Shown here: positions 1 to 64,000 of the stretch, piece after piece
How the letters are laid out: every line of letters starts with the position of its first letter
Numbering within the stretch: position 1 is the first letter of the stretch
Assembly: GCA_038999725.1 (NCBI GenBank)
Contig: JAWBWS010000003.1
Span: 29,464-93,463 of the forward strand
DNA length: 64,000 nucleotides
DNA from: Candidatus Aenigmatarchaeota archaeon
Lineage (GTDB): Archaea > Aenigmatarchaeota > Aenigmatarchaeia > CG10238-14 > SCSR01
Direction of reading: 5' to 3'
Notes under the pieces: generated by a model
What the model was told of the DNA's origin: nothing
Database searches by the model: none
The model's input: only the letters and a program-made list of their open reading frames with translations
Translations under genes and position numbers: made by a program

Positions 1-1
1 C

Positions 2-499
2 TTGAAAGAAAAAAATATATTAGGGAAGATGAAAAAAGTAAGAGAAATTATGAACACAAAGGTAATTTGCTTTGATTCTGAGCAAACTATATTTGAAGTT
101 GCTAAAGTACTTTCCGAGAAAAATATTTCTGGCGCCCCTGTGCTTGAAAATGATAAAATTGTGGGAATAGTAAGCACTTCAGATATAGTAAAATTCTTGA
201 AAACAGAATTGAAAATAGGGCCTGCATACGAGTTGCCGTTTCTGGGTTTGCTCTTTCTAGATTTGGTGAAAACTGGCAAGGATTACATCAAGCTGAAGAA
301 AGAAATAAAGAAAATCTCTAATATAAAAGTGAAAAATATCATGTCCAAAAAAGTTATTTCTATAGACCCTGAAGCAAGTGTTTTTGACGCAGCTAACTTG
401 ATGGAAAAGCATGATGTGAATAGATTACCAGTAGTGGAAAATGGAAAGTTGGTAGGAATTGTTGCAAGAGCTGATGTCATAAAAGCTATAATTGGTTAA
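2..499 (+). CDS. CBS-domain pair protein (possibly 5'-truncated by window edge)
   Basis: Two CBS-like segments with the hydrophobic-G-hydrophobic-hydrophobic signature (KIVGIVSTSDIV and KLVGIVARADVI), 165 aa ORF. Confidence 0.6.
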   Translation: MKEKNILGKMKKVREIMNTKVICFDSEQTIFEVAKVLSEKNISGAPVLENDKIVGIVSTSDIVKFLKTELKIGPAYELPFLGLLFLDLVKTGKDYIKLKKEIKKISNIKVKNIMSKKVISIDPEASVFDAANLMEKHDVNRLPVVENGKLVGIVARADVIKAIIG

Positions 500-1008
500 A
501 TTACACCCCAATACCGGTGTATATCTCTCGTAATTTCTACAAATTTTTCTGTTGGAACAATATACAATCCCACTTTTAAATAGAATTTTCCACCAGTTTG
601 TATGGCAGTTGCAATTTTTCTGCAATCCACTAATTTATAATTATACAGCTTCTCAACCTCTTCTATAAGGTCGGATTCTTCATAAACTTTTAATAGAGAC
701 TTTGACAATGTTTCTTCGTCTTTTGTAACTTTTTTCATAAAAGAGTTGGTTTTAAAATCTGGTGAGGAGAAAAGACAAGCAACCCATTCACTATTTTTGG
801 CTGCTCCATGTAGAAGTGTTGCCAAAACAATTTCTGACTCGATACTAAGTTTTTCATCAAAGATCTCAAGGTTGGTGTATAAACCCACAACATCGTTTAG
901 AGAAAGATTTTCATCCGCCCAAAACTCTTGGGAAAAACCTAAAATTTCTTCAATTGGATATTTTTTACTAAGTTGTTTTGTGTCTTGGGTAGCAAAATAT
1001 TCTACCAT
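496..1008 (-). CDS. hypothetical protein
   Basis: 170-aa ORF, no recognisable motif; sits beside the tRNA-Ser. Confidence 0.35.
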   Translation of the reverse strand: MVEYFATQDTKQLSKKYPIEEILGFSQEFWADENLSLNDVVGLYTNLEIFDEKLSIESEIVLATLLHGAAKNSEWVACLFSSPDFKTNSFMKKVTKDEETLSKSLLKVYEESDLIEEVEKLYNYKLVDCRKIATAIQTGGKFYLKVGLYIVPTEKFVEITRDIHRYWGVI

Positions 1009-1121
1009 TTAATTTGATATTTCTTCTTTAAACATTAAATGTTTTTTCCAGATAGATTCTTCAAAATATTTAGAGTTTTCTATGAGTATAGAAGAGAAAA
1101 AGATTTATAAAGATTTGATTG

Positions 1122-1205
1122 CGCCCAGGGTGGGATTTGAACCCACACGGTCTTTCGACCACCAGCTCTCCAGGCTGGCGCCATACCAGATTAGGCGACC
1201 TGGGC
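1122..1205 (-). tRNA. tRNA-Ser (anticodon GGA) with long variable arm
   Basis: The reverse complement folds as a cloverleaf: acceptor GCCCAGG/CCTGGGC, anticodon stem CCAGC/GCTGG with loop CTGGAGA, a long variable arm GGTCGAAAGACC, T-arm GTGGG-TTCAAAT-CCCAC, discriminator G. Confidence 0.85.
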
Positions 1206-1265
1206 AAATACATGAACCTTAAATAAATTTATTTAGACAGATGATTTAAAATTACCAAGCTTCTC

Positions 1266-1406
1266 TCATTCATCAACCAAAGCTTTAGGAGATTTTACAA
1301 AAATATGTTTACAATCTTTACATTCATAAGCTTGTGGATAACTAGCTTCAATCACCTCTACTCTGTTAGAGCCACACTTAGGGCATTTTTCAAGGCTAAT
1401 CTTCAT
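1266..1406 (-). CDS. small zinc-ribbon protein (46 aa)
   Basis: Unlisted ORF MKISLEKCPKCGSNRVEVIEASYPQAYECKDCKHIFVKSPKALVDE with CPxCG...CxDC; its start overlaps the stop of the upstream gene. Confidence 0.25.
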   Translation of the reverse strand: MKISLEKCPKCGSNRVEVIEASYPQAYECKDCKHIFVKSPKALVDE

Positions 1407-1890
1407 CTCTACACACCTCACAGAGATAGCTTCCATTAACCTTTTTCAAATAGTCAGACTGATTTTCACAATTTTCGCAAATATTCATGTCGAAATCTTC
1501 TTTTTCTTCAGAAATTATGGTTGGATTAAAATTTTTTGTAATTGTTATTTCAGAATTATGACCAACTTTAAGGAAATCGAAATTGAAGAGTTTGATGAAA
1601 TTTTCTGCCAATTTTTCATCTTTCGAGTACAAGAAATTAAAAACTTCTTTAATGTAGCAGTAAGGACAAATTGGTACTTCAACCATCATCCCACACCTCA
1701 TACATTTTTCTTTTTCGAAAGAAGATTCAAACAAATTTTTCAAATTTTCTGAAAATTTCTTGAAGTCGTCTGAAATTTCAAGACAAGAAAGCCATTTTTC
1801 AACAGAAGCTTCTAAGCAATTCACACAAATGAAATTGAAAATTGGTTCCAGACAAAATTTACATACTACTGTTTCTCTCACTTTGAACAC
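1396..1890 (-). CDS. cysteine-rich protein with three CxxC zinc-ribbon pairs
   Basis: CKFC..CVNC; CMRCG..CPYC; CENCEN..CEVC; 164 aa. Confidence 0.5.
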   Translation of the reverse strand: MFKVRETVVCKFCLEPIFNFICVNCLEASVEKWLSCLEISDDFKKFSENLKNLFESSFEKEKCMRCGMMVEVPICPYCYIKEVFNFLYSKDEKLAENFIKLFNFDFLKVGHNSEITITKNFNPTIISEEKEDFDMNICENCENQSDYLKKVNGSYLCEVCRDED

Positions 1891-1959
1891 CTTTTTATTG
1901 AAAAAGATAATTTGGATGATTATAAAAATCTTATGTAAATTTATTCGAGTCGAATTGTA

Positions 1960-2529
1960 TTGTTTTTAAAAATTTTCCTAGAAAAGAAAAATTTAAATAC
2001 AGGCAAATCGATTTATTTATCAGTGCTGAAGAAGAGAGAAAGAGAAGTTTTCATTCAACTTCTGGAAAACGCGAGGGTACCAGACAAACATATAGCCAAG
2101 CTACTTAACATAACCCAACCAACCGTCACAAGAATAAGACAAAGATTGGAGAAAATGGGATACATCAAGAAATACAAGCCCGTGGTTGATTTTCAGAAGT
2201 TGGGTATGAGTCTTGTAGCATTAACACTTTTCAGGATAGCCGATTTTTCAAAGATAGATGTAAAGGGCAAGATGCTTCCAGATTTAAGTAAAATGCCGCA
2301 AGTTTTTTTACTTGCCCAAGGTGAGGGCATGGGTAAAACTTCTGTGGTAGGCACAATCCACAAAAGTTTTTCTGATTTTGAGGAATGGATGGCAAGCTTG
2401 AGAAAAAAACATGGAAAATATATGGAAGATGTTGAACACTTCATTTTTTCAATCAACAAAATCCAGAAAGAATTTTCCTTGGAAGACGCTGTGATAGATA
2501 TTCTAAGGAGGGGTCAACTTGGAAAGTAG
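1960..2529 (+). CDS. Lrp/AsnC-family transcriptional regulator (HTH + RAM-like domain)
   Basis: HTH segment HIAKLLNITQPTVTRIRQRLEKMGYIKKYKPVVDFQKLG is typical of Lrp/AsnC; a C-terminal beta-alpha-beta-beta-alpha-beta-like region follows. Confidence 0.6.
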   Translation: MFLKIFLEKKNLNTGKSIYLSVLKKREREVFIQLLENARVPDKHIAKLLNITQPTVTRIRQRLEKMGYIKKYKPVVDFQKLGMSLVALTLFRIADFSKIDVKGKMLPDLSKMPQVFLLAQGEGMGKTSVVGTIHKSFSDFEEWMASLRKKHGKYMEDVEHFIFSINKIQKEFSLEDAVIDILRRGQLGK

Positions 2530-2929
2530 AAAAATTGCCGAAGAAAGCAAGGTGATGGAAGCAATAAAGGAGATACTGAGGAGGAGGCTTAAAGTCGAGT
2601 CACAAGAAGAGCTTGCCACTCTTGTTTTGAGAAAGTTGAAAAAAGAAGATAAGAGCTACACCTTGTCACCAATAAGGGTGAAGAGAATTGCTTTAAAAAT
2701 TCCAGAAATTGAAGTTAAGGCTAAGACGAAGAAAACTTTGAAATTGCCAAAAATAGAAAAATGCCCAATTTGTGAGAGTAAAATAAAGCCTATCAAGATA
2801 AAAAATTTAGCCAATCAAGAAATCACAATCGGCTACAAATGTAGTAGCTGTGGCTATCAGAGCGACTTAGAAGCTTTCATGCCAATGAAGTATGCCTTCC
2901 TTCTTAAATCAGCTAAACTAAAAGCTTAA
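2519..2929 (+). CDS. zinc-ribbon hypothetical protein
   Basis: CPICES...CSSCG near the C-terminus; overlaps the Lrp gene by 11 nt, so an operon is likely. Confidence 0.45.
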   Translation: MESRKIAEESKVMEAIKEILRRRLKVESQEELATLVLRKLKKEDKSYTLSPIRVKRIALKIPEIEVKAKTKKTLKLPKIEKCPICESKIKPIKIKNLANQEITIGYKCSSCGYQSDLEAFMPMKYAFLLKSAKLKA

Positions 2930-2954
2930 ATATAAGTAAGAATATCTTACTAAT

Positions 2955-3233
2955 ATGAAAAGAGAAGAAATATTAGAAATAACAAAAATAAGTTCAAAAG
3001 GTCAAATTGTTTTACCTAAGAATATAAGAAAAGAATTAAATATCAAAAAAGGTAGTTTGTTTGCCCTTACAAAAAAAGGTAAATTAATAATATTAAAGAA
3101 AATCGAAAAACCAATTTTGAAAGAAGACCTGATTGCTCTTAAGAATGTAGAAAAAGCTTGGAGAGAAATAGAAAGTGGAAAATTTAGAAAAGCTAGTAGA
3201 GAAGATTTCTTGAAAGAGTTGACCAAATGGTAA
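2955..3233 (+). CDS. AbrB/SpoVT (swapped-hairpin) family antitoxin
   Basis: SSKGQIVLPKNIRKELNIKKGSLF is the AbrB/MazE-type DNA-binding motif; 92 aa; overlaps the downstream toxin gene by 7 nt. Confidence 0.7.
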   Translation: MKREEILEITKISSKGQIVLPKNIRKELNIKKGSLFALTKKGKLIILKKIEKPILKEDLIALKNVEKAWREIESGKFRKASREDFLKELTKW

Positions 3234-3484
3234 TAAAAGAGGTAATTTGGACTCAAAAATTTGAGGATGAGTTCAAGAAAGTTAAAGATACTGCTATTAA
3301 AGAAAGGATTAAAAAACAAATTGAAAAAATTATTAAAAATCCTGATGTTGGCAAACCTTTGAGGTTCGAGTTAAAGGGGGAGAGAGCAGTTTACATTAAG
3401 TCCTACAGACTTATTTATTCTGCCATCGGAGATAAGTTATACCTTCTAAGATTTGAGCATAGAAAAAAAGTCTATAGAATTTGA
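3227..3484 (+). CDS. RelE/ParE-family type II toxin
   Basis: 85 aa, basic, with C-terminal YRLIYSAIGDKLYLLRFEHRKKVY typical of RelE/ParE; follows the antitoxin in the same orientation. Confidence 0.65.
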   Translation: MVIKEVIWTQKFEDEFKKVKDTAIKERIKKQIEKIIKNPDVGKPLRFELKGERAVYIKSYRLIYSAIGDKLYLLRFEHRKKVYRI

Positions 3485-3572
3485 ATAGGTTTGTCTATCG
3501 CTTATGTCGATGAAGTATATTTTCATTTTAAAGCAAAGATATAAATAGTTCGCGGAAACATAGTAGTAGCTG

Positions 3573-4175
3573 ATGAGTTACACTTTAGAGATAATTCATG
3601 ACCAAATAGAAAAGATATTATATCCAGAAAAATTTACGCACCACAAAAATCCTCCTCCTAAATTGATGCCCTCTCAGTTGAAAGTTTTGAGAGAATTTTA
3701 TAATCAGTGTAATGCTGATGGTCTTAGCCCAAAAACTACTTTGAATTATTTGAGACATCTTAGAACATTAGGTTTATGTGTAAAAAAGCCTTTTGAGAAG
3801 ATGACAAAAGATAATTTGGTTTATTTTCTGAATGAAAGACAGAGACCAGATTTTCTAAGGAAGTTGGGAGTAAGATTTCCTTTACTAAAAGAAAAGCAAG
3901 TTTCAGCTAGAACTATGAATGAAATTAAAGTTGTGTTGAAAAAGTTTTACAAGTGGTACTACAAGACAGATGGTTGGGGAGTTTATCCTGAAGTAGTTAG
4001 TTGGATTAAAACCCCTAGAAAATTGAATATTAGTCGAAAATTACCAGAAGAGTTGCTAACAAAAGAGGATATCAAAGCAATGGCTGATAAAGCTAGCAAT
4101 CCAAGAGATAGAGCATTAATAATGGTTTTGTATGAGTCAGATGTAGAGTTGGAGAGGTTGTTTCTCTTAAAATGA
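3573..4175 (+). pseudogene. tyrosine recombinase/integrase, 3'-truncated (N-terminal core-binding domain plus the first helix of the catalytic domain only)
   Basis: SAM-like N-domain (LKVLREFYNQCNADGLSPKTTLNYLRHLRTL). The ORF ends right after NPRDRALIMVLYESDVELERLFLLK, the first conserved Arg region of the catalytic domain. The R...HxxR...Y remainder is absent and the next gene starts 25 nt later. Confidence 0.6.
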
Positions 4176-4199
4176 AACATGAAATTTATTATGAAATTT

Positions 4200-7100
4200 T
4201 TACTTGGTCCATAACTTCTTATACCAAAGAATAAACATTATAACCCCTACAACTGAAACAAATATCACAGCAACTCCTGTTGGTGAAACTATAAATGTAA
4301 CAAGTCCTCTTAATATCCTCGTGCCAGTTGGTATCCATGGTGTTGGTGTTGTGGCAGGTGCTGGACAATCTGCTGGGCAGTTGATGTAATCTTCTCCAGA
4401 TTCACATACACCATTACCGCAAACTACTTTCTTTTCTGGTGGTTTAACTTCACAAGTTTGTTTTTCTATTGGTTTGTTTTTTGTTGTTCCACATTTGTTT
4501 AAATCAGTACAAATTCTTATTTGCGTTCCATTAACACATTCAGACCATTCAGTACAACTCCAATTTTCCTTACATTCTTCTAGCACTATAGGCGGCGCTC
4601 TCCCTCTACCTCCATATTGTAGCGTTGGAGTTGGTACCGGTGCTCCAAACAAACCAAAAATACTAAAGTGAGAAGTGTTAGCCCAGACATAATTATTTGT
4701 CGTGTCCACACCCCCATATGGTGGGTTGTAGGGAATCCAAGTTTTGGCTGTGTTATTATAGTAGTAAATTCTTAACGATTCTTCTATAATTCCTGCTGCT
4801 GTAACTTCAGCATCTGTGTAATAAATTTTAATTAGTGCCCATGATAAACTGCTAGTGAGATTGGGATCTACCTTAATTTCTATGTACTTGTTCAAAGCAG
4901 TCACACCAATATTAGCAGTTCCAGGGTTCTGAGTATATGAGACAATATTTACAGAGGCATTCGATATATTTTGGTTTGTCATTATTTCTAAACTTGTATT
5001 GGTAGTTTGAATTGCATTTATGATAGTTGTAACATTTGCAATTGCTGAAACTGAATTATTTGTATAGTTTCCAGTTGCTCCAACAATCAATGAAAGAGGT
5101 AAGCTATAGTTTCCAGCATTTGAAACTATATCCAAATTGCCATCAAAACTACCTGGGGTTGTACCAGAGAATGTAATTGTTATATTCGTTGAAAATCTTG
5201 GTGGTACATTAAAGCTATTTGGTAAAATAGAGATGTAGGGTGCGATTGATCCTAAAACAGTTATCGTTCCTCTCGCATTTGTATTTCCATAACTTTTAAT
5301 TGAAAGAGTTTGATTTGAGAAGCTACCCACATTTAAAGATACAAGATAAGATGTAGTAGACAAATTAATTAGTGGTGTTGAAAATACTGAAAAGTTTGTG
5401 AGACTTGAAGTAGAGTATTGTTTGGTATCGGTCTCCACATAATCAAATGTCACATTAACTGTATAATTCCCAGGCGGATTTATACCTGTGTTCCATTTGA
5501 CTTGGAAGGGAAGAACAGATACCTCGTTTATTTGCAAATCGTTCAAAACGATAATTGGGCTATCTGAAATAAATAAAGTTAAATTACCCATTACTAGTCT
5601 GTCTTCGGTGTTGTTAATAACTCCGGTGATTATAACATCTTCGTAGGCAGAGTAATTGGCTTTGTTGGTGGAGAGTGAAATAGTTATGGGCGCTTTTACA
5701 ACCTCAACAGTCACCCAGTAAAATCTAGGTTCTTCTATTAAAAGTTGGTGTGGAGGTTCACCTATCCACCATTTGAATGATGTGTAGACATCTCCATAAT
5801 ACAAATTGGGGATTGTGTTTTGTGGTACAGAAATTGTTAAATTAATTAGTTGTTTGTCACTTATATTTGAGAAAGCAGTAGCTGGAGTTATTGTAAGCCA
5901 ATTCCACACAGTATACCTCCGTTGAGAGATTATTAAATTTATCTGATCTTCACCAGCAGGTATATCATAACCTAAGACAACTACTGTCCAATTACCTGTT
6001 TTACCTCTAACCCCTGTCTGTAACCAAACCTCTTTACCATAAATTGGGTAACCTAAATAGAAACAACTATCCTCATAAGAGCAATAGGCCGATCCGGTAG
6101 ATGCAGCCAATTTGTTTTCTGGATCGAATAAATAAAGTCCTAATCCAGTAGTTATATTTTTCCAGCTAAGTTTTAATATAAGGTAATCCGAAATAGAGCC
6201 ATTAACGAAAAATGTGTAATAATTGTACTTTTTATCTTTGATTTCATCAGTTATCAATTGACTATGTTGCTCGACTAGTCCATAAGGTGTTAAATCGACA
6301 TCCATACTGGTATTAGGAAGTAAGTTCCAAAGTGTTAATTGAATAGTTTTTACTTCTCCTGGTTGAAGTATATGATACTCAGAACGTGGTAAAATAGATG
6401 CTTTTGGAAGTACTACATTTAGTGTAAAAGAAGCATTTTCTTCTGTCAGAGATGGAGCGTAAATTCCTGCAGTCCACGTACCATTAATTGGGTTGAAGAC
6501 ATAGATGCTTGACCATAACCAATCGTACATAGGAGAAGACTTTAATATCTTACCATCTGGACTAAAAAGGTATAATTCTAAAATAGGAATTTCCCCACCT
6601 CTAGGAGGATTTAAATCAACCTCAAGATAGTCAGCACCTTCAGGAACATTAAAGGAATAGAATTTCATTTCATGAGAAGTGATATTATCAGAAATATTAG
6701 CTTTATTAAGGTATAAACTCAGTCTTTGACTAACTCCAACTAAAACGGGAATAATTATATCGTCATTTACAATAATTCTTCCCTGATATTCGCCTTTACT
6801 ATCATTCGGTATATCTATTCCCATTGTTGGCCAATTATTTTCACTAAACCAAGGCCAATCTACAAACCCACTTTTCTCTAATCTTCCGAAAAATTCTTGA
6901 GTACCATTTACATACCAACCATATACTTCTCCTCTCCATTCTCCTACTACCGGACTTCGAATTGTTATTTCTTCATGAGTAACACCAAGACCCCATGAAG
7001 AGCATGTAACCAACTTTCCATCGGGATCATATAAACACAAATCCAAATCATTACTTGGATCATCCCAATCGATACTGATAGTAAACCCAATAATAGAAGA

Positions 7101-8978
7101 GTCTACATCAAAGGTATAATTATAATATTCATGATTTCCAATCTCCCCATTGAACAAACTAATATCAATAACTGATGAAAATGTTTCCTCAACTAAGCTC
7201 GTAACTTCGATGTTTGATACGTTAAATGTTTGTGTTTTACTACTTCCTGCTTCTACTATACCTATATTCCATGCTGAGGGCATAATCCATTTATTGTTCT
7301 TAGCAGCTTGGTAAGCCTTGTAAGCATCTATTCTACCACCACCTTGAACTGTTGGTTTTTGTTTAAGATCTTTGGCGGTATTCATTAATATGGCTTTAAC
7401 TTGTTCTGGTGTCAAATTGGGGTATGATTGTAGAATTAGTGCAACTACACCAGCTACATGTGGAGTCGCCATACTAGTTCCACTTGCCGAAGTATAATAC
7501 TCGCTTATAGGCCAACCCATGTCAGTATTATTTGCTCTTGCAGAAATTATCCATACACCTGGTGCAACAATGTCTGGCTTAATTCTTTCATCTGTAGTTG
7601 GACCTTCACTGCTAAACCATGCTATGTTATCAAAATTATCAGTAGCACCAACTGTTATGGCTTTCTTGGCACAACCAGGAGCTAAAATTGCTCTAACATC
7701 ATAAGAATTGCCAGCTGCAACAATTACATTAACACCTCTATCTACAGCAGAATCAACAGCTAAAGACATAGGATCTGAGCCATCACAGATAGGAACCCTC
7801 CCACCTAAACTCATACTTATTATTTTAGCTCCAGAATCAACAGCCCATTCTATACCTGCTATTATATCAGACTCAAAGCCATGTCCATAATCATCAAGAA
7901 CTTTTCCGTTTAATAATTGAACCCCTTCAGGGGCAACTCCTTTAAAAATATCTGCTTGATTATCCCAATCAACATCTAAAGCAATTGTAATGTTATTTTC
8001 ATTTTCCTCAATATCTTCTAACATTTGGTATGCTTCACTATAATAATAATTAGATATGAAATGCTCTCCAACAGAGGCGACGGCCTGGTCATAAATTGTG
8101 TTGAAATCACCGTCCTCATCTAAGTAAACAAGATAATTTGTTTCGCTATTAGTCACAAGAACATAATAATTCTTTACTTCTAGCCAATCAACCCACCAAC
8201 CAAAATTTAAAAGTAAGTCGATTCTACCTACATGATAAATACCATCGTTATCACTAGGTAGATTAGCTAAATTTAAAGATGAACAATTTTCAACTGTGCA
8301 AATAGTTGATGTGTCAACAACTCTCTTGGATCCATTGCCACTACCTGCTATTATAGCAGCAACATGTGTACCATGACCAAAATAGTCATTAGGATCTAAT
8401 TTACCATCAAATAATGTAAAATCTTTTTCAGCTACAATTTTTCCTTCTAATCCAGGATGATTTTTATCAATTCCTGTATCTAGTACAGCTACTTTAACTT
8501 CAGTTACAGATCTAGTTTCATTCCAAACTAATGGTGCGTTAATTAGTGGTGCACTCTTGAAAAGTTGAGGTGTTATATTAAATGCCTGATATTTTTTCAG
8601 AAGTAGTTCGTTCAAATCAAAATTTTCTTCAGAAAGTGCATATACTTTTTTATCAAGATAAACCTTTTTTACATTAGTAGAGTTTGATAAATTTAAAAGT
8701 ATTTCAAGAGAAACATTAGCTGCAAATGCGTTAATTAAATGATATTTATACTTTGGTTGAACACCTACCATATCTACTTTAGCAGATGGTTGCAAAATAA
8801 CAATGACCGGAACCTTCGATGGAATTTCATTTTGAATAAAATCAATAATGGAAGGGTCTACTCTCTTTGATGAAACTAACTCTTGTATCAGATGTTGGGA
8901 AGATATAGCAAAAACATTGTCGATAAAAAATAGAAAACAGAAAAATACTATCACACTTAATAACAACCCATTCTTCAT
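4200..8978 (-). CDS. secreted S8 subtilisin-like serine protease with a very large sequon-rich C-terminal extension, Cys-rich modules and a C-terminal TM anchor
   Basis: Signal peptide MKNGLLLSVIVFFCFLFFIDNVFA; catalytic triad motifs VAVLDTGID, HGTHVAAIIAG and SGTSMATPHVAGVVALI; more than forty N-x-S/T sequons; Cys-rich CGNGVCESGEDYINCPADC; C-terminal hydrophobic helix plus a YKKLWTK tail. Confidence 0.85.
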   Translation of the reverse strand: MKNGLLLSVIVFFCFLFFIDNVFAISSQHLIQELVSSKRVDPSIIDFIQNEIPSKVPVIVILQPSAKVDMVGVQPKYKYHLINAFAANVSLEILLNLSNSTNVKKVYLDKKVYALSEENFDLNELLLKKYQAFNITPQLFKSAPLINAPLVWNETRSVTEVKVAVLDTGIDKNHPGLEGKIVAEKDFTLFDGKLDPNDYFGHGTHVAAIIAGSGNGSKRVVDTSTICTVENCSSLNLANLPSDNDGIYHVGRIDLLLNFGWWVDWLEVKNYYVLVTNSETNYLVYLDEDGDFNTIYDQAVASVGEHFISNYYYSEAYQMLEDIEENENNITIALDVDWDNQADIFKGVAPEGVQLLNGKVLDDYGHGFESDIIAGIEWAVDSGAKIISMSLGGRVPICDGSDPMSLAVDSAVDRGVNVIVAAGNSYDVRAILAPGCAKKAITVGATDNFDNIAWFSSEGPTTDERIKPDIVAPGVWIISARANNTDMGWPISEYYTSASGTSMATPHVAGVVALILQSYPNLTPEQVKAILMNTAKDLKQKPTVQGGGRIDAYKAYQAAKNNKWIMPSAWNIGIVEAGSSKTQTFNVSNIEVTSLVEETFSSVIDISLFNGEIGNHEYYNYTFDVDSSIIGFTISIDWDDPSNDLDLCLYDPDGKLVTCSSWGLGVTHEEITIRSPVVGEWRGEVYGWYVNGTQEFFGRLEKSGFVDWPWFSENNWPTMGIDIPNDSKGEYQGRIIVNDDIIIPVLVGVSQRLSLYLNKANISDNITSHEMKFYSFNVPEGADYLEVDLNPPRGGEIPILELYLFSPDGKILKSSPMYDWLWSSIYVFNPINGTWTAGIYAPSLTEENASFTLNVVLPKASILPRSEYHILQPGEVKTIQLTLWNLLPNTSMDVDLTPYGLVEQHSQLITDEIKDKKYNYYTFFVNGSISDYLILKLSWKNITTGLGLYLFDPENKLAASTGSAYCSYEDSCFYLGYPIYGKEVWLQTGVRGKTGNWTVVVLGYDIPAGEDQINLIISQRRYTVWNWLTITPATAFSNISDKQLINLTISVPQNTIPNLYYGDVYTSFKWWIGEPPHQLLIEEPRFYWVTVEVVKAPITISLSTNKANYSAYEDVIITGVINNTEDRLVMGNLTLFISDSPIIVLNDLQINEVSVLPFQVKWNTGINPPGNYTVNVTFDYVETDTKQYSTSSLTNFSVFSTPLINLSTTSYLVSLNVGSFSNQTLSIKSYGNTNARGTITVLGSIAPYISILPNSFNVPPRFSTNITITFSGTTPGSFDGNLDIVSNAGNYSLPLSLIVGATGNYTNNSVSAIANVTTIINAIQTTNTSLEIMTNQNISNASVNIVSYTQNPGTANIGVTALNKYIEIKVDPNLTSSLSWALIKIYYTDAEVTAAGIIEESLRIYYYNNTAKTWIPYNPPYGGVDTTNNYVWANTSHFSIFGLFGAPVPTPTLQYGGRGRAPPIVLEECKENWSCTEWSECVNGTQIRICTDLNKCGTTKNKPIEKQTCEVKPPEKKVVCGNGVCESGEDYINCPADCPAPATTPTPWIPTGTRILRGLVTFIVSPTGVAVIFVSVVGVIMFILWYKKLWTK

Positions 8979-9125
8979 TTCACCACTTGAACTACTTAAT
9001 TTTTATTTAAGAGATTTAGAGATTTAAATTTTACCAATTTAATACTGCTGACGGCTTCGCCTAGTGATGCTTTGGGATTAATAAGTGTAATTGATAAAGT
9101 ATTTCCGAAAGCTGGGATTTGTAGC

Positions 9126-10397
9126 TCAAAACAGCATGAATTTCCTCTTAATTAAAATTAGGGCTAAAATTATTGCTAACAAGATTAAACCCACCACTAC
9201 TACTGGGTTTGATAAAGTATCGAGTATGATTTCTCTTGTGGACTTAATGGGAATTGTGGTTGTTGTGGTTGGGAGCGTGGTTGTTGTGGTTGGGAGCGTG
9301 GTTGTTGTGGTTGGGAGCGTGGTTGTTGTGGTTGGGAGCGTGGTTGTTGTTGGTATGTAGGGTGGTATGGTGGTTGTGGTAGTAGTTGGGGCAGGTGAAC
9401 TTCCAAACATGCCAAACAAGCTGAAGCTTGTCACATTAGCATATACAAAATTGTTGACTGTATCCACACATCCAAAAGTTGGGCATGGTAAAGCATTCCA
9501 ACTTGTTCCATTCCACTTGTACAATCTTAAAGTGCTTTCATCCAGTCCCGCAACTTCATCATGGGTATAGCTGACATTAATGATAACATAAGCCAAGTTA
9601 TTTCCCAGCTCGGGACTCACCCTTATGTCCAAGAATTTAACTGGATGTAGACCCGGAATTCCAGGTGTTATGTTGCCTGTGAATGTTGTCACATTCACAT
9701 TTACATCTGATACAGTAGCATTTGTAACTATTCCCAAACTTGTGTCAGTCTCAGCAGCTAGAAGGATAAGTGTGAATATATTTTCAAGTATTTCTTGAAT
9801 TGTTTTTGAATCCTTTCCTTTAAGTCCTTCTGGCTCTTCTGGAGGCAGGATTTCAATTGTTTTATTTTTGCTGAATTTGTCCCCATTGGCATAAACTGTT
9901 AAACTAATCTTATAGGTGGTTGGTGTTATTGGGACTTTCCACCTCACATTAAATCTTAAAGTGGCAGAAGCACTCCCATACCCGTAACCATAGCCATAGC
10001 CCCAATAGTATGGTGTGCCTTCCCAATACCCATACCCGTAACCATAGCCATAGCCCATTGGTGGAACAAATTCTGTTGTAACATTAATTCCTTGACAGTG
10101 AGTTGTTTCTCCATCACTTAACTCTATATTACAACTAATTCCTGTGCCAGCAATTGGCTCAATTTTTAGTGTAACATTAGCTATAGGAATTAACTCTCCC
10201 GCATTTGTGTTTATTTCTATTGGGAAGCTTATGGTTTCCCCTCCTCTTGCTTCTGAGGGGGATTTTATATCAATCACAAAAGCTGCAAGCGGTTTTGAAG
10301 AAAGAATCAGGAAAATAAGAATAGAAGAGATGAGGATAGAAAATATTCTCTTCTTAAAAAAATTCTTGTCAAGCTCGTAAGATTTTATAAACTTCAC
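9126..10397 (-). CDS. cell-surface protein with GY repeats, a (L/I)PTTTTT repeat linker and a C-terminal TM anchor
   Basis: N-terminal hydrophobic segment; GYGYGYGYGYWEGTPYYWGYGYGYGYG; a 70-aa domain homologous to the protease C-terminal domain (YANVTSFSLFGMFG vs WANTSHFSIFGLFGA); TLPTTTTT x4; TM plus KRKFMLF. Confidence 0.65.
   Translation of the reverse strand: MKFIKSYELDKNFFKKRIFSILISSILIFLILSSKPLAAFVIDIKSPSEARGGETISFPIEINTNAGELIPIANVTLKIEPIAGTGISCNIELSDGETTHCQGINVTTEFVPPMGYGYGYGYGYWEGTPYYWGYGYGYGYGSASATLRFNVRWKVPITPTTYKISLTVYANGDKFSKNKTIEILPPEEPEGLKGKDSKTIQEILENIFTLILLAAETDTSLGIVTNATVSDVNVNVTTFTGNITPGIPGLHPVKFLDIRVSPELGNNLAYVIINVSYTHDEVAGLDESTLRLYKWNGTSWNALPCPTFGCVDTVNNFVYANVTSFSLFGMFGSSPAPTTTTTTIPPYIPTTTTLPTTTTTLPTTTTTLPTTTTTLPTTTTTIPIKSTREIILDTLSNPVVVVGLILLAIILALILIKRKFMLF
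9256..9360. repeat. about 5 tandem copies of a 21-nt unit (gtggttgttgtggttgggagc) encoding the LPTTTTT linker on the minus strand
   Basis: Direct reading of the sequence; it lies inside CDS 9126..10397. Confidence 0.85.
9975..10056. repeat. duplicated 26-nt block (catacccgtaaccatagccatagccc) encoding GYGYGYGY
   Basis: Two copies about 52 nt apart inside CDS 9126..10397. Confidence 0.7.
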
Positions 10398-10417
10398 CTC
10401 TTCTACTTAATATTTTT

Positions 10418-11656
10418 TTGAAGAACTACCTTAAATACTTTATTGGAAGAATGATAGCCCAAGCCTTTATTACAACCTCAGCCGTTTTTCTTGGAATGGG
10501 TCTAAACTATTTGTTCCATTTCTTCATGACAAGGCTTTTGAGTCCAAGCTTATATGGAGAGATTTCAATTTTAATCGGGTTTTTAACCATCATATTAGTA
10601 CCCACAGGTAGTATACAAACTGTTTTAACAAGAGAAATTGCAAAGTTAGAGAAAAGGGGGAATGAAAGAGTTATAGTCGGTTTGATAAGGAGATATTTGA
10701 GAAGCGCTTTTCTTGTAGGTTTAACTATTGCTTTGGTTTTATTCTCTTCTTCCTATATGATTGCCAAGATTTTCAAGGACGACCAACTCATTTCATCTAT
10801 TCAGTTACTGTCTCTTGGCATTCCATTCCTGTTTTTACTTCCTATATTCAAGGCATATTACCAAGGAAGGGAGAAGGTTTTTACTCTCTCAGGAATTTTG
10901 GCTGTTGAACCTTTGATAAAATTGGTCTTTGGTGTAGGCCTGGTTTTGATTGGTTTTGGATTATCTGGAGCAACACTTTCCCTAATCGCTGGTCCCATCA
11001 TTTTGGTTTTCCTTCTTCTTCCAAGAACAATTAAAATGACAAGTTTCCCCAACTATTCCATCAAATTGAAAAAATCCTTTTTCCTCATTCTTCTCACTTC
11101 AATTTCCTTAATGATTTTCTTTTATCTTGATTTGTTCTTTGTGAGATATTATCTTGGTTCAGAGCAAGCAGGCTATTACAATGTGGCTTCAATAACTTCT
11201 AAAGTTTTGTCTTACGCAACTGGTGGAGTTGTTTTGGTTTTTCTTCCAAAATCTTCCAAGCTATCCATTAAAAAGGAGAGGGGAAAAATTAAAACTTTGT
11301 TGCTTAAGTCAATCGCATTTATTACCCCAATCTTCATAGTTTTTGTGCTCTTCCCAAAGGAAATCATCTCAATTTTCTACACAGAAAAATATCTTTTTGC
11401 CTTAGGTTCCTTTACAATCCTAACCTTTGGGATGTTCATCTTTTCAATTTTCCAAATCCTTCTCTCCTTCTTTTGGTCTCAAAATTCCGAAAGGTTTCCA
11501 TTGGTTCTTTCCATTACAGCAACCTTAATTGATTTCCTACTTTTGAATTATTTCATTCCAATTAAAGGAATTGAAGGAGCAGCCATTGCAACCACACTCT
11601 CTTCCCTGGTTTTTCTCCTTCCCTCAATCTTTGTTGTTAGGGGTATGCTGATTTAA
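10418..11656 (+). CDS. polysaccharide/oligosaccharide flippase (MOP/Wzx-like), multi-pass membrane protein
   Basis: 412 aa with about 12 hydrophobic helices; its size and topology fit Wzx/MATE-like flippases; sits in a glycosyltransferase context. Confidence 0.55.
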   Translation: MKNYLKYFIGRMIAQAFITTSAVFLGMGLNYLFHFFMTRLLSPSLYGEISILIGFLTIILVPTGSIQTVLTREIAKLEKRGNERVIVGLIRRYLRSAFLVGLTIALVLFSSSYMIAKIFKDDQLISSIQLLSLGIPFLFLLPIFKAYYQGREKVFTLSGILAVEPLIKLVFGVGLVLIGFGLSGATLSLIAGPIILVFLLLPRTIKMTSFPNYSIKLKKSFFLILLTSISLMIFFYLDLFFVRYYLGSEQAGYYNVASITSKVLSYATGGVVLVFLPKSSKLSIKKERGKIKTLLLKSIAFITPIFIVFVLFPKEIISIFYTEKYLFALGSFTILTFGMFIFSIFQILLSFFWSQNSERFPLVLSITATLIDFLLLNYFIPIKGIEGAAIATTLSSLVFLLPSIFVVRGMLI

Positions 11657-13097
11657 AGAAGTAGATGTTGCCTTTCAAATTTACCAAATTTTCATTTTGG
11701 CATTTTACTGGGGAATAAACCAAAGAAATGTTGTTTTCCACCAAAAAGCTTGTGTTGGTGCAGTTCTGCTTAAAAAATTTGTAGGCATTATCCACAAGCT
11801 CAAGATATTTTTCATCTGGACCAAAAGGCATCACAGAGTAAACTCTTCTTTCAGCTATTGTTGCAAAAGCTCTTGCTTTCCATGGATCTAGCAGAACTAT
11901 CGTATCTTCTCTCGTATTTTCCTTAATCCATAGAAAGTTTTCATAATCTTCATCGTCAATCAAATAATAGTAAGGAGTTTTCAAGTTTCTTTCAATTGCA
12001 AGGAAAGAGGTTGCAACCAGGGAAATTAAAAGCAAAGCTGAACCGAAATTCTTGAACGGTTTTTCCATTTTTAGGAGTTTGGTGTAGCCAAAGCTTGCTA
12101 TTATTGACATGAGCAAGAACAAGGGAATGTAAGTCCTTTGGTAAGGGATCAACCAGTTCAAGTTTAGCCTGACGAAAAGGAAGATGTTGAGGGTTAAAGT
12201 TAAAGAAGTGAGAAGCAAGGCCCAAATCTCTTTGCTTTTTGTTTTTGCTAGAAAATAAAATCCTAAAATGAAAGATCCTGTCGGCAAGAAGCCATAAAGA
12301 GATGGGATTTCCCTCAGGTAGAACCAAAAGTTGAACTGAACCGCTTTTATTCCTTTTGTTTGAATCTCTGGGATGTAGTTTGGCAAGGAGAACAAAATCG
12401 AAGCTATTAAAACGGATAAAATTTCTTTTGCTTTTTGCTTGTTTTTTAAATTGAGCAAGAGGTAAAATCCAAGGATTGTTAATAAAACCATTGCTGTCGG
12501 TGGATGTGTATAAAGGATGAAGGTTGTTATGGCGAATAAAGCTAAATGGTTGTAGATGGGTTTGAGGTTTGTGAGTTCAAAAGCAAAGAGAAGAGCCAGG
12601 GGGATGAAGATCAAACTTAAATTTATTGGAACCAAAAACACAGGCCCACCTATTGTTACATTACTTGGAACCAAAGCTATCAATAAAGCTGAAATCAAAG
12701 CCTCCTTTTTGCCAAAAATTTTTGAAGTGAAATAAAAAACCGAAAGAATTGATAGAAAGTGGAAAAGAATTGGGAGGAAAACCCATTGTTTTACACTTAG
12801 GTTAAAAAATTTTTGGATGAAAGCTAAAGTTAAGTGCCAACCTCTTTCCAAACCTAATTCAAATGGCTTGCCAGAATACCAATCTATTTTTTGGTTTGAG
12901 GCTATCATTTTTGCCACAGAAATGTGAAACCATTCGTCTACATGCAAAGGGTAAGGGTAGTTCAAGTGGGGGTAAAAGGTTAGGAAAGAGGCTAAGAAAA
13001 GGATGAAAATCAAGCAAGCTATTTCCTTATTTTCAATTTTCTCTCTTCTCTTAGATATTCTATTATTAGGCATGCTACACCAACAACCAATAGCCAA
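11637..13097 (-). CDS. GT-C fold membrane glycosyltransferase-like protein (PMT/ArnT-like), putative
   Basis: Multi-TM protein with an acidic DE-type motif (HVDEWFH) in the first extracytoplasmic loop region, plus a C-terminal soluble domain. Confidence 0.4.
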   Translation of the reverse strand: MAIGCWCSMPNNRISKRREKIENKEIACLIFILFLASFLTFYPHLNYPYPLHVDEWFHISVAKMIASNQKIDWYSGKPFELGLERGWHLTLAFIQKFFNLSVKQWVFLPILFHFLSILSVFYFTSKIFGKKEALISALLIALVPSNVTIGGPVFLVPINLSLIFIPLALLFAFELTNLKPIYNHLALFAITTFILYTHPPTAMVLLTILGFYLLLNLKNKQKAKEILSVLIASILFSLPNYIPEIQTKGIKAVQFNFWFYLREIPSLYGFLPTGSFILGFYFLAKTKSKEIWALLLTSLTLTLNIFLFVRLNLNWLIPYQRTYIPLFLLMSIIASFGYTKLLKMEKPFKNFGSALLLISLVATSFLAIERNLKTPYYYLIDDEDYENFLWIKENTREDTIVLLDPWKARAFATIAERRVYSVMPFGPDEKYLELVDNAYKFFKQNCTNTSFLVENNISLVYSPVKCQNENLVNLKGNIYFFKSAYP

Positions 13098-13381
13098 TAG
13101 GTATAAATTGCTAATTGGTTTGCTAAAACTTCATTTTTGTAAAATGCCAAAACAATTGCTGCTAAAAAAAGTATCAGCAAAGCATAGGCTACAGGAATTC
13201 TTCCATCAAATTTGAAGAAGGTAAAAATTGGAATTAAGGCAATGAAAGACAAGAAAGTTGGCATGTCTTGAGATTTGAAAATGAAGTGGGATAAAAAAAT
13301 GGAAAAAACCACTAAAATGTAAGGAAGTTGTAATTTGGGGTCAGCCATTTTCTTTTTGATTTTTTTGGTCAAAGTGCCCAT
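13019..13381 (-). CDS. small 3-4 TM membrane protein (GtrA/DUF2304-like size class), hypothetical
   Basis: 120 aa and hydrophobic; sandwiched between two GT-C-like genes. Confidence 0.35.
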   Translation of the reverse strand: MGTLTKKIKKKMADPKLQLPYILVVFSIFLSHFIFKSQDMPTFLSFIALIPIFTFFKFDGRIPVAYALLILFLAAIVLAFYKNEVLANQLAIYTYWLLVVGVACLIIEYLREERKLKIRK

Positions 13382-16300
13382 TTTTTAGACCTTTTCTTTA
13401 AAATTTTTGGTAGAAACAATTTTTTAAAACTGATGTTTTTGCCTTTTTTCCAATCATAGATTAAGTAACCAATGCAAGCTATGAATGTTATACCGGAAAT
13501 CACTAAACCAATCTCAAACCACTCTTGAGGTTTATATCTTATTTCTATTTCATATTCTCCAGTCTTATTTATCCAGAAGCCGTTTATAACTCCATACAAA
13601 GGTATGGAGTGGTATTCTACCGTTTTTCCATTCTCCTTTATTCTTGCAACCCACAAAGGATCATAACTTTCAGCAAAGCTCAGCATGAATGGCTTAGAAG
13701 CATTCACTTGGACTTTCCAGAGGGTTGGGTCGATTTTTTGATAGCTGAGGACTTGAGCTGGAGTTTCGTTCACTTTAAATAAATCTTCTATTTTTTCATC
13801 TGAAGTGTTGGATTCTACCGAATATATCCAAGCTACATCAAGATAAGTTAACGGATATCCGTAAATTGTAACATTTTTTACCCAAACTATATTTGGAATG
13901 GGTTGCTTAGTTTCATGGCCGTGCCATATTTGTAACTGAATATACGCAACGGAAGTGTTTTTAGGCTTATACTCGTAGTTTATTTCCTTCCAGTCAAATG
14001 TTCCTTCTCCTATTCCTCCAGCATAAACACCACCAATATACTGCTTCGAAGAGTTGTATTCAAATATTTTGAAATGGACGCTTTGCCCATTCACTGCTTT
14101 GACAAAAAAGTCAAATTTATATTTCACCCCATATTTTGCTGGAATTAAAGGCGAGTTAATTGTTTTCCACCCCCAAGTTGAATTATAAAGTTCTGTTCTG
14201 AGAGCTTTTTCTTTTTCATCCCAGAAAACTTTGTATATTTGGCTTTCTTTGGTGTATTGTTTCCATTCTTCCACTTCTTCTTCATAAAAGTTCCAAGTAA
14301 ATGGTTGTAGAGTTGTGTCTGGCTCTATTTGAATTTTGTGTGGCCCTTTTTCTAAATAAATTGGCCCAAAATAGGTAAAGTTGTTGGAAGTAATTGAAAA
14401 GCTTTGATTATCAATTCTTATTTTTAAAGCTCCATACAAGTTTATGGCAAATCTGTAGAAGCCATTCTTAACAAATTCAAATTCTCGCCAGGCTTTTCCA
14501 CTTGGCGTTATGACCAAAAATTCTCCATTACTTGCTTTACCGTACTTTTCTTTCTCAGCATTTTCCCTGTAAAAATCACTCTCGCCTTCAAAGAGGTAAA
14601 TTATAGTTTTATTCCTCAACATCTCTTCAACTTCTTTTTCTTTTCTAGCTAGTTCATCACTTGTAACCAGAGCAAACAAATTGATAGCATTGAAACCTTT
14701 AATGTTCCTCAAGATGAGTTTGTGCTTACCTTTCTCCAAATAAAATTCTCCCAAATCTCCCCAAACAAATTTGTTTAATTGTTCTAAAGTGTTGAGTGAA
14801 ATCTCTTTGTTGTCTAAGAAAATTTTTATTGATCCTCCTTTTTGATTTTTAAAGTATCTTATGAGTAAATGATAATTTTCAGTCTTTTCTAGCTTAAAAT
14901 TTATTTCTAGGTCATTTGACTCTGTAAATTTAGATAGATCGTAGAGTTTAACATAATCTAGCCAATAATATGAGTTGGTTTGATTGTTTTGCCAAACCCA
15001 AAACTGTATCTTTATATATTTAGAGTCAGAAGGTATTAAAATTGTAGAGGAGAATTCCTTCCAATCAAATGTTTCATCTTGAGTAATAAAAACAAAATCA
15101 ACTTTTATTTCTTCTTTCTTCTCGTTAAAGTAAATTATCTTTGAATGAACTCCTTTAGAATCTTTACCGGATATTAAAACTTTACACTGATACCAATTGT
15201 CCGGTTTTATTGGCAAATAGTCAGTAGAAATAACTTTCCATCCCCATTCATCACCTTTTTTAATTTCAACTTGTAGGCTATAATTATCATCCTTTGATTT
15301 GGTTGAACTTGTAATATTCAGCACAAGAGGGCTCAAATTTGTAAAGTTTTGTAGAAATTTAGAATCGAAATTATAAATTAGATCATCATCTGTAGGTACT
15401 ATCTTCTCTTTTAACTTAGAAGGTGCCCATGTGAAAACCAATCCTTCACCATAATCTGATTGCCAGTTTTCTATTCCAAATTGTTCTAGGTAAGGATGCC
15501 AGCCCCCATGAAGAGGGTCAGAAGTTGATGCTCTTGACCATAGCTTTGACGGGTTGTGGCGATATGTAGAGTCGAATGTTTTTATCAAGAAAGAATTTTT
15601 GGAAAAGATATTAGAATAAAAATCTGGATTAATTTCTAATTCTGTGGCCTCATTCTCATTCATTCCTGTTAAAACTGACAAAGAATTATTAAGCAAAGAT
15701 AACGAGCCCAATAATTTATAATCAAAATCTTTTGATGATGCTATTTTATTTTTAATGTAGATATTCTTTATTTCGTCTCTTTCTGGCAAATATATGTTAA
15801 TCCCTTCTTTCGATTCTGGATAAATATAATAAATTTTTGGGTTTTCGATTTCTAGATTTGTGATTAAAGCATCTGCTCCAGTCAAATAAGAAATATAATA
15901 AATTGTTTTTTCATCACCTTTTTTGAAAGAATGTTTTAGATATCTACTCAAATCATTTGGAAGATTTATGTAAGGTTTTCCAGTATGATGCGCTTTGAAA
16001 TTTCCTTGATAATTAGAAAGTAAAACTATGGATTTGTTATAGGGTGCTCTATCATAATGTTCTCTATCTTCGAAATAATAACCTTTTCTAAGAATCCCGT
16101 CCAAATCACCTGTAAATCTCTGCCATCCGATAATTAAAGATGATAAAATTATAATAATGCATAAAATTATTCCAATTTTTTTAAATTTCCTCATTCTAAA
16201 AATCCAAGAAAGCAAAGAAAAAATGCAAAGTGAATAACCTAAAACTACTAACGATCCAAAATAGCCAGGAACTCTAAACATCCAACCAATAGAGGGGTGG

Positions 16301-17379
16301 GTTGAAAATAATAGAAACTCATAAAATCTAGAAAAAATAGGATTAAAGTTGGTAATTCCTCTCCATAGAAAAATTCCCAATAATAAATTTGAGCTACCAA
16401 CCACCACCAAGAATTTTTCTTCTCTACTATATCTATTGAATAAAAGTATAGAAACCATCGCTAAAATAGGAATCAAGAAAAGTATAATATTAAAAATGCT
16501 TTCTGGAATAAATGGAAATGGCTTTAATTGTAGATATGGCCACCATGATGCCTTTAAAGTTAAAATGTCAGCAGGTTTATAAGCAGATGAAAACATATAC
16601 GTTGCTTCATAAGATAGCATATAGGAGGGACTAATTTTAGAGATGGGACCAATTGCTGGCAAAAACCAATAAAAATTAAAGAGTAGTAAAAAAATAGAAA
16701 TAAAAATATATTTTTTAATAATTTCTTTCAAAAAAGAAATAGTCCCTCCATAGAATATTATATACAAACTTGTAGTGATAGATAACAAAATAAAGATAAA
16801 TATAATATATCTGAAAATTGGAGTAATTGATAACGTAATTAACAAACACAAAAATAATTTTGATTTTAAATTTTTACTTCTTAAAAAATAAAGTGTAGCT
16901 ACAATTATTGTTGGGAGAAGCGAGTAAGATATTACATAGGTGTTAGGAGGTGAAAATGCTTGTATGGTATATGGATTAATAGAAAATAAAAAAGCAAAAA
17001 CAATAGATAATAAAAAAATGTTTTTATTATCGAATCCAAACAGATTTTCAATTAAATAAAAAAGAGACAGATATGGTATTAAAAATATACATATAAAATA
17101 AAAGATACAATATAATCTTGAAGATATTTCTATTTTAGAGGATAGTGAAGGAATGGTTGCTAACCACAATCTTGCTATTCCTTCATAAAATTGATATGAG
17201 CCATAGTTTGACCAAGTAAAAAAATATTGTAAAATCAATTGTGGAAAGGGTGGAATTATTACATCTCTATGTTCTACAATAATGGAAGTATTTTCGAAAA
17301 GTAAGTAACTTATACTCAAAATTCCAGTAAGCAGACTGAGCAATAAAGCAATAAAATGATATTTGTATGTTTTTGACAT
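13369..17379 (-). CDS. giant (1336 aa) polytopic membrane protein with a large extracytoplasmic beta-rich domain containing two homologous carbohydrate-binding-like repeats and a C-terminal TM; putative GT-C type glycosyltransferase (AftD/DUF3367-like architecture)
   Basis: The N-terminal ~450 aa are multi-TM. An internal repeat is visible: WKVISTDYLPIKPDNWYQCKVLISGKDSKGVHSKIIYF vs WKTINSPLIPAKYGVKYKFDFFVKAVNGQSVHFKIFEY. C-terminal TM IGLVISGITFIACIGYLIY. Confidence 0.45.
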   Translation of the reverse strand: MSKTYKYHFIALLLSLLTGILSISYLLFENTSIIVEHRDVIIPPFPQLILQYFFTWSNYGSYQFYEGIARLWLATIPSLSSKIEISSRLYCIFYFICIFLIPYLSLFYLIENLFGFDNKNIFLLSIVFAFLFSINPYTIQAFSPPNTYVISYSLLPTIIVATLYFLRSKNLKSKLFLCLLITLSITPIFRYIIFIFILLSITTSLYIIFYGGTISFLKEIIKKYIFISIFLLLFNFYWFLPAIGPISKISPSYMLSYEATYMFSSAYKPADILTLKASWWPYLQLKPFPFIPESIFNIILFLIPILAMVSILLFNRYSREEKFLVVVGSSNLLLGIFLWRGITNFNPIFSRFYEFLLFSTHPSIGWMFRVPGYFGSLVVLGYSLCIFSLLSWIFRMRKFKKIGIILCIIIILSSLIIGWQRFTGDLDGILRKGYYFEDREHYDRAPYNKSIVLLSNYQGNFKAHHTGKPYINLPNDLSRYLKHSFKKGDEKTIYYISYLTGADALITNLEIENPKIYYIYPESKEGINIYLPERDEIKNIYIKNKIASSKDFDYKLLGSLSLLNNSLSVLTGMNENEATELEINPDFYSNIFSKNSFLIKTFDSTYRHNPSKLWSRASTSDPLHGGWHPYLEQFGIENWQSDYGEGLVFTWAPSKLKEKIVPTDDDLIYNFDSKFLQNFTNLSPLVLNITSSTKSKDDNYSLQVEIKKGDEWGWKVISTDYLPIKPDNWYQCKVLISGKDSKGVHSKIIYFNEKKEEIKVDFVFITQDETFDWKEFSSTILIPSDSKYIKIQFWVWQNNQTNSYYWLDYVKLYDLSKFTESNDLEINFKLEKTENYHLLIRYFKNQKGGSIKIFLDNKEISLNTLEQLNKFVWGDLGEFYLEKGKHKLILRNIKGFNAINLFALVTSDELARKEKEVEEMLRNKTIIYLFEGESDFYRENAEKEKYGKASNGEFLVITPSGKAWREFEFVKNGFYRFAINLYGALKIRIDNQSFSITSNNFTYFGPIYLEKGPHKIQIEPDTTLQPFTWNFYEEEVEEWKQYTKESQIYKVFWDEKEKALRTELYNSTWGWKTINSPLIPAKYGVKYKFDFFVKAVNGQSVHFKIFEYNSSKQYIGGVYAGGIGEGTFDWKEINYEYKPKNTSVAYIQLQIWHGHETKQPIPNIVWVKNVTIYGYPLTYLDVAWIYSVESNTSDEKIEDLFKVNETPAQVLSYQKIDPTLWKVQVNASKPFMLSFAESYDPLWVARIKENGKTVEYHSIPLYGVINGFWINKTGEYEIEIRYKPQEWFEIGLVISGITFIACIGYLIYDWKKGKNISFKKLFLPKILKKRSKKWAL

Positions 17380-17381
17380 AA

Positions 17382-18404
17382 CTACACTTTTATTTTTGAT
17401 TTAAACTTTTTTTTCATTAGACGAAAAGATTTGCTAAGAGGTATAATTAAATTTTTCTCTCTCGGTTCTTGTAATCTTTTTTTTCTTATCTCTTTTGGAA
17501 TTTGACGGAAAAAGGCCAAAATACCATTGATTATATTTAAGCAATTTCGTGGATTCTTATATAATACTATATTTATCATAGCCTCGAAAAGAGTAAAAAT
17601 CAAAGAAATAGGAATATATTTAATTGATTCTACTGGTGTATAATTTCTAAATAATGTAATTAATTTGTTTCTGATAAACAACGATTGATAAAAGTTTACA
17701 TCTATTTTTTTCTTGTTTATAGTCCCTGATCTTATATGATATATAACCGATGTCGGTACAACGTAGCTTTTATATCCAATTTTGCGGGCCCTCCAACAAA
17801 AATCAACATCCTCATAGTACATAAAATAATCTTCATCAAAAAGGTATCCAACCTTTTGGATAACCTCTCTCTTTATGAACATTGATGCCCCCTCACAAAA
17901 GAAAACTTCAAAAGGATTCTTCAATAAGTGTTCAGGTATTACATCTATTGAGCTGAAAATGTTTCCAATAACATTCATAAAGCCAAATGTAATATCATAT
18001 TTATCTCTTTCAAAATAATTAAACATTATTGGTTGCGCAATACCTACATCCTTGTTTTTTTCTAAAAAATTAATCATATTCTTGAGCCAGTATCTATCCA
18101 CTTCTATATCATTACTTAGCAAAACTATATACTCACCCTTTGCTTTCTTTATACCTATATTGTTTGCTTTCGAGTATCCAACATTCTTCTCTAATTTAAT
18201 TATTTCAATTTTTATACGTTTTTTGTCAGAATGTTTATACACCATTTTTTTAAATAATTCATCGCTGTTATCTGAAGAGCCGTTATCAACAAAAATTATC
18301 TCATAATTTGGATAATCTAAATAAAAAAGCGACTTCCAAAGATTAGAATATTTTGCTCCATTAAAATTTAATAAAATTATACTTACTAGGGGCATTTTGT
18401 TCAT
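17382..18404 (-). CDS. family 2 glycosyltransferase
   Basis: VSIILLNFNGAKY...EIIFVDNGSSDNS is the GT2 N-terminal signature. Confidence 0.8.
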   Translation of the reverse strand: MNKMPLVSIILLNFNGAKYSNLWKSLFYLDYPNYEIIFVDNGSSDNSDELFKKMVYKHSDKKRIKIEIIKLEKNVGYSKANNIGIKKAKGEYIVLLSNDIEVDRYWLKNMINFLEKNKDVGIAQPIMFNYFERDKYDITFGFMNVIGNIFSSIDVIPEHLLKNPFEVFFCEGASMFIKREVIQKVGYLFDEDYFMYYEDVDFCWRARKIGYKSYVVPTSVIYHIRSGTINKKKIDVNFYQSLFIRNKLITLFRNYTPVESIKYIPISLIFTLFEAMINIVLYKNPRNCLNIINGILAFFRQIPKEIRKKRLQEPREKNLIIPLSKSFRLMKKKFKSKIKV

Positions 18405-18407
18405 TTT

Positions 18408-18845
18408 CTACCACAACAAATTATTTTTATCTAAAAGTAACCAAGTTTTGGGTAGATCTTCTGATTTATTTATGTTGATATTTATACCATTAATAAATTC
18501 ACCATAAGCCATCCCATCTCCAGCAACTAATCCAATAGTAGTGTTAATTTCTTTTTCGTTACATGGTAATGTAATAGATGTCTTTTTAATATAATTAAAT
18601 ATTTTCTCAGTGAAAATATTTAAATAATTCTCTTTAGCTAACTCCTCTACTACTATAGTTTTTTCGAAAGACAATTTTATTAAATTTTGTAAATAATATA
18701 TGAATTTTTCTATTATGTAATGAATTGTAGGTTTGTCATAAAGTGGTAATAATGGTTTTGGTAAAATATAACCCGAGAATCCAATTCTACTTCCCATTCC
18801 AGTAGTAGGGATAACACCTTCTTTAATTTTACTTATCTTGGCCAT
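18408..18845 (-). CDS. degenerate paralog of a sugar-phosphate nucleotidyltransferase (internal ~120-aa deletion; probable pseudogene)
   Basis: The N-terminus (KIKEGVIPTTGMGSRIGFSGYILPKPLLPLYDKPTIHYIIE) and C-terminus (EKEINTTIGLVAGDGMAYGEFINGINININ) align with CDS 21004..21792, but the central domain is missing. Confidence 0.5.
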   Translation of the reverse strand: MAKISKIKEGVIPTTGMGSRIGFSGYILPKPLLPLYDKPTIHYIIEKFIYYLQNLIKLSFEKTIVVEELAKENYLNIFTEKIFNYIKKTSITLPCNEKEINTTIGLVAGDGMAYGEFINGINININKSEDLPKTWLLLDKNNLLW

Positions 18846-19861
18846 ACTTTTTCTCCCCTCAAAATTTCAGACCATCCAAAAGGTTTCATCAATTTTATAA
18901 TTATATCATCAGAAACTTTTCTGATATTTTTTTGAACATAATTTCTTTTCCTTATCAAAATTTTAAGATTAAAGAAGTTCCACAAAATTGCTTTCATTGT
19001 TGCTTTAGCTTGGTCAAAGCGACGAATCATAAGATAATAAAATACCGAGGCAAAATATACTACCAAAGTTATAGGCAACCACCTAATTAAATTTTTCATT
19101 TCATAACATTTTATTATAGTTTGTATAATATTTTTTCTTCCATGAAAAGCGACAAACTCAACTGGAAGCTTTTTCATCGTAGCCGATCTCTTATGTAAAA
19201 CAACAGATTTAGGAACATAAACAATTTTATATCCTGCCAACCAAATTCTAAGAGACGAGTCAGTATCATCATGGAGAATTACATAATCGTCGTCAAAAAA
19301 TTTACCTCCAATTTCGTTTATCAAATTTTTTCTAAACAATACTGGAGTTTGCCATATTAGACATATATCTGGTTTATCATCATTTAAATCGGTAGCTCCT
19401 ACCACAATTCCTGCTGGATTTATCGTTATTCCTCTTGCATCTATTTCATTTAGATTATTCCATTTAAGCTTCTTACCAAAGACTGCTCCGATTGTTTTAT
19501 CTTTTTCTATTATTTCTACTAGCTTCGTTAACCAATCTGAGCGTAAAGCTTTATCATCGTTATTTACTAGACATATGTATTCTCCAGTAGCATAAGTTAT
19601 TCCGGCATTACATCCGCCGGCAAATCCTAAGTTCTCTTTATTCCTTACTATTTTTGTTTTTATATTCGGATATTTTCTAAAAAGTTTTTCCACAAATTCA
19701 ACACTTTTATCATAAGAAGCATTATCAACAAAAATGAACTCTAATTCTGGATAATCTGTTTTCAAAAAGGATTCTACTGCTTCTAAAAGTTCTTTCTTTC
19801 CTGAATACATTTCTCCATTATAATTTACCATAATAATTGATACTTTTTTCATTTTATCCAT
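18833..19861 (-). CDS. family 2 glycosyltransferase
   Basis: VSIIMVNYNG...EFIFVDNASYDKS. Confidence 0.8.
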   Translation of the reverse strand: MDKMKKVSIIMVNYNGEMYSGKKELLEAVESFLKTDYPELEFIFVDNASYDKSVEFVEKLFRKYPNIKTKIVRNKENLGFAGGCNAGITYATGEYICLVNNDDKALRSDWLTKLVEIIEKDKTIGAVFGKKLKWNNLNEIDARGITINPAGIVVGATDLNDDKPDICLIWQTPVLFRKNLINEIGGKFFDDDYVILHDDTDSSLRIWLAGYKIVYVPKSVVLHKRSATMKKLPVEFVAFHGRKNIIQTIIKCYEMKNLIRWLPITLVVYFASVFYYLMIRRFDQAKATMKAILWNFFNLKILIRKRNYVQKNIRKVSDDIIIKLMKPFGWSEILRGEKVWPR

Positions 19862-20939
19862 TAGTTAATTCTAGAATTTTTTTATTTAATTCATCGAAGT
19901 TGTCAGTAATTATAATATTTTTAAATTTTTCAAATCCTCTCGCACCCATTTCTGTTGAAATAATTGGTTTATTAAATTTTAAATAATCGAAAATTTTTAT
20001 TTCAACACCAGTATCACAGATGGTTTTTGGATTTATAAAAGCGTCGCAAAGGCTTAGATACGAATCTAGATCTTTCACAAAGCCTTTAAGAATAACATTA
20101 CTAGGTATATTCTCTCTTTTTTTGAACACATCACAAACTTTTCCCAATATTAAAAAGACAATGTTTTTATCCTCCAGTTTCTTTGCAATCTTAATTATGT
20201 TTCTTACACTAATTATGTTAGGCTCAAATTTTGCTCCTACAAATCCAATTACAAACTTATCCTTCAAAATTTGTTTTAGTTTTTTTGGTGGTTTTAATTT
20301 CCTTTTTTTACGAGTGATATAAAATGGTAACAATACAGATATCTTTTTAGGTGAAACTTTATGATGGATTAGGATTTTTTTATCATTATCTGACAAACAA
20401 ATGACCAAATTCGATTTTTTAATTGCATCTAATTCTATATATCGGATTAACCAAATTAATGGTTTGTATATTTCTTTTCTACCTGTTAATTCGTAAAATA
20501 ATTTCCACTCAACATTATGTTCATAGAGAGCGCAAGGAATACCCAAGTTATTAGAAATTTGGGAGATAATTCCTGTAAATGTTGGATAATTAGAAATAAT
20601 TAGATCTGGTGTCTCTCTTTTTATTAATTCTCTTATTCTTCTTTTCCATATAAAATCCACTTTAGATATATAGTGAATGAAAATAAAGAAAATCAAATTC
20701 AATAACCATCTTTTTTCCGAACTTTGATAGTTCTCAGATAAGCCCCTCTTTTTTAAAGAAAAATATTTCATTATTTTGGAGGTAATGGATCCGACATTTG
20801 GAAGTGAAAGACATTTTACTTTATAGCCAAGTTTTTCTTCAAAGAACTTTTTTTGCCTCCAAATAAGAGAGGCTCCGCCGAAAGAATGTTTACTCACTTC
20901 TCTATTGCTGTTGGGATGAATTATTAAAATATTTTTCAT
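19854..20939 (-). CDS. GT-B fold glycosyltransferase (GT4-like)
   Basis: 361 aa with two Rossmann-like halves; C-terminal EMGARGFEKFKN resembles the GT4 E-x7-E region. Confidence 0.6.
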   Translation of the reverse strand: MKNILIIHPNSNREVSKHSFGGASLIWRQKKFFEEKLGYKVKCLSLPNVGSITSKIMKYFSLKKRGLSENYQSSEKRWLLNLIFFIFIHYISKVDFIWKRRIRELIKRETPDLIISNYPTFTGIISQISNNLGIPCALYEHNVEWKLFYELTGRKEIYKPLIWLIRYIELDAIKKSNLVICLSDNDKKILIHHKVSPKKISVLLPFYITRKKRKLKPPKKLKQILKDKFVIGFVGAKFEPNIISVRNIIKIAKKLEDKNIVFLILGKVCDVFKKRENIPSNVILKGFVKDLDSYLSLCDAFINPKTICDTGVEIKIFDYLKFNKPIISTEMGARGFEKFKNIIITDNFDELNKKILELTNG

Positions 20940-20963
20940 CCCCTCACCTTACTCACCAAATAT
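20935..20963. repeat. 29-bp exact direct repeat (copy 1) ttcatcccctcaccttactcaccaaatat
   Basis: Identical to 23411..23439. It contains the start codon and an SD-like GGTGAGGGG upstream of the downstream minus-strand gene. Confidence 0.9.
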
Positions 20964-21038
20964 AGAAAAGAGAGATTTCCATAGAGAAGAGAATCTACCT
21001 CCATTATAGTTTAGTAAAATAATACTCACTAAGGGCAT
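20949..21038 (-). pseudogene. 29-aa N-terminal remnant of a GT2 glycosyltransferase (MPLVSIILLNYNGGRFSSLWKSLFSIFGE*)
   Basis: Hand translation of the minus strand. It matches the N-terminus of GT2 17382..18404 (MNKMPLVSIILLNFNGAKYSNLWKSLF). Its start overlaps the 3' end of the nucleotidyltransferase gene and its stop lies inside the 29-bp repeat. Confidence 0.6.
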
Positions 21039-21792
21039 TTTTTTCACGCTTCACCCCATCCCTAATGATAAGCCAGGCCTTTAGTAAATTTTCTGGGTCA
21101 TTAATATTTATGTTTATTCCATCTATAAATTCGCCATAAGCTTTTCCATCTTTGGCAATTAATTTAATAGTGTTAGTAATTTCTCTTTCATTTCTCGGTG
21201 GGGCTATTGGGGTTTTCTCTATATAATCAAATATTTTTGTGTTAAAGACATATATTCCAGTGCCTCTAATTTTTGAGATAATTTTCTGTGGCTTTTCTAC
21301 TATTTCAATAATTTGATTATCTTTATTGAGTTTAACACAACAAGTAGATCTAAGGGTGTTTTCATCATTTTCACTTACTAAACCTTCAACTACTATCGCC
21401 TTTTTTTGAAAAAATGTTTCTATCAAATTTTGGAGGGAAGCTGTTATTGTGCAGTCGTCTCCAAGAATAGTAATAAATGGTTCATTAATGAAATCCTTCA
21501 CAGAATAGATGGTTGAAGCTATACCGCGTGTTGGCCTTTTTAATTCTATCAAATGAATTTTGGCATTTATAAATTCTTTTGTCTTTTTAAAATACTCTCT
21601 AAATTTTTCTTTGTGATAAAAAATAGGTATATATATTTCTTTAACCCCAACTTTTAACATATTTTCTATTATGTAATGAATTATTGGCTTGTCGTAAAGC
21701 GGGAATAGCGGTTTTGGTAAAATATGACTTAAATATCCCATCCTTTTTCCTTTTCCAGCAGAAGGTATTACGCCAATTTTTATTTTATTCAT
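21004..21792 (-). CDS. sugar-phosphate nucleotidyltransferase (NTP-transferase fold, RmlA/GlmU-like)
   Basis: GVIPSAGKGKRMG...ILPKPLFPLYDKPIIHYIIE N-terminal nucleotide-binding signature; 262 aa. Confidence 0.8.
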   Translation of the reverse strand: MNKIKIGVIPSAGKGKRMGYLSHILPKPLFPLYDKPIIHYIIENMLKVGVKEIYIPIFYHKEKFREYFKKTKEFINAKIHLIELKRPTRGIASTIYSVKDFINEPFITILGDDCTITASLQNLIETFFQKKAIVVEGLVSENDENTLRSTCCVKLNKDNQIIEIVEKPQKIISKIRGTGIYVFNTKIFDYIEKTPIAPPRNEREITNTIKLIAKDGKAYGEFIDGINININDPENLLKAWLIIRDGVKREKNALSEYYFTKL

Positions 21793-21814
21793 CTTTCCCC
21801 GCCTTTCTTAAATC

Positions 21815-22519
21815 TTACTTTTTTGCTGAAACATATAAAAATCTTGAAAATGCAGATCCAAATAATATCTTTAAAAGTTGTTCTGTCCATAAAATAATTT
21901 TTAGAAGAAATTTATTTGAAGTTTTATATAAAATGTCAGGTAATTTTGGACCATATTCTATTCGATTTATAGAAAAATTGTTTTTCCTAAGAATTTTTAA
22001 TAACTCGCTTTTAGATACTCGATTATAAGGAAGTTTGTGAAAAACATTCGCTCTATTTATTGAATATTTATTTGGCATTGAAAATACAAATATACCATCT
22101 CTTTTAAGAACTCTGTTAATTTCATTTAGAACATATCCTAAATTATTAACATATTTTAATACCCTAATTGCGTAAATGAAGTCAAAGGCTTCATCCCTAA
22201 AAGACAATCCTTTAGAAATATCGCATTTTAATATATTAACAAATCTAAATCTTTTTAGTTTTTCTTTGCATCTATTAACCATTTCTTCGGATATATCTAC
22301 CCCCGTAAATCTCACATTTTTTTTCACAACTTCTTTAGAAATTCTGCCAGGTCCAGTACCAATTTCTAAAACATTAATTTTATTTTTTCTGCTTGGAAGA
22401 TTTGATAAAACAAAATTTATTTCATTTTTGCTTATAATCTCCATTCCTTGCGCTCTATATGAATCCAGATACTTTTCACCTAAATAATTATAATATTTTT
22501 TGACATCCACTTTAATCAC
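21815..22519 (-). CDS. class I SAM-dependent methyltransferase
   Basis: Motif I VLEIGTGPGRIS followed by an acidic residue after beta2 (GVDISEEMV). Confidence 0.75.
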   Translation of the reverse strand: MIKVDVKKYYNYLGEKYLDSYRAQGMEIISKNEINFVLSNLPSRKNKINVLEIGTGPGRISKEVVKKNVRFTGVDISEEMVNRCKEKLKRFRFVNILKCDISKGLSFRDEAFDFIYAIRVLKYVNNLGYVLNEINRVLKRDGIFVFSMPNKYSINRANVFHKLPYNRVSKSELLKILRKNNFSINRIEYGPKLPDILYKTSNKFLLKIILWTEQLLKILFGSAFSRFLYVSAKK

Positions 22520-23415
22520 TCAAAATATTTTTCTGGGTTTGAAGTTATAATAATTTCATTATTTCTTATCATTCTACAAATAATATCATAGCATTTTTTT
22601 TCTAGATTTACATAATTCAAATTTTGAAAATAAAGAATTGCATGAATGAATTTGTCATTATCATATGGGATTCTTTTTGAATATATCTTTAATAAATTAA
22701 TTAATGTATTTTCATTTTTTACATTAAATTGATTTTTTATCTTTTCAGGTATAATGAAAAGGAGTTTATTTATTTTAGCCTCTTTTTTGGAGTTATTAAC
22801 CAATTTCTTGATATTGACATTAAAAAATTTGTGATCATTCGGAGGAAGTAGATAAACTTTTTCTCCATCCGTCAATATAATATCCTCAGAGATATATTTA
22901 GCACCTTTCTTAAGTAAATTTTCAACGAGTAGCGTCTTACCTGTTCTCGAAGGAGAAAAAATTAATATCGTTTTTTGATCGTACTCTAAACTTGCACCAT
23001 GAATAAACAAAAGATTTTTCTCTAAAAGTAAATCAAGCGCTATAATATTGGAAAGATGTAAGCCTATTGGCCAAATTTGTCCTAATTCGAAAGGTATAGA
23101 TAGACTTAAACGATTAGCTATAATAGTTTTTTTCTTTAAATTATAAGAAAATCTGAATGATACAGGACCAATTTTTCGTATATAATATATTGTACTGTTT
23201 TTTAGAACATAATATTGATACTTAGCATTTGGTTCTTTTGGAATCTTCACCTCTCCTATTTTAAAATAATATTTATAATTTGCATAAAAATTGAAAAAAT
23301 TAAGTAAAAAGTTATTATATTCCTCGTTATATTTACAGATTGCAAAACCTTTGAGAGGTAGAATTTCTGTTTGAATTTCTACTATATCCGGAGAAATAAC
23401 CCATCTATAGTTCAT
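22516..23415 (-). CDS. hypothetical protein with an HprK-like P-loop (Walker A) domain
   Basis: IHGASLEYDQKTILIFSPSRTGKTLLVENLLKKGAKYISEDIIL resembles the HPr kinase C-terminal P-loop pattern G.SG.GK(S/T)...L...G..L..DD. Confidence 0.4.
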   Translation of the reverse strand: MNYRWVISPDIVEIQTEILPLKGFAICKYNEEYNNFLLNFFNFYANYKYYFKIGEVKIPKEPNAKYQYYVLKNSTIYYIRKIGPVSFRFSYNLKKKTIIANRLSLSIPFELGQIWPIGLHLSNIIALDLLLEKNLLFIHGASLEYDQKTILIFSPSRTGKTLLVENLLKKGAKYISEDIILTDGEKVYLLPPNDHKFFNVNIKKLVNNSKKEAKINKLLFIIPEKIKNQFNVKNENTLINLLKIYSKRIPYDNDKFIHAILYFQNLNYVNLEKKCYDIICRMIRNNEIIITSNPEKYFE

Positions 23416-23439
23416 CCCCTCACCTTACTCACCAAATAT
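23411..23439. repeat. 29-bp exact direct repeat (copy 2)
   Basis: Identical to 20935..20963. Here it encodes the C-terminus YLVSKVRG* of GT2 23412..24272 and the start of 22516..23415. Confidence 0.9.
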
Positions 23440-24272
23440 CCCAATCCTGCTGAAAAATATCCTGTATAGTAACCAATTGCTTTTATTAGTAGTAAAAGGT
23501 GAGATTGTAAACCTAATTTCCAATCCTTTAAAGCTCCCTTCCTTAGTCTGACCTTTTTCTTTAATAAGTCTTTATAGTACCCACTTTTAATAAGATCATA
23601 AGTTGATCTTCCATATCTATAATTCTTTTTAACTAAACTCCATAAACTGTTTGGCTCAATATGCCAACAAGCATCTGGAAGGATGCCAACCTTTTGAGAA
23701 ATCTTATACGCTTCATAATATATTATCGCATGATCATGAGCAATTACACTAGGAAATAACTTTCTTGGGATTTTTTTAAATGCATTTTCTAAAATTTCTC
23801 TTTTGTAAAATCTAGCTAGTAGAACACCTTCTAATGGGTCTATATGAATTTTTGAAAGTTTATGAGTAAGTCGTCTATCAGCATCAAAAAGCTTTTGAAT
23901 CAATGAATTAGGTTCGTAAGTAAATTCCTCAAGAACAAGCATATCATAGTTTTTCATTAATTCCAAAGCTCTTTTAATTACACTTTCATTTTTTAGAATC
24001 TGATCAGAATCCATCATTAGGATAAAACTTCCTTTAGATTTTTCAAAGCCTAAATATCTTGCTCCAAGAAGTTTCCAATTGGTCTGAATAATATCTACTC
24101 CAAATTCTTTAGAAATTTTAACTGTTCTATCAGAACTAGAAGAGTCGACAACAATAACCTCAATATTATTATAACTCTGATTTTTAATGCTCTCTAAGCA
24201 CTTAGCCAAGGTTTTTTCTGAATTGTAAGTTGGAATTACAATTGAAACTAATGGCTTGGAAGCATTTTTCAT
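23412..24272 (-). CDS. family 2 glycosyltransferase
   Basis: VSIVIPTYNSEKTL...EVIVVDSSSSDRT. Confidence 0.8.
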   Translation of the reverse strand: MKNASKPLVSIVIPTYNSEKTLAKCLESIKNQSYNNIEVIVVDSSSSDRTVKISKEFGVDIIQTNWKLLGARYLGFEKSKGSFILMMDSDQILKNESVIKRALELMKNYDMLVLEEFTYEPNSLIQKLFDADRRLTHKLSKIHIDPLEGVLLARFYKREILENAFKKIPRKLFPSVIAHDHAIIYYEAYKISQKVGILPDACWHIEPNSLWSLVKKNYRYGRSTYDLIKSGYYKDLLKKKVRLRKGALKDWKLGLQSHLLLLIKAIGYYTGYFSAGLGYLVSKVRG

Positions 24273-24435
24273 ATTATAAAATAGTTAAGCAAATTAATAT
24301 AAAAGGTGTGGAAGTCTTGTGATAATTACATGGGGTTATGAAGACGAGATTAAAATTGGGAACAAGAAAATTGTTTTCAAGCCATTATGGAAATGGTTTT
24401 TGAATATTTAGATAATTTAAGATTGTTGTTATTTT

Positions 24436-25521
24436 TCACTTCTTTTTTATAACCATTTTTATAATCTTCTCGAACTCTTTAGCACTTCTATCCCAATCAA
24501 ACTTCCTAGCCCATTCCAAAGCATTCTTACTCAATTTACTCCTTAGCTTCTCATCCTCTAAAACTTTTATTATGGTTTGAGCCAAAGCCTTGGGATTGTT
24601 TTCAACCAACATTCCATTGTAATTATCTTTCAAAGAGTCCCTTAACCCCGGAACATCGTAAGCTATGGCTGGTGTCGCTAATGCATTAGCATCTGTAACA
24701 ACTTGCCCCCAACCTTCCCTTACTCCAGGCACGACAATAACCCAAGCCTTTTTCATCAACTCAATTTTCTTTTTTTCATCTAAATATCCAAAAAACCTAA
24801 CTTCCCCCGTTGATATTTTTTCCAATTTTCTTCTCAAATAGCCATCGCCGACCATCCATAATCTAACATCGCTCATCCTTCTCCTCACAATCTTAAAAGC
24901 TTCCAAGACATCTTGAGGCTTTTTTGCCCTTTTCATCCTCCCAACAAAAATTATTGTTGGTTTCTCGGCTTTTTTTGGAGGTTTTTTAAGAGGCTTAACA
25001 TTTGCCCCATTGTGAACAATAAAGACTTTTTTAAACCCTAAGCTCAGCAAATCCATTTTTGTGCTTTCTGAAACGGTGATTGTTGGGATATCAATGTAAT
25101 TCTTTAACCACTTGTTCTCGAGCCAGTAATAGCCAATCCAACTTATTGGAAAAGATGTCTCATAAAACCAAAATTCCCTTGCTAGCTGATGAATTAGACA
25201 AATTACTTTCTCCCCCCTGACAAACTTTGGGGCAAAAAATGGTATTGTGTTGATTTCATCTATTACTACATCAAACCCCTCTTTAGAGAAATACTTTTTG
25301 TAATATTCTTTCGCCTTTAAGTAGAGGGAATACTTTCCACCCTTTCTAACAATTCTTATCCCCTCTAGGGACTCCTCTTTCTTACAGCCTGGAAATTCTG
25401 AGGTAAAGAGTGTGACTTCATTCCCTTTTGCTATCCTCTTGAAAATTTCATGTGTGTATCTCTCTGCTCCCCCAGCCTCAGGATTTTTTATGTCTCTCCA
25501 ATTGAACACCAATATCTTCAT
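24436..25521 (-). CDS. GT-B fold glycosyltransferase (GT4 family)
   Basis: C-terminal EGWGQVVTDANALATPAIAYDVPGLRDSLKDNYNGMLVE matches the GT4 E-x7-E region. Confidence 0.75.
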   Translation of the reverse strand: MKILVFNWRDIKNPEAGGAERYTHEIFKRIAKGNEVTLFTSEFPGCKKEESLEGIRIVRKGGKYSLYLKAKEYYKKYFSKEGFDVVIDEINTIPFFAPKFVRGEKVICLIHQLAREFWFYETSFPISWIGYYWLENKWLKNYIDIPTITVSESTKMDLLSLGFKKVFIVHNGANVKPLKKPPKKAEKPTIIFVGRMKRAKKPQDVLEAFKIVRRRMSDVRLWMVGDGYLRRKLEKISTGEVRFFGYLDEKKKIELMKKAWVIVVPGVREGWGQVVTDANALATPAIAYDVPGLRDSLKDNYNGMLVENNPKALAQTIIKVLEDEKLRSKLSKNALEWARKFDWDRSAKEFEKIIKMVIKKK

Positions 25522-26375
25522 TTCCTCAACCCATCATAATATCTTAAAATCTTCAAACGATAGAAGATTGCAGCAGTATCCAAAACAATCCTCATCACAT
25601 CCCTTACCTTAACTCTACTACCAATCCTTTGAAAGTGTAATTCAACAGGAGCTTCAACAATTCTGAATCCTCTGTGGTTAGCGTTGACGAGCAACTCCAA
25701 GTCAAAAGCATATTTCTTGCACAAAACTCTTGGGAAAACTTCTTTCAAGACCTTATATTTAAAGAGTTTTAAGCCAGCTTGTGTATCTCTTACACTCAAA
25801 TTAAACAAAAATTTTGTTATTAATTGATAACCGTAGCTTAAAATCCTTCTATGTAAAGGATAATCAATTTTTGACAAAGGATGTCTTTTCGAGCCGACAA
25901 CAACATCTGCACCATACTTCTTCATGAAATCAATAAATAAAGGGATTTGTTTAGGATGCAAATCTAAATCAGCATCAATAAAAGTAATGAGTTTTCCGGA
26001 ACAAAAATTGAACCCATATTTTAAGGCAGACCCCTTGCCTCCATTTTCTTTCCTAATAACTCTTACCCTTCTATCTCCTCTAGCAGCTTTTATTGCTTCA
26101 TCGTAAGTGTTATCAGAAGAGCCATCATCAATCACAATTATTTCATAGTCCAATCCAGAAGCATCAAGCACTTTCTCTATTTCTCTTATACTCTTGAATA
26201 TAATCCTACCTTCATTCCAAGCTGGAACTATTACAGATAGTTCTTTCATTTTCACTCTCTCCTTAAATTTAAGTAAGAAAAACAATAAAAAATAATTTCC
26301 ATCCTTGCTACTCTTGCAGCAAGACAAGCGACTTTTGTATTGAAAGAAAATAAAGCTTTTGTCAAGAGGCTTCAA
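25518..26375 (-). CDS. GT2 dolichyl/polyprenyl-phosphate sugar synthase-like glycosyltransferase (DPM1/AglJ/GtrB-like); the true start is probably the internal Met at MKELSVIVP
   Basis: LSVIVPAWNEGRII...EIIVIDDGSSDNT...KGSALKYGF is the signature of Dol-P-sugar synthases. Confidence 0.7.
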   Translation of the reverse strand: MKPLDKSFIFFQYKSRLSCCKSSKDGNYFLLFFLLKFKERVKMKELSVIVPAWNEGRIIFKSIREIEKVLDASGLDYEIIVIDDGSSDNTYDEAIKAARGDRRVRVIRKENGGKGSALKYGFNFCSGKLITFIDADLDLHPKQIPLFIDFMKKYGADVVVGSKRHPLSKIDYPLHRRILSYGYQLITKFLFNLSVRDTQAGLKLFKYKVLKEVFPRVLCKKYAFDLELLVNANHRGFRIVEAPVELHFQRIGSRVKVRDVMRIVLDTAAIFYRLKILRYYDGLRK

Positions 26376-26380
26376 ACAAG

Positions 26381-27760
26381 TTATGCCAGAAACTGCTCCT
26401 CATATTTCTTCAAATACTCCACACTTTTCTTCACATCAACAAAAAGCTTCTCCACATAAACAACATGCTCTTTCTCTATTCTTTCAGCTTTTTTCTCTTT
26501 CGCAACTTCAAAGGCAGGAGCCAACAATTGAATTGCATACCTCAAGCTAGTTTTACTACCAATTTCAGTTAGATAATCCAAAGCTTCCTCACTAATCTTA
26601 ATCTTCTCAGATTTTGCTCTTATCTCCAGAATCTTCCTAATTTCCTCTTTCTCGTAGGGCTTTGTGTTTATTATCAGCAACCTGTCAAGCAAATCCAAAG
26701 GCATGCCATGAGCAGCTTTAATGTCAGTTCCCCTTATTGTTGCAAACCCCCTGTTTGTTGCAAAAATTATTATCGGAGCCAATTCCTGCTCCAAAGCCCT
26801 ATTCAAGAAAGCAAAAGTTTCTATGTCGAGCATGCTACATTCGTCAATGAAAACAACCCCTGGTATAAGCTCACATTTACCTTCCTGGACCAAAGTTTTT
26901 ATGTATTCATCAACCTCCTTCCTAACTTCAGGCTCAATTTCTTTTGACTCCTTTCCCCCAAAGAACAAGCTGAAGATATCGCTTCCAGCTCGTGAGCTGG
27001 CCACATCCAAAGCATGCAGAGTCACAGGATAAACAAACTCTTTCTCTTTCAACACTTTCCCCTTTGGCACAGGCACGGGCTTAACTGTTGTTAGATCAAC
27101 TTTCTTCTCCTTAGCAGCTTCTTCACTTATACCAACCTTAACTATTCTGCCACCATCCACATCTATGTTCACAACATCCCCTGTTTCTACACCTTGTTGA
27201 ATCAATTGAATTGCAAAATTTTGGTCCATGGTTAATTTCTTGCTTTCATCTTTGGTTGCAATTTTTATTGTTGCCCCAACTGGGATTTGCTGATAAGGAT
27301 TGTAGGGATGTTGAGCTTTTTCTATCGAAATTTCTTTAACTTCGCCCTCATATATCTTCCTCATCTCATGAATTCTTGCAGCTATGGCCTTTCTCAATGT
27401 TTGTGTGAGAAATTCGGTTTTCTTGATATCTGTGGAAAAAATTTCACTTGCCGCCAAGTGAACAAATGGAACATCTCTCCCCAATTCCCTTGCTATACCG
27501 CTTCCAAGAGCAGTCTTTCCTGTTCCAGGTGGTCCGGCCAACAAAATTGCTCTTCCAGCAAACTTACCTTCTTTTATCAGCCTAACAATCAAGCCAGCAG
27601 CCTCTCTTGCTTCTATTTGGCCAACCATTCCATCTGCTACTGGCTTTGCCTTCAAACCATCAAGACCCAAGCCTTGGATATGTGAATGAGCAGCAACCCT
27701 TTCCCACTCGCGCAGAGATTCGGGGATTTCCCTAATCTCTGCCATAACCTCACCTTTCAA
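26381..27760 (-). CDS. RuvB-like AAA+ ATPase, TIP49 (RuvBL/Pontin-Reptin) homolog
   Basis: GLGLD...GMVGQ..AREAAG...AGRAILLAGPPGTGKTALGSGIARELG..VPF; 459 aa with an insertion domain between Walker A and Walker B. Confidence 0.7.
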   Translation of the reverse strand: MKGEVMAEIREIPESLREWERVAAHSHIQGLGLDGLKAKPVADGMVGQIEAREAAGLIVRLIKEGKFAGRAILLAGPPGTGKTALGSGIARELGRDVPFVHLAASEIFSTDIKKTEFLTQTLRKAIAARIHEMRKIYEGEVKEISIEKAQHPYNPYQQIPVGATIKIATKDESKKLTMDQNFAIQLIQQGVETGDVVNIDVDGGRIVKVGISEEAAKEKKVDLTTVKPVPVPKGKVLKEKEFVYPVTLHALDVASSRAGSDIFSLFFGGKESKEIEPEVRKEVDEYIKTLVQEGKCELIPGVVFIDECSMLDIETFAFLNRALEQELAPIIIFATNRGFATIRGTDIKAAHGMPLDLLDRLLIINTKPYEKEEIRKILEIRAKSEKIKISEEALDYLTEIGSKTSLRYAIQLLAPAFEVAKEKKAERIEKEHVVYVEKLFVDVKKSVEYLKKYEEQFLA

Positions 27761-28370
27761 TCTCTATTTTTAGCACACCATCTTTAAATTTTTTACTTAT
27801 GCTTACATTCTTTGGAATCGGAATCAGTTTGAAATAAGCCTTATCGCCAGCAAAAGCCTTCACTTCTATACTCTGCTCCAATCTCTTAACCTCTATATCT
27901 TCCTCACTTTTAACATCAGGCAGTTTTATAAGTATTATCTGTTTGTTTCCTATGGTTTGAACTTCTGACTCAGGCTCTTCTGTAACTTTTGGCACTTTAA
28001 CTTCCTTCTCCTCTTCTTCAACCTCTTCTACAGCAGGCCTAACGCCAAGCCTTCTTTTTAGTTCTGGTTCAAGTTTTTTGTATTCACCAGAAGTCTTTAT
28101 TTCAATTTTTGGTTTCATTCCTCTACCACTGTGAACGGTTATGCTAATGCCCCCGCCCCTAATCCCAGGCTTTATCTTGAAGCTTGGTATCTTGAAAAAA
28201 TCAAACCCGAACATCTTGTCTATCTCTTTAAGCTCTTTATCTATATCATCAAAAATGCTCTCAAAAGGAGCCTCTTCTTCAATCTCCCACCCACAATAAG
28301 GGCAAAAATTCCAATCTTCTTTTATTTTTTTACCACACTTGGGACAAACCTTTTTTTCAAACATAGACAA
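27750..28370 (-). CDS. zinc-ribbon plus Hsp20/alpha-crystallin-like domain protein
   Basis: N-terminal CPKCG...CPYCG; C-terminal LIKLPDVKSEEDIEVKRLEQSIEVKAFAGDKAYFKLIPIPKNVSISKKFKDGVLKIEIER resembles an ACD core. Confidence 0.45.
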   Translation of the reverse strand: MSMFEKKVCPKCGKKIKEDWNFCPYCGWEIEEEAPFESIFDDIDKELKEIDKMFGFDFFKIPSFKIKPGIRGGGISITVHSGRGMKPKIEIKTSGEYKKLEPELKRRLGVRPAVEEVEEEEKEVKVPKVTEEPESEVQTIGNKQIILIKLPDVKSEEDIEVKRLEQSIEVKAFAGDKAYFKLIPIPKNVSISKKFKDGVLKIEIER

Positions 28371-28484
28371 CCATCCAATTGTGTTTAAACTTGAAATATT
28401 TTTGTTTACAAGATATAAATTTCTTTTACATTCAAAACAATTTTCATTTAAATACTTGAAAATAAAAATTTAATTGTGGAAAAA

Positions 28485-28640
28485 ATGGGTAAGAAACCTT
28501 TTGGTGGATATTCGATTTGCTTTAAAGGAAGGAAGGAAACCCTTGAACAAGTATTTGGTACAGCTCCTCTGACCCCAAGTGCGATGACGAAAAAGCTTTG
28601 GGCTTTTGTGAAAGCTAAAAAACTGGCAAAGAAAGAATAG
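28485..28640 (+). CDS. small basic ORF (51 aa), hypothetical
   Basis: Unlisted ORF MGKKPFGGYSICFKGRKETLEQVFGTAPLTPSAMTKKLWAFVKAKKLAKKE in an otherwise empty intergenic gap. Confidence 0.2.
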   Translation: MGKKPFGGYSICFKGRKETLEQVFGTAPLTPSAMTKKLWAFVKAKKLAKKE

Positions 28641-28688
28641 AGTCGAAGAGAAGTTAAAAATTCTTTTGTTTGTGCTTAGCCAAAATTA

Positions 28689-29021
28689 TCAAAACCTCTT
28701 CATCTTTCTTGAAATTTCAATTCCTTTCTTCTTCTCTTTCTTCAAGCTTTTCCCAATTTTTTTACCAAGCCTCTCAAACAAAAGCTTGAGAGCAGAAGGA
28801 ATGTCCCAACCATAAGCTTTGGCCACAAAAATTTTGTCGGAAGCTTTAACCTTAGCGTGAAAGGAATACTTCTTCCTTCCAGCAGGGCTATGTACATCAA
28901 CATCAAGCTTTAAGCTTGTTATCTTCCAAATTTTTTCAAATTTTTTCAAGAATTTGCTAACTTCTTCTTCTATTTCAAATTTCTCTGGAATTGGTGCATG
29001 AGAAATCTCAACTTGAACCAT
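28689..29021 (-). CDS. HPF/YfiA (ribosome hibernation factor, S30EA)-like protein
   Basis: Size and residue pattern align with bacterial HPF (V.I......I.E.....V..K..K.EK.....I.S.....V...............V......F.A.A.G.D...A...L...L.++I.K...KEKKK). Confidence 0.4.
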   Translation of the reverse strand: MVQVEISHAPIPEKFEIEEEVSKFLKKFEKIWKITSLKLDVDVHSPAGRKKYSFHAKVKASDKIFVAKAYGWDIPSALKLLFERLGKKIGKSLKKEKKKGIEISRKMKRF

Positions 29022-29051
29022 AATTTTATTTTTTGTTTTTATTCTAAAAAA

Positions 29052-29801
29052 TCACTCTTCCTCAACTCTTGGTGCAAGCACAAAATTCAAGGTGAGCTTA
29101 TCCTTAACTTCAAAACTCATTTTAAGAGGATAGTCTTGAGACCATTCCAACACGACAAAATCGCTAAGCTTTGTGGCTTTCACCATTTTCTTCAAGTACT
29201 CTAAAGGATACCTTGCCTTCACGCTTCCTGTAGCTTTTAGTTCCACCAAAGCTTTGTTTCCTTTTTCAAGCTCAAGCTGGTTGGAACTTATATCACCCTC
29301 AGCCCTCATCAAAAACTTGGAGGAAGAGGCTTCAAAAACTATGGTGTCTGCAGTAACTTCGGCATCAGCAATTCCAGTTTCAAGAACGTCTGAACTTAGT
29401 TGTGCTTTTGTCGTGAATTCAAGCTGATCTATTCTTGGGATTTCCTCTTGGCTTAGCTCCAGCAAGGGCAACACAAACCTCCTCTTGCTAGAATTCTCGA
29501 AAATGATTTCGAGTTTTGAATCTTGTAAGTTAAAGATTACCTTATCGTCTCCTCTTGCCCTCTTCAAGACTGAAAGGAAATTTGAAATATCCAAACCAAT
29601 TGACTGCTCTTTATCAATCTCATATTCCTCAAAAGCAAGGGAAGAAATTTTGAAATCAACAGCGGCAACCATTGCTCTATCAGAAGCTATCAAACTTATA
29701 CCATCTTTCGCTAGCTTGAAGACACCCTCATCTATAAGTTCAGCTATTGTAGAAATGGAGTTCACAAGCAAGCCCACATCTTTAAGAGTTGCTTTAAACA
29801 T
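29052..29801 (-). CDS. pcna: DNA polymerase sliding clamp PCNA
   Basis: 249 aa, collinear with Pyrococcus PCNA, including the C-terminal LAPRVEEE. Confidence 0.85.
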   Translation of the reverse strand: MFKATLKDVGLLVNSISTIAELIDEGVFKLAKDGISLIASDRAMVAAVDFKISSLAFEEYEIDKEQSIGLDISNFLSVLKRARGDDKVIFNLQDSKLEIIFENSSKRRFVLPLLELSQEEIPRIDQLEFTTKAQLSSDVLETGIADAEVTADTIVFEASSSKFLMRAEGDISSNQLELEKGNKALVELKATGSVKARYPLEYLKKMVKATKLSDFVVLEWSQDYPLKMSFEVKDKLTLNFVLAPRVEEE

Positions 29802-30090
29802 ACAATCCCTCTTTCTTATATAATTCTTCTGCTTTCTTAAATAAATTTAAATCAAATCCTTTTAAATCTTGTACCACATCAGCCTTAAGCTTACCGTCAA
29901 CCAAAGAACAAAAAACTCTCACCAACTCACCTTCTTTAACCTCTTCTTCAGAAAAAATTTCTATCTTCCCGGTCTCGTCTTCAAGAATAAAAGAATTCTC
30001 CGAAACTTTTGCTATTTTGCCAATTAAAGCAACCTTTGAATCGATTCTTGAAATTGATGAGATTTTTCTCGGCAAATAATGTTCTACCAC
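29794..30090 (-). CDS. small OB-fold (nucleic-acid-binding) protein, hypothetical
   Basis: ALIGKIAKVSENSFILEDETGKIEIFSE...GELVRVFCSLVDGKLKADVV is an OB-fold-like pattern; overlaps the PCNA start. Confidence 0.35.
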   Translation of the reverse strand: MVEHYLPRKISSISRIDSKVALIGKIAKVSENSFILEDETGKIEIFSEEEVKEGELVRVFCSLVDGKLKADVVQDLKGFDLNLFKKAEELYKKEGLYV

Positions 30091-30144
30091 AAAGTTAAAT
30101 TTAAGAGTTGGAAAATAAAAGCATTTTCTCTTTATTCAAAAATT

Positions 30145-30465
30145 TTAGCCATAAGAACGCCAACTGTATCCACACTTCTTACATTTATAGAATATTGTGG
30201 GAGGTTCATCTGCTGCCCTTGTTTGTTGCATCCACCAATAAGCTTCCATATTCTCACACTTAGGGCACATTATTCTTGTTGTTGGAAACTCGGCAATGCC
30301 TTCATCTTTTCCCATCACTATCACTTCCTTCTTCCTCCCCTCCACCTTCCCTCCAATTTCAATCTTTTCCCTGGACTTGACAGTAAACCCGCACTTCCTG
30401 CAAACCAAGTAACCTTTTCTCTTTTTATCAGCAATCATCAAATTTCCACATTTTGGACAAAACAC
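30145..30465 (-). CDS. tfs: transcription factor S (TFS; RNAP subunit M-like)
   Basis: N-terminal Zn ribbon CPKCGN; C-terminal CPKCENMEAYWWMQQTRAADEPPTIFYKCKKCGYSWR. Confidence 0.8.
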   Translation of the reverse strand: MFCPKCGNLMIADKKRKGYLVCRKCGFTVKSREKIEIGGKVEGRKKEVIVMGKDEGIAEFPTTRIMCPKCENMEAYWWMQQTRAADEPPTIFYKCKKCGYSWRSYG

Positions 30466-31140
30466 TCAAATTCCTCCAAAGATCCAATGAAATATAACTT
30501 TAAAATATCCTAATTTTGGTATAATAAATATTACCCTTCCTTTTATTTGTTCCCTTTTCACAGAATATTCAAATGGAAGCAAACCAGAATTGTGATCTCC
30601 TTTTGTCATGTAGCTTCCATCAGGATTAACTTTAATTATTCTGTGGATCACCGGAATTTTTTGACCAGGGACTTCATAAACTATCACATCCCCCACTTTA
30701 TACTCATCACTTCCTTGAACTATAGGCAGATCACCTACCTCAAACCCATTTTTTATAGGCCAAGAATCTATATAGCTTCTGTTATAGCCCAAATTTTCTT
30801 CCAACCATCTGTAATGAGTTATTTCTATGGTTTCATCATGAAGCATGGAAGATGTTAAAACAGAAACTGCTGGATAGTCTGTAGCAAGAACCAAACCAAG
30901 AAAGCCTTTAAAAATTAAAGCTGCAATGGCTCCACCTAAAATGTAAGGTAAGTAAGATTCTTGCTTGAAATAATACAGAAGAAGCACGCCAAAAATCACT
31001 AGCAGATAGGTTGTTATGTTTGTGATTGAAAATAGGTAAAGCAAAACAACTGATAAAAAAATGTAAAGGAAGATTCCATACTTCTTTTCAATTTTTTTCC
31101 ACTTTCTCTTAAGCTCTTCCATAACTTTCCCCTCTTGCAA
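30466..31140 (-). CDS. signal peptidase I (archaeal Sec11/S26B type), putative
   Basis: N-terminal TM helices; KVGDVIVYEVPGQKIPVIHRIIKVNPDGSYMTKGDHNSGL matches the SPase GD...HR...TKGDNN box. Confidence 0.5.
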   Translation of the reverse strand: MQEGKVMEELKRKWKKIEKKYGIFLYIFLSVVLLYLFSITNITTYLLVIFGVLLLYYFKQESYLPYILGGAIAALIFKGFLGLVLATDYPAVSVLTSSMLHDETIEITHYRWLEENLGYNRSYIDSWPIKNGFEVGDLPIVQGSDEYKVGDVIVYEVPGQKIPVIHRIIKVNPDGSYMTKGDHNSGLLPFEYSVKREQIKGRVIFIIPKLGYFKVIFHWIFGGI

Positions 31141-31771
31141 TTCCAGTGGCTATTATATGGGCTATCCTCAGAGGCTCTGGTATGTAACTTCTCGTGCAGC
31201 TCAACTTTATCACTTCTCTAGCTGTTGAATCATCAATCCCTATATTTTGGTAATAAACCTTTTTAAAGTCTTTGATGCAGCATTCTTTTATTTTGCCAGC
31301 ATTTTCCACAGCCTTCCACCTTTCTTCAAAATCTTCAAACTTCTTCAAGGCTCTCTTCACTCTTACCAAATCTGGCATCTTTCTGTTTATCACTATTACT
31401 GGGATCTTCGTCTCTTCAAAAATTCTCTTGATGTCAACCATGTTGAAACCTGCCAAAGTAATTCCATCGAACATCATAACTTTAAGTTGCTGTTTGTGCC
31501 TGCTAGAATTCACAAGCTTTATTATTTTTTCGGTTGCATCATTACCATCGACCAAAACTTCAATTTTGAGCACACCATCTAAAAATTTACCACCCCTGAA
31601 AACCACCCCTACAACAGGAACCAACTCTCTGCTTCTTGGTGTGAAGGCGCTATCATCAAAACCAAGAATTCTTATCTCAGGTTTTAGCATGTTTTCTAAG
31701 TAAGAGAATAGGATTTTGTAGATATTAAAGTTTTTTACAAAAGATTTCTTTGTAAGTTTATTTAATCTCAC
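31109..31771 (-). CDS. UPF0215/DUF99 family protein; likely start at the internal MLKPEIRILGFDDS
   Basis: IRILGFDDSAF N-terminal signature of DUF99. Confidence 0.5.
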   Translation of the reverse strand: MRLNKLTKKSFVKNFNIYKILFSYLENMLKPEIRILGFDDSAFTPRSRELVPVVGVVFRGGKFLDGVLKIEVLVDGNDATEKIIKLVNSSRHKQQLKVMMFDGITLAGFNMVDIKRIFEETKIPVIVINRKMPDLVRVKRALKKFEDFEERWKAVENAGKIKECCIKDFKKVYYQNIGIDDSTAREVIKLSCTRSYIPEPLRIAHIIATGIARGESYGRA

Positions 31772-31852
31772 ATAAGCTTTAAGATTTCAAGAAGCCCCTT
31801 CCATTAATTCAAAATTTATTAAATTTAAAAACAAAATTATGAAGTGATTTGA

Positions 31853-32023
31853 ATGGTGAAAAAAATTTTCCCAGAAGCAATGGCAAGGCTTTATTCTAGA
31901 GTTTTTGTTTGCAGGGTTTGCAAGAGCAAGATGAGGGCAGACCCTGCCAAGGTGAGAGCCGGAAAAATTAAATGTAGGAAATGTGGTTCTAAATCTCTCA
32001 GGCCAAAGAAAAGACCCATGTGA
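31853..32023 (+). CDS. rpl40e: 50S ribosomal protein L40e
   Basis: Unlisted 56-aa ORF MVKKIFPEAMARLYSRVFVCRVCKSKMRADPAKVRAGKIKCRKCGSKSLRPKKRPM, with the CxxC...CRKCG..LRPK pattern of L40e. Confidence 0.7.
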   Translation: MVKKIFPEAMARLYSRVFVCRVCKSKMRADPAKVRAGKIKCRKCGSKSLRPKKRPM

Positions 32024-32027
32024 TGAT

Positions 32028-32267
32028 ATGGAGATAAGTTACATAACAACTCGGGATTTGCAAAATTCTGCAGGCCAAACAAAGGGTAAAGTGAGGGTAA
32101 TTGTTTTGAAAGGTGAAAGCATTGCCAACATAGAGTTAATTTGCCCGGAATGTGGTCAAGCCCAAAAGAAAAAACAAGAATTCAAAATACCTTTGGATTT
32201 GAGATGTGAAAAATGCGGCTTCAGGGTGAAGCTTCAAAGACTGAGGAAAGAAATCAAGAAGAAATAA
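32028..32267 (+). CDS. zinc-ribbon hypothetical protein (79 aa from the internal Met; the ORF track extends it to 31983, overlapping L40e)
   Basis: CPECG...CEKCG; immediately follows L40e. Confidence 0.35.
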   Translation: MEISYITTRDLQNSAGQTKGKVRVIVLKGESIANIELICPECGQAQKKKQEFKIPLDLRCEKCGFRVKLQRLRKEIKKK

Positions 32268-32316
32268 AAACTTATTTTTATATCCCAAATTATCAATTGA
32301 AGAGCATTAGCTCTTC

Positions 32317-33627
32317 ATGATTTCCATGATAGAATTCCAAAGAGTTTGGAACTGGTATTCTCGCGAATCTGTGCTCAAGGCTATTGTTGAGGCTGCAAAA
32401 AACAGGGAAGTTGTTGCAGTCTATCGTGATGGTATTTTCGGTAAAAGGCCTGACATGCTTCAATACATTCAAGATGTTCTTCAATCGGTGGCCAAAGGTG
32501 CCATATCTTTTCATGGCTCTGTCGAAAGATGGCAACAACCCATGAAACTTGATGTGGGGTTAAGCAAAGCTCAGCTTGATGCCATGAGGATTGGGTGGGA
32601 TGTTTTATTTGATGTTGATGTTGATGTTTTTGAAATTGCCAAAATTACCGTTAAACAACTGATAGAAGCTTTCAAAGACCATGGTGTTTCTAGCTATAGT
32701 GTTAAATTCACGGGGGGCTCTTCTTTCCATGTTGGAATACCTTTTGAAGCCTTACCTGAAAAGATCAATGCTCAACCAACTGCTGCTCAATACCCGGAAA
32801 TCTTGCAGAAAATAATAGAATATGTGAAATGGTACATCAAGGATCAAGTGAAGGAAGAAATCATGGCTTTAGCAAGGCCTGAAGAAATTGCCAGCAGGAT
32901 AGGAAAGCCTTTGAAAGAGATAACAGAAAATGGTGAAATTTCTCCATTCAAGATAGTTTCCATGGACGTCTTTGGCTCAAGGCATTTGTTCAGGCTTCCC
33001 TACAGTTTACATGAAAAAACCCTTAACGTGAGTTTGCCGATAAAACCAGAGCATATAGATAAATTTGAAGTTCATCAAGCTTTGCCAGAAAAAGCCAAAG
33101 TTGAAGAAAAATTTCTTGTGCCAAAATCGAGCTTAAATGATGCAGAAGCTTTGGTTATAGAAGCTTTGGACTGGAGCGCTAAACACTTGCGTGAAATCAA
33201 GGAGGAAATACCAAAAGTGATTACCACCAAAAAGAAAATTAAAACAGTGCCAGAAAATTTCTTCCCCCCTTGCATTAAAAACATCTTACAAGGCTTGAGC
33301 GATGGAAGAAAAAGAAGCCTTTTCATTCTAACAAATTTCTTGAGAAACATGGGTTGGAGTTTAGAAAAGATAGAAAGCAAGATAACTGAATGGAACTCCA
33401 AAAACATACCCCCTCTAAGGAATAGCTATTTGAGAACTCAGTTGAGGTGGCACTTCAGGCAAGAGAGAAATCTACTGCCACCAAATTGCGATAATGAGAA
33501 TTTTTACAAGGCTATTGGGGTGTGCAAGCCAGATGAAGTGTGCGCAAGCGATGGTGAGATTGTGTTAAAGAATCCTGTCAACTATCCTTTCAAGAAGCTC
33601 AAGACCAAGAAAAAGAAAAGGGTTTAA
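32317..33627 (+). CDS. priS: DNA primase small (catalytic) subunit PriS
   Basis: WDVLFDVDVDVF (acidic catalytic motif), FTGGSSFHVGIPF (SGxRGxH-like) and MDVFGSRHLFRLPYSLHEKT (D...R..R.P.SLH.KT); Cys-containing C-terminal extension. Confidence 0.65.
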   Translation: MISMIEFQRVWNWYSRESVLKAIVEAAKNREVVAVYRDGIFGKRPDMLQYIQDVLQSVAKGAISFHGSVERWQQPMKLDVGLSKAQLDAMRIGWDVLFDVDVDVFEIAKITVKQLIEAFKDHGVSSYSVKFTGGSSFHVGIPFEALPEKINAQPTAAQYPEILQKIIEYVKWYIKDQVKEEIMALARPEEIASRIGKPLKEITENGEISPFKIVSMDVFGSRHLFRLPYSLHEKTLNVSLPIKPEHIDKFEVHQALPEKAKVEEKFLVPKSSLNDAEALVIEALDWSAKHLREIKEEIPKVITTKKKIKTVPENFFPPCIKNILQGLSDGRKRSLFILTNFLRNMGWSLEKIESKITEWNSKNIPPLRNSYLRTQLRWHFRQERNLLPPNCDNENFYKAIGVCKPDEVCASDGEIVLKNPVNYPFKKLKTKKKKRV

Positions 33628-33669
33628 ATAATCACTTTTAAGGTTTTATATAAGATTGGTTATAAGCGA

Positions 33670-34227
33670 ATGGGAAAGAAAATGGAAGAAGCAATAACTT
33701 TTGAACTGATAAGGAAGATCCAAAGAGAGGAAGAGAGATCACCAAAACTCTCCAAGCTACCCGAGAATTTTTATCAGAATGTTAAGAATTACCTTCAGCA
33801 AAAAAAGAAGATTCTGGAGAAAATGGAAGATAGGAAAGCTTCAATTGAAATAAAAAATATAGAGAGGTTAGTCGAGGATATCTTCAACAGAAGGGAGAGG
33901 AAGATAGTGACACAAGCTATTAATTCAGCAAGAGTTGGTTTGGTTGTAGAGAATTTAACAGATGAGGAGAAAGAGTTTTTTGAAAAAGTTAGAGATTTGG
34001 TTAAAAATAGGAGGGAAAAAATTTTGAAAGAATTGTTGGAGAAGGAGGAAGAAGAAAAAGAAAGTGTGAGCATGGTTGTTTTCAGGCAAGCTGTTCCTGA
34101 ATTCATTGGCACAGACATGAAGACTTACGGTCCATTTGAGAAAGGTGATATGGCTAAGCTTCCGGAAGAAAATGCTAGGGTTTTGATCGAAAAGGGTTTG
34201 GCAGAAGAGCTCAAAGTTAGCAAATAG
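33670..34227 (+). CDS. GINS subunit Gins51 (Gins15)
   Basis: A-domain helical N-terminus; B-domain C-terminus VVFRQAVPEFIGTDMKTYGPFEKGDMAKLPEENARVLIEKGLAEEL typical of archaeal Gins51; adjacent to priS as in other archaea. Confidence 0.5.
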   Translation: MGKKMEEAITFELIRKIQREEERSPKLSKLPENFYQNVKNYLQQKKKILEKMEDRKASIEIKNIERLVEDIFNRRERKIVTQAINSARVGLVVENLTDEEKEFFEKVRDLVKNRREKILKELLEKEEEEKESVSMVVFRQAVPEFIGTDMKTYGPFEKGDMAKLPEENARVLIEKGLAEELKVSK

Positions 34228-34228
34228 A

Positions 34229-34510
34229 TTGAAGAATGTAAAGAAAAATTTAAATAGTTTTTTTCTTTACTTAATTGTGATGAGCTTGTCTTCGATTTTG
34301 AACAAACTGAAAAAAATGGTTGGAAACTCTTTAATTGGGGAAATATCTCTATATTGTGAAATATGTAACAGAGTTGTGATTATTAGTGAGGAAGAAAGAA
34401 AGAAGTTGGGAATATACAATCCTGAAAAAGATCTTAAAATTTTGAGTTGCCCCATCTGCAATGTACCCTATGGTAAAAAGTTTTACCTATACGATTATTC
34501 TAAGGAGTAG
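34229..34510 (+). CDS. hypothetical protein with N-terminal hydrophobic segment and a CxxC...CPxC zinc ribbon
   Basis: CEICN...CPICN. Confidence 0.3.
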   Translation: MKNVKKNLNSFFLYLIVMSLSSILNKLKKMVGNSLIGEISLYCEICNRVVIISEEERKKLGIYNPEKDLKILSCPICNVPYGKKFYLYDYSKE

Positions 34511-34639
34511 TTTAAAAATTTAAATTAATGGGAAAAGCGAGAAAGATAATTTAAATTTGTTTAAAGACAAAATAAATTTTGTCTTGATAAAAGAAATAAA
34601 CCCCATAAATTTAAATGAAAAGCATTCAAAGGTATAAAA

Positions 34640-34924
34640 ATGAAATTCCCAAAAGAAATCAGAACTTTTTGCCCATACTGTGGCAAACACACAACACATA
34701 CAATTGAGGTAGCCAAAAGGAGGAAGAAGAGGTCTTTAGCTAGCGGGGAGAGGAGATTTCATAGAGCTATGAAGGGTTATGGCTCTTTCCCCCGTTCAAA
34801 TCCAAGGGGAAGGGAAAAACCAACAAAAAAAATTGATTTGAGGTTCAAATGCAAAGTTTGTGGAAAAGCACACACAAGAGGTAAAGGCTGGAGGGCAAAA
34901 AAATTTGAGTTGGTGAAGGAATGA
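34640..34924 (+). CDS. rpl44e: 50S ribosomal protein L44e
   Basis: [11 protein letters not shown]...[19 protein letters not shown] is the L44e pattern. Confidence 0.85.
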
Positions 34925-35115
34925 GGAGTAAAAATCTTGTGACTCTACCCAAGAGCAAATTTTTGAGAGTTCTTTGTTTCAAGTGTAAGAATGAGCAAGT
35001 AATTTTCAGTAAAGCCAGTTCTCTTGTTAAATGCTTGAAGTGTGGAGAGATTTTAGCAGAACCAACTGGTGGGGAGGCTAGAGTTAGGGGAAAGGTTTTG
35101 GAGAGGTTTGGTTAA
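34921..35115 (+). CDS. rps27e: 30S ribosomal protein S27e
   Basis: [40 protein letters not shown]. Confidence 0.85.
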
Positions 35116-35192
35116 CCCAAGAGGGAAAAGTTTTTAAAACTTCGAAAAAAATAATTTTTTTAGTGTTTAAATAATCTAAATTGGTGATTTAA

Positions 35193-35618
35193 ATGATATG
35201 GGAAGAGGCTTGGGATGAACTTGAAAAGATGAGAAGAAGGATAAACTACCTCATGAGAAGGATGTGGATGCCCTTGGAAGAGGAGCTAGAAGCTTTCAAA
35301 AGTTTTCCTGTTGATGTGAGTGAAACAGAAGACGAGCTTATAGTCAAAGCAGATTTACCAGGATTTGAAAAAAGTGATGTGACAATAAGGGCAACTGAAA
35401 ACAGTTTGGAGATAGAAGCTCAACACAAGGAGAAAAAAATTGAAAAAACAGAAAGGATGTTTAGAACAGAAAGAAGACTTGGTGCCATGAGGAGATTCTT
35501 AACCTTACCTCTTCCAGTTGACTATGAGAAAGCTAAGGCTGAGATGAAGAACGGTGTGCTCACGGTAAGGCTACCAAAGAAGATAAAGAAGGTGGGAAAA
35601 GAAATAAAAATTGAATAG
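35193..35618 (+). CDS. small heat-shock protein (Hsp20/alpha-crystallin family)
   Basis: ACD core with [12 protein letters not shown] and GVLTVRLPK. Confidence 0.85.
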
Positions 35619-35738
35619 ATGAGAGCTATGGCAGGAGAAAAGGATGAACTGCCAAAGCCTGAAGGAATCTGTAGGTTTTGCAAGAAGCCTATTTACAAGG
35701 ATCTAGCAAAACATGAGCTGATATGCCAGTTCAAGTAA
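35619..35738 (+). CDS. 39-aa C2HC-type zinc-finger-like micro-ORF, hypothetical
   Basis: MRAMAGEKDELPKPEGICRFCKKPIYKDLAKHELICQFK; starts at the nucleotide after the Hsp20 stop. Confidence 0.2.
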   Translation: MRAMAGEKDELPKPEGICRFCKKPIYKDLAKHELICQFK

Positions 35739-35741
35739 AAA

Positions 35742-36719
35742 CTAGAGGAATAAGTTTGCCACGGTAAAATAAATAGCCAAAGTAGCTATGTCGCTGAGCA
35801 AGGTTGCAAATGGTCCGGCAGCAAAAGCAGGGTCTACACCAGCTTTTTTCAAGATTATTGGTAAGAAGGTTGAGATTGAAGTTCCCATAATTATTCCCAA
35901 AAACATCGAAAAACCAACAACCCAAGCAATGGAAAGGTCTTTTTGCCAGCCCAATATCTCAAAAATTGCTAAGAGTGAGCCACAAATAACTGCAAGGTAA
36001 AGTGCAACCAAAAACTCTCTTTTCACCCACTTCTTAATGGAAAGTTTTGGGTCTAGGGCAAATCCCCTAACTATAAGAGTTTCAGATTGAGTGCCAGCAG
36101 CATCACTCACATAAACAAGAACTGGTATGAAAGCTGCTAGAACCAAATACTTGCTTAGCATAACTTCAAAAAAGCTAACTATCATGGCAGCCACAACACC
36201 ACCCAAAATGCCTATCAGAAGCCAGGGAATTCTCCTCCTAGCCATTTTTTTAGGGGAATCTTTTAGCGTGTTGAATTCTTGGCCAACCCTGTGGAAAATT
36301 CCACCAAATCTGAAGATATCTTCCCTGACTTCTTGGTTGAAAATTTGAAGTATGGTATCGTAAGGGATTACACCAAGAAAATGCCTCTCCTTATCAACAA
36401 CAGGTATCATCTTTATGCCGTGAGAAAGAGCAAGGTAAACAACCCTTTCTTGATTTGTGAATGGATGAACATAAATCACATCTTTTTTCATCACCTCTTT
36501 TATCAACTTATTTTTTTTCACTCCATAAAGTTCTTTGATAGAAAGAACACCCTTGAGCACATTTTCCTCATCGACAACATAAATGTAATCAATAGTTGCA
36601 AACTGCTTTATCTTATTCAAAATCATCTTCCTTACATTGTTTACAGTTTCATCAACTCTCACCACAGGAACTTCTGTGATCATTTGCCTTCCAGCAGTTC
36701 CCACAGGAAACTTCTGCAT
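35742..36719 (-). CDS. mgtE: magnesium transporter MgtE (CBS pair plus C-terminal TM domain)
   Basis: CBS pair followed by 5 TM helices with an MgtE-like layout. Confidence 0.65.
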   Translation of the reverse strand: MQKFPVGTAGRQMITEVPVVRVDETVNNVRKMILNKIKQFATIDYIYVVDEENVLKGVLSIKELYGVKKNKLIKEVMKKDVIYVHPFTNQERVVYLALSHGIKMIPVVDKERHFLGVIPYDTILQIFNQEVREDIFRFGGIFHRVGQEFNTLKDSPKKMARRRIPWLLIGILGGVVAAMIVSFFEVMLSKYLVLAAFIPVLVYVSDAAGTQSETLIVRGFALDPKLSIKKWVKREFLVALYLAVICGSLLAIFEILGWQKDLSIAWVVGFSMFLGIIMGTSISTFLPIILKKAGVDPAFAAGPFATLLSDIATLAIYFTVANLFL

Positions 36720-36749
36720 AATAAAAAATTGTTTTTGTGTGATTAAAAA

Positions 36750-37778
36750 TTAGGGTGTGAAGTTTATTCCCTCAACCTCTATTCTTCTATTGATTTTGTC
36801 AACTGAAAACTTGCATCCAAGTATTTTTTCACAAACAAAAATGTTTGAGATGCAATGCTGAGTTATTTCTTCTACTGTTACAAGAGATTTGCCGTGTGCT
36901 AAAGCTAAAAATGGAATTATTTGGTCTGCCATGAATTTATCCAAAGCTGCTTTAGATTGAATTGATTTCATTAAATCTTGGGCTGCAGTTCTTCCTATAT
37001 CTTCAGCTCTCACTCCTCTTTTACCCAAATTATCTACCCCAAGAATGGAGTTTTCAGTTTCAGCCCAAAGGGTTATGGAAGTACCTTGAGAATAAGTTGC
37101 AACTGAAAAATGTTGGATTTGAACATTTTCGGTTATCTTGCTTAAAACCTGTTTTGCAGCTTCAGCCTGTCTCAAAGCAACTGATTCAGGCAAGCTACCA
37201 GCTATGGAAATTCCTTTGATTGCTAAAATCTTTCCAGGATCTGTTAAGTTTACAGAGGTTAAAAGCTTGATTGGGGTAAAAGTTATTCTAACTCTTCCCC
37301 CTCCCCTGGGGTAAAAACCTTGCTTCAAAATTTCAATTTCTGGTAATGGAAGGCCAAGCTTGTTTAAAATTGGGAATGTAACAAATTTGGTGAATTCTAT
37401 TGTCGGTGATCCTAGACCGGCTGTCCCACCAATTATCTCAAGTGTGACTTTTTTGTTCGCAAAAACGAGCATTGGAGTAAGAGTCTGTAGAAGCAAAGAA
37501 ATGCTGCCAGCAGTACCTATGTCTATGGTTTTATCTTTAACGTCAAACTTTTTTGGTCTGAACTCAACCTCCATAGATCCATATTCAAGACCTGAAACTT
37601 CTGCGTCACAAAATTCAGCGGCTATTTTTATTCCTGTTAGATGTTGGGGCATCAAGCCTGGTTTTGGTCTTGTAGCACGAATGTTTATTACTCTTACTGG
37701 CTTGAGTGTTAGAGCAGATAAAGCTATTGAAGTTCTCAAAACTTGGCCCCAACCTTCTGCTCCATCAATCAAGATCAT
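36750..37778 (-). CDS. rtcA: RNA 3'-terminal phosphate cyclase RtcA
   Basis: IDGAEGWGQVLRTSIALSALTLKPVRVINIRATRPKPGLMPQHLTGIKIAAEFCDAEVSG is collinear with RtcA. Confidence 0.8.
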   Translation of the reverse strand: MILIDGAEGWGQVLRTSIALSALTLKPVRVINIRATRPKPGLMPQHLTGIKIAAEFCDAEVSGLEYGSMEVEFRPKKFDVKDKTIDIGTAGSISLLLQTLTPMLVFANKKVTLEIIGGTAGLGSPTIEFTKFVTFPILNKLGLPLPEIEILKQGFYPRGGGRVRITFTPIKLLTSVNLTDPGKILAIKGISIAGSLPESVALRQAEAAKQVLSKITENVQIQHFSVATYSQGTSITLWAETENSILGVDNLGKRGVRAEDIGRTAAQDLMKSIQSKAALDKFMADQIIPFLALAHGKSLVTVEEITQHCISNIFVCEKILGCKFSVDKINRRIEVEGINFTP

Positions 37779-37839
37779 TTTAACCTAAAATCTTTTTAGA
37801 TTTGAATCTCTAAAAACTTCCGATTGTGGCAACAAGCGC

Positions 37840-39024
37840 TTAAACCTTTTTTGAAATTTTTTCCTCAATTCTTATCATCTCATTCAACTTAATTACCCTT
37901 TCACCAGAAATTCCAAACTTCACATAATCACAACCTAAACCAACAGCAAGGTGAGCTATCAAAACATCTTCAGTTTCTCCTGAGCGATGGGAAAATATTG
38001 TGACAATTTTGTTTTCTTTCGCTAGCTCAACAACCTTCATCACATCGCTTATAGTTCCAGCTTGGCTAGGTTTAACTATCATCGCATTTGATGCCTTGAG
38101 TTCCAAACCATCTTTCAACCTCTTTAGATTTGTTGCAAATAAATCATCAGCCACTATAAGCTTGTTTGGTAGCATGCTTGTTAGCACAGCAAAAGAAACA
38201 AAATCTTCTTCCATGAAGGGGTCTTCTATGTAGCTTATGGGATATTCTCTAGCCAAATCTTGCATTAACTTAAGCTGCTCAATTTTGCTTAAGATTTTGT
38301 TTGAATAGCGATAAATATAATATTCTTTACCATCCCAAAGTTGAGAAGCAGCAACATCAATACCAATCCTCAATAAATTTTCATTTGCAATTTTTTTCAA
38401 AATGTTCAGGAGTTCGATGAAGTTTAAGCTGGTGATCCAGCCAGATTCCCAATTTCTACCGTATGCAAAAGTTGGGTCAGCCAGCTTCAAAGCTTTTCCC
38501 AAATCAAGGTAAGCTTGAGAAATTTTTGAAATTGATTCAAAAAAAGAATTTTGATGAACAGGCAAAAGCAAGAATTCTTGGATGTCGCTCCTGTTCTCTT
38601 TCCAACCACCAACAACATTGCAAACAGGTTTGGGCATCTTCAACTCGGTTTTGGTAAGAGTTGCCAAATATTCGAAAACTTCTAGACCTTCATTCAAGGC
38701 AAAAGCTTTGAGGAAAGCTGAAGAAATAGCTAAAGCCAAGTTGCCACCAATTTCCTTGAACTCAGGAGTCTTGTCTATTGTTCTTAACAGTTCATCAACA
38801 TCTTCTTGATTTTTGAATTCTTCATTGACGAAGCTCTTCCTAATCAAGTTGAACTTGTCTATCACCTCTTCTACTGGCAAGTAAATAACTTCATGCTTTC
38901 CCCTGCTTGTGCCGATTGGAACCGAAGCCCTTACTTTGCCTTTTTCAGTTTCAATTTCAATTTCAATTGTTTTCTTGGAGTTTGTGGCAAAAATTTGCCT
39001 CATTTCAAGCCTTCTTGCTATCAT
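37840..39024 (-). CDS. eno: enolase
   Basis: SHRSGETEDVLIAHLAVGLGCDYVKFG; 394 aa. Confidence 0.8.
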   Translation of the reverse strand: MIARRLEMRQIFATNSKKTIEIEIETEKGKVRASVPIGTSRGKHEVIYLPVEEVIDKFNLIRKSFVNEEFKNQEDVDELLRTIDKTPEFKEIGGNLALAISSAFLKAFALNEGLEVFEYLATLTKTELKMPKPVCNVVGGWKENRSDIQEFLLLPVHQNSFFESISKISQAYLDLGKALKLADPTFAYGRNWESGWITSLNFIELLNILKKIANENLLRIGIDVAASQLWDGKEYYIYRYSNKILSKIEQLKLMQDLAREYPISYIEDPFMEEDFVSFAVLTSMLPNKLIVADDLFATNLKRLKDGLELKASNAMIVKPSQAGTISDVMKVVELAKENKIVTIFSHRSGETEDVLIAHLAVGLGCDYVKFGISGERVIKLNEMIRIEEKISKKV

Positions 39025-39191
39025 TAATTAGAATTTGTATTGAGCGATAATTAAGTTATATTTAAAACTGCTTTTTAAAGAAAATGGCAACATGGCTATA
39101 GGAAGAAGAACTTATGATTATGCTTCTATGGAAAAAAAAATGTGTATGATGAAAAAGGGTATAGCTTTCATCAAAAAGATATCATATCTTC

Positions 39192-40427
39192 TCATCTACC
39201 AAAAACAATCTTCCAAAGCTTCTTGCCATTTATCAGCTTAAGCTTCCCTTTCTTCACAGAAAGCTCATCAAACTTTTGCACTTCATCTCTACCTTTTCCA
39301 TAAATTAGAATAGGTACTGCTCCAAACTCATGCTTCCTTGTTTTGCAAGAAGTTATATGGTCAGAAGTTATTATCAAGATGCCATTGAAATCTTTCAATC
39401 TTCCAAGATAATCGTCTATTCTCTCTATAACTTTCTGTTTTCTGAAGAAGTCACCATCGTGGGCAGGTTCATCAGGACCTTTAATGTGAGCGTAGACAAA
39501 ATCATATTCTGCCAAAGCAGTTTCTATGTTGTCAAAAATGAATCTCAAGGTTTGCTCGAAATTCAGCTCAGGCACGGTTATTGCATCAAAGCCCGCAAGC
39601 ATACAACTACCCTTCATCACCCCATTTTCTGCAATACAAACGGCTTTTGGAATTTTGTATTTCTTGAGAAAGCTTTTTATTGCTGGAAGCTTATTACCAG
39701 CTTCTCTTGTAACTATATAATTTGCCGGTGGCAAACCCTGTTTGATTCTTTGTTCATTTGCTGGATGAAACTCAATAACCTGCCTAGCCTTTTCTATGAA
39801 ATCTTGAACAAGTTGAGCAGACCTCTCAGCTTCAGGAGAAAATGCCTCAACCTTCTTCACCTTTTCCCAGTCGAAGTAAGGGTCACTATCGCTAATTTTA
39901 TCACTCAGTTTCTCTTTCAAAATTAAAACAGCCCTATGGCCATAAGTGCGCATGAATATATGGTCAACATCAAGCTTAATATGCTCGTTCATGTACCTTG
40001 CGATTTCGTCCAAACCTTGAGAATTTCTCCCAACCCTTCTGTCCAACACTTTAAATTCATTGTCCACGGTTACAAAATTACATCTTAAAGCAAGCCAGCC
40101 TTGTTGATAAGGGATGTTTGCACCAATAGCTTCTATGGGCCCCCTTCTCGTCTCTTCAGGCCTTAGATCATATCCCAAAAGGGAGAAATTGGCTAAATGG
40201 CTTGCACTTGTCCTTATAGCCTCATTCCACCATTTCTTCTCTATCGGTAATATTTCCCCACATACACCATTTTTTGCAAAAAAATCGAAGTTTGGTTTGT
40301 GAGCCGCGGCCAAGGGAGTTTTTGCTTCTGGCAAATCTGGTAAACCATCTATTACGAGAAATATTACTTTCCTTTTAACTCTAGCTACCCCAGTTTTAGC
40401 CCTTTTAACCTTCTTTTTTCTAGGCAT
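39192..40427 (-). CDS. apgM: 2,3-bisphosphoglycerate-independent phosphoglycerate mutase, archaeal type
   Basis: VIFLVIDGLPDLPEA..TPLAAAHKPNFD and ITSDHIT with the metal-binding His/Asp pattern. Confidence 0.8.
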   Translation of the reverse strand: MPRKKKVKRAKTGVARVKRKVIFLVIDGLPDLPEAKTPLAAAHKPNFDFFAKNGVCGEILPIEKKWWNEAIRTSASHLANFSLLGYDLRPEETRRGPIEAIGANIPYQQGWLALRCNFVTVDNEFKVLDRRVGRNSQGLDEIARYMNEHIKLDVDHIFMRTYGHRAVLILKEKLSDKISDSDPYFDWEKVKKVEAFSPEAERSAQLVQDFIEKARQVIEFHPANEQRIKQGLPPANYIVTREAGNKLPAIKSFLKKYKIPKAVCIAENGVMKGSCMLAGFDAITVPELNFEQTLRFIFDNIETALAEYDFVYAHIKGPDEPAHDGDFFRKQKVIERIDDYLGRLKDFNGILIITSDHITSCKTRKHEFGAVPILIYGKGRDEVQKFDELSVKKGKLKLINGKKLWKIVFGR

Positions 40428-40496
40428 TAATTAAAATAGGGGAATGAAAGAAAATAAGTTTTTCATTTAAGAGAAATTGTAAAAAGCTCATGAATT

Positions 40497-40790
40497 TTAC
40501 AAGCCTTCTCCAATTTTTCCATAAATTTCATTCAGCACTTTTTCAGCATATTCGACCAATTTCTTTGAAAGTCTTGCCTTGGCCAAAAGAAGCTTTCTCT
40601 TGAAAAGTGGGTCGCCTCCTTTAATTTGTTCGGCAGCAAAAAGTGTGATGAAAGCTGAGTGAAGCTCAAGCCAGAAGAAAGCTTTCTCTAGGAATTTTTT
40701 GCTTTCATCTTTCTTCGGGGTTGAAAGAGCTAAGGCTTTCCATTTCTCATAATTTTCGACACACATTGAAATTTCTTCTTTAAAATCCAT
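40497..40790 (-). CDS. hypothetical small helical protein
   Basis: 97 aa; overlaps the upstream 80-aa ORF by 11 nt. Confidence 0.3.
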   Translation of the reverse strand: MDFKEEISMCVENYEKWKALALSTPKKDESKKFLEKAFFWLELHSAFITLFAAEQIKGGDPLFKRKLLLAKARLSKKLVEYAEKVLNEIYGKIGEGL

Positions 40791-41022
40791 ATTCCTTCAA
40801 CCCCATTTTAACATATTTCTCTATCTCCTCAAGACATCTCTCATGATTTCTTAATTCTCCCTCACTAACTCTAGGTGGATAGGGTAATTTTGAGTATATG
40901 CGCTTGAGGAAGTAAAATTGGGTAAGTAAATCAGGAGGAAGGGATGAAAGCTGTTTTCCATACTCTCTTTCAATCCTGTATATCCTTTTTATTATTTCCC
41001 ACACCTTCCCAATAACCCCCAT
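40780..41022 (-). CDS. hypothetical small protein
   Basis: 80 aa; first gene of a two-gene overlapping pair. Confidence 0.3.
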   Translation of the reverse strand: MGVIGKVWEIIKRIYRIEREYGKQLSSLPPDLLTQFYFLKRIYSKLPYPPRVSEGELRNHERCLEEIEKYVKMGLKEYGF

Positions 41023-41137
41023 TTTACTATCACCTTACAGTAGTTACTATATCCTTACTAATATTTAAGCGTTACTATCTTTCAGTAGCGAAATCTTTAT
41101 ATATAGGAAAGAAACTTAAAGAAAAACACCAATTGCT

Positions 41138-42403
41138 TTACTGAACAACAAAAGTTCTATTGTTTGCTAGAGGGGCAACAGCATCAAAACCCCTTTCTCT
41201 CAACTCATTCGCAAATTCTTCTGTGTGGTCGCCGTGGATACAAAAAACTTTCTCCGGATTAAGCTTCTCTACAAACTCAAAAAGTTCGCTTCTGCCAGCG
41301 TGTGCAGAAAAGTCCAGGCGCTTAACAAACATCTTAACTTCCAAATCCAAATCCTTTGTTATAAGTCTTCCTGTTTCAAGCAATATTCTACCAGGGGTGT
41401 CCTCAAGTTGCCATCCTGTAAGCACGAGGCTAGACCTTCTGTCAGCATAAAGTCTCTTGAGGTACCAAATAACAGGACCACCCATCAACATGCCACTAGT
41501 TGTTAAAATAACTCCAGGCTTCTTTAGAACCCTCTTTCTAGATATTTCAGATCCCACATACTCAACCTTTTCTAAAGCTTTATCCAAGCTTTCAGGCTCT
41601 TTCAAAAATTGTTTATGCTGATTGATTATTGTTGTAGCTTTCTTTGCCATACCATCAAGATAAATAGAATAATCAACTCCATATTTATCAAGTACAACTA
41701 AAATTTCTTGTAACCTTCCCACAGCAAAGCCTGCTATCAAGCAGTGACCATCCACACTTAAGGTTTCTTCAATGATTTTCACAAGTTCTTTTTCTTGCAA
41801 CTTTCTCTCAGGATGTTCTCGATTAGAATAAGTGCTTTCAATTATCAGGTAATCAACCCTAGGTAAGTTTAAGTCGGCCCTTTTAAGAAGTCTTGTGTCT
41901 GTTGTTTTTAAATCTCCTGTGTAAAGAAGGTTTTTGTCTCCCAACCTCAATAAAATCATGGCACTTCCAGGAACATGGCCTGCGTCAAAGAACGTGAATT
42001 TAATTGAACGAAATTTAAATTCTTGCCTGTAAGGAATAAGGACAAAGTTTTTTATTGTTTTTTCCACATCTCTCTTCTTGAAAGGTAAACTAACACCTTC
42101 CTCGTGGCTTACTTTCAATGAGTCTAGAAGCAAAAGTTCTGTTAACGGTTTTGTAACATTTGTGGAGTAAATTGGGCAATCTTTACCATTGGCAGAAAAA
42201 ATTGCAATCGCACCAGAATGGTCTAAATGGCAGTGGGAAAGCAAAATTGCGTCAGGCTTGCCTTGAATCGGGATTGGAAAAGTTGGTGGCACTTCCCTTA
42301 TCCTTGTTCCATAATCAAGAAGTATTTTCTCTATTCCATTGTCAACTAAAATTCCAGAACATCCAACAGTTTGCATCGCCCCAAGGAAACTTAACTGAAT
42401 CAT
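41138..42403 (-). CDS. metallo-beta-lactamase/beta-CASP family ribonuclease (aCPSF2-like, no KH domains)
   Basis: HCHLDHSGAI (HxHxDH) in the N-terminal MBL fold; 421 aa. Confidence 0.6.
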   Translation of the reverse strand: MIQLSFLGAMQTVGCSGILVDNGIEKILLDYGTRIREVPPTFPIPIQGKPDAILLSHCHLDHSGAIAIFSANGKDCPIYSTNVTKPLTELLLLDSLKVSHEEGVSLPFKKRDVEKTIKNFVLIPYRQEFKFRSIKFTFFDAGHVPGSAMILLRLGDKNLLYTGDLKTTDTRLLKRADLNLPRVDYLIIESTYSNREHPERKLQEKELVKIIEETLSVDGHCLIAGFAVGRLQEILVVLDKYGVDYSIYLDGMAKKATTIINQHKQFLKEPESLDKALEKVEYVGSEISRKRVLKKPGVILTTSGMLMGGPVIWYLKRLYADRRSSLVLTGWQLEDTPGRILLETGRLITKDLDLEVKMFVKRLDFSAHAGRSELFEFVEKLNPEKVFCIHGDHTEEFANELRERGFDAVAPLANNRTFVVQ

Positions 42404-42491
42404 GCTCTTTATTTTTTAACTTTTTTCTATTTATTTTTGAATTTAGCCTTTAATTCTAGCCATCTAAACCTGGCCAACAAATTTATAAACA

Positions 42492-42803
42492 TTGAAATTT
42501 CATTCAAAAATAAGTGAGGTTGATGGGCAGCCAATATGCTTCTCTAGAGAGCATGAGCAAGAGTGGAAGCGAGTTTTGCTTAGAGCTCTCAAACTGAAGT
42601 CAAAAATTCTAATAGAATTAAATTCAATTGATTTTAGCGACTCTCCCAATTTCAAGTCAGCAAGACTTACCAAGTTAGGCAAACTTGTTATTTTAACAAT
42701 ATTTGAAGAAGTGGGGGAAAAATTAAGAATTAATGAAAGGTGGAAAAGTATGTTAAAACTTTTATTAAATACCTTTAATTCACAAATTAAAATATTGGGG
42801 TAG
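42492..42803 (+). CDS. hypothetical protein
   Basis: 103-aa ORF upstream of tyrS. Confidence 0.25.
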   Translation: MKFHSKISEVDGQPICFSREHEQEWKRVLLRALKLKSKILIELNSIDFSDSPNFKSARLTKLGKLVILTIFEEVGEKLRINERWKSMLKLLLNTFNSQIKILG

Positions 42804-42809
42804 AAGAAA

Positions 42810-43898
42810 ATGGATCTGGAAACAAGATTTCAACTTGTTAAAAATGTTGGAGAAGAAATAATAACAGAAGAAGAATTGAAAGAATTGCTTGCTAGGAAAA
42901 AACATCCGGTAGCATATGATGGCTTTGAGCCTTCTGGGTTGGCCCACATAGCTTTCGGAATTTTAAGACCACTATTAATAGAGATGTTGCTCAAAGCAGG
43001 AATTCACTTCAAACTTTACTTGGGAGACTATTTTGCTTGGATAAACAACAAGCTTGGCGGTGATTTAGAAAAAATAAGGCTTTGTGGTAAATACTTCATA
43101 GAAGTCTGGAAAGCTGCAGGCGTGGACACAAAAAAAGTTGAGTTTATTTGGGCAAGCGATTTAGCTAGTAGGAAAGAATATTGGAAGAGGGTTATATTGA
43201 TAGCAAAAAACACAACAGTTAATAGGGCAAACAGAGCTTTAACTATAATGGGGAGAAAAGCTGGAGAGATGAAAGAAGTTGCTCAATATTTCTATCCCAT
43301 GATGCAAGTTGCTGATATTTTTGAATTGGAAGTTGACATTTGCCAATTGGGTTTAGATCAGAGAAGAGCTAATATACTTGCCCGTGAGATAGGGCCAAAG
43401 TTAGGATGGTGGAAGCCTGTTGTGGTGAGTCATCATATGCTCATGAGTTTGGAAGGCGTAAAACAGCCAGAAGGTTACGATGAAAACAAAGCAATAGATA
43501 TAGCAATAAGCTCTAAGATGAGTAAGAGCAAGCCTTCGAGCGCAATTTTTATGCATGATAGTAGAGAGGAAATTTTTGAGAAAATAAGAAATGCATTTTG
43601 TCCGGAAAGAGTTGTAGAAAACAACCCAATCCTAGATTACACGAAACACATAATTTTCAGGAAGTTCAAGAGCTTGAAAGTCGAAAGACCATTAAAATAT
43701 GGTGGAACGGTAGAGTTTAACTCTTACTCTGAGGTGGAGAAGGCTTTTAAACAGGGGGAGCTTCATCCTCTTGACCTGAAAAATGCTGTTGCCGATTGTT
43801 TGGACCAAATGATAAAACCTGTGAGAGAGCATTTCGAGAAAAACTCAAAGGCCAGAGAGCTTTTGAATTTGGTCAAAAGATTTGAAATCACAAGATAG
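42810..43898 (+). CDS. tyrS: tyrosyl-tRNA synthetase (archaeal type)
   Basis: Collinear with M. jannaschii TyrRS: YDGFEPSG..., YPMMQVADI, KMSKSKPSSAIFMHDS, ELHPLDLKNAVAD. Confidence 0.85.
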   Translation: MDLETRFQLVKNVGEEIITEEELKELLARKKHPVAYDGFEPSGLAHIAFGILRPLLIEMLLKAGIHFKLYLGDYFAWINNKLGGDLEKIRLCGKYFIEVWKAAGVDTKKVEFIWASDLASRKEYWKRVILIAKNTTVNRANRALTIMGRKAGEMKEVAQYFYPMMQVADIFELEVDICQLGLDQRRANILAREIGPKLGWWKPVVVSHHMLMSLEGVKQPEGYDENKAIDIAISSKMSKSKPSSAIFMHDSREEIFEKIRNAFCPERVVENNPILDYTKHIIFRKFKSLKVERPLKYGGTVEFNSYSEVEKAFKQGELHPLDLKNAVADCLDQMIKPVREHFEKNSKARELLNLVKRFEITR

Positions 43899-45188
43899 CT
43901 AAGAAATTTTCCTAAGTTTACGGATAGCAAAAAATATTGAACCAACAATCAAGATAAATAAAGCCAAAACAATAACTTCAATTTCCAAATAGCCTAGCAG
44001 AGCAAAGCAAGAAATTGTGCCAAAGAAAGCAGTGAGGGGGAATTTCCCTATATTCAAAGGAGCAACAAAACCTCTTCTTACCTTAGGCTTCATAAATCTG
44101 AGATGAATTAAGGAAAGATTTGAAGCTATGAAAGCTAGTAAAGAACTCATGCTTGTTATTTCGGCCAGTCTTCCAATATCATGTAGGAAAAGAAAAGCCA
44201 TTGACAAAACCGCAACAACAACAATTGAAACATAAGGTGTTCTCCTTTTACTATGAATTTTTGACAAAATTCTGGGTATAGAATTTTCTCTTGCCATCCC
44301 ATACATCACTCTAGAGGCACTCAAAATGAGACCAAGAGATGTGTCGGCTGTTGTTAAAAGTGCGGAAAGGGAAAAAATAATAAATGCTTTATCTCCAAAA
44401 ACTTTTGATGCTGCAAAAGCCAAAGGTGCTTGTGATCGAGAAAGTTCTTCCCAGCCCACCAAATTCAACACTGCTATCGACACCATAACATAAATAATTG
44501 TTGTTATTATCACTGAAAGGATTAAAGCCAGTGGAACGATTTTTTCCGGCTTTTTTGTCTCTTCAGCAAGATTAACCACATCTTCAAAACCAAGGTAAGC
44601 GAAGAAAACCAAAGCAGCTGCAGAAAAAACTCCTGTCAAACTGGGGGCTTCAAAATATTTTTGGAAATTTATGGGAGCTCCAAATAGACCTAAGAATATG
44701 AGGAAGAGTAAAGTTAGCAAAACGATTGAAGATGTTGTGATGAAGAATCTTGAACTTTCTTTTATCCCTAAGAAGTTTAGGAAAGAGAGTAGAAAGATGA
44801 GTGTAATTGATATAGCTACTTTAGCTAAAGGTTGTTTGATTCCAAAAAGTTCTATGAAATATCCTGAGAAGCCTAAAGAGACTGTAGCTATCCCAGAGAT
44901 AAATGCAAAAATCAAAAGCCAGCCAATCAAGAAGGCCCAGAATTCACTTCCATAAGCTTTCTTCACATAAACAAAAGCTGCTCCTGTTTTGGGATACATG
45001 GATGATAGCTCAGCATAAGTAAGGCCTGTGAAAATCGCAACAAAAGCTCCAATTAAAAAAGAAATCCAGACGGAATTACCTGCCAAGGCAGCAGCTTCAC
45101 CAATTAAAGCAAAAATTCCAGCCCCAATTATCACACTTATTCCATAAAAAGTTGTTTCAAACAAACCCAACTCACGCTTAAGTTTCAT
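43899..45188 (-). CDS. amino acid permease (APC superfamily)
   Basis: 429 aa with 12 TM helices and an APC-like N-terminal GAGIFALIGEAA. Confidence 0.7.
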   Translation of the reverse strand: MKLKRELGLFETTFYGISVIIGAGIFALIGEAAALAGNSVWISFLIGAFVAIFTGLTYAELSSMYPKTGAAFVYVKKAYGSEFWAFLIGWLLIFAFISGIATVSLGFSGYFIELFGIKQPLAKVAISITLIFLLSFLNFLGIKESSRFFITTSSIVLLTLLFLIFLGLFGAPINFQKYFEAPSLTGVFSAAALVFFAYLGFEDVVNLAEETKKPEKIVPLALILSVIITTIIYVMVSIAVLNLVGWEELSRSQAPLAFAASKVFGDKAFIIFSLSALLTTADTSLGLILSASRVMYGMARENSIPRILSKIHSKRRTPYVSIVVVAVLSMAFLFLHDIGRLAEITSMSSLLAFIASNLSLIHLRFMKPKVRRGFVAPLNIGKFPLTAFFGTISCFALLGYLEIEVIVLALFILIVGSIFFAIRKLRKIS

Positions 45189-45312
45189 ATTTTATAAAAA
45201 GGATTTTAAAAGATAAGAAATTAAAATTCAAACACCTACGTAAAAAAATTGCACAATAAATTTAAATAGTTGGATATCCATTTTTCTCTTAAGGGTTAAA
45301 GATGGTGGTTAA

Positions 45313-45594
45313 GCCCCAATCCAAGGCAAGCTAAAAATCCTTCTCCTCAGAGTTTTCACTAAACATCAAATTCTTCTTATTAAAGAAATAGTAAATAACA
45401 ATGCATCTATAACACAAATTCTCAAAAAAATTCATCTAAGAGATAAATTGCCGGAAGCTACACTTCGGTACAATGCAAGAAAATTGCAAGAGCTGGGATT
45501 GATAAAGTTCGGTAACAAGTTTAATAAAGGGGTGAATGCAGAATTAACTCCTCTTGGAAAACTCGTGTATGAAATTTTGAATAGAAAAGGGTGA
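45313..45594 (+). CDS. small winged-helix DNA-binding-like ORF lacking a canonical start codon (possible pseudogene or unusual start)
   Basis: Hand translation ...ILLIKEIVNNNASITQILKKIHLRDKLPEATLRYNARKLQELGLIKFGNKFNKGVNAELTPLGKLVYEILNRKG*; no in-frame ATG/GTG/TTG after the upstream stop at 45310. Confidence 0.25.
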   Translation, partial: APIQGKLKILLLRVFTKHQILLIKEIVNNNASITQILKKIHLRDKLPEATLRYNARKLQELGLIKFGNKFNKGVNAELTPLGKLVYEILNRKG

Positions 45595-45666
45595 TGACAA
45601 TGTTTGCAAAGTTAAATTTGATGAAATATTTAAAATAAAAATCGGAATAAAATTAAAGGGGAGATT

Positions 45667-46953
45667 ATGCTGGATATAAAGCTTATCAGAGAGAACCCAA
45701 ATCTTGTTAGGGAAAATTTGAGGAAAAGGCAAGATCCTGAAAAACTAAAGCTTTTGGAAGAGGTCATAAATCTAGATAAAAGTTGGAGGGAGACACAAAC
45801 AGAAATAAACAAACTCAGACAAAAGAGGAATGATTTGAGCAGAAAGATATCAGCGATGAAAAAGGAAGGAAAAGATATTACAAAACTTTTGGAGGAAGCC
45901 GAGAAAATTCCCGATGAAATAAAAAAATTGGAAAAAAAGGCTGAAGAGCTCCAACAAAAAATAAGATATGGCTTGCTGAGACTTCCAAATCTTTTGGACG
46001 AGAGTGTGCCCTACGGTAAAGATGAAAATGATAATGTGGAAATAAGGAGATGGGGTTCCCCACCAAAGTTTGATTTTGATCCAAAAAGTCATTTGGAGAT
46101 ATTGAAGAATTTGGATTTGATAGATCAAGAAAGGGCAGCAAGAGCAGCATGTGCTGGCTTCTTCTACTTCAAAGAAGAGCTTGTTTTGTTGGATTTGGCG
46201 ATTCAAAGGTTTGCGATAGACTTTCTCAGAAAAAAAGGCTTCATTTTGATTGAACCACCTTTCATGATAAACAGGCAAGCTTATGAAGGCATGATTGATC
46301 CAGGTGATTTTGAAACAATGACTTATAAAATTGAAGGCGAGCCCCTCTATTTAATAGCAACAGCTGAACATCCTTTAGGAGCAATGTTTATGAATGAAGT
46401 TTTTGACAAAAAAGATTTGCCCTTAAAACTTTGTGGAGTTTCCCCTTGTTTCAGGAAAGAGATTGGAGCACATGGAAAATTCACTAAAGGTTTGTTCAGG
46501 ATGCATCAATTCAACAAGGTTGAGCAATTTATTTTTTGTTTGCCAGAGCAAAGTAAAGAGATGCATGAAGAAATACAAAGGAATTCTGAAGAACTTTATC
46601 AACAGCTTGGCTTACATTATCGTGTTGTTCTTGTCTGCACTGGTGATATGGGTACTGTAGCTGCAAAGAAGTATGATATCGAATGCTGGATGGCTGATGG
46701 AAAATTTAGAGAAACAGGGAGCAATTCAAACTGTACAGACTATCAAGCTCGCAGATTGAACATAAGATATAGGGAAGGTCCTGGAAAGCCGCCAGCTGGC
46801 TTTGTCCATACCTTGAACAACACAGCTTTAGCCACAAGCAGGACAATGATAGCTATCATTGAACAATTCCAGCAAAAAGATGGGAGTGTTATAATTCCCA
46901 AAGTTCTGAGACCTTACATGAATGGCATCGAAAGGTTAGAAAAAAAGAGTTAG
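45667..46953 (+). CDS. serS: seryl-tRNA synthetase
   Basis: N-terminal coiled coil; class II motifs; 428 aa. Confidence 0.9.
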   Translation: MLDIKLIRENPNLVRENLRKRQDPEKLKLLEEVINLDKSWRETQTEINKLRQKRNDLSRKISAMKKEGKDITKLLEEAEKIPDEIKKLEKKAEELQQKIRYGLLRLPNLLDESVPYGKDENDNVEIRRWGSPPKFDFDPKSHLEILKNLDLIDQERAARAACAGFFYFKEELVLLDLAIQRFAIDFLRKKGFILIEPPFMINRQAYEGMIDPGDFETMTYKIEGEPLYLIATAEHPLGAMFMNEVFDKKDLPLKLCGVSPCFRKEIGAHGKFTKGLFRMHQFNKVEQFIFCLPEQSKEMHEEIQRNSEELYQQLGLHYRVVLVCTGDMGTVAAKKYDIECWMADGKFRETGSNSNCTDYQARRLNIRYREGPGKPPAGFVHTLNNTALATSRTMIAIIEQFQQKDGSVIIPKVLRPYMNGIERLEKKS

Positions 46954-46986
46954 CTTCCTTTTTTCTTAAGATTAAAAGGTTTTAAA

Positions 46987-47856
46987 TTAAAAAGCAAAAT
47001 TCATGAAAAGGAATAACAAGTCACCGAAAAATAAAGTGAAGACCAAAGCTAAAGGGAATGTTGGTGCAAATCTCACACCTTCTTTAATCCAAACAAATTT
47101 CTTCCCAGATTTTTTAATTTTTTCCAATTCTTTTTCGGTTATCCCTTCCCAAACTTTGCTTTCAAGCAAAACATCACCAACTTTAAGCTTCGAGATGTGG
47201 ATCTTTCTTTTGAACGCTTTCTCCTCAACAGCTTTAACAAAAATCCAGAGTAAAAACAAGAGGAAAGTTAGGGCCAAGGCCAAGAGAGAATTTGAAAATA
47301 TGAGATGAAAATTCACGGGTAATGCAAAGAAGTTGAAGAGCAAAATGTTTCCAAGAGAAAAGAGAAGAAATAAAGCTATTATTGAGGCTACAATAATTTT
47401 GGAGCTTGATTTCACATTTTTCAAAAACTCCTTGATAATTTTTTTGTTAAAGAGTGCGAGCACAAAAGCATAAACTAGCATGTAGGCAGCACCAACTATG
47501 AAAACATTCAAAAGGTAGCTGAAGGAAAAGGTGAAACGAAGATTTTTAGCCAAAGGTGAGATGAAGGGAGAAAAAAAGCCAATGGCAGCCAGAACTTTGG
47601 CATCACCACCTCCCCATTGCCCAAGTCTGTACATTAAAAAGCCAAAGGCGAGGAGAGAAATTCCGTGTAATAGACTTTCAATTAGGGGGACAAGGCTCAA
47701 CTCAAACAAACTTTTGAAAAAAGCCAAAATCAAAGCCAATGCAATCATGGTATGGGGAATTTCGTCAGGAATTTCAGTTGGCGTTATTTTGAGGTCAAAA
47801 GCTGCTGCTAGAGAAGAACCAAAAAGAGCGATTAAAAAACCAATTAATTCCAACAT
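46987..47856 (-). CDS. A24-family prepilin/preflagellin peptidase (FlaK/PibD-like) with C-terminal extension
   Basis: First Asp in AAAFDLK and second Asp in QWGGGDAKVLAAIG (GGGDxK signature). Confidence 0.6.
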   Translation of the reverse strand: MLELIGFLIALFGSSLAAAFDLKITPTEIPDEIPHTMIALALILAFFKSLFELSLVPLIESLLHGISLLAFGFLMYRLGQWGGGDAKVLAAIGFFSPFISPLAKNLRFTFSFSYLLNVFIVGAAYMLVYAFVLALFNKKIIKEFLKNVKSSSKIIVASIIALFLLFSLGNILLFNFFALPVNFHLIFSNSLLALALTFLLFLLWIFVKAVEEKAFKRKIHISKLKVGDVLLESKVWEGITEKELEKIKKSGKKFVWIKEGVRFAPTFPLALVFTLFFGDLLFLFMNFAF

Positions 47857-47893
47857 ATAAATTTATTTTGTAGCTTGAACTATTAAATTAGAG

Positions 47894-48040
47894 CTAAGAA
47901 TATTTTTTGAAACCAATCTTCTTCGCCTCTTCCCTAAAACATTGCCTGCAATAAAAAAGACCGTACTTGCTTATTATTCCTCTACCAACCCTCCCACACT
48001 TCCTACAAACCCTTCTTGCCTTTCCATATTTATGAGGCAT
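47894..48040 (-). CDS. rps14: 30S ribosomal protein S14 (uS14, Zn-ribbon type)
   Basis: Unlisted 48-aa [51 protein letters not shown]. Confidence 0.8.
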
Positions 48041-48229
48041 TCAACCACCAAAATCTCCAAAAATCTCAACGATGTCCACAAATCCAAAGGCTTCCATTTT
48101 AACTATATGTTCAAAAACTCTTGTGTAAACTTTTTCGAAATCCTTTTCCATTTCAGCTTTCCTCAAAATTGCTCCATTCAGCTTCACCAGAATTTCATCT
48201 TCAATTTCACACAAAATTTCTTCACTCAA
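48041..48229 (-). CDS. 62-aa acidic hypothetical protein inserted between rpl5 and rps14
   Basis: Exactly fills the L5-S14 gap (overlaps L5 by 8 nt and abuts the S14 start); MSEEILCEIEDEILVKLNGAILRKAEMEKDFEKVY... Confidence 0.35.
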   Translation of the reverse strand: MSEEILCEIEDEILVKLNGAILRKAEMEKDFEKVYTRVFEHIVKMEAFGFVDIVEIFGDFGG

Positions 48230-48728
48230 TTATCTCCACCCCAAAATTGTTTTTCACCCATTCCATAGCCTCTTCTCTAGTGATTTTATGTTTTGTGGGT
48301 ATTTTTCTCTTCTGAATTCTTCTATATTTTATTCTGTAGCCACGCCTCTTTAAACTCACACAAACATCCAAACCAAACATACCAACTTCATGGGAATATT
48401 TCACTCCAGGTATGTCTATGTATTCCTTTATTCCAAAACTGAAATTTCCATCTTTATCAAACTGAGAAGATTTGAGTCTTTTTTCCACAGCATGTAGAGC
48501 CTTTTTTAAAAAATCTTCAGCTTCCTTCTTCCTTAGAGTTATCATAACCCCTACCGGCTTTCCTTTTGCAATTCCGAAAGTGCTTCTTTTCTTTGACTTT
48601 GTTATTGCAGGTTTCCTTCCAGTTAAAATTTCCAAGAGCTTCTTCGCCCTTTCAATTTTTTGAAGATCGCCAGCACATCCAATGTTGAGTGTGAGTTTAT
48701 CTATTTCAATTCTTCTCATGGGATTCAT
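48222..48728 (-). CDS. rpl5: 50S ribosomal protein L5 (uL5)
   Basis: Sequence pattern and operon position. Confidence 0.9.
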   Translation of the reverse strand: MNPMRRIEIDKLTLNIGCAGDLQKIERAKKLLEILTGRKPAITKSKKRSTFGIAKGKPVGVMITLRKKEAEDFLKKALHAVEKRLKSSQFDKDGNFSFGIKEYIDIPGVKYSHEVGMFGLDVCVSLKRRGYRIKYRRIQKRKIPTKHKITREEAMEWVKNNFGVEIIE

Positions 48729-49426
48729 TCAACCACCCTTATCACTGGGCTTTCTCTACCAACTAGAAAGAAATAGTCAAAAATGACTTCCAACATTTTA
48801 CCTTCACTTTCACATATAACTTTCCTGGGTTCAAGCGATCTCTTGACAACTATTTCCACAACTTTAGCAAGCTTTCCAGCATTTTTCCCTTTCAGTATTA
48901 GCCCTACTGCTCCCTTTTCTAGCTTGAAGTGGTCAAGAATCTTGAGAGAGGGTAATTCTACAAGGATAGAATCCCCAACCTTGTAAACATCTTCCTCCAC
49001 TAACAAATTTTTACCATCATGAAAGTTAAGTTGAGTCCTTCCTCCCTTCACAACCCTTTTATTCCTTATGTTTAAAATTTTCATGTTTGCTTCCTTTTCC
49101 GGAATTTCGATAAGCTTTAAACCCTTTTCAAAGGGGACAATTCTGTAATTTTTGTTCAACTTTGGGATTGAGATAACATCCATCAAGCCGGCAGGATAGC
49201 CTGGATCCTTTCTTGGTTTTCCATCAACCAAAATTTCCCCCATTTTAATTATCAATCTTGCCTCCCTTCCCTTCTCGACCAAACCCAAAATATCCCTCAC
49301 GATAACCAAAAGTGGAATGCATTCAAATTTCTTATGTGGCCCAGGACTTGGTGAAACTACCCAAGTAGTCAGTTTCTTCGGTACTTTCCAAAATTCTGGT
49401 GCTAAAAGTCTTTTCAACTTTCCCAT
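48725..49426 (-). CDS. rps4e: 30S ribosomal protein S4e
   Basis: 233 aa; S4e pattern; position between L24 and L5. Confidence 0.9.
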   Translation of the reverse strand: MGKLKRLLAPEFWKVPKKLTTWVVSPSPGPHKKFECIPLLVIVRDILGLVEKGREARLIIKMGEILVDGKPRKDPGYPAGLMDVISIPKLNKNYRIVPFEKGLKLIEIPEKEANMKILNIRNKRVVKGGRTQLNFHDGKNLLVEEDVYKVGDSILVELPSLKILDHFKLEKGAVGLILKGKNAGKLAKVVEIVVKRSLEPRKVICESEGKMLEVIFDYFFLVGRESPVIRVVE

Positions 49427-49430
49427 TTTC

Positions 49431-49802
49431 TCACTTCTTTATTTTTCTTTCAAGCATCTCCACCCTTTTCTTATCATCTAAATTCAAGCTTATAATCTTT
49501 AAATTTGAGGGATGAATTGGAACTTGAACTTCAGCTCCTGTTGTTTTCTTTCTCGTTACACCTTCTATATAGACTTTGTAATTTTTCAAGTCAACTTTTG
49601 AAATCTTTCCCCTTTTTCCCTTGAAAGCTCCAACCATAATTTCAACTTCATCTCCTTTTCTCACAGGTAAACTCCTTCTCTTGTATTTTTCTCTTAGCTC
49701 TTTTGACAAATGGGCTGCCATCATCTTTCTCCTTACATGTAGAGGAGCTGTAAGTAAAAACTTCCTTTGTTTCCTCGCCTTTTTGGATTTTGGTCTTTTC
49801 AT
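49431..49802 (-). CDS. rpl24: 50S ribosomal protein L24 (uL24)
   Basis: KOW motif GDEVEIMVGAFKGKRGKI. Confidence 0.85.
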   Translation of the reverse strand: MKRPKSKKARKQRKFLLTAPLHVRRKMMAAHLSKELREKYKRRSLPVRKGDEVEIMVGAFKGKRGKISKVDLKNYKVYIEGVTRKKTTGAEVQVPIHPSNLKIISLNLDDKKRVEMLERKIKK

Positions 49803-50201
49803 TCAAACCACCATGCTTGCAATTTTTCCTATTGATGAAAATCTCTCTACAGCTTCCTTTGCCACGGGCCCTTTTATTTCTGTCCCTTTTGGTTCAAAAT
49901 TCTCATCAACTATAACTGCAGCATTATCTTCAAAACTCACCCTGAGCCCAGAGGGTCTTCTGTATTCAGCCTTTTGCCTTATTATAACAGCATTAACAAC
50001 CTGTTTCCTCATCTTTACTTCACCTTTTTTAACAGAGCATTTAACAACATCACCAACACCAGCTCTCGGTTGTCTCCTTCTCACTCCCTTGTAACCAAAA
50101 ACAGAAATTATTTGCAAAACTTTAGCTCCAGTATTATCCGCACAATTCAAATAACTTCCGACATTCAAAGCTTTTGTCACACTCGCCTTAACAGCTTTCA
50201 T
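49803..50201 (-). CDS. rpl14: 50S ribosomal protein L14 (uL14)
   Basis: NCADNTGAK...IIRQK conserved pattern. Confidence 0.9.
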
Positions 50202-50578
50202 TTCCCTCTCCTCTCTACCACTTCAACCACGACAAAAGCTTTAGTCTTGCTCAAAGCTCTACACTCGGCTATTTTAACTATATCACCCTCCTTCGCATCT
50301 ATGCATTCTGGATTATAAGCAGCAATTCTCGAATGTCTTCTTTCATATCTTTCATACTTTGGAACATAGTGTAAATAATTTCTTTCTATTATTGCAGTTT
50401 TTTGTGCTTTTGTTGAAACAACTTTACCTTGAAGTATTTTTCCACGAATTTTCAAGTGACCATGAAAAGGACACTTCCTATCCTTACAAACTGATTTGGG
50501 TGGGTTAACATCTATACCAATATCCCTTGTTGTTTTTTCTTTCAATTTCTCACCTTCGGGCTTAAATTTTATTTTCAT
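50198..50578 (-). CDS. rps17: 30S ribosomal protein S17 (uS17)
   Basis: [40 protein letters not shown]. Confidence 0.85.
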
Positions 50579-50657
50579 CCAATATTTTAATCTTTTGGAT
50601 TTTGAACTTTTAATTCTTTAAAAATATAGGATAAAAGTTTATAGGATTTTGGATGAG

Positions 50658-50942
50658 TCACCATCTCATAAACTTCTTTTTAATCCTATCTTCAGGTCTT
50701 GCCACCAAGATTTTACCTTCTACTTCAACTTTTTCACCAGAAGGTAAAGTGAAAATGAAAACAGAGTTTGCCTTCGGTATTATTTTTTCTCTCCCTTCTT
50801 CCGTTTCTATCTTGAAGGTTTTATAGGTTTCATCTATGATTTTACCTTTCAAACCTTTTTGTGTGGGGTCGGTAGATTTAGCTATTTTAACCTCTAAACC
50901 AATTAGCTCATGTCTAACCAAGTTTTTTGGTGTTATTGGCAT
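50658..50942 (-). CDS. rnp1: RNase P protein component 1 (Rpp29/Pop4)
   Basis: LIGLEVKIAKSTDPTQKGLKGKIIDETYKTFKIETEEG is Rpp29-like; canonical position between L29/SUI1 and S17. Confidence 0.7.
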   Translation of the reverse strand: MPITPKNLVRHELIGLEVKIAKSTDPTQKGLKGKIIDETYKTFKIETEEGREKIIPKANSVFIFTLPSGEKVEVEGKILVARPEDRIKKKFMRW

Positions 50943-50962
50943 AAGATAAATTTTAATTGAAT

Positions 50963-51298
50963 TTAACTTATCTCTATCTGTTCAGCTTGATAGCCAAGTT
51001 TGATGAGCAAGTCTTTAAGTTTGTTCCTGTGGTCACCTTGAAGTTCTATGTGGTTGTTTTTAAAAGTTCCTCCACAAGCCAATTTTGATTTTAAATGAGA
51101 AGCAATTTCTTTAGCATTTTCCTTTATACCCTCAATTATTGTTATTGGTTTGCCAAACTTCCTCTTTTCTATGTAAATCTTTATCTTCTCTTCTTCCCTT
51201 TCTAAAGCTCTGCAAGTACAAAGCTCTGTAGGTAAACCACACTTTGAACAAATTCCAAGAGATGCAGGAGCTCCACAAGTTGGGCAAACCTCTGTCAT
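50963..51298 (-). CDS. translation initiation factor SUI1 (aSUI1/eIF1) with N-terminal zinc finger
   Basis: CPTCG...CSKCG N-terminus; SUI1 core KIKIYIEKRKFGKPITIIEGI...LKSKLACGGTFKNNHIELQGDHRNKLKDLLIKLGY. Confidence 0.8.
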   Translation of the reverse strand: MTEVCPTCGAPASLGICSKCGLPTELCTCRALEREEEKIKIYIEKRKFGKPITIIEGIKENAKEIASHLKSKLACGGTFKNNHIELQGDHRNKLKDLLIKLGYQAEQIEIS

Positions 51299-51300
51299 CT

Positions 51301-51540
51301 CTACTTCTTTCCCTCTCTTCTTTCTTTTTTTATTGTAAGGATTCTAGCAATGGTCTTTCTTATTTGTCTTATTCTTCCAGGATTTTTTATAGGCCTCCCC
51401 AATTTTATGTTTCCCCGTTCTTTAAGAAGTTCTAATTTTAGTTCAGAAAGCTTTTTATCCAATTCTTCTTCTTTGAGTTCTCTCAGCTGTTTAATCGCCT
51501 TCAACAACCTTTTCCTCCTTTCTTTCTTTTTCTTTTTCAA
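51301..51540 (-). CDS. rpl29: 50S ribosomal protein L29 (uL29)
   Basis: LRELKEEELDKKLSELKLELLKERGN. Confidence 0.8.
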   Translation of the reverse strand: MKKKKKERRKRLLKAIKQLRELKEEELDKKLSELKLELLKERGNIKLGRPIKNPGRIRQIRKTIARILTIKKERREGKK

Positions 51541-52153
51541 CTATAAATTCTTTTTCTTCCCCACCTTTCTCAAATACAAATTCCTTTGGCATCTTTTTCA
51601 TTATCTTCACTTCTATCCCAACTATTCCAGGTTTAATTTTGGCCTGTGCATAGCTAGTTTCAACAAGTGTTTCAGCATAATCACCAGAAAAAGCCACAAA
51701 CCCTTTTTTAAATTTCTGAAATCTTGATCTTTCTTTACCAGCAAGCTTTCCTCCAATCTTAATTTGAACTCCTATAGCACCGGCCTTCATCACCTCATCT
51801 AAATAGTAATTTGCAACTTTCTTGTAGTTTATTCCCCTTTCAATTGCATTCGCAACCCTTCTTGCAACTATGTGCGCATCCAGGAAAGGATTTGCAACTT
51901 CCTTTACATCGATAAGCGGATTTTCAAAATTAAACTTCTTTTTTATTTCTTCAGTTATCTCTTCAACTTTCTTTCCAGACCTTCCAACCACAAGACCAGG
52001 TTTATGAGCAAAAATTATGAGCCTTGTTCCCAAGGGTGTTCTCTGGATTTCTGTATGACTGTACCCAGCCTTCTCAAATTTCTTTGCCAAATAAGCTTCA
52101 ACCTCGGATTCTTTTATTCCTTCCTTAACAAAAATCTTCTCGGTTGCCATCAT
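51491..52153 (-). CDS. rps3: 30S ribosomal protein S3 (uS3)
   Basis: KH domain plus the S3 C-terminal domain; the annotated overlap with L29 suggests an alternative L29 start. Confidence 0.9.
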   Translation of the reverse strand: MMATEKIFVKEGIKESEVEAYLAKKFEKAGYSHTEIQRTPLGTRLIIFAHKPGLVVGRSGKKVEEITEEIKKKFNFENPLIDVKEVANPFLDAHIVARRVANAIERGINYKKVANYYLDEVMKAGAIGVQIKIGGKLAGKERSRFQKFKKGFVAFSGDYAETLVETSYAQAKIKPGIVGIEVKIMKKMPKEFVFEKGGEEKEFIVEKEKERKEEKVVEGD

Positions 52154-52560
52154 CTTTCCTCCAGCTCTACAGTTAAATTAACGGCTTTCCTCCTTTGCCT
52201 TCGAAGATGCCATAAACTTCTCGGCCTGTAGAATCTTAAGCCTTTATCTGCTTTTATTTCTTTGAGAAAAAGCCTACCAGGATTCAACCCCTTTTGTCTT
52301 GCGTTGGCTTCAGCTGTTTTCAGGAGTTCCAAGAACTTGTTTGCGGCTTTTGTGTAGTACTTTCCTTTTATGTTTATTTTCTTGGAGAGCAAATCTTCCA
52401 AAAATTTTTTTGCTTTCTCAAGTTTTTTTCTTTTCAAACTTTTACAAAGGACTAGAGAGTGCTTCAAAGAGATTCTTGCATTTGAGATTTTTGCTGTTGC
52501 TGTTTTCATGTTATCACTATGTTGGCTTGGCCGCATAGAACTTGCTTCCTCTGGTAGCAC
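52150..52560 (-). CDS. rpl22: 50S ribosomal protein L22 (uL22); probable start at the internal Met (MKTATAK)
   Basis: KYYTKAANKFLELLKTAEANARQKGLNPGRLFLKEIKADKG. Confidence 0.85.
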   Translation of the reverse strand: MLPEEASSMRPSQHSDNMKTATAKISNARISLKHSLVLCKSLKRKKLEKAKKFLEDLLSKKINIKGKYYTKAANKFLELLKTAEANARQKGLNPGRLFLKEIKADKGLRFYRPRSLWHLRRQRRKAVNLTVELEER

Positions 52561-52954
52561 CTATTCCTGGGGCAGAATGCTTCACCCTTTTTATTGGAAT
52601 GGAAAATTCACCAAGTCTGTGACCAACCATTTCTGGAGTGATGTAAACACTCACCCACTCTTTACCATTGTAAACACCAAGCTTGGCACCAATCATCTGA
52701 GGCAAAATTATCATATCCCTCAGATGGGTCTTGTGGAAACCATCTGGATTTTTCTTTATTTCTTCCAAAAGCTTTTTTTGATTTTCTTGCAAACCCCTTT
52801 TAAGGGTTCTTCTTTCTTTTGCAGTTAGCAACTTGGCAAATTCTTCTATACTCATCTGTTTGAGTTCTTCTAAAGTTTTGCCCCTGAAAGTGAAAACCTT
52901 TGCCATCCTAACCACCCTTTTTCCTTCCCATCCTCTTTGGACTGATTGAACCAA
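52517..52954 (-). CDS. rps19: 30S ribosomal protein S19 (uS19)
   Basis: GVYNGKEWVSVYITPEMVGHRLGEFS. Confidence 0.9.
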   Translation of the reverse strand: MVQSVQRGWEGKRVVRMAKVFTFRGKTLEELKQMSIEEFAKLLTAKERRTLKRGLQENQKKLLEEIKKNPDGFHKTHLRDMIILPQMIGAKLGVYNGKEWVSVYITPEMVGHRLGEFSIPIKRVKHSAPGIGATRGSKFYAAKPT

Positions 52955-53612
52955 CCTTTGCTCCTGGTGGTGTTGAACGCTTCACAGCTTTTGAAGGTCT
53001 CGGCCTCTTACTCTTCCCACCATAAGGATGATCTGTTGGAGTCATGGCAACTCCCGCAGTTCTTGGGTAAAGTTTACCTCTTGCCATCATAGCATGCAAC
53101 TTCTTACCAGCTTTAATCCAAGGCTTCTCAACCCTCCCACTCCCTGCAGGCACGCCAATGGTTGCTCTGCATTCACCAGGTAGTTCAACAATCTTTCCAG
53201 ATGGGAATTGAATTTTAACCTTACCTCCAACTTTACCAATAACAAGTGCAAAAGTCCCACTAGCTCTACAAAGCTTTGGTCCAGATCCGGGATAAGTTTC
53301 CACACAAAAAATTTTTGTTCCTTCAGGAATTTGAGATAGGGGTAAAACATTTCCAACCAAAGGCTCGCCACCATAGGTTATAACATCGCCTGCTTTCAAA
53401 CCTTCTGGTGCCACATGCAGCACTTCTTTTCCATCTTCAAATTTTACTATTGCCACGGGGGCACTTCTCCCAGGGTCATGAACTATATCTTCAACTTTAC
53501 CACTTATTCCCATAATAGGCAAATACTCAACTCTACCTAAATACCTGTGGCTTGGTGCTCTATACCTTGGACCACCTTTTCCTCTAGCTCTTGGAATTAT
53601 TCTTTTCCCCAT
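52908..53612 (-). CDS. rpl2: 50S ribosomal protein L2 (uL2)
   Basis: AMTPTDHPYGGKSKRPRPSKAVKRSTPPGAKVG is the L2 C-terminal signature. Confidence 0.9.
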   Translation of the reverse strand: MGKRIIPRARGKGGPRYRAPSHRYLGRVEYLPIMGISGKVEDIVHDPGRSAPVAIVKFEDGKEVLHVAPEGLKAGDVITYGGEPLVGNVLPLSQIPEGTKIFCVETYPGSGPKLCRASGTFALVIGKVGGKVKIQFPSGKIVELPGECRATIGVPAGSGRVEKPWIKAGKKLHAMMARGKLYPRTAGVAMTPTDHPYGGKSKRPRPSKAVKRSTPPGAKVGSISPKRMGRKKGG

Positions 53613-53701
53613 TTCGACACCGGTATTAATTAATTATGATTTGAATAAAATGAATTTTTAATATTTTTAAAGATTTGTGCCAACTGAAATTAAAAACAAG
53701 A

Positions 53702-53962
53702 TTAAACAATTCCAAGTTTTGTTGCCACATCCCTAGCCTTAAATTCTGGTTTAAGTTTGATGTAGGCCTTTTTCTCACCTTTGAAAGTTATTTCTGTGTT
53801 CACCTTTTCAACTTTCACCTCAAACAATTTCTCGAAGGCTTCTTTTATTTGTTTTTTATTCGCTTTCCTATCAACAATAAAAACTATTTTATTCTCCTTA
53901 TCAATCATTCCCACAGACTTTTCTGTTGTATAAGGATACTTCAAAATCTTGTAAGGATCCAT
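53702..53962 (-). CDS. rpl23: 50S ribosomal protein L23 (uL23)
   Basis: YPYTTEKSVGMIDKENKIVFIVDRKANKKQIKEAFEKLFEVKV. Confidence 0.85.
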   Translation of the reverse strand: MDPYKILKYPYTTEKSVGMIDKENKIVFIVDRKANKKQIKEAFEKLFEVKVEKVNTEITFKGEKKAYIKLKPEFKARDVATKLGIV

Positions 53963-54742
53963 CTACCTTTCCCCCAATTTTTCTATTGCAGATTTTGACC
54001 AGATTGTGAGCCTTCCAGGCACACCACCAGGAGCAAGGATTTCTACATTCAAATTTTGAACCAAACAAACATCCAGTCTCAAGTTCTTTGCAGCCTTGGT
54101 TATACCTTTGTCCTCACTCACGATTATAAGAGGACCAACCTTTTTCTTATATCTTTTACCTTTTATCTTCTTTTCTTTTATTCTCTTCAATTCTTCTTCA
54201 AGCCCGACTTCCTTCAAGAATTTCAGCAATTCTTTACTTTTCTTTACTTCTTGAATTTTATCTTCAACAACTAAAGGCAACTCTTTTAATTTCTCAATCT
54301 TGTGTCCTCTTTTCAGAACAATTTCTTTCATCGCAGTTGCTGCTATAGCAGATTTTATCGCCTTCTTCCTCTCCTTTTCATTTATTTTTTGTTCCCAAAT
54401 CTTCTCAACTTTTGGTGGGTGTGCTTCTCTTCCTTTAACAGCTTGAGGCACAAATCTAGCTCTAAACATTTGTTGCAAAGGAATTTTCCCATGTAAGCGA
54501 GGCATTCTTGCCATTTCTCTTGACATCATCGTCCAGCGATGTCTTCTGTACCCATGGTAATGAGCAGATGTTCTTTTTCCAGCCATGACATCAGTACCAT
54601 AAGCTTGACGCTTGTTGGCTTGTATGGCTAAGAAAGCTCTTCTTATCAAATCTTCTCTCAAAGGCTCTTGAAAAACTTTTGGCAACTCCACTTCACCCAC
54701 CATTTTTCCTTGTAAGTCAAACAAGCCAGCTTTCATTTCCAA
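53963..54742 (-). CDS. rpl4: 50S ribosomal protein L4 (uL4)
   Basis: Size and pattern; position between L3 and L23. Confidence 0.85.
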   Translation of the reverse strand: MEMKAGLFDLQGKMVGEVELPKVFQEPLREDLIRRAFLAIQANKRQAYGTDVMAGKRTSAHYHGYRRHRWTMMSREMARMPRLHGKIPLQQMFRARFVPQAVKGREAHPPKVEKIWEQKINEKERKKAIKSAIAATAMKEIVLKRGHKIEKLKELPLVVEDKIQEVKKSKELLKFLKEVGLEEELKRIKEKKIKGKRYKKKVGPLIIVSEDKGITKAAKNLRLDVCLVQNLNVEILAPGGVPGRLTIWSKSAIEKLGER

Positions 54743-55714
54743 TCACTTCAATATTTCTTTTATTTCTGGTATAAGAAATCTTGCTTTTGGAGGCCTTATT
54801 CCTGCTCTCAATCTTATGAGCCTCTTATTTGGTCCAGGGACGGAGCCTTCCAAGAGCAAGTAATTGCTCTTGATAACACCATAATTTTTAAAACCGCCTT
54901 TAGGGTTGACTTCTTCTCCATTTTCACCAATCTTCAAAATCCTTTTATTGAATTCTGTTCTTGTTTGAAAACCGAGCTGGCCAGCCATTGGGACTGTATA
55001 CCTAACTTTTCCAGGCTGTTCTTGACCCAAAGTTCCAACATGTCTTCTCTTTTCTTTCGCATGTCTAGATTGGATAAAAACACCAAACCTTTTAACAGGG
55101 CCAGCAGTTCCTTTTCCTTTAGTTACTGCTATAACATCAACATACTCACCTTGTCTAAAAACATCAGAAACTTTTAACTCCTTTCCTAAAATTTGCTTGG
55201 CAAACTCAAATTTTTCTCTAATTTCTTTACCACCAACTTCAATTTCAAAAACTTCAGGCTTTTTCTTACCAAGACCGGAAGTTTTGGGTTGGGTGGCAAC
55301 AATAAGTCTAATCTTGGAAATCTTATCTAAGTTTTTTTCTATTTCATTGAGATTTTCTTCATTTGGCCTAACTTTGGTTTTTCTCTCTATTTCTTTTGGC
55401 AAATTTTTCATCCAAGCTTCTGTCAACACTTGAAGGCCCTTTCTTGTGAGTTTGTAAGCTCTTATTCCAACTACTTTTAAAGGCGGACATTCCAACACAG
55501 TTGCTGGGACTGCAATTTCTTGACCAAAGGTGGGAGAACTTTTAACATTGTCTATCAAAATCACGGTAGTCATCCCAGCCTTATAACCAGCAAAATCTAA
55601 GAGCTTTGGTTTTTCTGTTTCCGGATAGGTAGAAACAGTTGGATAAATCCTCTTAGCTCTCTTCCTAGGATAAAATTGAAGCGAGCCTTTTCTTGGTCTT
55701 TTTACAGCCGGCAT
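54743..55714 (-). CDS. rpl3: 50S ribosomal protein L3 (uL3)
   Basis: FAGYKAGMTTV...GKGTAGPVKRFGV... Confidence 0.9.
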   Translation of the reverse strand: MPAVKRPRKGSLQFYPRKRAKRIYPTVSTYPETEKPKLLDFAGYKAGMTTVILIDNVKSSPTFGQEIAVPATVLECPPLKVVGIRAYKLTRKGLQVLTEAWMKNLPKEIERKTKVRPNEENLNEIEKNLDKISKIRLIVATQPKTSGLGKKKPEVFEIEVGGKEIREKFEFAKQILGKELKVSDVFRQGEYVDVIAVTKGKGTAGPVKRFGVFIQSRHAKEKRRHVGTLGQEQPGKVRYTVPMAGQLGFQTRTEFNKRILKIGENGEEVNPKGGFKNYGVIKSNYLLLEGSVPGPNKRLIRLRAGIRPPKARFLIPEIKEILK

Positions 55715-55788
55715 TTTTCATTCCCTGAAATAATGATTAGAAATGGAATAAATAAAAAGGTTTAAGGATTGGGTCAGAATAAATAATT

Positions 55789-56298
55789 ATGGAAGAAAAG
55801 CCTTGTGTTTTTTGCCAGATTGTTGCTAAGCAAATTCCTGCAAGAATTGTTTATGAAGATGAGGATTTTATGGCATTTTTAGATATAAGGCCGCTAAACC
55901 CTGGGCACACTTTACTGATTCCAAAGAAACACTATCGTTGGGTTTACAATGTTGAAAAATTTGAAGAAATGTGGAAAGCTGTGAAGAAAGTAACTTCTGC
56001 AATCATTTCGGCTTTAAATCCGCTTTCAGTTTCTTACGCAACTTTGGGTTTTGAAGTTCCACATGCCCACATCTGGATCATACCAAGGTTTGAAAATGAT
56101 GGACATGGTGGAGCAATAGATTGGAGTGCTGTGAAAGAAATTCCCCCACAACAAATGGATGAGATTGCTAAAAAAATAAGGGAAAAAATTCCAGAGGAAC
56201 CGAAGAAAGTGGAAGAGAAAGTGGAAGAGAAAAAAGAAGAAAAAGAGAGAAGCGAAGAAGAAATATGGTTGATAAGGAGGGAACTGGAAATTACTTGA
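55789..56298 (+). CDS. HIT-family (histidine triad) hydrolase with Lys/Glu-rich C-terminal tail
   Basis: CVFCQI N-terminus and histidine triad VPHAHIWIIPR. Confidence 0.75.
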   Translation: MEEKPCVFCQIVAKQIPARIVYEDEDFMAFLDIRPLNPGHTLLIPKKHYRWVYNVEKFEEMWKAVKKVTSAIISALNPLSVSYATLGFEVPHAHIWIIPRFENDGHGGAIDWSAVKEIPPQQMDEIAKKIREKIPEEPKKVEEKVEEKKEEKERSEEEIWLIRRELEIT

Positions 56299-56385
56299 TT
56301 TCAAATCGAAGCAGAAGCTAAATATAAATCATTTTCAAAACACATTTGGCGTCAATTTCATTTGAAACATGAAGACAATAAATAA

Positions 56386-56393
56386 TTTAAAAA
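56386..56393 (+). promoter_or_regulatory. TATA-box-like element (tttaaaaa) about 22 nt upstream of tRNA-Gly
   Basis: Centred about -22 relative to the tRNA 5' end, close to but short of the typical archaeal promoter position (-26/-27). Confidence 0.3.
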
Positions 56394-56410
56394 GCATTTT
56401 GAATATTAAT

Positions 56411-56500
56411 GCGCCAGTGGTCCAGCCTGGTCTAAGACCCGAGCCTTCCAAGCTCGAGACGGGGGTTCAAAAGGTAAACCTGAAATTCCCCCCTGGCGCA
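56411..56500 (+). tRNA. tRNA-Gly (anticodon UCC) with a putative ~15-nt non-canonical intron in the T-loop
   Basis: Acceptor GCGCCAG/CTGGCGC, D-loop with GG, anticodon stem CGAGC/GCTCG with loop CTTCCAA, T-stem GGGGG/CCCCC. The T-loop region is 22 nt (TTCAAA-aggtaaacctgaaat-T) instead of 7. Confidence 0.55.
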
Positions 56501-56510
56501 TGTTTTTGTT
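56501..56510 (+). terminator. T-rich tract (tgtttttgtt) immediately 3' of tRNA-Gly
   Basis: An oligo-T archaeal termination signal. Confidence 0.3.
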
Positions 56511-56530
56511 GATATCCTTAAATAGAGAAA

Positions 56531-57250
56531 TTAAAAAGGGTTGATTTTTAATTTTTTTAATCTTCTTGCCACATGAGGATAAATTATGAGAGTTTCAAAT
56601 TCAATTTTCTTTGGCAAACTTTCATCTATTTCTTTCAATTTTCTCTTGAGAAAGTCAATGTTTTTCTTATCCACAAGATCAATTAAAACAGCTGGATGGC
56701 AAGGAATTTGATGGGTAATACAATATTCCAGAGCCTTAAGCTGAAGGTTGAAAGCTTCAGGCTTTGCTCCAGTTAGCTTTGAAAATTCCTCTTCATCACA
56801 ACCTTTTAAAGAAATCCTGACATACAAATTTTCAAATTTCTTAAGCTCTTTCACATAACCCTCATCACTTCCAAGCAAAATACCATTCGTCTCAAGAATG
56901 AAAGTTAAGTTTTTTGGAATTTTCTCCAACACAGAAATTAAATGCTCTCTTGAGATTGTTGGCTCATTCCCTGTTATCCTCACTTGTTTAAACCCAAATT
57001 TTCTAGCAATTTCAACAAGCTTTGAGGCAACTTCTTCTGGAGAATAGAATTTTCCAATTTTCCCCTCCCTTACCAAATCATTGCTCCAGCAATAAACACA
57101 ACGCAAATTACAACCACAAACATCAGCACTGCTACACCCCAAATAAAAACGTGCTGGTCTAAACCGGTAATATTTTCTATAAACTTTTCCCCCTCTCCTC
57201 CTTGCTACTTTCCTTTCAACATTTTTTGATAACTCAAGTGGATTGTACAC
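56531..57250 (-). CDS. radical SAM enzyme (QueE-like 7-carboxy-7-deazaguanine synthase candidate)
   Basis: CGCNLRCVYCW contains CxxxCxxC followed by W, as in QueE-type small radical SAM proteins; 239 aa. Confidence 0.6.
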   Translation of the reverse strand: MYNPLELSKNVERKVARRRGGKVYRKYYRFRPARFYLGCSSADVCGCNLRCVYCWSNDLVREGKIGKFYSPEEVASKLVEIARKFGFKQVRITGNEPTISREHLISVLEKIPKNLTFILETNGILLGSDEGYVKELKKFENLYVRISLKGCDEEEFSKLTGAKPEAFNLQLKALEYCITHQIPCHPAVLIDLVDKKNIDFLKRKLKEIDESLPKKIEFETLIIYPHVARRLKKLKINPF

Positions 57251-57325
57251 GAAATAATCTTAAAAAGGAGAAAATTTAATCTTTTTAAATCAAATATTCT
57301 TTAAACTATTGTATAAGGTGGTAAC

Positions 57326-57712
57326 TTGAACAAAGACAATTTGGCGGACGCTTTAGTGGCAATAAAGAATGCTGAGAGGGTTGGGAAAAAGGAATGTGTT
57401 ATACCTGCCTCTAAACTTATAAAAGCTGTTTTGAACATTTTGCGGGAAAAGAATTACATAGGCTCTTTTGAGTTCATAGATGATGGGAAATCAGGGAAAT
57501 TCAGGGTAGAGCTCAAAGGTAAAATAATAGATTGTAACGCAATTAAACCAAGATTTTCTGTAAGGGTAGACGAGTTTGAAAAATTTGAGAAAAGATTTTT
57601 ACCTGCGAGAGACATGGGCATGTTGATAGTCTCAACTCCAAAAGGAGTAGTTGACCACAAAAAGGCAAAAGAGATGAGGAGTGGTGGAAAACTTCTGGCT
57701 TATTGCTATTAG
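57326..57712 (+). CDS. rps8: 30S ribosomal protein S8 (uS8)
   Basis: [60 protein letters not shown]. Confidence 0.9.
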
Positions 57713-58242
57713 TGATTTTTATGATTTCGGTTGAGGTGAAAATCCCGGAAAACGTGAAAGTTGAAGTTGAAGGGTCGAAAGTGAAAGTTTCTGGGGAGAA
57801 AGGAGAGCTTGAAAGAAGTTTCCCTGAGAAAGGAATAAGAATTGAATTGGTTGAGGGGAAAATAGTTGTTTCTTCAGAATCGGATAGAAAGCGCTTCAGG
57901 GCTTTGGTTGGGACAATCTCCGCTCACATAAGGAATATGATAGAAGGGGTTACAAAAGGCTTCACTTACAAGCTCAGAGTTGTTTATTCTCATTTTCCAA
58001 TAACAGTTAAAGTTGAGGGTGAAAAAGTTTTAATTCACAATTTTTTGGGTGAGCGTGTACCAAGAGTTGCAAAAATTGTTGGTAAAACTCAAGTTAAAGT
58101 GGAAGGTCAAGAAATTACAGTCTCGGGAATAAATTTGGAGGAGGTTGGCCAAACCGCAGCCAACATAGAGCAAGCTACAAGAATCGTGGGTTATGATAGA
58201 AGAAGGTTTATGGATGGTATTTTTTTAGTGAGTCGTGAATAA
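57703..58242 (+). CDS. rpl6: 50S ribosomal protein L6 (uL6)
   Basis: Two-domain L6 pattern; follows S8. Confidence 0.9.
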
Positions 58243-58334
58243 AATCTTCATCAAAATGTGTTTATGAGCCAGTTATAAGCGAAAGGGACTAATTTAATTT
58301 AATTTTTAACTCTAATTTTTTACTTAGTGATGGA

Positions 58335-58790
58335 TTGAGGGCAAGGTTCCCTACAGTTGACATAATAATTGAAAAAGGTAGTAAGATTGTTTTGATTAAG
58401 AGAAAGAAAGAACCTTTTAAAGACAAGTGGGTCTTACCTGGTGGCCATGTTGAAGAAAATGAAACTGTAGAAGAGGCTGCAATTAGGGAAGCTAAAGAAG
58501 AAACTTCTCTTGATGTTAAGCTAAAGGGAATTCTTGGTGTTTATTCTGATCCTAAGAGAGACCCGAGATATCTGACCATCTCAACTGTTTTTATAGTTAA
58601 GCCATTGAGTAAAAAAATTAAAGCTGGCTCTGATGCTGCAAAAGTGGAGTGGATTGATGTGAGGAAAATTGATTGGAATAATCTTGGTTTTGATCACTTA
58701 AAAATTTTAAAGGATTACTTAAAATATAAGTATAGGAAAGGGACTTATTGGTCTAAAAAGTGGGATCATGAACCCAAGAAAAAAACCTGA
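58335..58790 (+). CDS. NUDIX hydrolase
   Basis: Nudix box GGHVEENETVEEAAIREAKEETSL. Confidence 0.75.
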   Translation: MRARFPTVDIIIEKGSKIVLIKRKKEPFKDKWVLPGGHVEENETVEEAAIREAKEETSLDVKLKGILGVYSDPKRDPRYLTISTVFIVKPLSKKIKAGSDAAKVEWIDVRKIDWNNLGFDHLKILKDYLKYKYRKGTYWSKKWDHEPKKKT

Positions 58791-59106
58791 ATTCAAGAGA
58801 TGGATGAGTGAAAGTTTGAAAAGGCTTAAGCCAAGCTGGAGAAGACCAAGAGGAATGCACAGCAAGATAAGGATAAGAAAAAAAGGAAAGCCCAAGATGC
58901 CAAGCATTGGCTATGGTGCACCAAAAAGTTTAAGATTTCTCCATCCTTCAGGCTTTCAAGAGGTTTTGGTTTCAAACTTGAAAGATTTGGAAAAAGTTAA
59001 TCCTAGCAAGCAAGCCATAAGAATTGCTCATACGGTTGGGAGGAAAAAAAGACAAGAAATCCTGAAGAAGGCTGAAGAGCTGAAGATAAAAGTTTTGAAT
59101 CCCTAA
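58768..59106 (+). CDS. rpl32e: 50S ribosomal protein L32e
   Basis: KRLKPSWRRPRGMHSKIRIRKKGKPKMPSIGYGAPKSLRFLHPSGF. Confidence 0.85.
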   Translation: MNPRKKPEFKRWMSESLKRLKPSWRRPRGMHSKIRIRKKGKPKMPSIGYGAPKSLRFLHPSGFQEVLVSNLKDLEKVNPSKQAIRIAHTVGRKKRQEILKKAEELKIKVLNP

Positions 59107-59292
59107 TTTTTTCTTTTGAATCATAAAGAATAGATAAGGCCAGGATTGCTTTAAAGTGATTATTTAAAAATAACTTTTTAAACAACTTACAATTTCAAAT
59201 TGTTTGATTCCCATGGAAATATTGGAAATTTACTTCCCAAAAAAAGGATACAAGAAGACACTAAATTTTCTTTGAAGAAGAATTGAAAAGGA

Positions 59293-60375
59293 ATGAGAAA
59301 AATGATGAGAAGTGGAGTAGCAGAATTACCTCTTCACTGGGGGAAAGCTCCTAAATGGCTCTTTAATAGGATGGTCAAGCTAGGTAGAACCATTAGTGAA
59401 GTAGTTATCCTTGAATATGGAAGGGATGAATTTTTAAGAAGAATTTCAGACCCATTTTGGTTTCAAGCTTTGGGTTGTGTGATGGGTTGGGATTGGCACA
59501 GCTCAGGCCTGACCACAACTGTCACAGGAGCTTTAAAAGAAGCCAACTTGAAAGAATTTGGAATTGCTGTTCTTGGTGGAAAAGGCAAAGCCAGCAGGAA
59601 AACTCCTTCTGAGATTGAAGTTGTGGGAGAGGAATTTTCTCTCAGTGATAAAAAAATTGAAGAATTGAAGAAAGCTAGCAAGTTGGTTGCAAAAGTTGAT
59701 AATGTTGCCTTACAAGATGGTTTCCAGCTTTACCATCATGCTTTTCTTGTGACTGAAGAAGGAAAATGGGCAGTGATTCAACAAGGCATGAATCCTGAGA
59801 GCAGATATGCAAGGCGTTACCATTGGCTTTCAGAAAAAGTTAAATCTTTTGTTAGTGAGCCTCATTTAGCAATTTGTTGTGACATTAAAACCCAAGCTCT
59901 AAATATGGTTGCCAAAGAGAGTGAAGAAGCCAGAAAATGCTCTGTAGATTTAGTTAAAGATAATCCCATACATTTGAGAAAATACCTTGTCCCAAACAGA
60001 GAGCAAAAGACGATATTCAAATATTTACAAATGCCCCTAAAGCATGAGATTGAACTCAACAACTACAAAGCTTTACAAGAAGCTTTTGAACAGCAGCCAA
60101 AAGATTATGAGGAACTCTTACAAATCAAAGGAATCGGGCCGAAGACTGTGAGAGCTTTGGCTTTGATAAGTAGTTTGATTTTTGGAGCAGAATTAAGTTG
60201 GCGCGATCCTGTTAAATATTCTTTTGCGCATGGGGGTAAAGATGGGCATCCTTACCCTCTAGACAGAAAGACTTACGATGAATCTATTCAATTGCTTCAA
60301 AATGCTATTCAACAAGCAAAACTTAACCAAATGGAGAAAATTGAAGCGATAAAAAGATTAAATGTTTTTTATTGA
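59293..60375 (+). CDS. conserved archaeal hypothetical protein (DUF763-like) with C-terminal helix-hairpin-helix motif
   Basis: N-terminal LPLHWGKAPKWLFNRM; HhH IKGIGPKTVRALALISSLIFG. Confidence 0.4.
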   Translation: MRKMMRSGVAELPLHWGKAPKWLFNRMVKLGRTISEVVILEYGRDEFLRRISDPFWFQALGCVMGWDWHSSGLTTTVTGALKEANLKEFGIAVLGGKGKASRKTPSEIEVVGEEFSLSDKKIEELKKASKLVAKVDNVALQDGFQLYHHAFLVTEEGKWAVIQQGMNPESRYARRYHWLSEKVKSFVSEPHLAICCDIKTQALNMVAKESEEARKCSVDLVKDNPIHLRKYLVPNREQKTIFKYLQMPLKHEIELNNYKALQEAFEQQPKDYEELLQIKGIGPKTVRALALISSLIFGAELSWRDPVKYSFAHGGKDGHPYPLDRKTYDESIQLLQNAIQQAKLNQMEKIEAIKRLNVFY

Positions 60376-60546
60376 AATTTTTGAAATATCTTGGTAAAAC
60401 ACATTCAGCTCCCATTTCTTCATACACAATGGAAGAACCACCGATGACTTTCATAAGTTGGTTTAAGATTAAAGAATAAAAATTTAACTTTTCAAAAGAA
60501 GGCTTAAAATAATTTAATTATTCAGCTCACTAATATAGTTGTATAG

Positions 60547-60981
60547 TTGGTAGATGACATGTCAAACTTGCAGAAAAAGCTTGCAGCCCAGATATTGAAA
60601 GTTGGTGAGAGTAGAGTATGGTTAGACCCGAGTAAGCAGAAAGAGATAGAGGCTGCCATAACAAAAGCCGATGTCAGAAAGCTGATACAAAAAGGCTACA
60701 TCAAAGCCTTGCCAGAAAAAATTCACAAACCAAAAGAAGAAGGAAGGAAGAAAAGGGGACCTGGAAGCAGGAAAGGAGCTAGTGGAGCGATAATGCCGAG
60801 AAAAAGGAGGTGGATCTCAACTGTAAGACCCTTGAGAGAAATGCTTAAAGAGTTGAGAGATGAAGGTAAGATTGATAGAGCAACTTATCATATGCTTTAC
60901 AAGTTGGTAAAGGGAGGAATGTTCAGGAGCAGAAGCCACCTGAAAATTTATTTAGAGCAGCATGATTTGATAAAAAGGTGA
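60547..60981 (+). CDS. rpl19e: 50S ribosomal protein L19e
   Basis: LQKKLAAQILKVGESRVWLDP... Confidence 0.85.
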   Translation: MVDDMSNLQKKLAAQILKVGESRVWLDPSKQKEIEAAITKADVRKLIQKGYIKALPEKIHKPKEEGRKKRGPGSRKGASGAIMPRKRRWISTVRPLREMLKELRDEGKIDRATYHMLYKLVKGGMFRSRSHLKIYLEQHDLIKR

Positions 60982-60985
60982 TGCT

Positions 60986-61501
60986 GTGAAACTTAGCCCA
61001 ACCTACAAAATGCCTTTTAAGAGGAGAAGGCTTGGCAAAACTGATTACAGAAGAAGGTTAAAGCTTCTGTTGAGTAAAAAACCAAGGCTTGTTGTGAGGA
61101 GAAGCTTGAAATACATACTTGCTCAAATAGTTGAATTCTCCCCAAAGGGGGATAAAACTTTGGTATCAGCAAGCTCAAAGGAACTGAAAAAACTTGGATG
61201 GAACTTTGCTTGCGATAATTTACCAGCAGCCTATTTAACAGGCTTGTTGATAGGTAAGAGGTCCTTGGCAAAGGGAATAAAAAATGCTGTTTTAGATTCT
61301 GGTCTTTATTCTTCAACAAAAGGCAACAGAATTTTTGCTGTTGTGAAAGGGGCGAGAGACGCTGGTCTTGAAGTTCCTGTTAGTGAAGAGGTTCTCCCAA
61401 GTGAAGAAAGGATAAAGGGTTTGCATATAGCAAGCTATTTGGAGAGATTCAAATCCATGCCAGAAAAATTTGAAGAGATAAAAAATAAGATTGGTGGTTG
61501 A
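60986..61501 (+). CDS. rpl18: 50S ribosomal protein L18 (uL18)
   Basis: FKRRRLGKTDYRRRLKLLLSKKPRLVVRRSLKYILAQIVEF. Confidence 0.85.
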   Translation: MKLSPTYKMPFKRRRLGKTDYRRRLKLLLSKKPRLVVRRSLKYILAQIVEFSPKGDKTLVSASSKELKKLGWNFACDNLPAAYLTGLLIGKRSLAKGIKNAVLDSGLYSSTKGNRIFAVVKGARDAGLEVPVSEEVLPSEERIKGLHIASYLERFKSMPEKFEEIKNKIGG

Positions 61502-62278
61502 ATGGCAGAAGAGGAGAAGAATGAAGAAATAGTGAAAGAGGAAGAGGCACCGAAAGAAGAGGAGAGAAAGATAGAAAAAATACCAACAGAAGAGGAAGTT
61601 CCTACAGGAGAAGAAGTTAAGCTTGTTGTACCAACTCCCCTTGAAAAATGGGTACCAAGAACAAGCTTAGGAAAAGAAGTTTTTGAGGGCAAGATCACAA
61701 ATATAGAAGAAATTTTTAAGGCGGGCAAGATTATAAGAGAACCAGAAATTATAGATAAACTTCTACCCAATCTTAAGAGTGAGATAATCTTGATAGGCAG
61801 GAGGACAGGAAAGGGAGGGGGAGCTCAAAGAATCCCTATCAGGATAACAGCAACGATGCATAAATCTGGAAGAAGGTTTAAGGCTTCTGCTTTTTCTGTT
61901 GTCGGGAATGAAGATGGTATTGTTGGTGTGGGAAAGGGGGCGGCACCAGAACCCAGAGATGCAATAGCAAAGGCTATTCAGAGAGCCAAACTGAATTTAA
62001 TAAAAATTAAGCGTGGATGTGGAAGTTGGGAATGTGGTTGTGGAGAAGAGCATTCTATCCCCTTCAAAGTTGAGGGGAAAAGTGGTTCTGTTAGAGTTGT
62101 GCTCATGCCTGCACCAAAGGGTGTTGGTATTGTTGCCGATGATGAATCCAAAAAGATTTTAAGGCTTGCTGGTATAAAGGATGTGTGGGTTAAGACTTTT
62201 GGGAATACAAGCATGAGAATAAATCTTATAACTGCAATTTACAATGCCCTTAAGAATCTTTACATCTACGAGAGGTGA
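61502..62278 (+). CDS. rps5: 30S ribosomal protein S5 (uS5) with acidic N-terminal extension
   Basis: RIPIRITATMHKSGRRFKASAFSVVGNEDGIVGVGKGAAPEPRDAIAKAIQRAK. Confidence 0.9.
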   Translation: MAEEEKNEEIVKEEEAPKEEERKIEKIPTEEEVPTGEEVKLVVPTPLEKWVPRTSLGKEVFEGKITNIEEIFKAGKIIREPEIIDKLLPNLKSEIILIGRRTGKGGGAQRIPIRITATMHKSGRRFKASAFSVVGNEDGIVGVGKGAAPEPRDAIAKAIQRAKLNLIKIKRGCGSWECGCGEEHSIPFKVEGKSGSVRVVLMPAPKGVGIVADDESKKILRLAGIKDVWVKTFGNTSMRINLITAIYNALKNLYIYER

Positions 62279-62739
62279 AGCAAGTGTTTGCTGTCATCAG
62301 GATAAGGGGGGAGGCAGGATTGAGAAAAGAGGTTAGAGATACTTTGCAAATGCTTCGTTTAAAAGCTCCAAACAATTGTGTTCTCATACCAGAAACAGAA
62401 AGTTATAAGGGTATGTTGCAAAAGTGCAAAGACGTGTGCACGTGGGGAGAAATAGAAAAGAGTACTTTAATAAAACTCTTGCAGAAAAGGTTGAGAGCAG
62501 AAGGGGATAAAAGGGTTGATGAAAAGCTGCTTAAAGAAATCACAAACTTCAACTCTTTTGAGGAATTTGCTGATGCTTTGCTTTCAGGTAGAGTAAAATT
62601 GAAAGATTTCAAGCTTAAACCTGTCTTCAGGCTTACACCACCTAGCAAAGGCTTCAAGTCTGTGAAAGATGCTTGGCCAAAGGGTGATTTAGGCTATAGG
62701 GGGAAAGAAATAAATGAGTTGATAGAGAGGATGATTTGA
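62275..62739 (+). CDS. rpl30: 50S ribosomal protein L30 (uL30)
   Basis: FAVIRIRGEAGLRKEVRDTLQMLRL. Confidence 0.85.
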   Translation: MKQVFAVIRIRGEAGLRKEVRDTLQMLRLKAPNNCVLIPETESYKGMLQKCKDVCTWGEIEKSTLIKLLQKRLRAEGDKRVDEKLLKEITNFNSFEEFADALLSGRVKLKDFKLKPVFRLTPPSKGFKSVKDAWPKGDLGYRGKEINELIERMI

Positions 62740-63149
62740 ACATGAATTGGATTGTTTTATCTTTACTAGCTTTGGTTTTGTATGGAGTCTGGGGATTTTT
62801 CATAAAACTTTCTACACTCCATCTTAATTGGAAACAATGTATAATAATTTCCTCCTTGGGAATACTTACCATCAACATTCTAATTTACTCCTTCTATAGA
62901 CCAGAAATAAATTGGAGGTTGAGAGGCTCAAAATATGCTTTAGTTGCTGGTATCATTGTTGCCATTTCTTCAATTTTCTTTTTCCTAGCTATAGAATCAG
63001 GAAAAGCTTCTATTGTAATAGCTTTAACTGGGCTTTATCCAATCGTGACACTAGTTCTTGCATATTTATTTTTACATGAGCAACTCTCACTAGTTCAAAC
63101 CATTGGAATTATTTTAGCTCTGATAGCTATAGTTTTAATGTCTGTGTGA
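62736..63149 (+). CDS. small 4-TM EamA/DMT-superfamily membrane protein
   Basis: 137 aa with four hydrophobic helices and an EamA-like half-transporter pattern. Confidence 0.55.
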   Translation: MNMNWIVLSLLALVLYGVWGFFIKLSTLHLNWKQCIIISSLGILTINILIYSFYRPEINWRLRGSKYALVAGIIVAISSIFFFLAIESGKASIVIALTGLYPIVTLVLAYLFLHEQLSLVQTIGIILALIAIVLMSV

Positions 63150-63154
63150 TTTGA

Positions 63155-63571
63155 ATGGTTGTAAGAAAAGAGAAGAAGCATAGGAAATTTAGAGGAAGAA
63201 GAACTTATCATGGTAGCCATAAGAAAGCAAGAGGAGGAGGCTCGAGAGGGGGAAGAGGTAAGGCAGGCATGCACAAGCACAAGTGGAGTTATACTGTGAA
63301 ATATGAGCCAGATCATTTTGGGAAAATTGGATTTAAGCCTGTAAAGAGAAGAGAAGTGAAGGTAATAAACTTAGAAGAATTGGATAAAATTGCAAGAGAA
63401 AAAAATTTGGAAAAAATCAATGTGGTAGAACTTGGATTTGAAAAGGTCTTGGGTAAAGGTAAACTCTCAAAGCCGCTAACAGTAGAAGCAATAGAATTCT
63501 CGAAAAAAGCTGTGAAAAAAATAGAGGAAGTTGGAGGGAAAGTTGTTAAATTGGAAAGTGAAGGAAAATGA
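63155..63571 (+). CDS. rpl15: 50S ribosomal protein L15 (uL15)
   Basis: Gly/Arg-rich N-terminus RGGGSRGGRGKAGMHKHKW. Confidence 0.85.
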   Translation: MVVRKEKKHRKFRGRRTYHGSHKKARGGGSRGGRGKAGMHKHKWSYTVKYEPDHFGKIGFKPVKRREVKVINLEELDKIAREKNLEKINVVELGFEKVLGKGKLSKPLTVEAIEFSKKAVKKIEEVGGKVVKLESEGK

Positions 63572-64000
63572 ATGAAGAAAAACAGGATTTGGAAAAAAAG
63601 ATAGCAAGATTTTTGCCAAGCGTGAAAAGACCAACCTATCAACTTCCCTTCAACACAAAACTGAAATGGACTGCTCTTGCTTTGCTCATGTACTTAACTT
63701 TATCTTACATCACAATCTATGGTGTTGAAAAAGCTTCTTATGAGCACTTTAGGTTTTATGAGATTGTTTTGGGTTCTAAATTTGGAAGTGTGATGACTTT
63801 AGGTATAGGACCAATAGTCACAGGTGGAATAATCTTACAACTTTTGGTTGGAGCCAAAATCATAAATTGGGACATGACGAAAGAAGAAGGAAGAAGTAAA
63901 TTTCAGACATGGAGCAAATTCTTAGCTTTGGTCTTCTGTGTGGTTGAGGCAGTCGGATTGGTAATAGCAGGGGCTTTGCCAATAACAGGTGGGTTTTTAA
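63568..64000 (+). CDS. secY: preprotein translocase SecY (Sec61 alpha), 3'-partial (runs off window)
   Basis: Hand translation MNEEKQDLEKKIARFLPSVKRPTYQLPFNTKLKWTALALLMYLTLSYITIYGVE...LGIGPIVTGGIILQLLVGAKII; ATG overlaps the L15 stop. Confidence 0.85.
   Translation, partial: MNEEKQDLEKKIARFLPSVKRPTYQLPFNTKLKWTALALLMYLTLSYITIYGVEKASYEHFRFYEIVLGSKFGSVMTLGIGPIVTGGIILQLLVGAKIINWDMTKEEGRSKFQTWSKFLALVFCVVEAVGLVIAGALPITGGFL

Follow-up and report, generated by a model that had tools for sequence, protein, structure and literature searches.

Probable remains of small integrative elements at the 3′ end of a zinc-ribbon gene near tRNA-Ser in a Candidatus Aenigmatarchaeota genome

Results

Conserved genes between tRNA-Ser and Zn136

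The DNA analyzed here, a stretch of 64,000 nucleotides hereafter called the window, stems from a metagenome-assembled genome (MAG) of Candidatus Aenigmatarchaeota (DPANN). ARAGORN and Rfam (58.9 bits) locate a tRNA-Ser(GGA) gene at 1121–1205 on the minus strand. It is followed on the same strand by two overlapping Cys-rich ORFs, zn56 (1266–1436) and cys164 (1396–1890), and on the plus strand by a winged-HTH regulator (1960–2529), the Cys-rich zinc-ribbon gene Zn136 (2519–2929), a toxin–antitoxin (TA) pair, and a truncated tyrosine recombinase gene. A first-pass annotation had interpreted positions 1206–4199 as a decayed island in the tRNA gene, with the zinc-ribbon ORFs, the regulator, and the TA pair as cargo and the integrase at the far end. 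Searches with ARAGORN, Rfam, and Pfam recovered the tRNA, the three Cys-rich ORFs, and the TA pair where that annotation had placed them. Of the proposed Lrp/AsnC identity of the regulator, the winged HTH stood (HTH_24, 3.6e-8), but likeness to LrpA is confined to the N-terminal part; as the proteins of relatives are 165–168 aa long, translation probably starts downstream of 1960.

Related loci for comparison came mostly from metagenome contigs and MAGs, in which assembly errors are possible; the key junctions were seen repeatedly in independent samples (L022/L023; L031/L032/L033; L001, two samples). A search of GTDB genomes for related loci with a 170-aa tRNA-flanking protein gave no result. 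Window positions 1122–2911 proved collinear with locus L020 over a single 1806-nt high-scoring segment pair (HSP) and likewise aligned, without indel, with L022, L026, L028, and L030, the position of tRNA-Ser relative to zn56, cys164, the HTH gene, and Zn136 being unchanged in all five. Both zn56 and cys164 have homologs at the corresponding position in L016 (68% and 65%, respectively, at the amino acid level) as well as in L020/L021, L022, L028, and L030, with nucleotide identities to relatives of 67–78%, and the regulator retains its position in L020–L023 and L026–L030. This shared order in at least five related genomes marks tRNA-Ser, zn56, cys164, the HTH gene, and Zn136 as core genes. Hence, zn56 and cys164 are conserved core neighbors of the tRNA rather than cargo, and the same holds for the regulator. 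Zn136 itself is conserved across the phylum; the search yielded 324 homologs, the best 120 of which are 63–100% identical.

These data bear directly on the tRNA-targeted island. Its appeal lies in the co-occurrence of tRNA, TA pair, and integrase within 3 kb, and in unrelated metagenome loci a tRNA-Ser(GGA) gene (93–94% identical) does precede an integrase belonging to the same broad family, e.g. L007, with an intact 310-aa integrase gene 50 nt past the tRNA 3′ end, and L013, with a decayed remnant. In our window, however, the collinearity without indel, which the annotation had itself named as grounds for rejection, refutes the island for 1206–2875. Nor was the anticipated direct repeat of a tRNA portion detected: when 1081–1260 was compared with the whole window by blastn-short, the longest match to the tRNA body measured 11 nt. 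Moreover, the proposed island extends away from the tRNA's 5′ end, and the integrase begins 2.4 kb from it. Integrase genes of classical tRNA islands adjoin the tRNA or attachment (att) site, usually on the 3′ side of the tRNA, an arrangement seen solely in the unrelated L007 and L013. The att core of the orthologous element falls inside the 3′ end of Zn136 (see below). An island in tRNA-Ser(GGA) is therefore extremely unlikely; this tRNA is a bystander, not the attachment site of the integrase element.

An empty site between Zn136 and TIP49

Collinear HSPs over Zn136 stop at 2911. The homology resumes far downstream: L020 8638–10392 corresponds to window 1122–2911, and L020 10391–12383 to window 26373–28364, the two segments directly abutting. 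In L020/L021, an empty site is thus observed directly, with the ends of Zn136 and of the gene for a TIP49/RuvB-like ATPase overlapping. The latter, identified by Pfam and its match in L020, constitutes the right-hand core flank in the window (26381–27760, minus strand). Since Zn136 directly abuts TIP49 in these relatives, the actual insertion spans about 2894–26372, between two convergent core genes. The suggestion that 1206–4199 would be missing from related genomes consequently held only in its last part, DNA from ~2894 onward being absent in L020/L021 and the stretch up to 2911 being present. No integrase was found at Zn136 in L019, L024, or L025 either.

The present last 12 codons of Zn136 (2894–2929; AFLLKSAKLKA and stop) are unique to this genome. 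A KQRYK-type Zn136 end accompanies an integrase or an integrase stub in every locus where it was seen (L005, L006, L022, L027, L029, L030), while loci lacking it carry other C-termini (L019, L020, L024). Our window contains such an element-type end in orphaned form, MKYIFILKQRYK plus stop, at 3510–3548 (plus strand), as recognized by comparison with relatives.

A complete element in related genomes

Four loci (L027 and L031–L033) harbor an intact 432-aa integrase gene 24 nt downstream of Zn136. The L027 protein matches PF00589 (5.4e-19) and possesses the full catalytic domain, with R, K, HxxR, and Y represented by GCRVGE, GKTG, HLFRHSR, and YVHL; the intact integrase further has an additional N-terminal region as well as a zinc ribbon at its C-terminus. 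In L031/L032, the complete element extends over ~8.4 kb and comprises, as judged by Pfam, the integrase, a DNA methyltransferase (N6/N4 methylase), a GmrSD-type nuclease, and small ORFs. It is bounded by 19-bp direct repeats, ATGAAGTATATTTTCATTT, located within the 3′ end of Zn136 (L032 108–126 and 8528–8546; second copy in L031 at 8407–8425). The left junction (attL) of L032 yields a Zn136 protein ending in MKYIFILKQRYK and a stop, and past the right junction (attR) follows the displaced native Zn136 end, MKYIFIWKEKLSA and stop. Pfam searches of the 8.4-kb element revealed no capsid or other virus hallmark gene, scans of viral contigs using the integrase and two patterns of the att block returned no matches, and neither a circular nor an excised form came to light.

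Further relatives contain remnants at the same site: a full-length integrase pseudogene in L022/L023, a stub of 56 codons in L030, and stubs of 8–10 codons in L005, L006, and L029. The end points of the shortest stubs cluster. We considered these stubs as attB-like identity blocks or excision scars, but precise excision was unsupported, as it would, judging by attR of L032, restore the native end.

The 19-bp core occurs in the window as an exact copy once, at 3510–3528, agreeing at every position with the core at attL and attR of the complete L031/L032 element. Neither attR nor a second exact core copy was found in the window, so the original extent of the element is not delimited there; searches at 3450–3700, 26200–26500, and 28300–28500 likewise detected no breakpoint repeats.

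The window integrase is a pseudogene with two lesions

By similarity to the intact ortholog, the integrase pseudogene covers codons 1–203 of 432 (3573–4181, plus strand; annotated as an ORF ending at 4175). The 200-aa ORF (3573–4175) matches models of the SAM-like N-domain only (PF13495, 2.9e-8; PF02899, 2.5e-5). Its abrupt stop, taken at first for the end of a truncated gene, results from a 1-nt deletion near 4138/4139, beyond which the Arg-I box continues in the +1 frame and reads YESGCRVGEVVSLKMKH. Accordingly, the fragment aligns with the intact L027 integrase at 186 of 203 identical residues with a single 1-nt gap. The second lesion lies at 4180/4181, where integrase similarity runs out after ...SLKMKH and DNA homology to L022 (90%) and L027 (85%) stops exactly at 4181. 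Of the catalytic R...K...HxxR...Y set, the window thus retains just the Arg-I box, out of frame, with no match past codon 203. The assumption that another gene starts 25 nt further on turned out to be mistaken: it is the convergent gene for an S8 protease that ends there, its stop lying at 4200.

One alternative is an SSV-type ('suicidal') integrase, whose gene contains attP and is split upon integration; the 200-aa ORF would then represent int(N), with int(C) placed at the opposite end of the element. We entertained this explanation on account of two homologs, P0002, which breaks off at the identical codon (IKIKH) and is joined there to a truncated permease gene, and P0009, which diverges 4 aa later. 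However, a tblastn search of the window with three full-length homologs brought up no int(C): the single match, 18 aa at 1372–1425 (E 0.3–2), runs antisense to a real zinc-ribbon ORF, has no similarity around it, and was dismissed as chance. Repeats of the integrase 3′ end (4051–4260, including 4100–4260) within the window were limited to chance-level matches of ≤14 nt. The explanation was dropped once intact integrated orthologs were found (L027, L031–L033), in which the att core lies upstream of the gene; a split integrase has next to no likelihood left.

Could the integrase instead be an old resident gene downstream of Zn136, domesticated or Xer-like, inherited vertically and lost piecemeal in several lineages without any site-specific integration? 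Its identical position in many relatives and the graded series of remnants would fit. Against this stand the 19-bp direct repeats 8.4 kb apart in L031/L032, with the displaced native end at the second copy, and the empty site of L020/L021. Likewise, L027 and L029 are 99.6% identical, yet the gene is present in one and absent in the other. The integrases also resemble one another more closely than the core genes do, even when pseudogene is compared with pseudogene: identity to relatives amounts to 83–98% for att block plus integrase (93% for window 3741–4181 against the L022 pseudogene) versus 67–82% for the flanking core genes, and the att block proper (3501–3548) reaches 88–98%. Where the gene is intact (L027), selection could account for part of this higher identity. 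Finally, the integrase scores 47.1 bits against the NCBIfam XerA model (NF040815), far below the equivalog cutoff of 220. Vertical descent of a resident gene is accordingly highly improbable, and we favor a mobile element that probably spread horizontally.

A lineage-specific block replaces the remainder of the element

Positions 4182–26372 (minus strand) are occupied by lineage-specific DNA in place of the remainder of the element and attR, as indicated by Pfam annotation and absence in relatives: L020/L021, L019, L024/L025, and L005 lack the block between Zn136 and TIP49. It holds the S8 protease gene (4200–8978, minus strand; 1592 aa), convergent to the integrase, and includes a glycosylation cluster of ~17 kb. 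All genes at 4200–26375 share the direction of TIP49, save a flippase gene (10418–11656, plus strand).

Conceivably, 2894–26372 could represent one large element carrying the TA pair, integrase, S8 protease, and glycosylation cluster as cargo, of which the integrase C-terminus and attR were lost. All 23.5 kb are missing between Zn136 and TIP49 in L020/L021, and glycosylation clusters are often strain-specific. Yet, homology to L022/L027 breaks off at 4181, midway through the catalytic domain and 19 nt short of the convergent gene's stop, a pattern that points to a deletion or replacement junction. In relatives, the complete element measures just 8.4 kb and has different cargo, nearly all genes of the block run with TIP49, and no boundary repeat was found. 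We thus regard a single large element as very unlikely.

A TA cassette at the same att core

The TA genes reside on a ~625-nt insertion (2894–3500, plus strand) that also supplies the substitute Zn136 end and is missing in every relative examined; in L005, L006, L022, L027, L029, and L030, the body of Zn136 instead continues straight into the block beginning at window position 3504. An AbrB/MazE antitoxin gene (2955–3233, plus strand; PF04014, 8.8e-10, 38.8 bits, cutoff 24.7) precedes a RelE/ParE toxin gene (3227–3484, plus strand; PF05016, 5.4e-11, 43.4 bits, cutoff 23), the two overlapping by 7 nt. From their domains and layout, they are predicted to form a type II TA module. Look-ups of the exact toxin and antitoxin proteins retrieved no record.

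A repeat search revealed the cassette to be flanked by an 18-nt direct repeat, TTCATGCCAATGAAGTAT, at 2876–2893 and 3501–3518 (both plus strand), with two matches in the window versus 0.06 expected. The right copy overlaps the exact att core, and the left one a degenerate core at 2885–2903 that agrees at 14 of 19 positions. The TA pair is a separate insertion at the same site as the integrase element. When the DNA to the left of the second core in the window was compared with the right arm of L032's element, no significant homology emerged, given that 211 of 500 shuffled sequences scored at least as high.

Discussion

Taken together, the integrase and the TA pair are very probably the remains of small mobile elements that targeted the 3′ end of Zn136 rather than tRNA-Ser, the integrase relic deriving from an ~8.4-kb element and the genes from tRNA to Zn136 belonging to the core. 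The original notion of a fixed, eroding integrative-element remnant is borne out for the integrase pseudogene and the TA pair, while its anchoring in the tRNA is not.

In the proposed course of events, the element would recombine through the 19-bp core ATGAAGTATATTTTCATTT in the last codons of Zn136, a reaction presumably catalyzed by its integrase. It would bring along a replacement Zn136 end (MKYIFILKQRYK and stop), followed 24 nt on by its own integrase gene, which would remain intact on integration, and move the native end to the far junction. As to the window, the 1-nt deletion in the Arg-I box may have inactivated the element first; subsequently, everything past codon 203 including attR would have been lost, with the 22-kb protease/glycosylation block in its place. 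The ~625-nt TA cassette, with its own Zn136-like end, would have entered the same core, shifting the old attL 625 nt downstream. This order of events at the Zn136 site is the one we infer from the junctions.

More speculatively, the TA pair might represent a minimal integrative cassette that lacks an integrase of its own, imitates the Zn136 end, carries an att core copy, and may owe its insertion to the resident integrase acting in trans. The 3′ end of Zn136 would then be a cassette-accepting hot spot in Aenigmatarchaeota, where larger lineage-specific islands, the 22-kb protease/glycosylation block among them, would grow out of repeated integration and erosion; we consider this extended scenario rather unlikely.

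Integration at the 3′ end of protein-coding genes is already known in archaea, so the Zn136 element adds another example and leaves the concepts unchanged. It shares with the known elements a tyrosine integrase, short direct att repeats, and an element-supplied new stop and gene end, and, as here, their sites were validated by comparing occupied with empty sites. One target reported for such elements is the gene for a conserved zinc-finger protein, and tandem integrations at one site have been described. The Zn136 element differs from them in its phylum (Aenigmatarchaeota, DPANN), target gene, 19-bp core, and cargo (N6/N4 methylase and GmrSD), and the window copy is only a relic.

As for the integrase, pNOB8-type (type II) archaeal integrases, reportedly treated by She and colleagues in 2004 (cited in PMC6563490), keep their gene intact on integration. 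The integrase described here resembles them in adjoining attL as a complete ORF when integrated (L027, L031–L033), but shows only general tyrosine-recombinase similarity and is associated with a target other than a tRNA. Best annotated matches to the intact ortholog are integrases of archaeal pleomorphic and tailed viruses (Geoglobus acetivorans pleomorphic virus 1, ThalV2, and Methanomicrobiales Caudoviricetes vir524), which have the same domain order at a low identity of 34–38% over 74–90% of the length. With XerA, XerC, and XerD (PDB 4a8e, 5hxy, 1a0p), it has the fold family and the catalytic motif set in common, 4a8e being the best match among solved structures (2.1e-16). Unlike these, it features the extra N-terminal region and C-terminal zinc ribbon, flanking att repeats, and a patchy presence among relatives.

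To our knowledge, there is scant information on the mobile elements of DPANN archaea. The locus and its relatives delineate one integrative element family in Aenigmatarchaeota by target gene, 19-bp core, intact integrase, and defense-gene cargo (methylase, GmrSD nuclease), and display successive stages of decay at a single site. They also counsel caution in genome scans, given that the tRNA, TA pair, and integrase found close together here did not amount to a tRNA island and the true site emerged only through related genomes. The interval between Zn136 and TIP49, both of them core genes, is a variable hot spot that accommodates a large surface-glycosylation block. The TA pair corresponds to other type II modules of RelE/ParE and AbrB/MazE proteins in gene order (antitoxin, then toxin), overlap, and domain families, but, unlike typical modules, forms a ~625-nt cassette with 18-nt repeats at its edges, placed inside the 3′ end of a gene for which it provides a substitute end.

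Gene content and conserved order around the tRNA-Ser gene

The locus, part of a Candidatus Aenigmatarchaeota MAG, opens with a tRNA-Ser(GGA) gene (1121–1205, minus strand), followed by two overlapping Cys-rich ORFs (1266–1436 and 1396–1890, both minus strand), a winged-HTH regulator (1960–2529) and a third zinc-ribbon ORF, the conserved Aenigmatarchaeota gene Zn136 (2519–2929). Beyond these lie a toxin–antitoxin (TA) pair, with an AbrB/MazE antitoxin (2955–3233) overlapping a RelE/ParE toxin (3227–3484), and an integrase-like ORF of 200 aa (3573–4175; NCBI protein QW040_02625, on a 119,775-bp contig), which matches only the SAM-like integrase N-domain. All of these features had been named in the first-pass annotation, which took 1122–4175 for a tRNA-adjacent integrated element, fixed and eroding, with the zinc-ribbon ORFs, regulator and TA pair as its cargo. 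A fixed, decaying integrated element is indeed present; its attachment site, boundaries and cargo all had to be reassigned.

Scanning species-representative genomes and JGI metagenomes with 33 nt of the tRNA gave related loci, and a Zn136 homolog search with subsequent context look-ups added several MAG contigs; most of the loci compared here (numbers with L) are MAG or metagenome contigs. In total, 324 Zn136 homologs were retrieved, the best 120 being 63–100% identical and 120–179 aa long. The genes of L020 (GCA_039000425.1) and L021 (GCA_044343505.1) run in the order tRNA-Ser(GGA), zn43, a 164-aa gene, HTH, Zn136, TIP49 (a RuvB-like ATPase gene), a zinc ribbon and PCNA. Window positions 1122–2911 are matched by L020 8638–10392 in one HSP, and immediately after it L020 10391–12383 matches window 26373–28364. 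Four further loci (L022, L026, L028, L030) are collinear with 1122–2911, two align as far as their contigs reach (L027 from window 1661, L029 from 1562), and L016 is collinear on both sides of the tRNA. The stretch from the tRNA to Zn136 is thus present and in the same order in relatives, an outcome that the first-pass annotation had itself named as refuting its reading, and the supposed cargo in this stretch is conserved core chromosome. The extra DNA of the window relative to its relatives spans about 2894–26372. A search for tRNA repeats as attachment sites found no repeat of any tRNA part across the 64-kb window, the best tRNA-body matches being 9–11 nt.

The 3′ side of the tRNA is also variable, with a 170-aa ORF lacking a family match in the window (496–1121), a different 168-aa ORF in L005 (1–577), an HD-domain gene in L020 (7550–8636), and in L016 (555–1554) ~1 kb without similarity followed by a CBS gene shared with the window. 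Two loci from other metagenome lineages, whose tRNA-Ser(GGA) is 93–94% identical to that of the window, carry integrase sequence here: L007 (38–1104) has an integrase of the same broad family, intact and 310 aa long, 50 nt past the tRNA 3′ end, and L013 (321–551) a decayed N-terminal remnant at the equivalent position. The tRNA thus serves as an integration site in those lineages, but not in the window.

Probable attachment site in the 3′ end of Zn136

Two contigs of 9.3 and 8.8 kb (L031 and L032), with a 99%-identical integrase, carry the complete element. A 19-nt core, ATGAAGTATATTTTCATTT, lies within the last Zn136 codons (L032 108–126) and recurs at 8528–8546 in L032 and 8407–8425 in L031. 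Downstream of the first copy, Zn136 ends in MKYIFILKQRYK and a stop codon, with the integrase next; downstream of the second, the frame reads MKYIFIWKEKLSA and a stop, which is a displaced native gene end. Between the copies lie genes for the integrase, a membrane protein, small ORFs, an AbrB-like protein, an N6/N4 DNA methyltransferase and a GmrSD nuclease. This layout is the usual one for site-specific elements that insert into the 3′ end of a gene and restore it. Among 68 thaumarchaeal elements, 14 were inserted in the 3′-distal part of protein-coding genes, a conserved Zn-finger gene being among the targets; the new stop is provided by the element, and integrations in tandem are described (PMC6563490). 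An integrase beside restriction-modification genes has been reported in Aenigmarchaeota MAGs (PMC8407114).

In the window, the exact core occurs once (3510–3528); next come the element-type end MKYIFILKQRYK with its stop (to 3548), 24 nt of spacer and the integrase. This core is detached from the Zn136 body, which beyond 2893 runs into a unique end, AFLLKSAKLKA and stop, and then into the TA pair. The pair sits in a 625-nt insertion bracketed by an 18-nt direct repeat (2876–2893 and 3501–3518) that has two matches in the window vs. 0.06 expected, with one mismatch to the degenerate pattern. In every relative examined the TA pair is absent and the Zn136 body passes directly into the block at window 3504, which makes the cassette an insertion of its own at that core. 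It may be what is left of a second, tandem element, a cassette lacking an integrase, or an insertion facilitated by homology; tested in this context, homology of window DNA to the right arm of L032 was not significant.

The integrase is a frameshifted and truncated pseudogene

The abrupt integrase stop described earlier is present (4173–4175), but it is preceded by a frameshift: comparison with orthologs shows one base to be missing at about 4138/4139, and a typical Arg-I box, YESGCRVGEVVSLKMKH, can be read in the +1 frame. The C-terminal half was not found in the 64-kb window. In L027, an intact 432-aa integrase starts 24 nt after Zn136 and comprises a SAM-like domain, a PF00589 match (5.4e-19) with the catalytic motifs GCRVGE, GKTG, HLFRHSR and YVHL, and a C-terminal zinc ribbon; the frameshift-corrected window codons 1–203 are identical to it at 186 of 203 positions. 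The gene of L022/L023 is full length with many stops and frameshifts. DNA homology of the window with L027 (85%) and L022 (90%) extends from 3504 to exactly 4181, with none beyond.

With 1634 proteins at E of 1e-30 or better, the integrase belongs to a large family. Among annotated relatives, the best are archaeal virus integrases, from pleomorphic and tailed viruses (34–38% identity), and among solved structures the best match is Pyrococcus XerA; by the NCBIfam cutoff the integrase is not XerA. An SSV-type split integrase was ruled out, as the integrase stays intact in the integrated state. In P0002, a homolog from a GC-rich organism (42% identical), integrase similarity ends at the window's own codon (IKIKH), and the gene (L002 282–899 and 720–1592) is fused to an amino-acid permease truncated mid-gene, the shared sequence amounting to about 9 nt; another homolog, P0009, diverges 4 aa after this end codon.

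A glycosylation cluster that may replace the rest of the element

The junction at 4181 cuts the catalytic domain midway and lies 19 nt from the protease stop. What had been taken for the next gene, starting 25 nt later, is instead the end of a convergent S8 protease gene (1592 aa). Together with a ~17-kb glycosylation cluster (a flippase, glycosyltransferases of GT2 (five) and GT4 (two), a nucleotidyl (NTP) transferase, a methyltransferase, a PMT-like protein and a 1336-aa ORF without Pfam match), this gene occupies 4182–26372, where genes are mostly co-directional with TIP49. The block is missing from the Zn136–TIP49 gap in L020, L019, L024, L025 and L005, and only the window genome has the gap filled in this way; in relatives it is empty or holds other genes (PNP_UDP_1 in L019, L024 and L025; a 176-aa membrane ORF in L005). 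No boundary repeat was found in the window at either end of 4182–26372, and we read this as a replacement or deletion that would have removed the rest of the element together with its right junction, attR.

The S8 protease and the unrelated L005 membrane protein have the same kind of ending (window 4200–4270; L005 1602–1680), a hydrophobic helix and then YKKLW(R)TK, possibly a lineage-specific anchor motif at the C terminus; each gene is convergent to the integrase remnant. Within a minus-strand ORF (9126–10397), a 21-nt perfect tandem repeat, GTGGTTGTTGTGGTTGGGAGC, is present in 4.5 copies (9256–9350) with strong GC skew, and the Logan contig L001 ends inside this array. Right of the block (26381–29049), TIP49 plus a zinc ribbon (A) and a small ORF plus a 110-aa gene (B) vary in order, being A–B in the window and B–A in L005 and L019, with the 110-aa gene elsewhere in L020.

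Decay series and probable horizontal spread

Across the loci, the site ranges from an intact integrase (L027, L031–L033) through a full-length pseudogene (L022/L023) and remnants of 203 codons (window), about 56 codons (L030) and 8–10 codons (L005, L006, L029) to loci that lack any trace and have other Zn136 ends (L019, L020/L021, L024/L025). Over 1320 nt, L027 and L029 share 99.6% identity, yet they split at integrase codon 9. Identity to the window amounts to 67–82% in core genes, 88–98% in the att block and 83–93% in the integrase (the 93% referring to window 3741–4181 vs. the L022 pseudogene). Because a neutral pseudogene, if inherited vertically like the core genes, should not exceed constrained core genes in similarity, we infer, rather than demonstrate, that the element entered these lineages after their divergence, at the same site.

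L029 (1400–1794) and L006 (5703–5813) share the integrase stub and 124 nt further downstream at 85% identity, despite Zn136 genes that are only about 70% alike; divergent hosts thus seem to exchange DNA right of the core, even where an integrase is lacking. Independent short-read assemblies break within the tRNA (L003 ends at window 1135, L004 at 1146) and at the att block (L001 starts at 3465), and several contigs start or end within 60–170 nt of the core (ends of L026, L028, L031–L033), a pattern consistent with related, co-occurring strains having these sequences in common and differing beyond them.

Follow-up and report, generated by a model that had tools for sequence, protein, structure and literature searches.

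The closest described system is that of the MAIN (Microbial Autoproteolysis INducing) domains, for example that of B. subtilis YfkN, for which an unreviewed preprint is the sole source (Brogan & Rudner, May 2026, bioRxiv 10.64898/2026.05.12.724683). In that study cleavage of bacterial MAIN domains at HF/S (the slash marks the scissile bond) was established by Edman degradation and with S-to-A mutants, the family was delimited by PSI-BLAST with archaeal members listed, and S8 proteases emerged as frequent partners of the domain; DPANN, PGF-pre-PGF and archaeosortase go unmentioned (bioRxiv 10.64898/2026.05.12.724683). On the function of PGF-pre-PGF (TIGR04213), the archaeal domain that comes into question as a second relative, we found nothing specific in the literature, nor did we on DPANN sortases or DPANN archaeosortases. 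The DPANN, very small archaea, live as episymbionts and depend in their biology on contact with a host cell.

The 64-kb stretch of DNA that was analysed (the window) encodes two adjacent surface proteins, WIN_A and WIN_B (Table 1). WIN_A consists, in order, of a signal peptide, an S8 catalytic domain, several beta-sandwich domains, a MAIN-like domain, a Cys-rich stalk, a TM helix and a basic tail, and its membership of the S8 family is evident from the Pfam match to Peptidase_S8 (PF00082, E=2.1e-56, 191.8 bits, above cutoff) and from the triad motifs DTGID, HGTHVA and GTSMATPHV read in the translation; there are also weak Pfam matches to PPC and Inhibitor_I9. WIN_B runs from an N-terminal signal/TM segment through an Ig-like region, a MAIN-like domain and a Thr-rich stalk to a TM helix and basic tail, and a Pfam scan returned no family for it beyond low-complexity mucin-type matches. 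The C-terminal homology of the protease and the GY-repeat protein, proposed in a preliminary description of this DNA, was borne out, as WIN_A 1274-1446 and WIN_B 158-333 align by BLASTP at E=3e-25 (34% identity over 182 columns), far beyond chance, but the shared domain is about 130-180 aa long and not about 70 aa as given there. Its bounds in Table 1 were set by HMM, and a six-frame hmmsearch of the window detected these two copies only.

Table 1. Features of the two surface proteins and of the neighbouring glycan genes (positions are those of the window)
Feature	Position	Strand	Basis
WIN_A, secreted S8 subtilase, 1592 aa	4200..8978	-	ORF; exact NCBI match MEM5829570.1 (Candidatus Aenigmatarchaeota MAG)
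WIN_A predicted N-terminal signal peptide, aa 1-24, MKNGLLLSVIVFFCFLFFIDNVFA	8907..8978	-	Hydrophobic from residue 1; read off sequence
WIN_A MAIN-like (GAIN_B/ZU5-fold) domain, aa 1311-1446	4641..5048	-	
WIN_A H1437-F1438-S1439, predicted autoproteolytic site (predicted scissile bond F1438/S1439)	4662..4670	-	
WIN_A stalk, two Cys-rich modules, CKENWSCTEWSEC...C (aa 1469-1509) and CGNGVCESGEDYINCPADC (aa 1520-1538)	4365..4574	-	
WIN_A juxtamembrane segment IPTGTRILRGLVTFIVSP, aa 1549-1566, with PTG motif and ...TFIVSP hinge	4281..4334	-	Tail comparisons
WIN_A TM helix, aa 1567-1585, and basic cytoplasmic tail YKKLWTK, aa 1586-1592	4203..4280	-	Hydropathy
WIN_B, 423-aa surface protein (identical to P0063)	9126..10397	-	NCBI MEM5829571.1 ('hypothetical')
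WIN_B GY repeats inside Ig-like region	9975-10055		
WIN_B MAIN-like domain, aa 206-333	9399..9782	-	BLASTP vs WIN_A, E=3e-25
WIN_B S324-F325-S326, cleavage-site equivalent without the His, Ser nucleophile retained	9420..9428	-	Alignment
WIN_B Thr/Pro-rich stalk	9240..9398	-	Sequence
WIN_B juxtamembrane segment STREIILDTLSNP, TM helix aa 399-416, tail KRKFMLF	9129..9242	-	
Wzx-like flippase	10418-11656	+	Pfam
PMT_2/GT-C-like	11637-13097	-	Pfam
1336-aa 10-TM protein with CBM_4_9	13369-17379	-	Pfam
GT2	17382-18404	-	Pfam

The shared domain has a GAIN_B/ZU5-type beta-sandwich fold in which HFS sits between model strands 126-131 and 136-141, within the turn that precedes the final beta-strand (SIFGLFG in WIN_A), a position equivalent to the GAIN cleavage site by topology and not by residue-level superposition. 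Among 263 unique copies of the domain the last residue of the motif is S in 233 and T in 4, the middle one F in 219 and L in 23, and the first H in 178; the His is kept in 68% of copies, including WIN_A, and is missing from the other 32%, including WIN_B. HFS is the commonest of 188 scored motifs (133), followed by HLS (15) and, third, by the SFS variant found in WIN_B (13). WIN_A carries the full H-X-(S/T) motif and WIN_B half of it, the nucleophile being present and the His not. The MAIN order of signal peptide, ectodomains, MAIN domain and surface anchor is also found, with a TM helix as the anchor in place of LPXTG or SLH. As no direct sequence link to bacterial MAIN, Pfam ZU5 or GPS came to light, the MAIN assignment is founded on fold, motif and architecture. 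As a bridge to bacterial MAIN, a broadened profile of 24 sequences yielded 11 fragments only, a search by way of the Methanohalobium domain returned nothing, tblastn against plasmids matched archaea only, profile searches with the shared domain reached archaea and one CPR bacterium only, and profile comparisons with Pfam and PDB revealed no sequence link to ZU5, GPS or GAIN. The only connection to the MAIN set is indirect, through WP_013195681 (in Table S3 of the preprint), which the WIN_A domain matches at a tblastn E of 1e-2.

From these results the shared module is best read as a MAIN-type autoproteolytic domain on a membrane-anchored stalk, forming a breakable joint for shedding of the surface protease; we put the probability of this explanation as a whole at about 0.66. 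Autoproteolysis at HFS is predicted for WIN_A and is doubtful for WIN_B; among eukaryotic GAIN domains there are some that stay uncut although their motif is intact. Ankyrin ZU5 domains and some GAIN domains are non-cleaving precedents for a different reading, in which the domain has kept the fold but serves simply as a rigid stalk close to the membrane or as an interaction domain. We consider this unlikely, as conservation in the family peaks at the F-S pair and the strand that follows it, as the His is retained in about two-thirds of copies and as the tripeptide is identical to the proven cleavage site of bacterial MAIN domains, a degree of conservation in a turn that is hard to account for by structure alone. 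We attach hardly any weight to the idea that the domain is a carbohydrate-binding or generic Ig-like beta-sandwich by which the proteins are tethered to a glycan coat.

On the autoproteolytic reading both proteins would be exported by means of the N-terminal signal peptide and would take up a type-I membrane topology, held by the C-terminal TM helix and a positive-inside tail and raised off the membrane by the stalk, which would be disordered, Thr/Pro-rich and probably glycosylated in WIN_B or Cys-rich in WIN_A. His1437 of WIN_A would activate Ser1439, and an N-to-O acyl shift would break the F1438/S1439 bond, which lies in the tight turn that leads into the final beta-strand. Because this strand, SIFGLFG, would keep its hydrogen bonds within the sandwich after cleavage, the 1438-residue protease ectodomain would then be held non-covalently on a stub of strand, stalk and TM helix, from which mechanical force or unfolding could shed it. 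WIN_B shares the fold and the Ser nucleophile, but with SFS in place of HFS its cleavage may be poor or absent, in which case it would serve as a fixed stalk.

The stalks themselves differ. A Thr/Pro-rich linker had been described for both proteins, and this is true of WIN_B, in which a perfect 21-nt tandem repeat (4.5 copies at 9256-9350, 100% matches by TRF) encodes LPTTTTT units, but in WIN_A the linker is mostly two Cys-rich modules with short Pro/Thr stretches on their flanks. The same Cys-rich modules occur in P0002, P0004, P0010, P0012 and P0013. The WIN_B stalk is probably O-glycosylated, and sequons are in excess in both proteins (45 against 18.4±3.8 in WIN_A and 9 against 4.5±1.8 in WIN_B); the adjacent surface-glycan genes (10418..18404) likely glycosylate the two proteins.

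The domain family comprises 3,428 cluster representatives at 50% identity. It is archaeal almost throughout, with many members from DPANN, and neither Pfam nor NCBIfam has a model for it. Its anchor differs by lineage, with a TM helix in DPANN and a true PGF-CTERM in Methanosarcinales (L054, L057). The idea that the shared domain is simply PGF-pre-PGF was discarded, as the scores are below threshold and true TIGR04213 lies downstream in some of the same proteins. TIGR04213 matches WIN_B weakly (15.5 bits, cutoff 28), WIN_A not at all and 5 of 11 homologues weakly (best E=2.7e-4), whereas true members score 92-159 bits, on a separate domain downstream of the shared one; both domains stand in tandem within one protein in L049, L051, L052, L059, L063 and WP_013195681. 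By hhalign the two are related with a probability of 71% (E=3.8e-5), in an alignment confined to the 64 C-terminal columns. Judged from these sequence comparisons, the shared domain is a distant paralogue of PGF-pre-PGF and not a member. Both are archaeal, membrane-proximal domains of surface proteins with homologous C-terminal halves, and HFS aligns opposite the xFS of TIGR04213 (...SFSPFAI), but they are separate domains and TIGR04213 lacks the His.

As had been described at the outset, each protein ends in a single TM helix and short basic tail (hydropathy agrees), and PGF, PEF and VPXXXP are missing from both. Of the 214 family members examined, at least 160 show this order of domain, linker, TM helix and basic tail. 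When 10 tails were scanned against NCBIfam at E<=10 no curated CTERM model reached its cutoff, the best scores being 19 for GG_III-CTERM (cutoff 22), 16 for Heimdall-CTERM (24) and 8.1 for PGF_CTERM (24.5), and these weak matches span the TM part only. The LPXTG signal (TIGR01167) scored 15.1 with WIN_B (cutoff 15.9), again in the TM part only (profile positions 10-32). A juxtamembrane TG at a fixed distance from the TM helix is present in 75 of 155 tails, about half, against 36±4.5 expected, and is preceded by I or P in 52 of the 75. These tails could be taken for a new C-terminal sorting signal in DPANN, consisting of [I/P]TG, TM helix and basic tail and read by an archaeosortase- or sortase-like transpeptidase, which would cut off the TM helix and link a lipid or an envelope polymer to the protein; the shared domain would then be a 'pre-signal' domain like PGF-pre-PGF. 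Points in its favour are the enrichment of TG, the similarity of PTGF to PGF and of the T-G pair to LPXTG (the pair alone is conserved, and 13 of the 75 tails have Pro where LPXTG has it), the true PGF-CTERM that follows the domain in Methanosarcinales and the paralogy with TIGR04213. The PGF-CTERM substrates of archaeosortase A likewise end in a Thr-rich linker, hydrophobic helix and basic tail; the tails seen here differ from them in the missing tripeptide, in a longer hydrophobic region (juxtamembrane helix plus TM helix) and in a cytoplasmic tail with a conserved motif of its own, [YW]KKxFIF, which would be unexpected on a peptide that is to be discarded.

We regard such a sorting signal as decidedly unlikely. 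WIN_B has TR where its relatives carry TG, the spacing between TG and TM helix varies by about 15 residues, and the motif is found on just 2 of 25 other C-terminally anchored proteins of the same loci. No archaeosortase, sortase or rhomboid was found among the polytopic proteins of the window, and none of these, nor an exosortase, among the best 25 of 31 Pfam families of the 56 polytopic neighbours of homologues; all-versus-all clustering of 1,097 ORFs from 65 loci gave no partner gene in more than six loci. The GAIN-like fold, moreover, already accounts for the domain. In the AF2 model of P0006 the segment equivalent to the WIN_A juxtamembrane region forms a short helix followed by a break, so that an extra strand docked on the sandwich, considered for the TG segment, was rejected, and the presence of a TG tail was not significantly correlated with that of the catalytic His (p=0.09). 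The anchor is most likely retained, with the [I/P]TG...SP segment as its hinge and short interfacial helix; the GAIN-like model itself leaves the TG motif unaccounted for. A speculative extension, which we rate as very unlikely, makes the DPANN tail ([I/P]TG helix, SP hinge, TM helix and [YW]KKxFIF) the second half of a mechanosensing device, in which force would remove the ectodomain at HF/S, a TG-cutting transpeptidase or an S2P/Rce1-type intramembrane protease would recognise the Stachel-like strand and stub laid bare by it, and the cytoplasmic motif would relay the event inward, an archaeal equivalent, in episymbionts attached to host cells, of signalling by adhesion GPCRs, Notch or RsgI.

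The interpretation of the preliminary description as a whole is partly supported. The likeness to archaeosortase substrates was a fair one, given that the Methanosarcinales relatives end in a genuine PGF-CTERM, but the domain appears to be an autoproteolytic GAIN_B/ZU5 fold with a conserved HFS motif instead of an anchoring or sorting module. That it might prove to belong to a known family with no sorting role, foreseen there as grounds for abandoning the idea, is largely how matters turned out, by way of the MAIN-type fold and the PGF-pre-PGF paralogy; the [I/P]TG motif survives as a defined and testable one. If the autoproteolytic reading is correct, DPANN surface enzymes and adhesins ride on a pre-cut, force-breakable joint with the fold used in animal adhesion GPCRs, and the MAIN concept, tested in bacteria, would extend to a large unmodelled family. 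It would also place the long uncharacterised PGF-pre-PGF, structurally and in evolution, as a His-less paralogue, and would explain why the domain lies just above whichever anchor the lineage employs, be it TM helix, PGF-CTERM, LPXTG or SLH. In practical terms F1438/S1439 would be a site to look out for in proteomics and to alter by mutation for expression of such proteases.

Among known self-cleaving modules, the SEA/SEAL domains of mucins and clostridial RsgI resemble the predicted system in self-cleavage at a beta-turn, non-covalent association of the fragments and force-dependent separation beside a membrane anchor, but their fold (an alpha/beta sandwich) and motif (G/SVVV) are unrelated. 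Compared with the GAIN domains of adhesion GPCRs and polycystin-1 (BAI3 4dlo, CD97 9mqr, CELSR1 8vy2), the archaeal domain has neither the helical GAIN_A subdomain nor the GPS cysteines, is followed by a single TM helix and not a 7TM receptor, and has no HMM-detectable sequence similarity. In the ZU5/FIIND group PIDD and UNC5CL are cleaved at HF/S, and NLRP1 and CARD8 at SF/S; these are cytosolic eukaryotic signalling domains, whereas the domain described here is extracellular and archaeal. The MAIN domains share with it the GAIN_B-like beta-sandwich, HFS in the turn before the last strand and the order of signal peptide, enzyme or adhesion domains, MAIN domain and surface anchor. The examples tested by experiment come from bacteria and attach to the surface through LPXTG/sortase, wall-binding or SLH domains; the present proteins belong to a DPANN archaeon, stand on a Cys-rich or Thr-rich stalk and are anchored by a C-terminal TM helix with a juxtamembrane [I/P]TG motif. 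The domain of WIN_A and WIN_B appears to be a DPANN, TM-anchored instance of the recently described MAIN kind.

The C-terminal regions of two adjacent surface proteins, an S8 protease (WIN_A) and a GY-repeat protein (WIN_B), are related (BLASTP E=3e-25, 34% identity), bearing out both reading frames and the similarity reported in the preliminary description, but the 182 aligned columns are about twice the ~70 aa first proposed. Looked up by exact sequence, both proteins belong to a Candidatus Aenigmatarchaeota (DPANN) MAG. A six-frame HMM search of the 64-kb window found copies of this domain in these two proteins only. In both, a stalk, a single hydrophobic helix and a short basic tail come after the domain, as had been described; the Thr/Pro-rich linker also described is present in WIN_B, whereas the stalk of WIN_A consists mainly of two Cys-rich modules (CxENWSCxEWSxC...C and CGNGxCExGE..CPxDC). 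No family-model match was seen for these modules, which are found again in many metagenomic archaeal surface proteins, whether or not these also carry a domain of the present kind (e.g. P0002, P0004, P0010, P0012 and P0013). The repeat in the WIN_B stalk suggests recent expansion or variable stalk length.

Features discussed (window positions unless a locus, L, carrying relatives of the domain is named)
Feature	Position	Strand	Description
WIN_A	4200-8978	-	1592 aa; Peptidase_S8 PF00082 (E=2e-56), Asp/His/Ser triad motifs legible in translation; exact database match 'S8 family serine peptidase'
Cys-rich modules	4365-4574	-	WIN_A aa 1469-1538
WIN_B	9126-10397	-	423 aa; GYGYGY repeats, without family match; exact database match 'hypothetical protein'
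Stalk repeat	9256-9350		WIN_B; perfect 21-nt tandem repeat x4.5 (100% matches), LPTTTTT units
ORF	9091-9360	+	89 aa; merely mirror image of the stalk repeat
tRNA gene	1122-1205	-	Upstream of surface-protein genes
Two small overlapping ORFs	2955-3484	+	By eye resemble AbrB-type antitoxin and RelE-type toxin
200-aa ORF	3573-4175	+	Carries just a tyrosine integrase's N-terminal SAM-like domain
Surface-glycan cluster	10418-24272		Adjoins WIN_A/WIN_B; Wzx-like flippase, PMT_2/GT-C-like, 1336-aa 10-TM protein with CBM_4_9, GT2, then further ORFs
GC dip	16000-24000		27-29% vs about 35-39% elsewhere
Peptidase_A24 protein	46987-47856	-	7 TM; prepilin/preflagellin peptidase domain (E=2e-9)
Altiarchaeota C-termini	L007:1-1269, L012:2-4345, L042:8561-10075, L026, L033		~50-aa module (..PPC..V.L.EV..LI..W....V..LI.AW) or SGWNLISIPL ending
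PEF-CTERM-like tails	L041:4631-6448, L044:956-1591, L045:1121-1705, L036:10972-12315		..LPEFN.., ..VPEFSD.., then TM helix and basic tail
Levybacteria (CPR) protein	L059:9323-11227		A1-like domain, Gly linker, TIGR04213, TM helix
Methanoperedens protein	L063:2175-4085		Same layout, closely similar sequence

AlphaFold2 models the WIN_A domain with confidence (pLDDT 85.3, pTM 0.81), and a Foldseek search of the PDB with this model puts the BAI3 GAIN domain first (E=6.6e-4), with ankyrin ZU5 domains and the CELSR1 GAIN domain next; we consider a GAIN/ZU5-type fold very probable. GAIN and ZU5 folds are classic autoproteolytic sandwiches, and established cleavage sites (slash, scissile bond) are HL/T in GAIN, HF/S in PIDD, UNC5CL and Nup98, and SF/S in NLRP1 and CARD8. 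The most conserved element of the present family is ...NYVWANTTHFSxFGxFG: across 263 unique domain copies, S stands at the Ser position in 233 and T in 4, the residue before it is F in 219 and L in 23, and the His is present in 178 (HFS 133, HLS 15, SFS 13). In both structure models the tripeptide is located in the turn that leads from the penultimate strand into the last, the topological equivalent of the point at which GAIN domains cut, ahead of the buried Stachel strand. The tripeptide is H1437-F1438-S1439 in WIN_A and S324-F325-S326 in WIN_B.

GAIN_B-like domains named MAIN (Microbial Autoproteolysis INducing) occur widely in both bacteria and archaea (preprint of 13 May 2026; bioRxiv 10.64898/2026.05.12.724683). 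In that study Edman degradation placed the scissile bond between F and S of HFS, cleavage was lost in S-to-A and restored in S-to-T mutants, and the cleaved fragments remained associated, the ectodomain being releasable by SDS or heat. MAIN proteins run from signal peptide through enzymatic/adhesion domains and MAIN to a surface anchor, with Peptidase_S8 as partner in 480. The experimentally tested domains are bacterial only, and the PSI-BLAST set (RefSeq Select) includes proteins of methanogens, haloarchaea and Bathyarchaeota to which DPAM gives the label ZU5 or GPS; the preprint makes no mention of DPANN, PGF-pre-PGF or archaeosortase, and its one trace of TM anchoring is the label 'Notch transmembrane helix' in the DPAM tables. 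Methanohalobium WP_013195681, tabulated there as propeptide, S8, ..., GPS, is matched by the WIN_A domain (tblastn, E=1e-2) and has, besides an NVNHFSTYGA domain, an Ig spacer, TIGR04213 and a TM helix leading into KKR, an indirect tie between the window domain and the MAIN set. Profile searches gave no direct sequence bridge from the window family to YfkN, a Bacillus subtilis example.

We put at about two in three the probability of the whole model set out here, in which these proteins carry an autoproteolytic domain on a membrane-anchored stalk. They would be exported by Sec via a signal peptide, with the C-terminal helix and positive-inside tail acting as stop-transfer anchor, and would be heavily N-glycosylated, with O-glycosylation of the Thr stalk probable, given the sequon excess (45 N-X-S/T in WIN_A vs 18.4+-3.8 expected, 2.4-fold) and the adjacent flippase, GT-C and GT2 genes. 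The domain would then fold as GAIN_B-like, as the models support, and Ser1439, assisted by His1437, would attack the F1438 carbonyl, with N-O acyl shift and hydrolysis; the ectodomain would be kept on the SIFGLFG strand until force or unfolding frees it. Analogy with MAIN and GAIN domains makes cleavage of WIN_A likely. The SF/S sites of NLRP1 and CARD8 do cleave, using a distal His, of which WIN_B shows no sign; because its tripeptide lacks the His, cleavage of WIN_B is uncertain and, in our estimate, somewhat less likely than not.

Pfam has no model for the domain and the sole recurrent NCBIfam match is a sub-threshold one to TIGR04213, PGF-pre-PGF (WIN_B 15.5 bits vs cutoff 28; 5 of 11 homologues, best E=2.7e-4). 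That the domain is simply TIGR04213 is ruled out by proteins of Methanosarcinaceae, Methanoperedens and Levybacteria, where a profile of 11 window-family copies (A1) matches one domain (NYVWANVTHFS...) and genuine TIGR04213 (92-159 bits) is a separate second domain beyond a Gly-rich linker, ending ...SFSPFAI. By hhalign the C-terminal halves of the two families are related (E=3.8e-5, probability 71%), with HFS opposite xFS; a His is lacking at the aligned position in those TIGR04213 copies that were examined (alignment A2). As the two match and also occur within one protein, they are sister families, the window domain being a paralogue of PGF-pre-PGF and not a member. The likeness of the Levybacteria and Methanoperedens proteins is likely due to archaea-to-bacteria transfer. 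A first database search gave 13 metagenomic proteins of like layout; the A1 profile, searched against 1.84 billion cluster representatives, matched 3,428 proteins at E<=1e-3, or 1,346 if the limit is set at E<=1e-10. Hosts among GTDB representative genomes are Aenigmat-, Woese-, Nano-, Iain-, Micr- and Nanohalo-archaeota, Altiarchaeota, Methanosarcinales, Methanoperedens, Methanocellaceae, Thermococcus, Bathyarchaeota and one CPR bacterium. Giant proteins carry many profile matches (P0028, 5048 aa, 52 partial stretches; P0014, 5419 aa, seven; P0015, 6996 aa, five), so the domain or its C-terminal half is highly iterable.

In 160 of the 214 proteins with the domain that were examined, a linker (commonly about 50-240 residues) leads to one TM helix and a basic tail at the C-terminus, the best-conserved form being xP[IL]TG[FL]xxF[VA][ST][SP]PxG, TM helix, [YW]KKx[FW]IF[KR]K. 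TG lies 22-42 residues ahead of the first cytoplasmic K/R in 75/155 non-redundant tails (36.2+-4.5 expected from composition-preserving shuffles, maximum 50 in 1,000), with I or P before it in 52/75 and L, A or F after it. WIN_A has the motif with a six-residue insertion (IPTG-TRILRG-LVTFIVSP) and WIN_B has TR at this point. AF2 predicts a disordered stalk, a short helix at the TG segment, a break at SS/PSG and then the TM helix.

That such tails are sorting signals, as first suggested, is supported only in part, since the TG motif is tied to the domain (2/25 other C-terminally anchored proteins of the same loci have it; Fisher p=1.2e-4) and Methanosarcinales L054 and L057 have a genuine PGF-CTERM at their C-termini (25 and 31 bits vs cutoff 24.5). 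The absence of PGF, PEF and VPXXXP from WIN_A and WIN_B was confirmed, and no curated CTERM model reached cutoff on these or eight related tails. Neither the window's membrane proteins nor the best 25 of 31 Pfam families matched by 56 polytopic neighbours included an archaeosortase, sortase or rhomboid, and there was no conserved neighbour family across the domain loci. The cytoplasmic tail is itself conserved, which would be needless in a discarded peptide. On these grounds we take the tail to be a type-I anchor that is retained and includes an interfacial helix, a reading that leaves the specific association of TG with the domain unexplained. PEF-CTERM-like tails occur on neighbouring proteins without the domain, in Methanocellaceae and, unexpectedly, one Nanoarchaeia MAG. 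The Peptidase_A24 protein, the one membrane peptidase that the window was found to encode, has no connection with C-terminal processing. The tRNA gene, small ORFs and 200-aa ORF, all a short way upstream of the genes for the surface proteins, may mark the border of an integrated island.

The domain is probably a DPANN-expanded, TM-anchored member of the MAIN/GAIN-like autoproteolytic kind, without Pfam or NCBIfam model. Its core concept was made public in May 2026; the DPANN extension, the PGF-pre-PGF link and the TG tail are new, and each is testable. In Altiarchaeota a small Cys-plus-helix module replaces the TM helix, which suggests a different, non-membrane attachment. As TM, PGF-CTERM and Cys-plus-helix anchors alternate by lineage, the domain sits above whichever anchor the lineage uses, and in this the archaeal proteins are like the bacterial MAIN proteins, in which the domain is likewise placed above the lineage's own anchor.

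Follow-up and report, generated by a model that had tools for sequence, protein, structure and literature searches.

The stretch of DNA that we analysed, hereafter the window (64 kb of an Aenigmatarchaeota (DPANN) contig), contains at 10.4–26.4 kb a dense and contiguous block of glycan genes. This region is very probably a mosaic, dolichol-dependent surface-glycan locus, whose glycan would be built in the cytoplasm, flipped, and elaborated outside the cell by GT-C enzymes. All genes lie on the minus strand, except for that of the flippase. The set comprises a Wzx-like flippase, four GT2, two GT4, two GT-C, a nucleotidyltransferase and a decayed copy of it, a SAM methyltransferase and a P-loop protein, as follows, together with a small membrane protein:

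10451..11656, +, predicted Wzx/MOP-family lipid-linked glycan flippase (Polysacc_synt_3 E 5.7e-17, above cut-off)
11637..13073, −, 478-aa GT-C with STT3/AglB/PglB-like fold (AF2, Foldseek and family profile)
13019..13381, −, 120-aa protein with four hydrophobic segments (4-TM), overlapping the start of the 478-aa gene
13369..17379, −, 1336-aa AftD-like GT-C (GT-C by predicted fold; sequence links to PF11847)
17382..18404, −, GT2a, 340 aa (PF00535 E 8e-25; one C-terminal hydrophobic segment)
18408..18845, −, internally deleted nucleotidyltransferase copy, 145 aa (BLASTP against the 262-aa enzyme)
18833..19861, −, GT2b, 342 aa (PF00535 E 6e-26)
19854..20939, −, GT4a, 361 aa (Glyco_trans_1_4 48.9 bits and Glyco_transf_4 43 bits, both over cut-off)
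21004..21792, −, sugar-1-phosphate nucleotidyltransferase, 262 aa, NDP-sugar supply (NTP_transferase E 4e-32)
21815..22519, −, class I SAM-dependent methyltransferase, 234 aa (Methyltransf_11 E 5.6e-22)
22516..23415, −, P-loop (GKT) protein, 299 aa (TIGR04352/TIGR04355 E about 1e-3)
23412..24272, −, GT2c, 286 aa (PF00535 E 1.4e-26)
24436..25521, −, GT4b, 361 aa, a member of the conserved frame (Glycos_transf_1 E 6e-36)
25518..26375, −, GT2d, polyprenyl-phosphate sugar synthase-like (PF00535 E 1.8e-32)

A first-pass annotation had described a surface-glycan biosynthesis island, and this description held: a MOP/Wzx flippase, a GT2 of the polyprenyl-phosphate type, soluble GT2/GT4 enzymes and two GT-C proteins, outer-face by fold, were all recovered. 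In profile searches, the assignments by Polysacc_synt_3, PF00535 (GT2 genes), PF00534/PF13439/PF13692 (the GT4 pair), NTP_transferase and Methyltransf_11 passed curated cut-offs. The earlier counts of two GT4, a nucleotidyltransferase, a methyltransferase and a flippase stood, but not that of five GT2 plus one Dol-P-type enzyme, as there are four GT2 in total, including the Dol-P-sugar-synthase-like one. Two genes had been overlooked, namely the 120-aa ORF and the 145-aa nucleotidyltransferase copy.

The cytoplasmic part of the pathway, with the donors, acceptors and order of steps that we infer, would start with the 262-aa nucleotidyltransferase making an NDP-sugar. Its best NCBIfam matches were the archaeal GlmU N-domain, RmlA-long and AglF, all under equivalog cut-offs. 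GT2d would then charge dolichyl phosphate, either as the first glycan step (AglJ-like) or to yield a Dol-P-monosaccharide donor (AglD/GtrB-like). Its best NCBIfam matches were all polyprenyl-phosphate enzymes (PgfS, ArnC, PpgS, AglJ and Dol-P-hexose transferase), and because the Pfam domain begins at residue 47, Met43 (26249) is its likely start. The soluble or peripheral GT2 and GT4 enzymes, among which GT2a and GT2b are paralogues (32% identity), would lengthen the lipid-linked glycan, and the methyltransferase and the P-loop protein may modify it. The genes for these last two overlap by 4 nt, the P-loop gene lying upstream. The HprK likeness claimed for this protein proved weak (E about 1e-3 to TIGR04352/TIGR04355). 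Among 58 relatives, 3 matched Hpr_kinase_C (PF07475), 4 were fused to SAM-methyltransferase domains, and single members were fused to GT1 or GT2 domains. The family has 245 representatives in 1.84e9 proteins and an invariant Walker lysine (K160), and a PDB profile search gave generic P-loop matches only, with no characterised relative. We propose that it is a glycan or sugar kinase, distantly HprK-C-like.

Lipid-linked sugar would next reach the outer face via Wzx. The flippase also had weaker matches to Polysacc_synt and MurJ and carries at least 10 hydrophobic segments; its ORF opens at 10418 and its start is probably 10451 (401 aa), by analogy with the 401-aa call in the homologous loci L001 and L002. 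Outside the cell, both GT-C enzymes would then extend the glycan or transfer it, drawing on lipid-linked donors, with the glycan acceptor possibly held by the carbohydrate-binding-like modules of the 1336-aa enzyme. Precedents for joining a polyprenyl-phosphate sugar synthase, a flippase and an outside-acting GT-C are the Haloferax AglD/AglR/AglS route, with Dol-P-sugar and a MOP flippase (PMC3871713), and bacterial three-component systems, with Und-P-sugar (PMC11127046). The latter (GtrA/GtrB/Gtr*, or the Citrobacter polyprenyl-P-ribose synthase with a MATE flippase and GT136) have the same three component classes as the island and the same logic, the GT-C acting on an already exported glycan. 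Unlike in these systems, the island components are non-contiguous, GT2d being 12 kb from the GT-C/Wzx module, and the donor's flippase may be either Wzx or the 4-TM protein.

That the two polytopic proteins are GT-C-like, as first proposed, was borne out by predicted fold, and sequence also tied both to GT-C families. The 478-aa protein (its ORF of 486 aa has its true start at 13073) gave a confident AF2 model (pLDDT 92.6, pTM 0.91), for which the top 19 Foldseek matches in the PDB were all oligosaccharyltransferase (OST) catalytic subunits (E 1e-11 to 1e-7, TMq 0.59-0.69). STT3/AglB/PglB (GT66) is thus its best structural match, and the family profile matched AfAglB 3waj at TM3-4 (E 1.6e-5). 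Invariant residues in the family are D46, E47, W48, E76 and P397; the loop-1 Asp-Glu pair (D46 E47) is retained, its Asp aligning with the OST catalytic Asp. The C-terminal domain starts as in GT66, with 'W-I-K-E-N-T', a beta-strand, a motif and a helix. In contrast to GT66, the motif between strand and helix is not WWDYG but LLDPW (394-398), in which Asp396 is kept, no obvious second acidic (DxD) motif was found in the enzyme, the model has about 11 TM helices instead of 13, and the Pfam search gave no PF02516 match; PMT_2 scored 23.5 bits, under cut-off. The chemistry of this enzyme is not readable from OST precedents.

The 1336-aa protein begins with a polytopic GT-C domain (about residues 1-430), has a large extracytoplasmic region containing CBM_4_9-like modules, and ends in a TM anchor. 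Mycobacterial AftD (PF11847; PDB 6w98, 6wbx) likewise has a GT-C membrane domain at its N-terminus, a membrane anchor at its C-terminus and a very large extracytoplasmic portion that carries carbohydrate-binding modules of the beta-sandwich type; both proteins also have a basic residue paired with an Asp in loop 1 (R38-D39 here, K39/D41 in AftD). The profile of the 1336-aa protein matched the AftD C-terminal domain and TM anchor, while the protein itself had no direct Pfam match to PF11847. Differences are the single C-terminal TM helix, against five in AftD (which has 16 TM helices altogether), and the archaeal host, with dolichol instead of decaprenyl donors; there is no sign of arabinofuranose or ACP binding. 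A transfer role had been suggested for this protein. Its architecture, AftD-like with carbohydrate-binding modules, instead points to glycan elaboration, not to transfer to protein, and is no less compatible with a polysaccharide or lipoglycan than with a glycan on protein.

Between the two GT-C genes lies the gene for the 120-aa protein, which is also called in L001, L002 and L006. It was found in all loci with a close 478-aa homologue, mostly directly upstream of it or overlapping. The protein has invariant residues D59, R61, E84 and N88; Pfam, NCBIfam and PDB searches returned no relatives, and no GtrA or SMR similarity was detectable. We propose that it is a subunit or a small flippase for the lipid donor. 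The order of this trio (large GT-C, small 4-TM protein, 478-aa GT-C) is kept across MAGs that include Aenigmatarchaeota and Thermoplasmata, and subsets of these loci also share Wzx and the GT2d-GT4b pair. In Aenigmatarchaeota, the Wzx gene is convergent with the 478-aa gene.

Comparison of the island with its flanks in GC and codon usage, proposed earlier as a check for horizontal acquisition, was positive. The core (13.4-24.3 kb) had a GC of 0.25-0.31 and a GC3 of 0.16-0.26, against 0.373±0.027 and 0.333±0.041 elsewhere, so that the locus is mosaic, with host-like ends around an AT-rich core. We suggest that the ends form a conserved frame, with GT2d (GC 0.339) and GT4b (GC 0.377, host-like) on one side and the AftD-like GT-C, the 120-aa protein, the STT3-fold GT-C and the convergent Wzx on the other. 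The core would be laterally exchanged, with its three GT2, one GT4, nucleotidyltransferase, methyltransferase and P-loop kinase-like protein. GT4b recurs together with GT2d in L005, L006, L019, L023 and L024, and the order nucleotidyltransferase, GT2, large GT-C is kept in L003 and L005. Three small features mark the core and its edge:

20936..20963, 28-bp direct repeat, copy 1, TCATCCCCTCACCTTACTCACCAAATAT (exact match to 23412-23439)
23412..23439, 28-bp direct repeat, copy 2 (last 8 GT2c codons, overlapping the ATG of the P-loop gene)
24298..24411, +, 3' remnant of a DUF4143/AAA_14 ATPase (about 30 codons, inside a 163-nt spacer)

Between the perfect 28-bp repeats lies a 2.5-kb block 95% identical to L003, from another genome, which appears to be a freshly inserted three-gene cassette. 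The stretch of 95% identity ends right beside copy 1, which also provides the start-codon context of GT4a. By nucleotide comparison GT4a was not found in L003, and GT2b had no close counterpart there (a single 133-nt match at 68%). The ATPase remnant, whose translation (...LVIITWGYEDEIKIGNKKIVFKPLWKWFLNI*) aligned with the C-terminus of the L003 ATPase, is collinear with L003 (blastn 87.5% over 88 nt) and looks like a deletion scar at the GC boundary. It shares the core with the cassette and with the decayed nucleotidyltransferase copy. Residues 4-45 of the latter match residues 1-43 of the 262-aa enzyme at 48%, residues 50-138 align, with large gaps, to 110-243, GalU/RmlA models matched it over its first 40 residues only, and a 145-nt DNA repeat within it is 75% identical to 21662-21806; it is probably non-functional. 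An AT-rich variable centre between conserved ends, with recent cassette exchange and gene decay, recalls bacterial O-antigen and capsule loci (low-GC, mosaic, cassette-exchanging serotype loci). Unlike these, the island has an archaeal host, different conserved flanking genes, and no recognised Wzy polymerase or chain-length regulator.

What the locus decorates may be sought first in its neighbours:

4200..8978, −, membrane-anchored S8 subtilase, 1592 aa (Peptidase_S8 E 2e-56), a candidate glycoprotein and a neighbour rather than a pathway member
9126..10397, −, surface protein, 423 aa, Thr-rich (TTTTTLP)n stalk, TM-anchored at its C-terminus, a candidate substrate for N- and/or O-glycosylation

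Both had been noted as sequon-rich, and the figures agree: the subtilase carries 45 N-X-S/T where shuffled sequences give 18.4±3.7 (z 7.2), and the 423-aa protein carries 9 against 4.5 (z 2.3). Extracellular proteins of this organism gave z 7.2, 3.8 and 2.3, and cytoplasmic proteins z ≤ 0.7, which argues that N-glycosylation operates in the organism. A pure N-glycan island, whose lipid-linked oligosaccharide would be passed to sequons in the two neighbours by a canonical AglB encoded at a distance, with the GT-C enzymes adding only terminal sugars as AglS does, is a serious candidate, if somewhat short of an even chance. Besides the sequon enrichment, a statement in PMC8993221 (citing Nikolayev 2020) gives AglB as general in DPANN archaea, and in the Dehalococcoidales loci L048, L049 and L052 a canonical WWDYG OST sits beside a distant 478-aa homologue. 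The Haloferax volcanii agl cluster (AglJ/G/I/E, AglF, AglP, AglD-AglR-AglS, AglB; PMC3871713) has the same clustered enzyme classes, namely a Dol-P-charging GT2, soluble GTs, a sugar-1-P nucleotidyltransferase, a methyltransferase, a Wzx-like flippase and an outer-face GT-C using a Dol-P-sugar donor, and here too sequon-rich surface proteins are the likely targets. Yet no island member reaches an Agl equivalog cut-off, the conserved 4-TM partner and the P-loop kinase-like protein are extra, and there are two GT-Cs, the STT3-fold enzyme and the AftD-like one that carries CBM-like modules, the latter without counterpart in known archaeal N-glycosylation pathways. As the first-pass annotation had stated, the window lacks canonical AglB: a search in all six frames of the 64 kb found no W[WF]DxG motif. 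The absence of STT3 is true at the motif level only, as the 478-aa model has the STT3/AglB fold. Scans of the island proteins and of larger ORFs elsewhere in the window gave no phosphoglycosyltransferase of the initiating AglH/PF00953 type, and with neither this initiator nor WWDYG found, the pathway is incomplete in the window; if the product is an N-glycan, final transfer to Asn would need a canonical AglB encoded elsewhere.

Adjacency to these surface proteins, whose link to the locus we infer, is kept in only one other species-level relative, L006, which likewise adjoins an S8 peptidase; in L006/L008 the Wzx gene has a homologue of the 423-aa protein next to it (phmmer score 390). The trio itself is also kept in wall-less Thermoplasmata, which make lipoglycans, and this speaks against a pure N-glycan island; more distant 478-aa homologues are present in Dehalococcoidales. 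A second possibility, which we find rather less likely, is that the trio builds or decorates a non-protein glycan, a surface polysaccharide or membrane-anchored lipoglycan fed by Dol-P-sugars outside the cell, as in mycobacterial arabinan/lipomannan. This distribution fits it, as do the PF11847 links and the CBM_4_9-like modules of the 1336-aa enzyme, AftD CBMs being known to bind growing arabinan (bioRxiv 10.1101/2019.12.22.885152). Against it, the locus yielded neither a polymerase nor a chain-length regulator nor an export system, and sequon-rich glycoprotein candidates adjoin it.

It is improbable that the 478-aa enzyme and its small partner form a non-canonical, sequon-independent OST, for instance one that O-glycosylates Thr-rich stalks such as that of the 423-aa neighbour. 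The OST fold, the AglB profile match, the aligned loop-1 Asp and Asp396 would suit such an activity, as would the invariant D46-E47, which we take to resemble the DE motif of protein O-mannosyltransferases, and the Thr-rich protein adjoining both here and in L006. However, WWDYG and an obvious DxD are missing, the C-terminal domain has only about 110 residues, and no Thr-rich neighbours were seen outside Aenigmatarchaeota among homologous loci. A cytoplasmic glycoside or compatible solute is very hard to credit, as GT2c/GT2d scored 39-58 bits against glucosyl-3-phosphoglycerate synthase (GpgS, cut-off 262) and the nucleotidyltransferase 58 bits against IPCT/DIPPS (cut-off 580), all far under cut-off, while Wzx, two GT-Cs with large extracytoplasmic domains and polyprenyl-phosphate-type GT2 matches are present.

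The region is a real but broadly ordinary sugar-coat cluster of a tiny DPANN archaeon. What goes beyond ordinary content is an uncharacterised, conserved trio of outer-face membrane proteins, along with what appears to be a three-gene cassette of fresh insertion.

The window, which comes from a Candidatus Aenigmatarchaeota MAG, holds, at 10.4-26.4 kb, a tightly packed series of glycan genes, which the ORF listing and translation placed on the minus strand throughout save the first gene, the flippase, as the first-pass annotation had stated. Gene assignments were taken from Pfam and lie above curated cut-offs unless noted otherwise. They bore out the earlier proposal that the stretch contains a genuine surface-glycan island, and its general interpretation.

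Genes of the glycan island
10418/10451-11656, plus strand: Wzx/MOP flippase (Polysacc_synt_3, E 5.7e-17)
11637-13073, minus strand: 478-aa STT3-fold GT-C
13019-13381, minus strand: 120-aa ORF with four TM
13369-17379, minus strand: 1336-aa AftD-like giant GT-C
17382-18404, minus strand: GT2a (PF00535)
18408-18845, minus strand: 145-aa ORF, an internally deleted nucleotidyltransferase copy
18833-19861, minus strand: GT2b (PF00535)
19854-20939, minus strand: GT4a (GT4-type domains)
21004-21792, minus strand: nucleotidyltransferase (NTP_transferase, E 4e-32)
21815-22519, minus strand: SAM-dependent methyltransferase
22516-23415, minus strand: 299-aa P-loop protein (HprK-related kinase A/B models, E ~1e-3)
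23412-24272, minus strand: GT2c (PF00535)
24436-25521, minus strand: GT4b (GT4-type domains)
25518-26375, minus strand: GT2d (PF00535)

The two GT4 genes counted previously were recovered, whereas the five or six GT2 genes came down to four with a PF00535 match, and the 120-aa four-TM ORF and the 145-aa nucleotidyltransferase copy had been overlooked. The flippase scored 62.3 bits with PF13440 (cut-off 23) and 33.2 bits with PF01943 (cut-off 28.2), and 10 hydrophobic segments were detected in it, giving both the profile and the polytopic topology (at least 10 TM) of the Wzx/MOP family. The best NCBIfam matches of GT2d were all polyprenyl-phosphate glycosyltransferases (PgfS, ArnC, PpgS, AglJ and Dol-P-hexose transferase), in line with the Dol-P-sugar-synthase-like GT2 that had been predicted. 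A compatible solute as the product of the cluster was rejected after NCBIfam profile scoring of the island enzymes.

The best-supported model for the island is a dolichol-dependent pathway. NDP-sugar would be supplied, GT2d would charge Dol-P, and the GT2 and GT4 enzymes would lengthen the glycan in the cytoplasm, where it would also be methylated and perhaps phosphorylated; Wzx would then flip the glycan, and the two GT-Cs would act afterwards at the outer face. The final acceptor could be an Asn-linked glycan, Ser/Thr, or else a lipid or polysaccharide. GT2d could equally be an AglJ-like initiator rather than a Dol-P-monosaccharide synthase. A polyprenyl-phosphate sugar synthase-like GT2, a Wzx/MOP protein and a GT-C (by fold) are encoded together, an arrangement for which AglD/AglR/AglS in Haloferax (PMC3871713) and bacterial three-component systems using a MOP-family flippase (PMC11127046) provide precedents.

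Two surface proteins are encoded next to the island. The 1592-aa S8 subtilase (4200-8978, minus strand) contains 45 N-X-S/T sequons, where composition-matched shuffles gave 18.4±3.7 (z 7.2), and the 423-aa protein (9126-10397, minus strand), which has a (TTTTTLP)n stalk, contains 9 against 4.5 expected (z 2.3). The largely extracytoplasmic 1336-aa protein likewise has 20 sequons where 9.7 were expected (z 3.8), and the same shuffles gave no excess for cytoplasmic proteins. This enrichment supports the view that N-glycosylation is active in the organism. It makes the subtilase and the 423-aa protein candidate glycoproteins, but speaks for the organism rather than for a link between these two proteins and the island. 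At the L006 locus, whose 478-aa relative is 68% identical, a homologue of the 423-aa protein and an S8 peptidase also adjoin the island counterpart. The two surface proteins have in common a C-terminal module of ~85 residues (...VDTxNNxVxANxSHFSxFGxFG...), beyond which lie a Pro/Thr-rich linker and a TM anchor; it recalls archaeal pre-PGF-type surface-anchoring domains and gave zero family-model matches.

The window does not contain a complete agl locus. Its lack of an AglB/STT3 motif, already remarked on, was confirmed for WWDxG, with zero W[WF]DxG matches in all frames, and the window proteins that were scanned included no initiating phosphoglycosyltransferase. An AglB gene probably lies elsewhere in the genome, because DPANN archaea are reported to have AglB (PMC8993221).

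The GC and codon comparison of island and flanks that had been suggested was positive. Genes at 13369-24272 have a GC content of 0.25-0.31 and a GC3 of 0.16-0.26, against 0.373±0.027 and 0.333±0.041 for genes outside the island; the composition of Wzx, the 478-aa gene, GT4b and GT2d matches the host. Such glycan clusters are common in general, which makes the island as first described unsurprising; as a class it is ordinary, an archaeal glycan cluster whose variable core is low in GC. What goes beyond the ordinary is an uncharacterised, widely conserved trio of genes, comprising an STT3-fold enzyme without WWDYG, an AftD-like giant and a small membrane protein, and an unusually clear recombination signature.

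The 478-aa protein is named 'glycosyltransferase family 39' by NCBI, and its loop 1 does carry the DE pair that is a feature of GT39. GT39 was nevertheless rejected as the label that describes it best, as PMT_2 scored 23.5 bits, below its cut-off of 26.1, and Pmt4 came only 29th in Foldseek (E 4e-3). The Pfam search gave no match to STT3 (PF02516) and reported PMT_2, below cut-off, and DUF6798 alone. The predicted structure pointed elsewhere. The model (pLDDT 92.6, pTM 0.91, from an alignment of 48 homologues) had OST catalytic subunits as its top 19 Foldseek matches in the PDB (E 1.3e-11 to 1.3e-7, TMq 0.59-0.69), these being yeast and human STT3, A. fulgidus AglB and C. lari PglB, with AftA, ArnT, DPY19, AftD and Pmt4 ranking below them. 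The family profile also matched AfAglB by sequence (E 1.6e-5), over TM3-4 and a weak piece just before the WWDYG position.

The catalytic motifs were compared by profile-profile alignment with canonical OSTs taken from Dehalococcoidales loci. D46 of 'HVDEW' is invariant and aligns to the loop-1 catalytic Asp of OSTs ('SxDAYY'), albeit with an hhalign probability of only 40%. In the same weak (40%) alignment, the segment facing the second acidic DxD/DxH motif of OSTs, after TM3-4, is PSNVTIGGPVFLVP, with no acidic residue. The WWDYG motif of the OST C-terminal domain binds the +2 Ser/Thr of the sequon; it is absent from the 478-aa protein, which has LLDPW at the equivalent position. This equivalence is drawn from flanking sequence and predicted secondary structure, since the alignment ends before the C-terminal domain: the OST pattern '...W-x-K/R-E-N-T-P...WWDYG-helix' corresponds to 'FLWIKENTREDTIVLLDPWKARAF' in the 478-aa family. 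LLDPW has a predicted strand on one side and a helix on the other; its P397 is invariant and its D396 almost invariant. Going by the model, the 478-aa protein is STT3-like in fold, yet it falls outside the OSTs on their defining motif because LLDPW replaces WWDYG in its family.

The 1336-aa protein is part of a rare family, which amounts to ~40 clusters in a set of 5.8 billion and whose distant members carry PF11847 (GT-C_AftD) and DUF6541. It aligned to one PF11847-bearing member in the membrane domain (E 5e-10) as well as in the C-terminal domain (E 5e-27). In the PDB, the family profile matched the C-terminal domain and TM anchor of AftD (6w98/6wbx, E 0.04) and a CBM in 4d0q (E 8e-4); CBM_4_9 was found at E 0.0017 in the protein itself and down to 3.9e-9 in relatives. 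As in AftD-type enzymes, the protein has an extracytoplasmic CBM region and a C-terminal re-entry into the membrane, the last hydrophobic segment being residues 1290-1308. The model of residues 1-700 was mostly above pLDDT 90 in its membrane part, and its significant Foldseek matches were GT-C enzymes only. K39 and D41 are essential in AftD (bioRxiv 10.1101/2019.12.22.885152), and R38-D39 in the first loop of the 1336-aa protein parallels them. The common plan is a GT-C with CBM-like beta-sandwich modules and a C-terminal anchor; in mycobacteria, the acceptor for this plan is a polysaccharide. No DPA-pathway gene (PRPP transferase, DprE1/E2) was seen within the window. The length of the ORF is backed by full-length homologues of 1343-1358 aa; the NCBI call for this gene (P0001) is 1029 aa, that is, 77% of the ORF.

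We inspected the gene neighbourhoods of homologues of both GT-Cs and screened by phmmer 80 genome loci with 478-aa relatives. A small four-TM gene was present in every locus with a close 478-aa homologue, mostly directly upstream of or overlapping it, and the AftD-like giant lay upstream in most such loci, typically where the upstream flank was long enough. The trio was found in Aenigmatarchaeota, in Thermoplasmata/Thermoplasmatales and in a small number of other MAGs, and remoter 478-aa homologues in Pacearchaeota, Woesearchaeota, Dehalococcoidales, Deltaproteobacteria and Patescibacteria. The convergent arrangement of Wzx and the 478-aa gene is an Aenigmatarchaeota feature, and the GT2d and GT4b pair recurs in several loci.

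In the small protein, D59, R61, E84 and N88 are invariant. Searches of Pfam (E <= 1), NCBIfam and PDB profiles yielded nothing meaningful for its relatives, and a GtrA or SMR identity was likewise unsupported by them. In four Thermoplasmata loci (L009, L010, L014 and L015), where its gene immediately precedes that of the 478-aa homologue, the small partner has an N-terminal CPxC...CxxC zinc ribbon, which Aenigmatarchaeota lack. Next to the 478-aa homologue, three Dehalococcoidales loci encode a canonical WWDYG OST. The OST in these MAGs (L048 7522-9954, L052 1386-3818, L049 3883-5502) has 811 aa and its neighbour is a remote homologue (~31% identity). From this adjacency, Dehalococcoidales appear to carry an N-OST-like gene alongside the 478-aa family.

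It is tempting to see in the trio a previously unrecognised archaeal outer-face glycosylation machine, in which the STT3-fold enzyme would be a sequon-independent protein glycosyltransferase and the giant GT-C would extend the attached glycan, but we regard this as quite improbable. On that reading, the STT3-fold enzyme may, for example, be the long-sought enzyme behind archaeal O-glycosylation, with Thr-rich stalks as its targets.

The HprK-like label given earlier to the P-loop protein fits at most distantly. The protein scored 18 bits with TIGR04352/TIGR04355, well below the cut-off of 200 that would place it with the HprK-related kinases, it had no Pfam match, and the PDB profile search returned generic Walker-A matches alone. 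At E <= 1e-3, a search of 1.84 billion proteins gave 245 representatives of the family. In 58 aligned relatives, conservation was limited to the Walker A motif; three gave Hpr_kinase_C (PF07475) matches (best E 8.8e-6), four were fused to a SAM-methyltransferase, and single members carried a fused GT1 or GT2 domain. A kinase that modifies the glycan would be a plausible role for the P-loop protein. The P-loop and methyltransferase genes overlap by 4 nt, and WbdD is a kinase-methyltransferase chain terminator; by analogy, a WbdD-like capping role for the pair might be imagined, as an idea only.

At the DNA level, we compared the low-GC core with L003, the corresponding locus of another Aenigmatarchaeota genome (GCA_038998425.1). 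The core was collinear, with very uneven identity.

Matches of the island to L003
20962-23460: nucleotidyltransferase, methyltransferase and P-loop genes, 95.1% identity
15424-16994: N-terminal part of the giant GT-C, 85% identity
Other matched segments (8 short blocks): various, 67-87% identity (28-bp repeat itself 100%)
18850-20935: GT4a and GT2b, essentially without L003 counterpart (one 133-nt match, 68%)

The 95.1% cassette block is flanked by a perfect 28-bp direct repeat (20936-20963 and 23412-23439, 2476 bp apart). On the coding strand, one copy forms the last eight codons of GT2c and overlaps the ATG of the P-loop gene, and the other supplies the start context of GT4a. The 163-nt spacer between GT4b and GT2c holds ~30 final codons of a DUF4143/AAA_14 ATPase gene (24298-24411, plus strand), exactly at the GC-content boundary. 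Two intact copies in collinear position in L003 mark this remnant as a deletion scar. The 145-aa nucleotidyltransferase copy occupies the 'NTP-GT2-giant GT-C' position that is conserved in L003 and in a further locus, L005, and is probably a gene in decay that the incoming cassette has rendered superfluous. Collectively, the repeat-flanked 95% block, the ATPase remnant and the decayed copy indicate a putatively recent insertion of the cassette into a core in ongoing turnover. In cassette insertion and turnover, the island is like bacterial serotype loci.

A tRNA-linked integration of the island was rejected, as tRNA-Ser (1121-1205) and an integrase fragment (3573-4175) are at least ~9 kb away from the low-GC core. 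The 1121-4175 region, with tRNA-Ser(GGA), a Cys-rich zinc-finger ORF, an Lrp/AsnC-like HTH ORF, an AbrB/SpoVT-like and RelE/ParE-like pair judged by eye (2955-3484) and a 200-aa tyrosine-recombinase fragment with the N-terminal SAM-like domain only, looks like the remnant of an integrated element. The remaining window genes are housekeeping (TIP49, PCNA, primase, enolase, aminoacyl-tRNA synthetases). The TIP49/RuvBL-type AAA+ ATPase (26381-27760, E 9e-135) is followed by an overlapping zinc-ribbon protein (27750-28370) with a weak PIH1_CS-like match (E 0.02), and the two could form an archaeal R2TP-like pairing.

The DPANN cell surface mediates host attachment and, to our knowledge, almost no DPANN glycosylation enzyme has been studied; the island offers a defined, conserved and testable gene set for DPANN surface glycosylation. 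An STT3-fold enzyme that lost the sequon-reading WWDYG and stays strongly conserved together with a small partner of its own is relevant to the diversification of the OST fold and, if the 478-aa enzyme acts on protein, to the question of who O-glycosylates in archaea. Finally, the 28-bp-flanked 95% cassette and the decayed duplicate represent a clean serotype-like cassette exchange in an uncultivated archaeal lineage.
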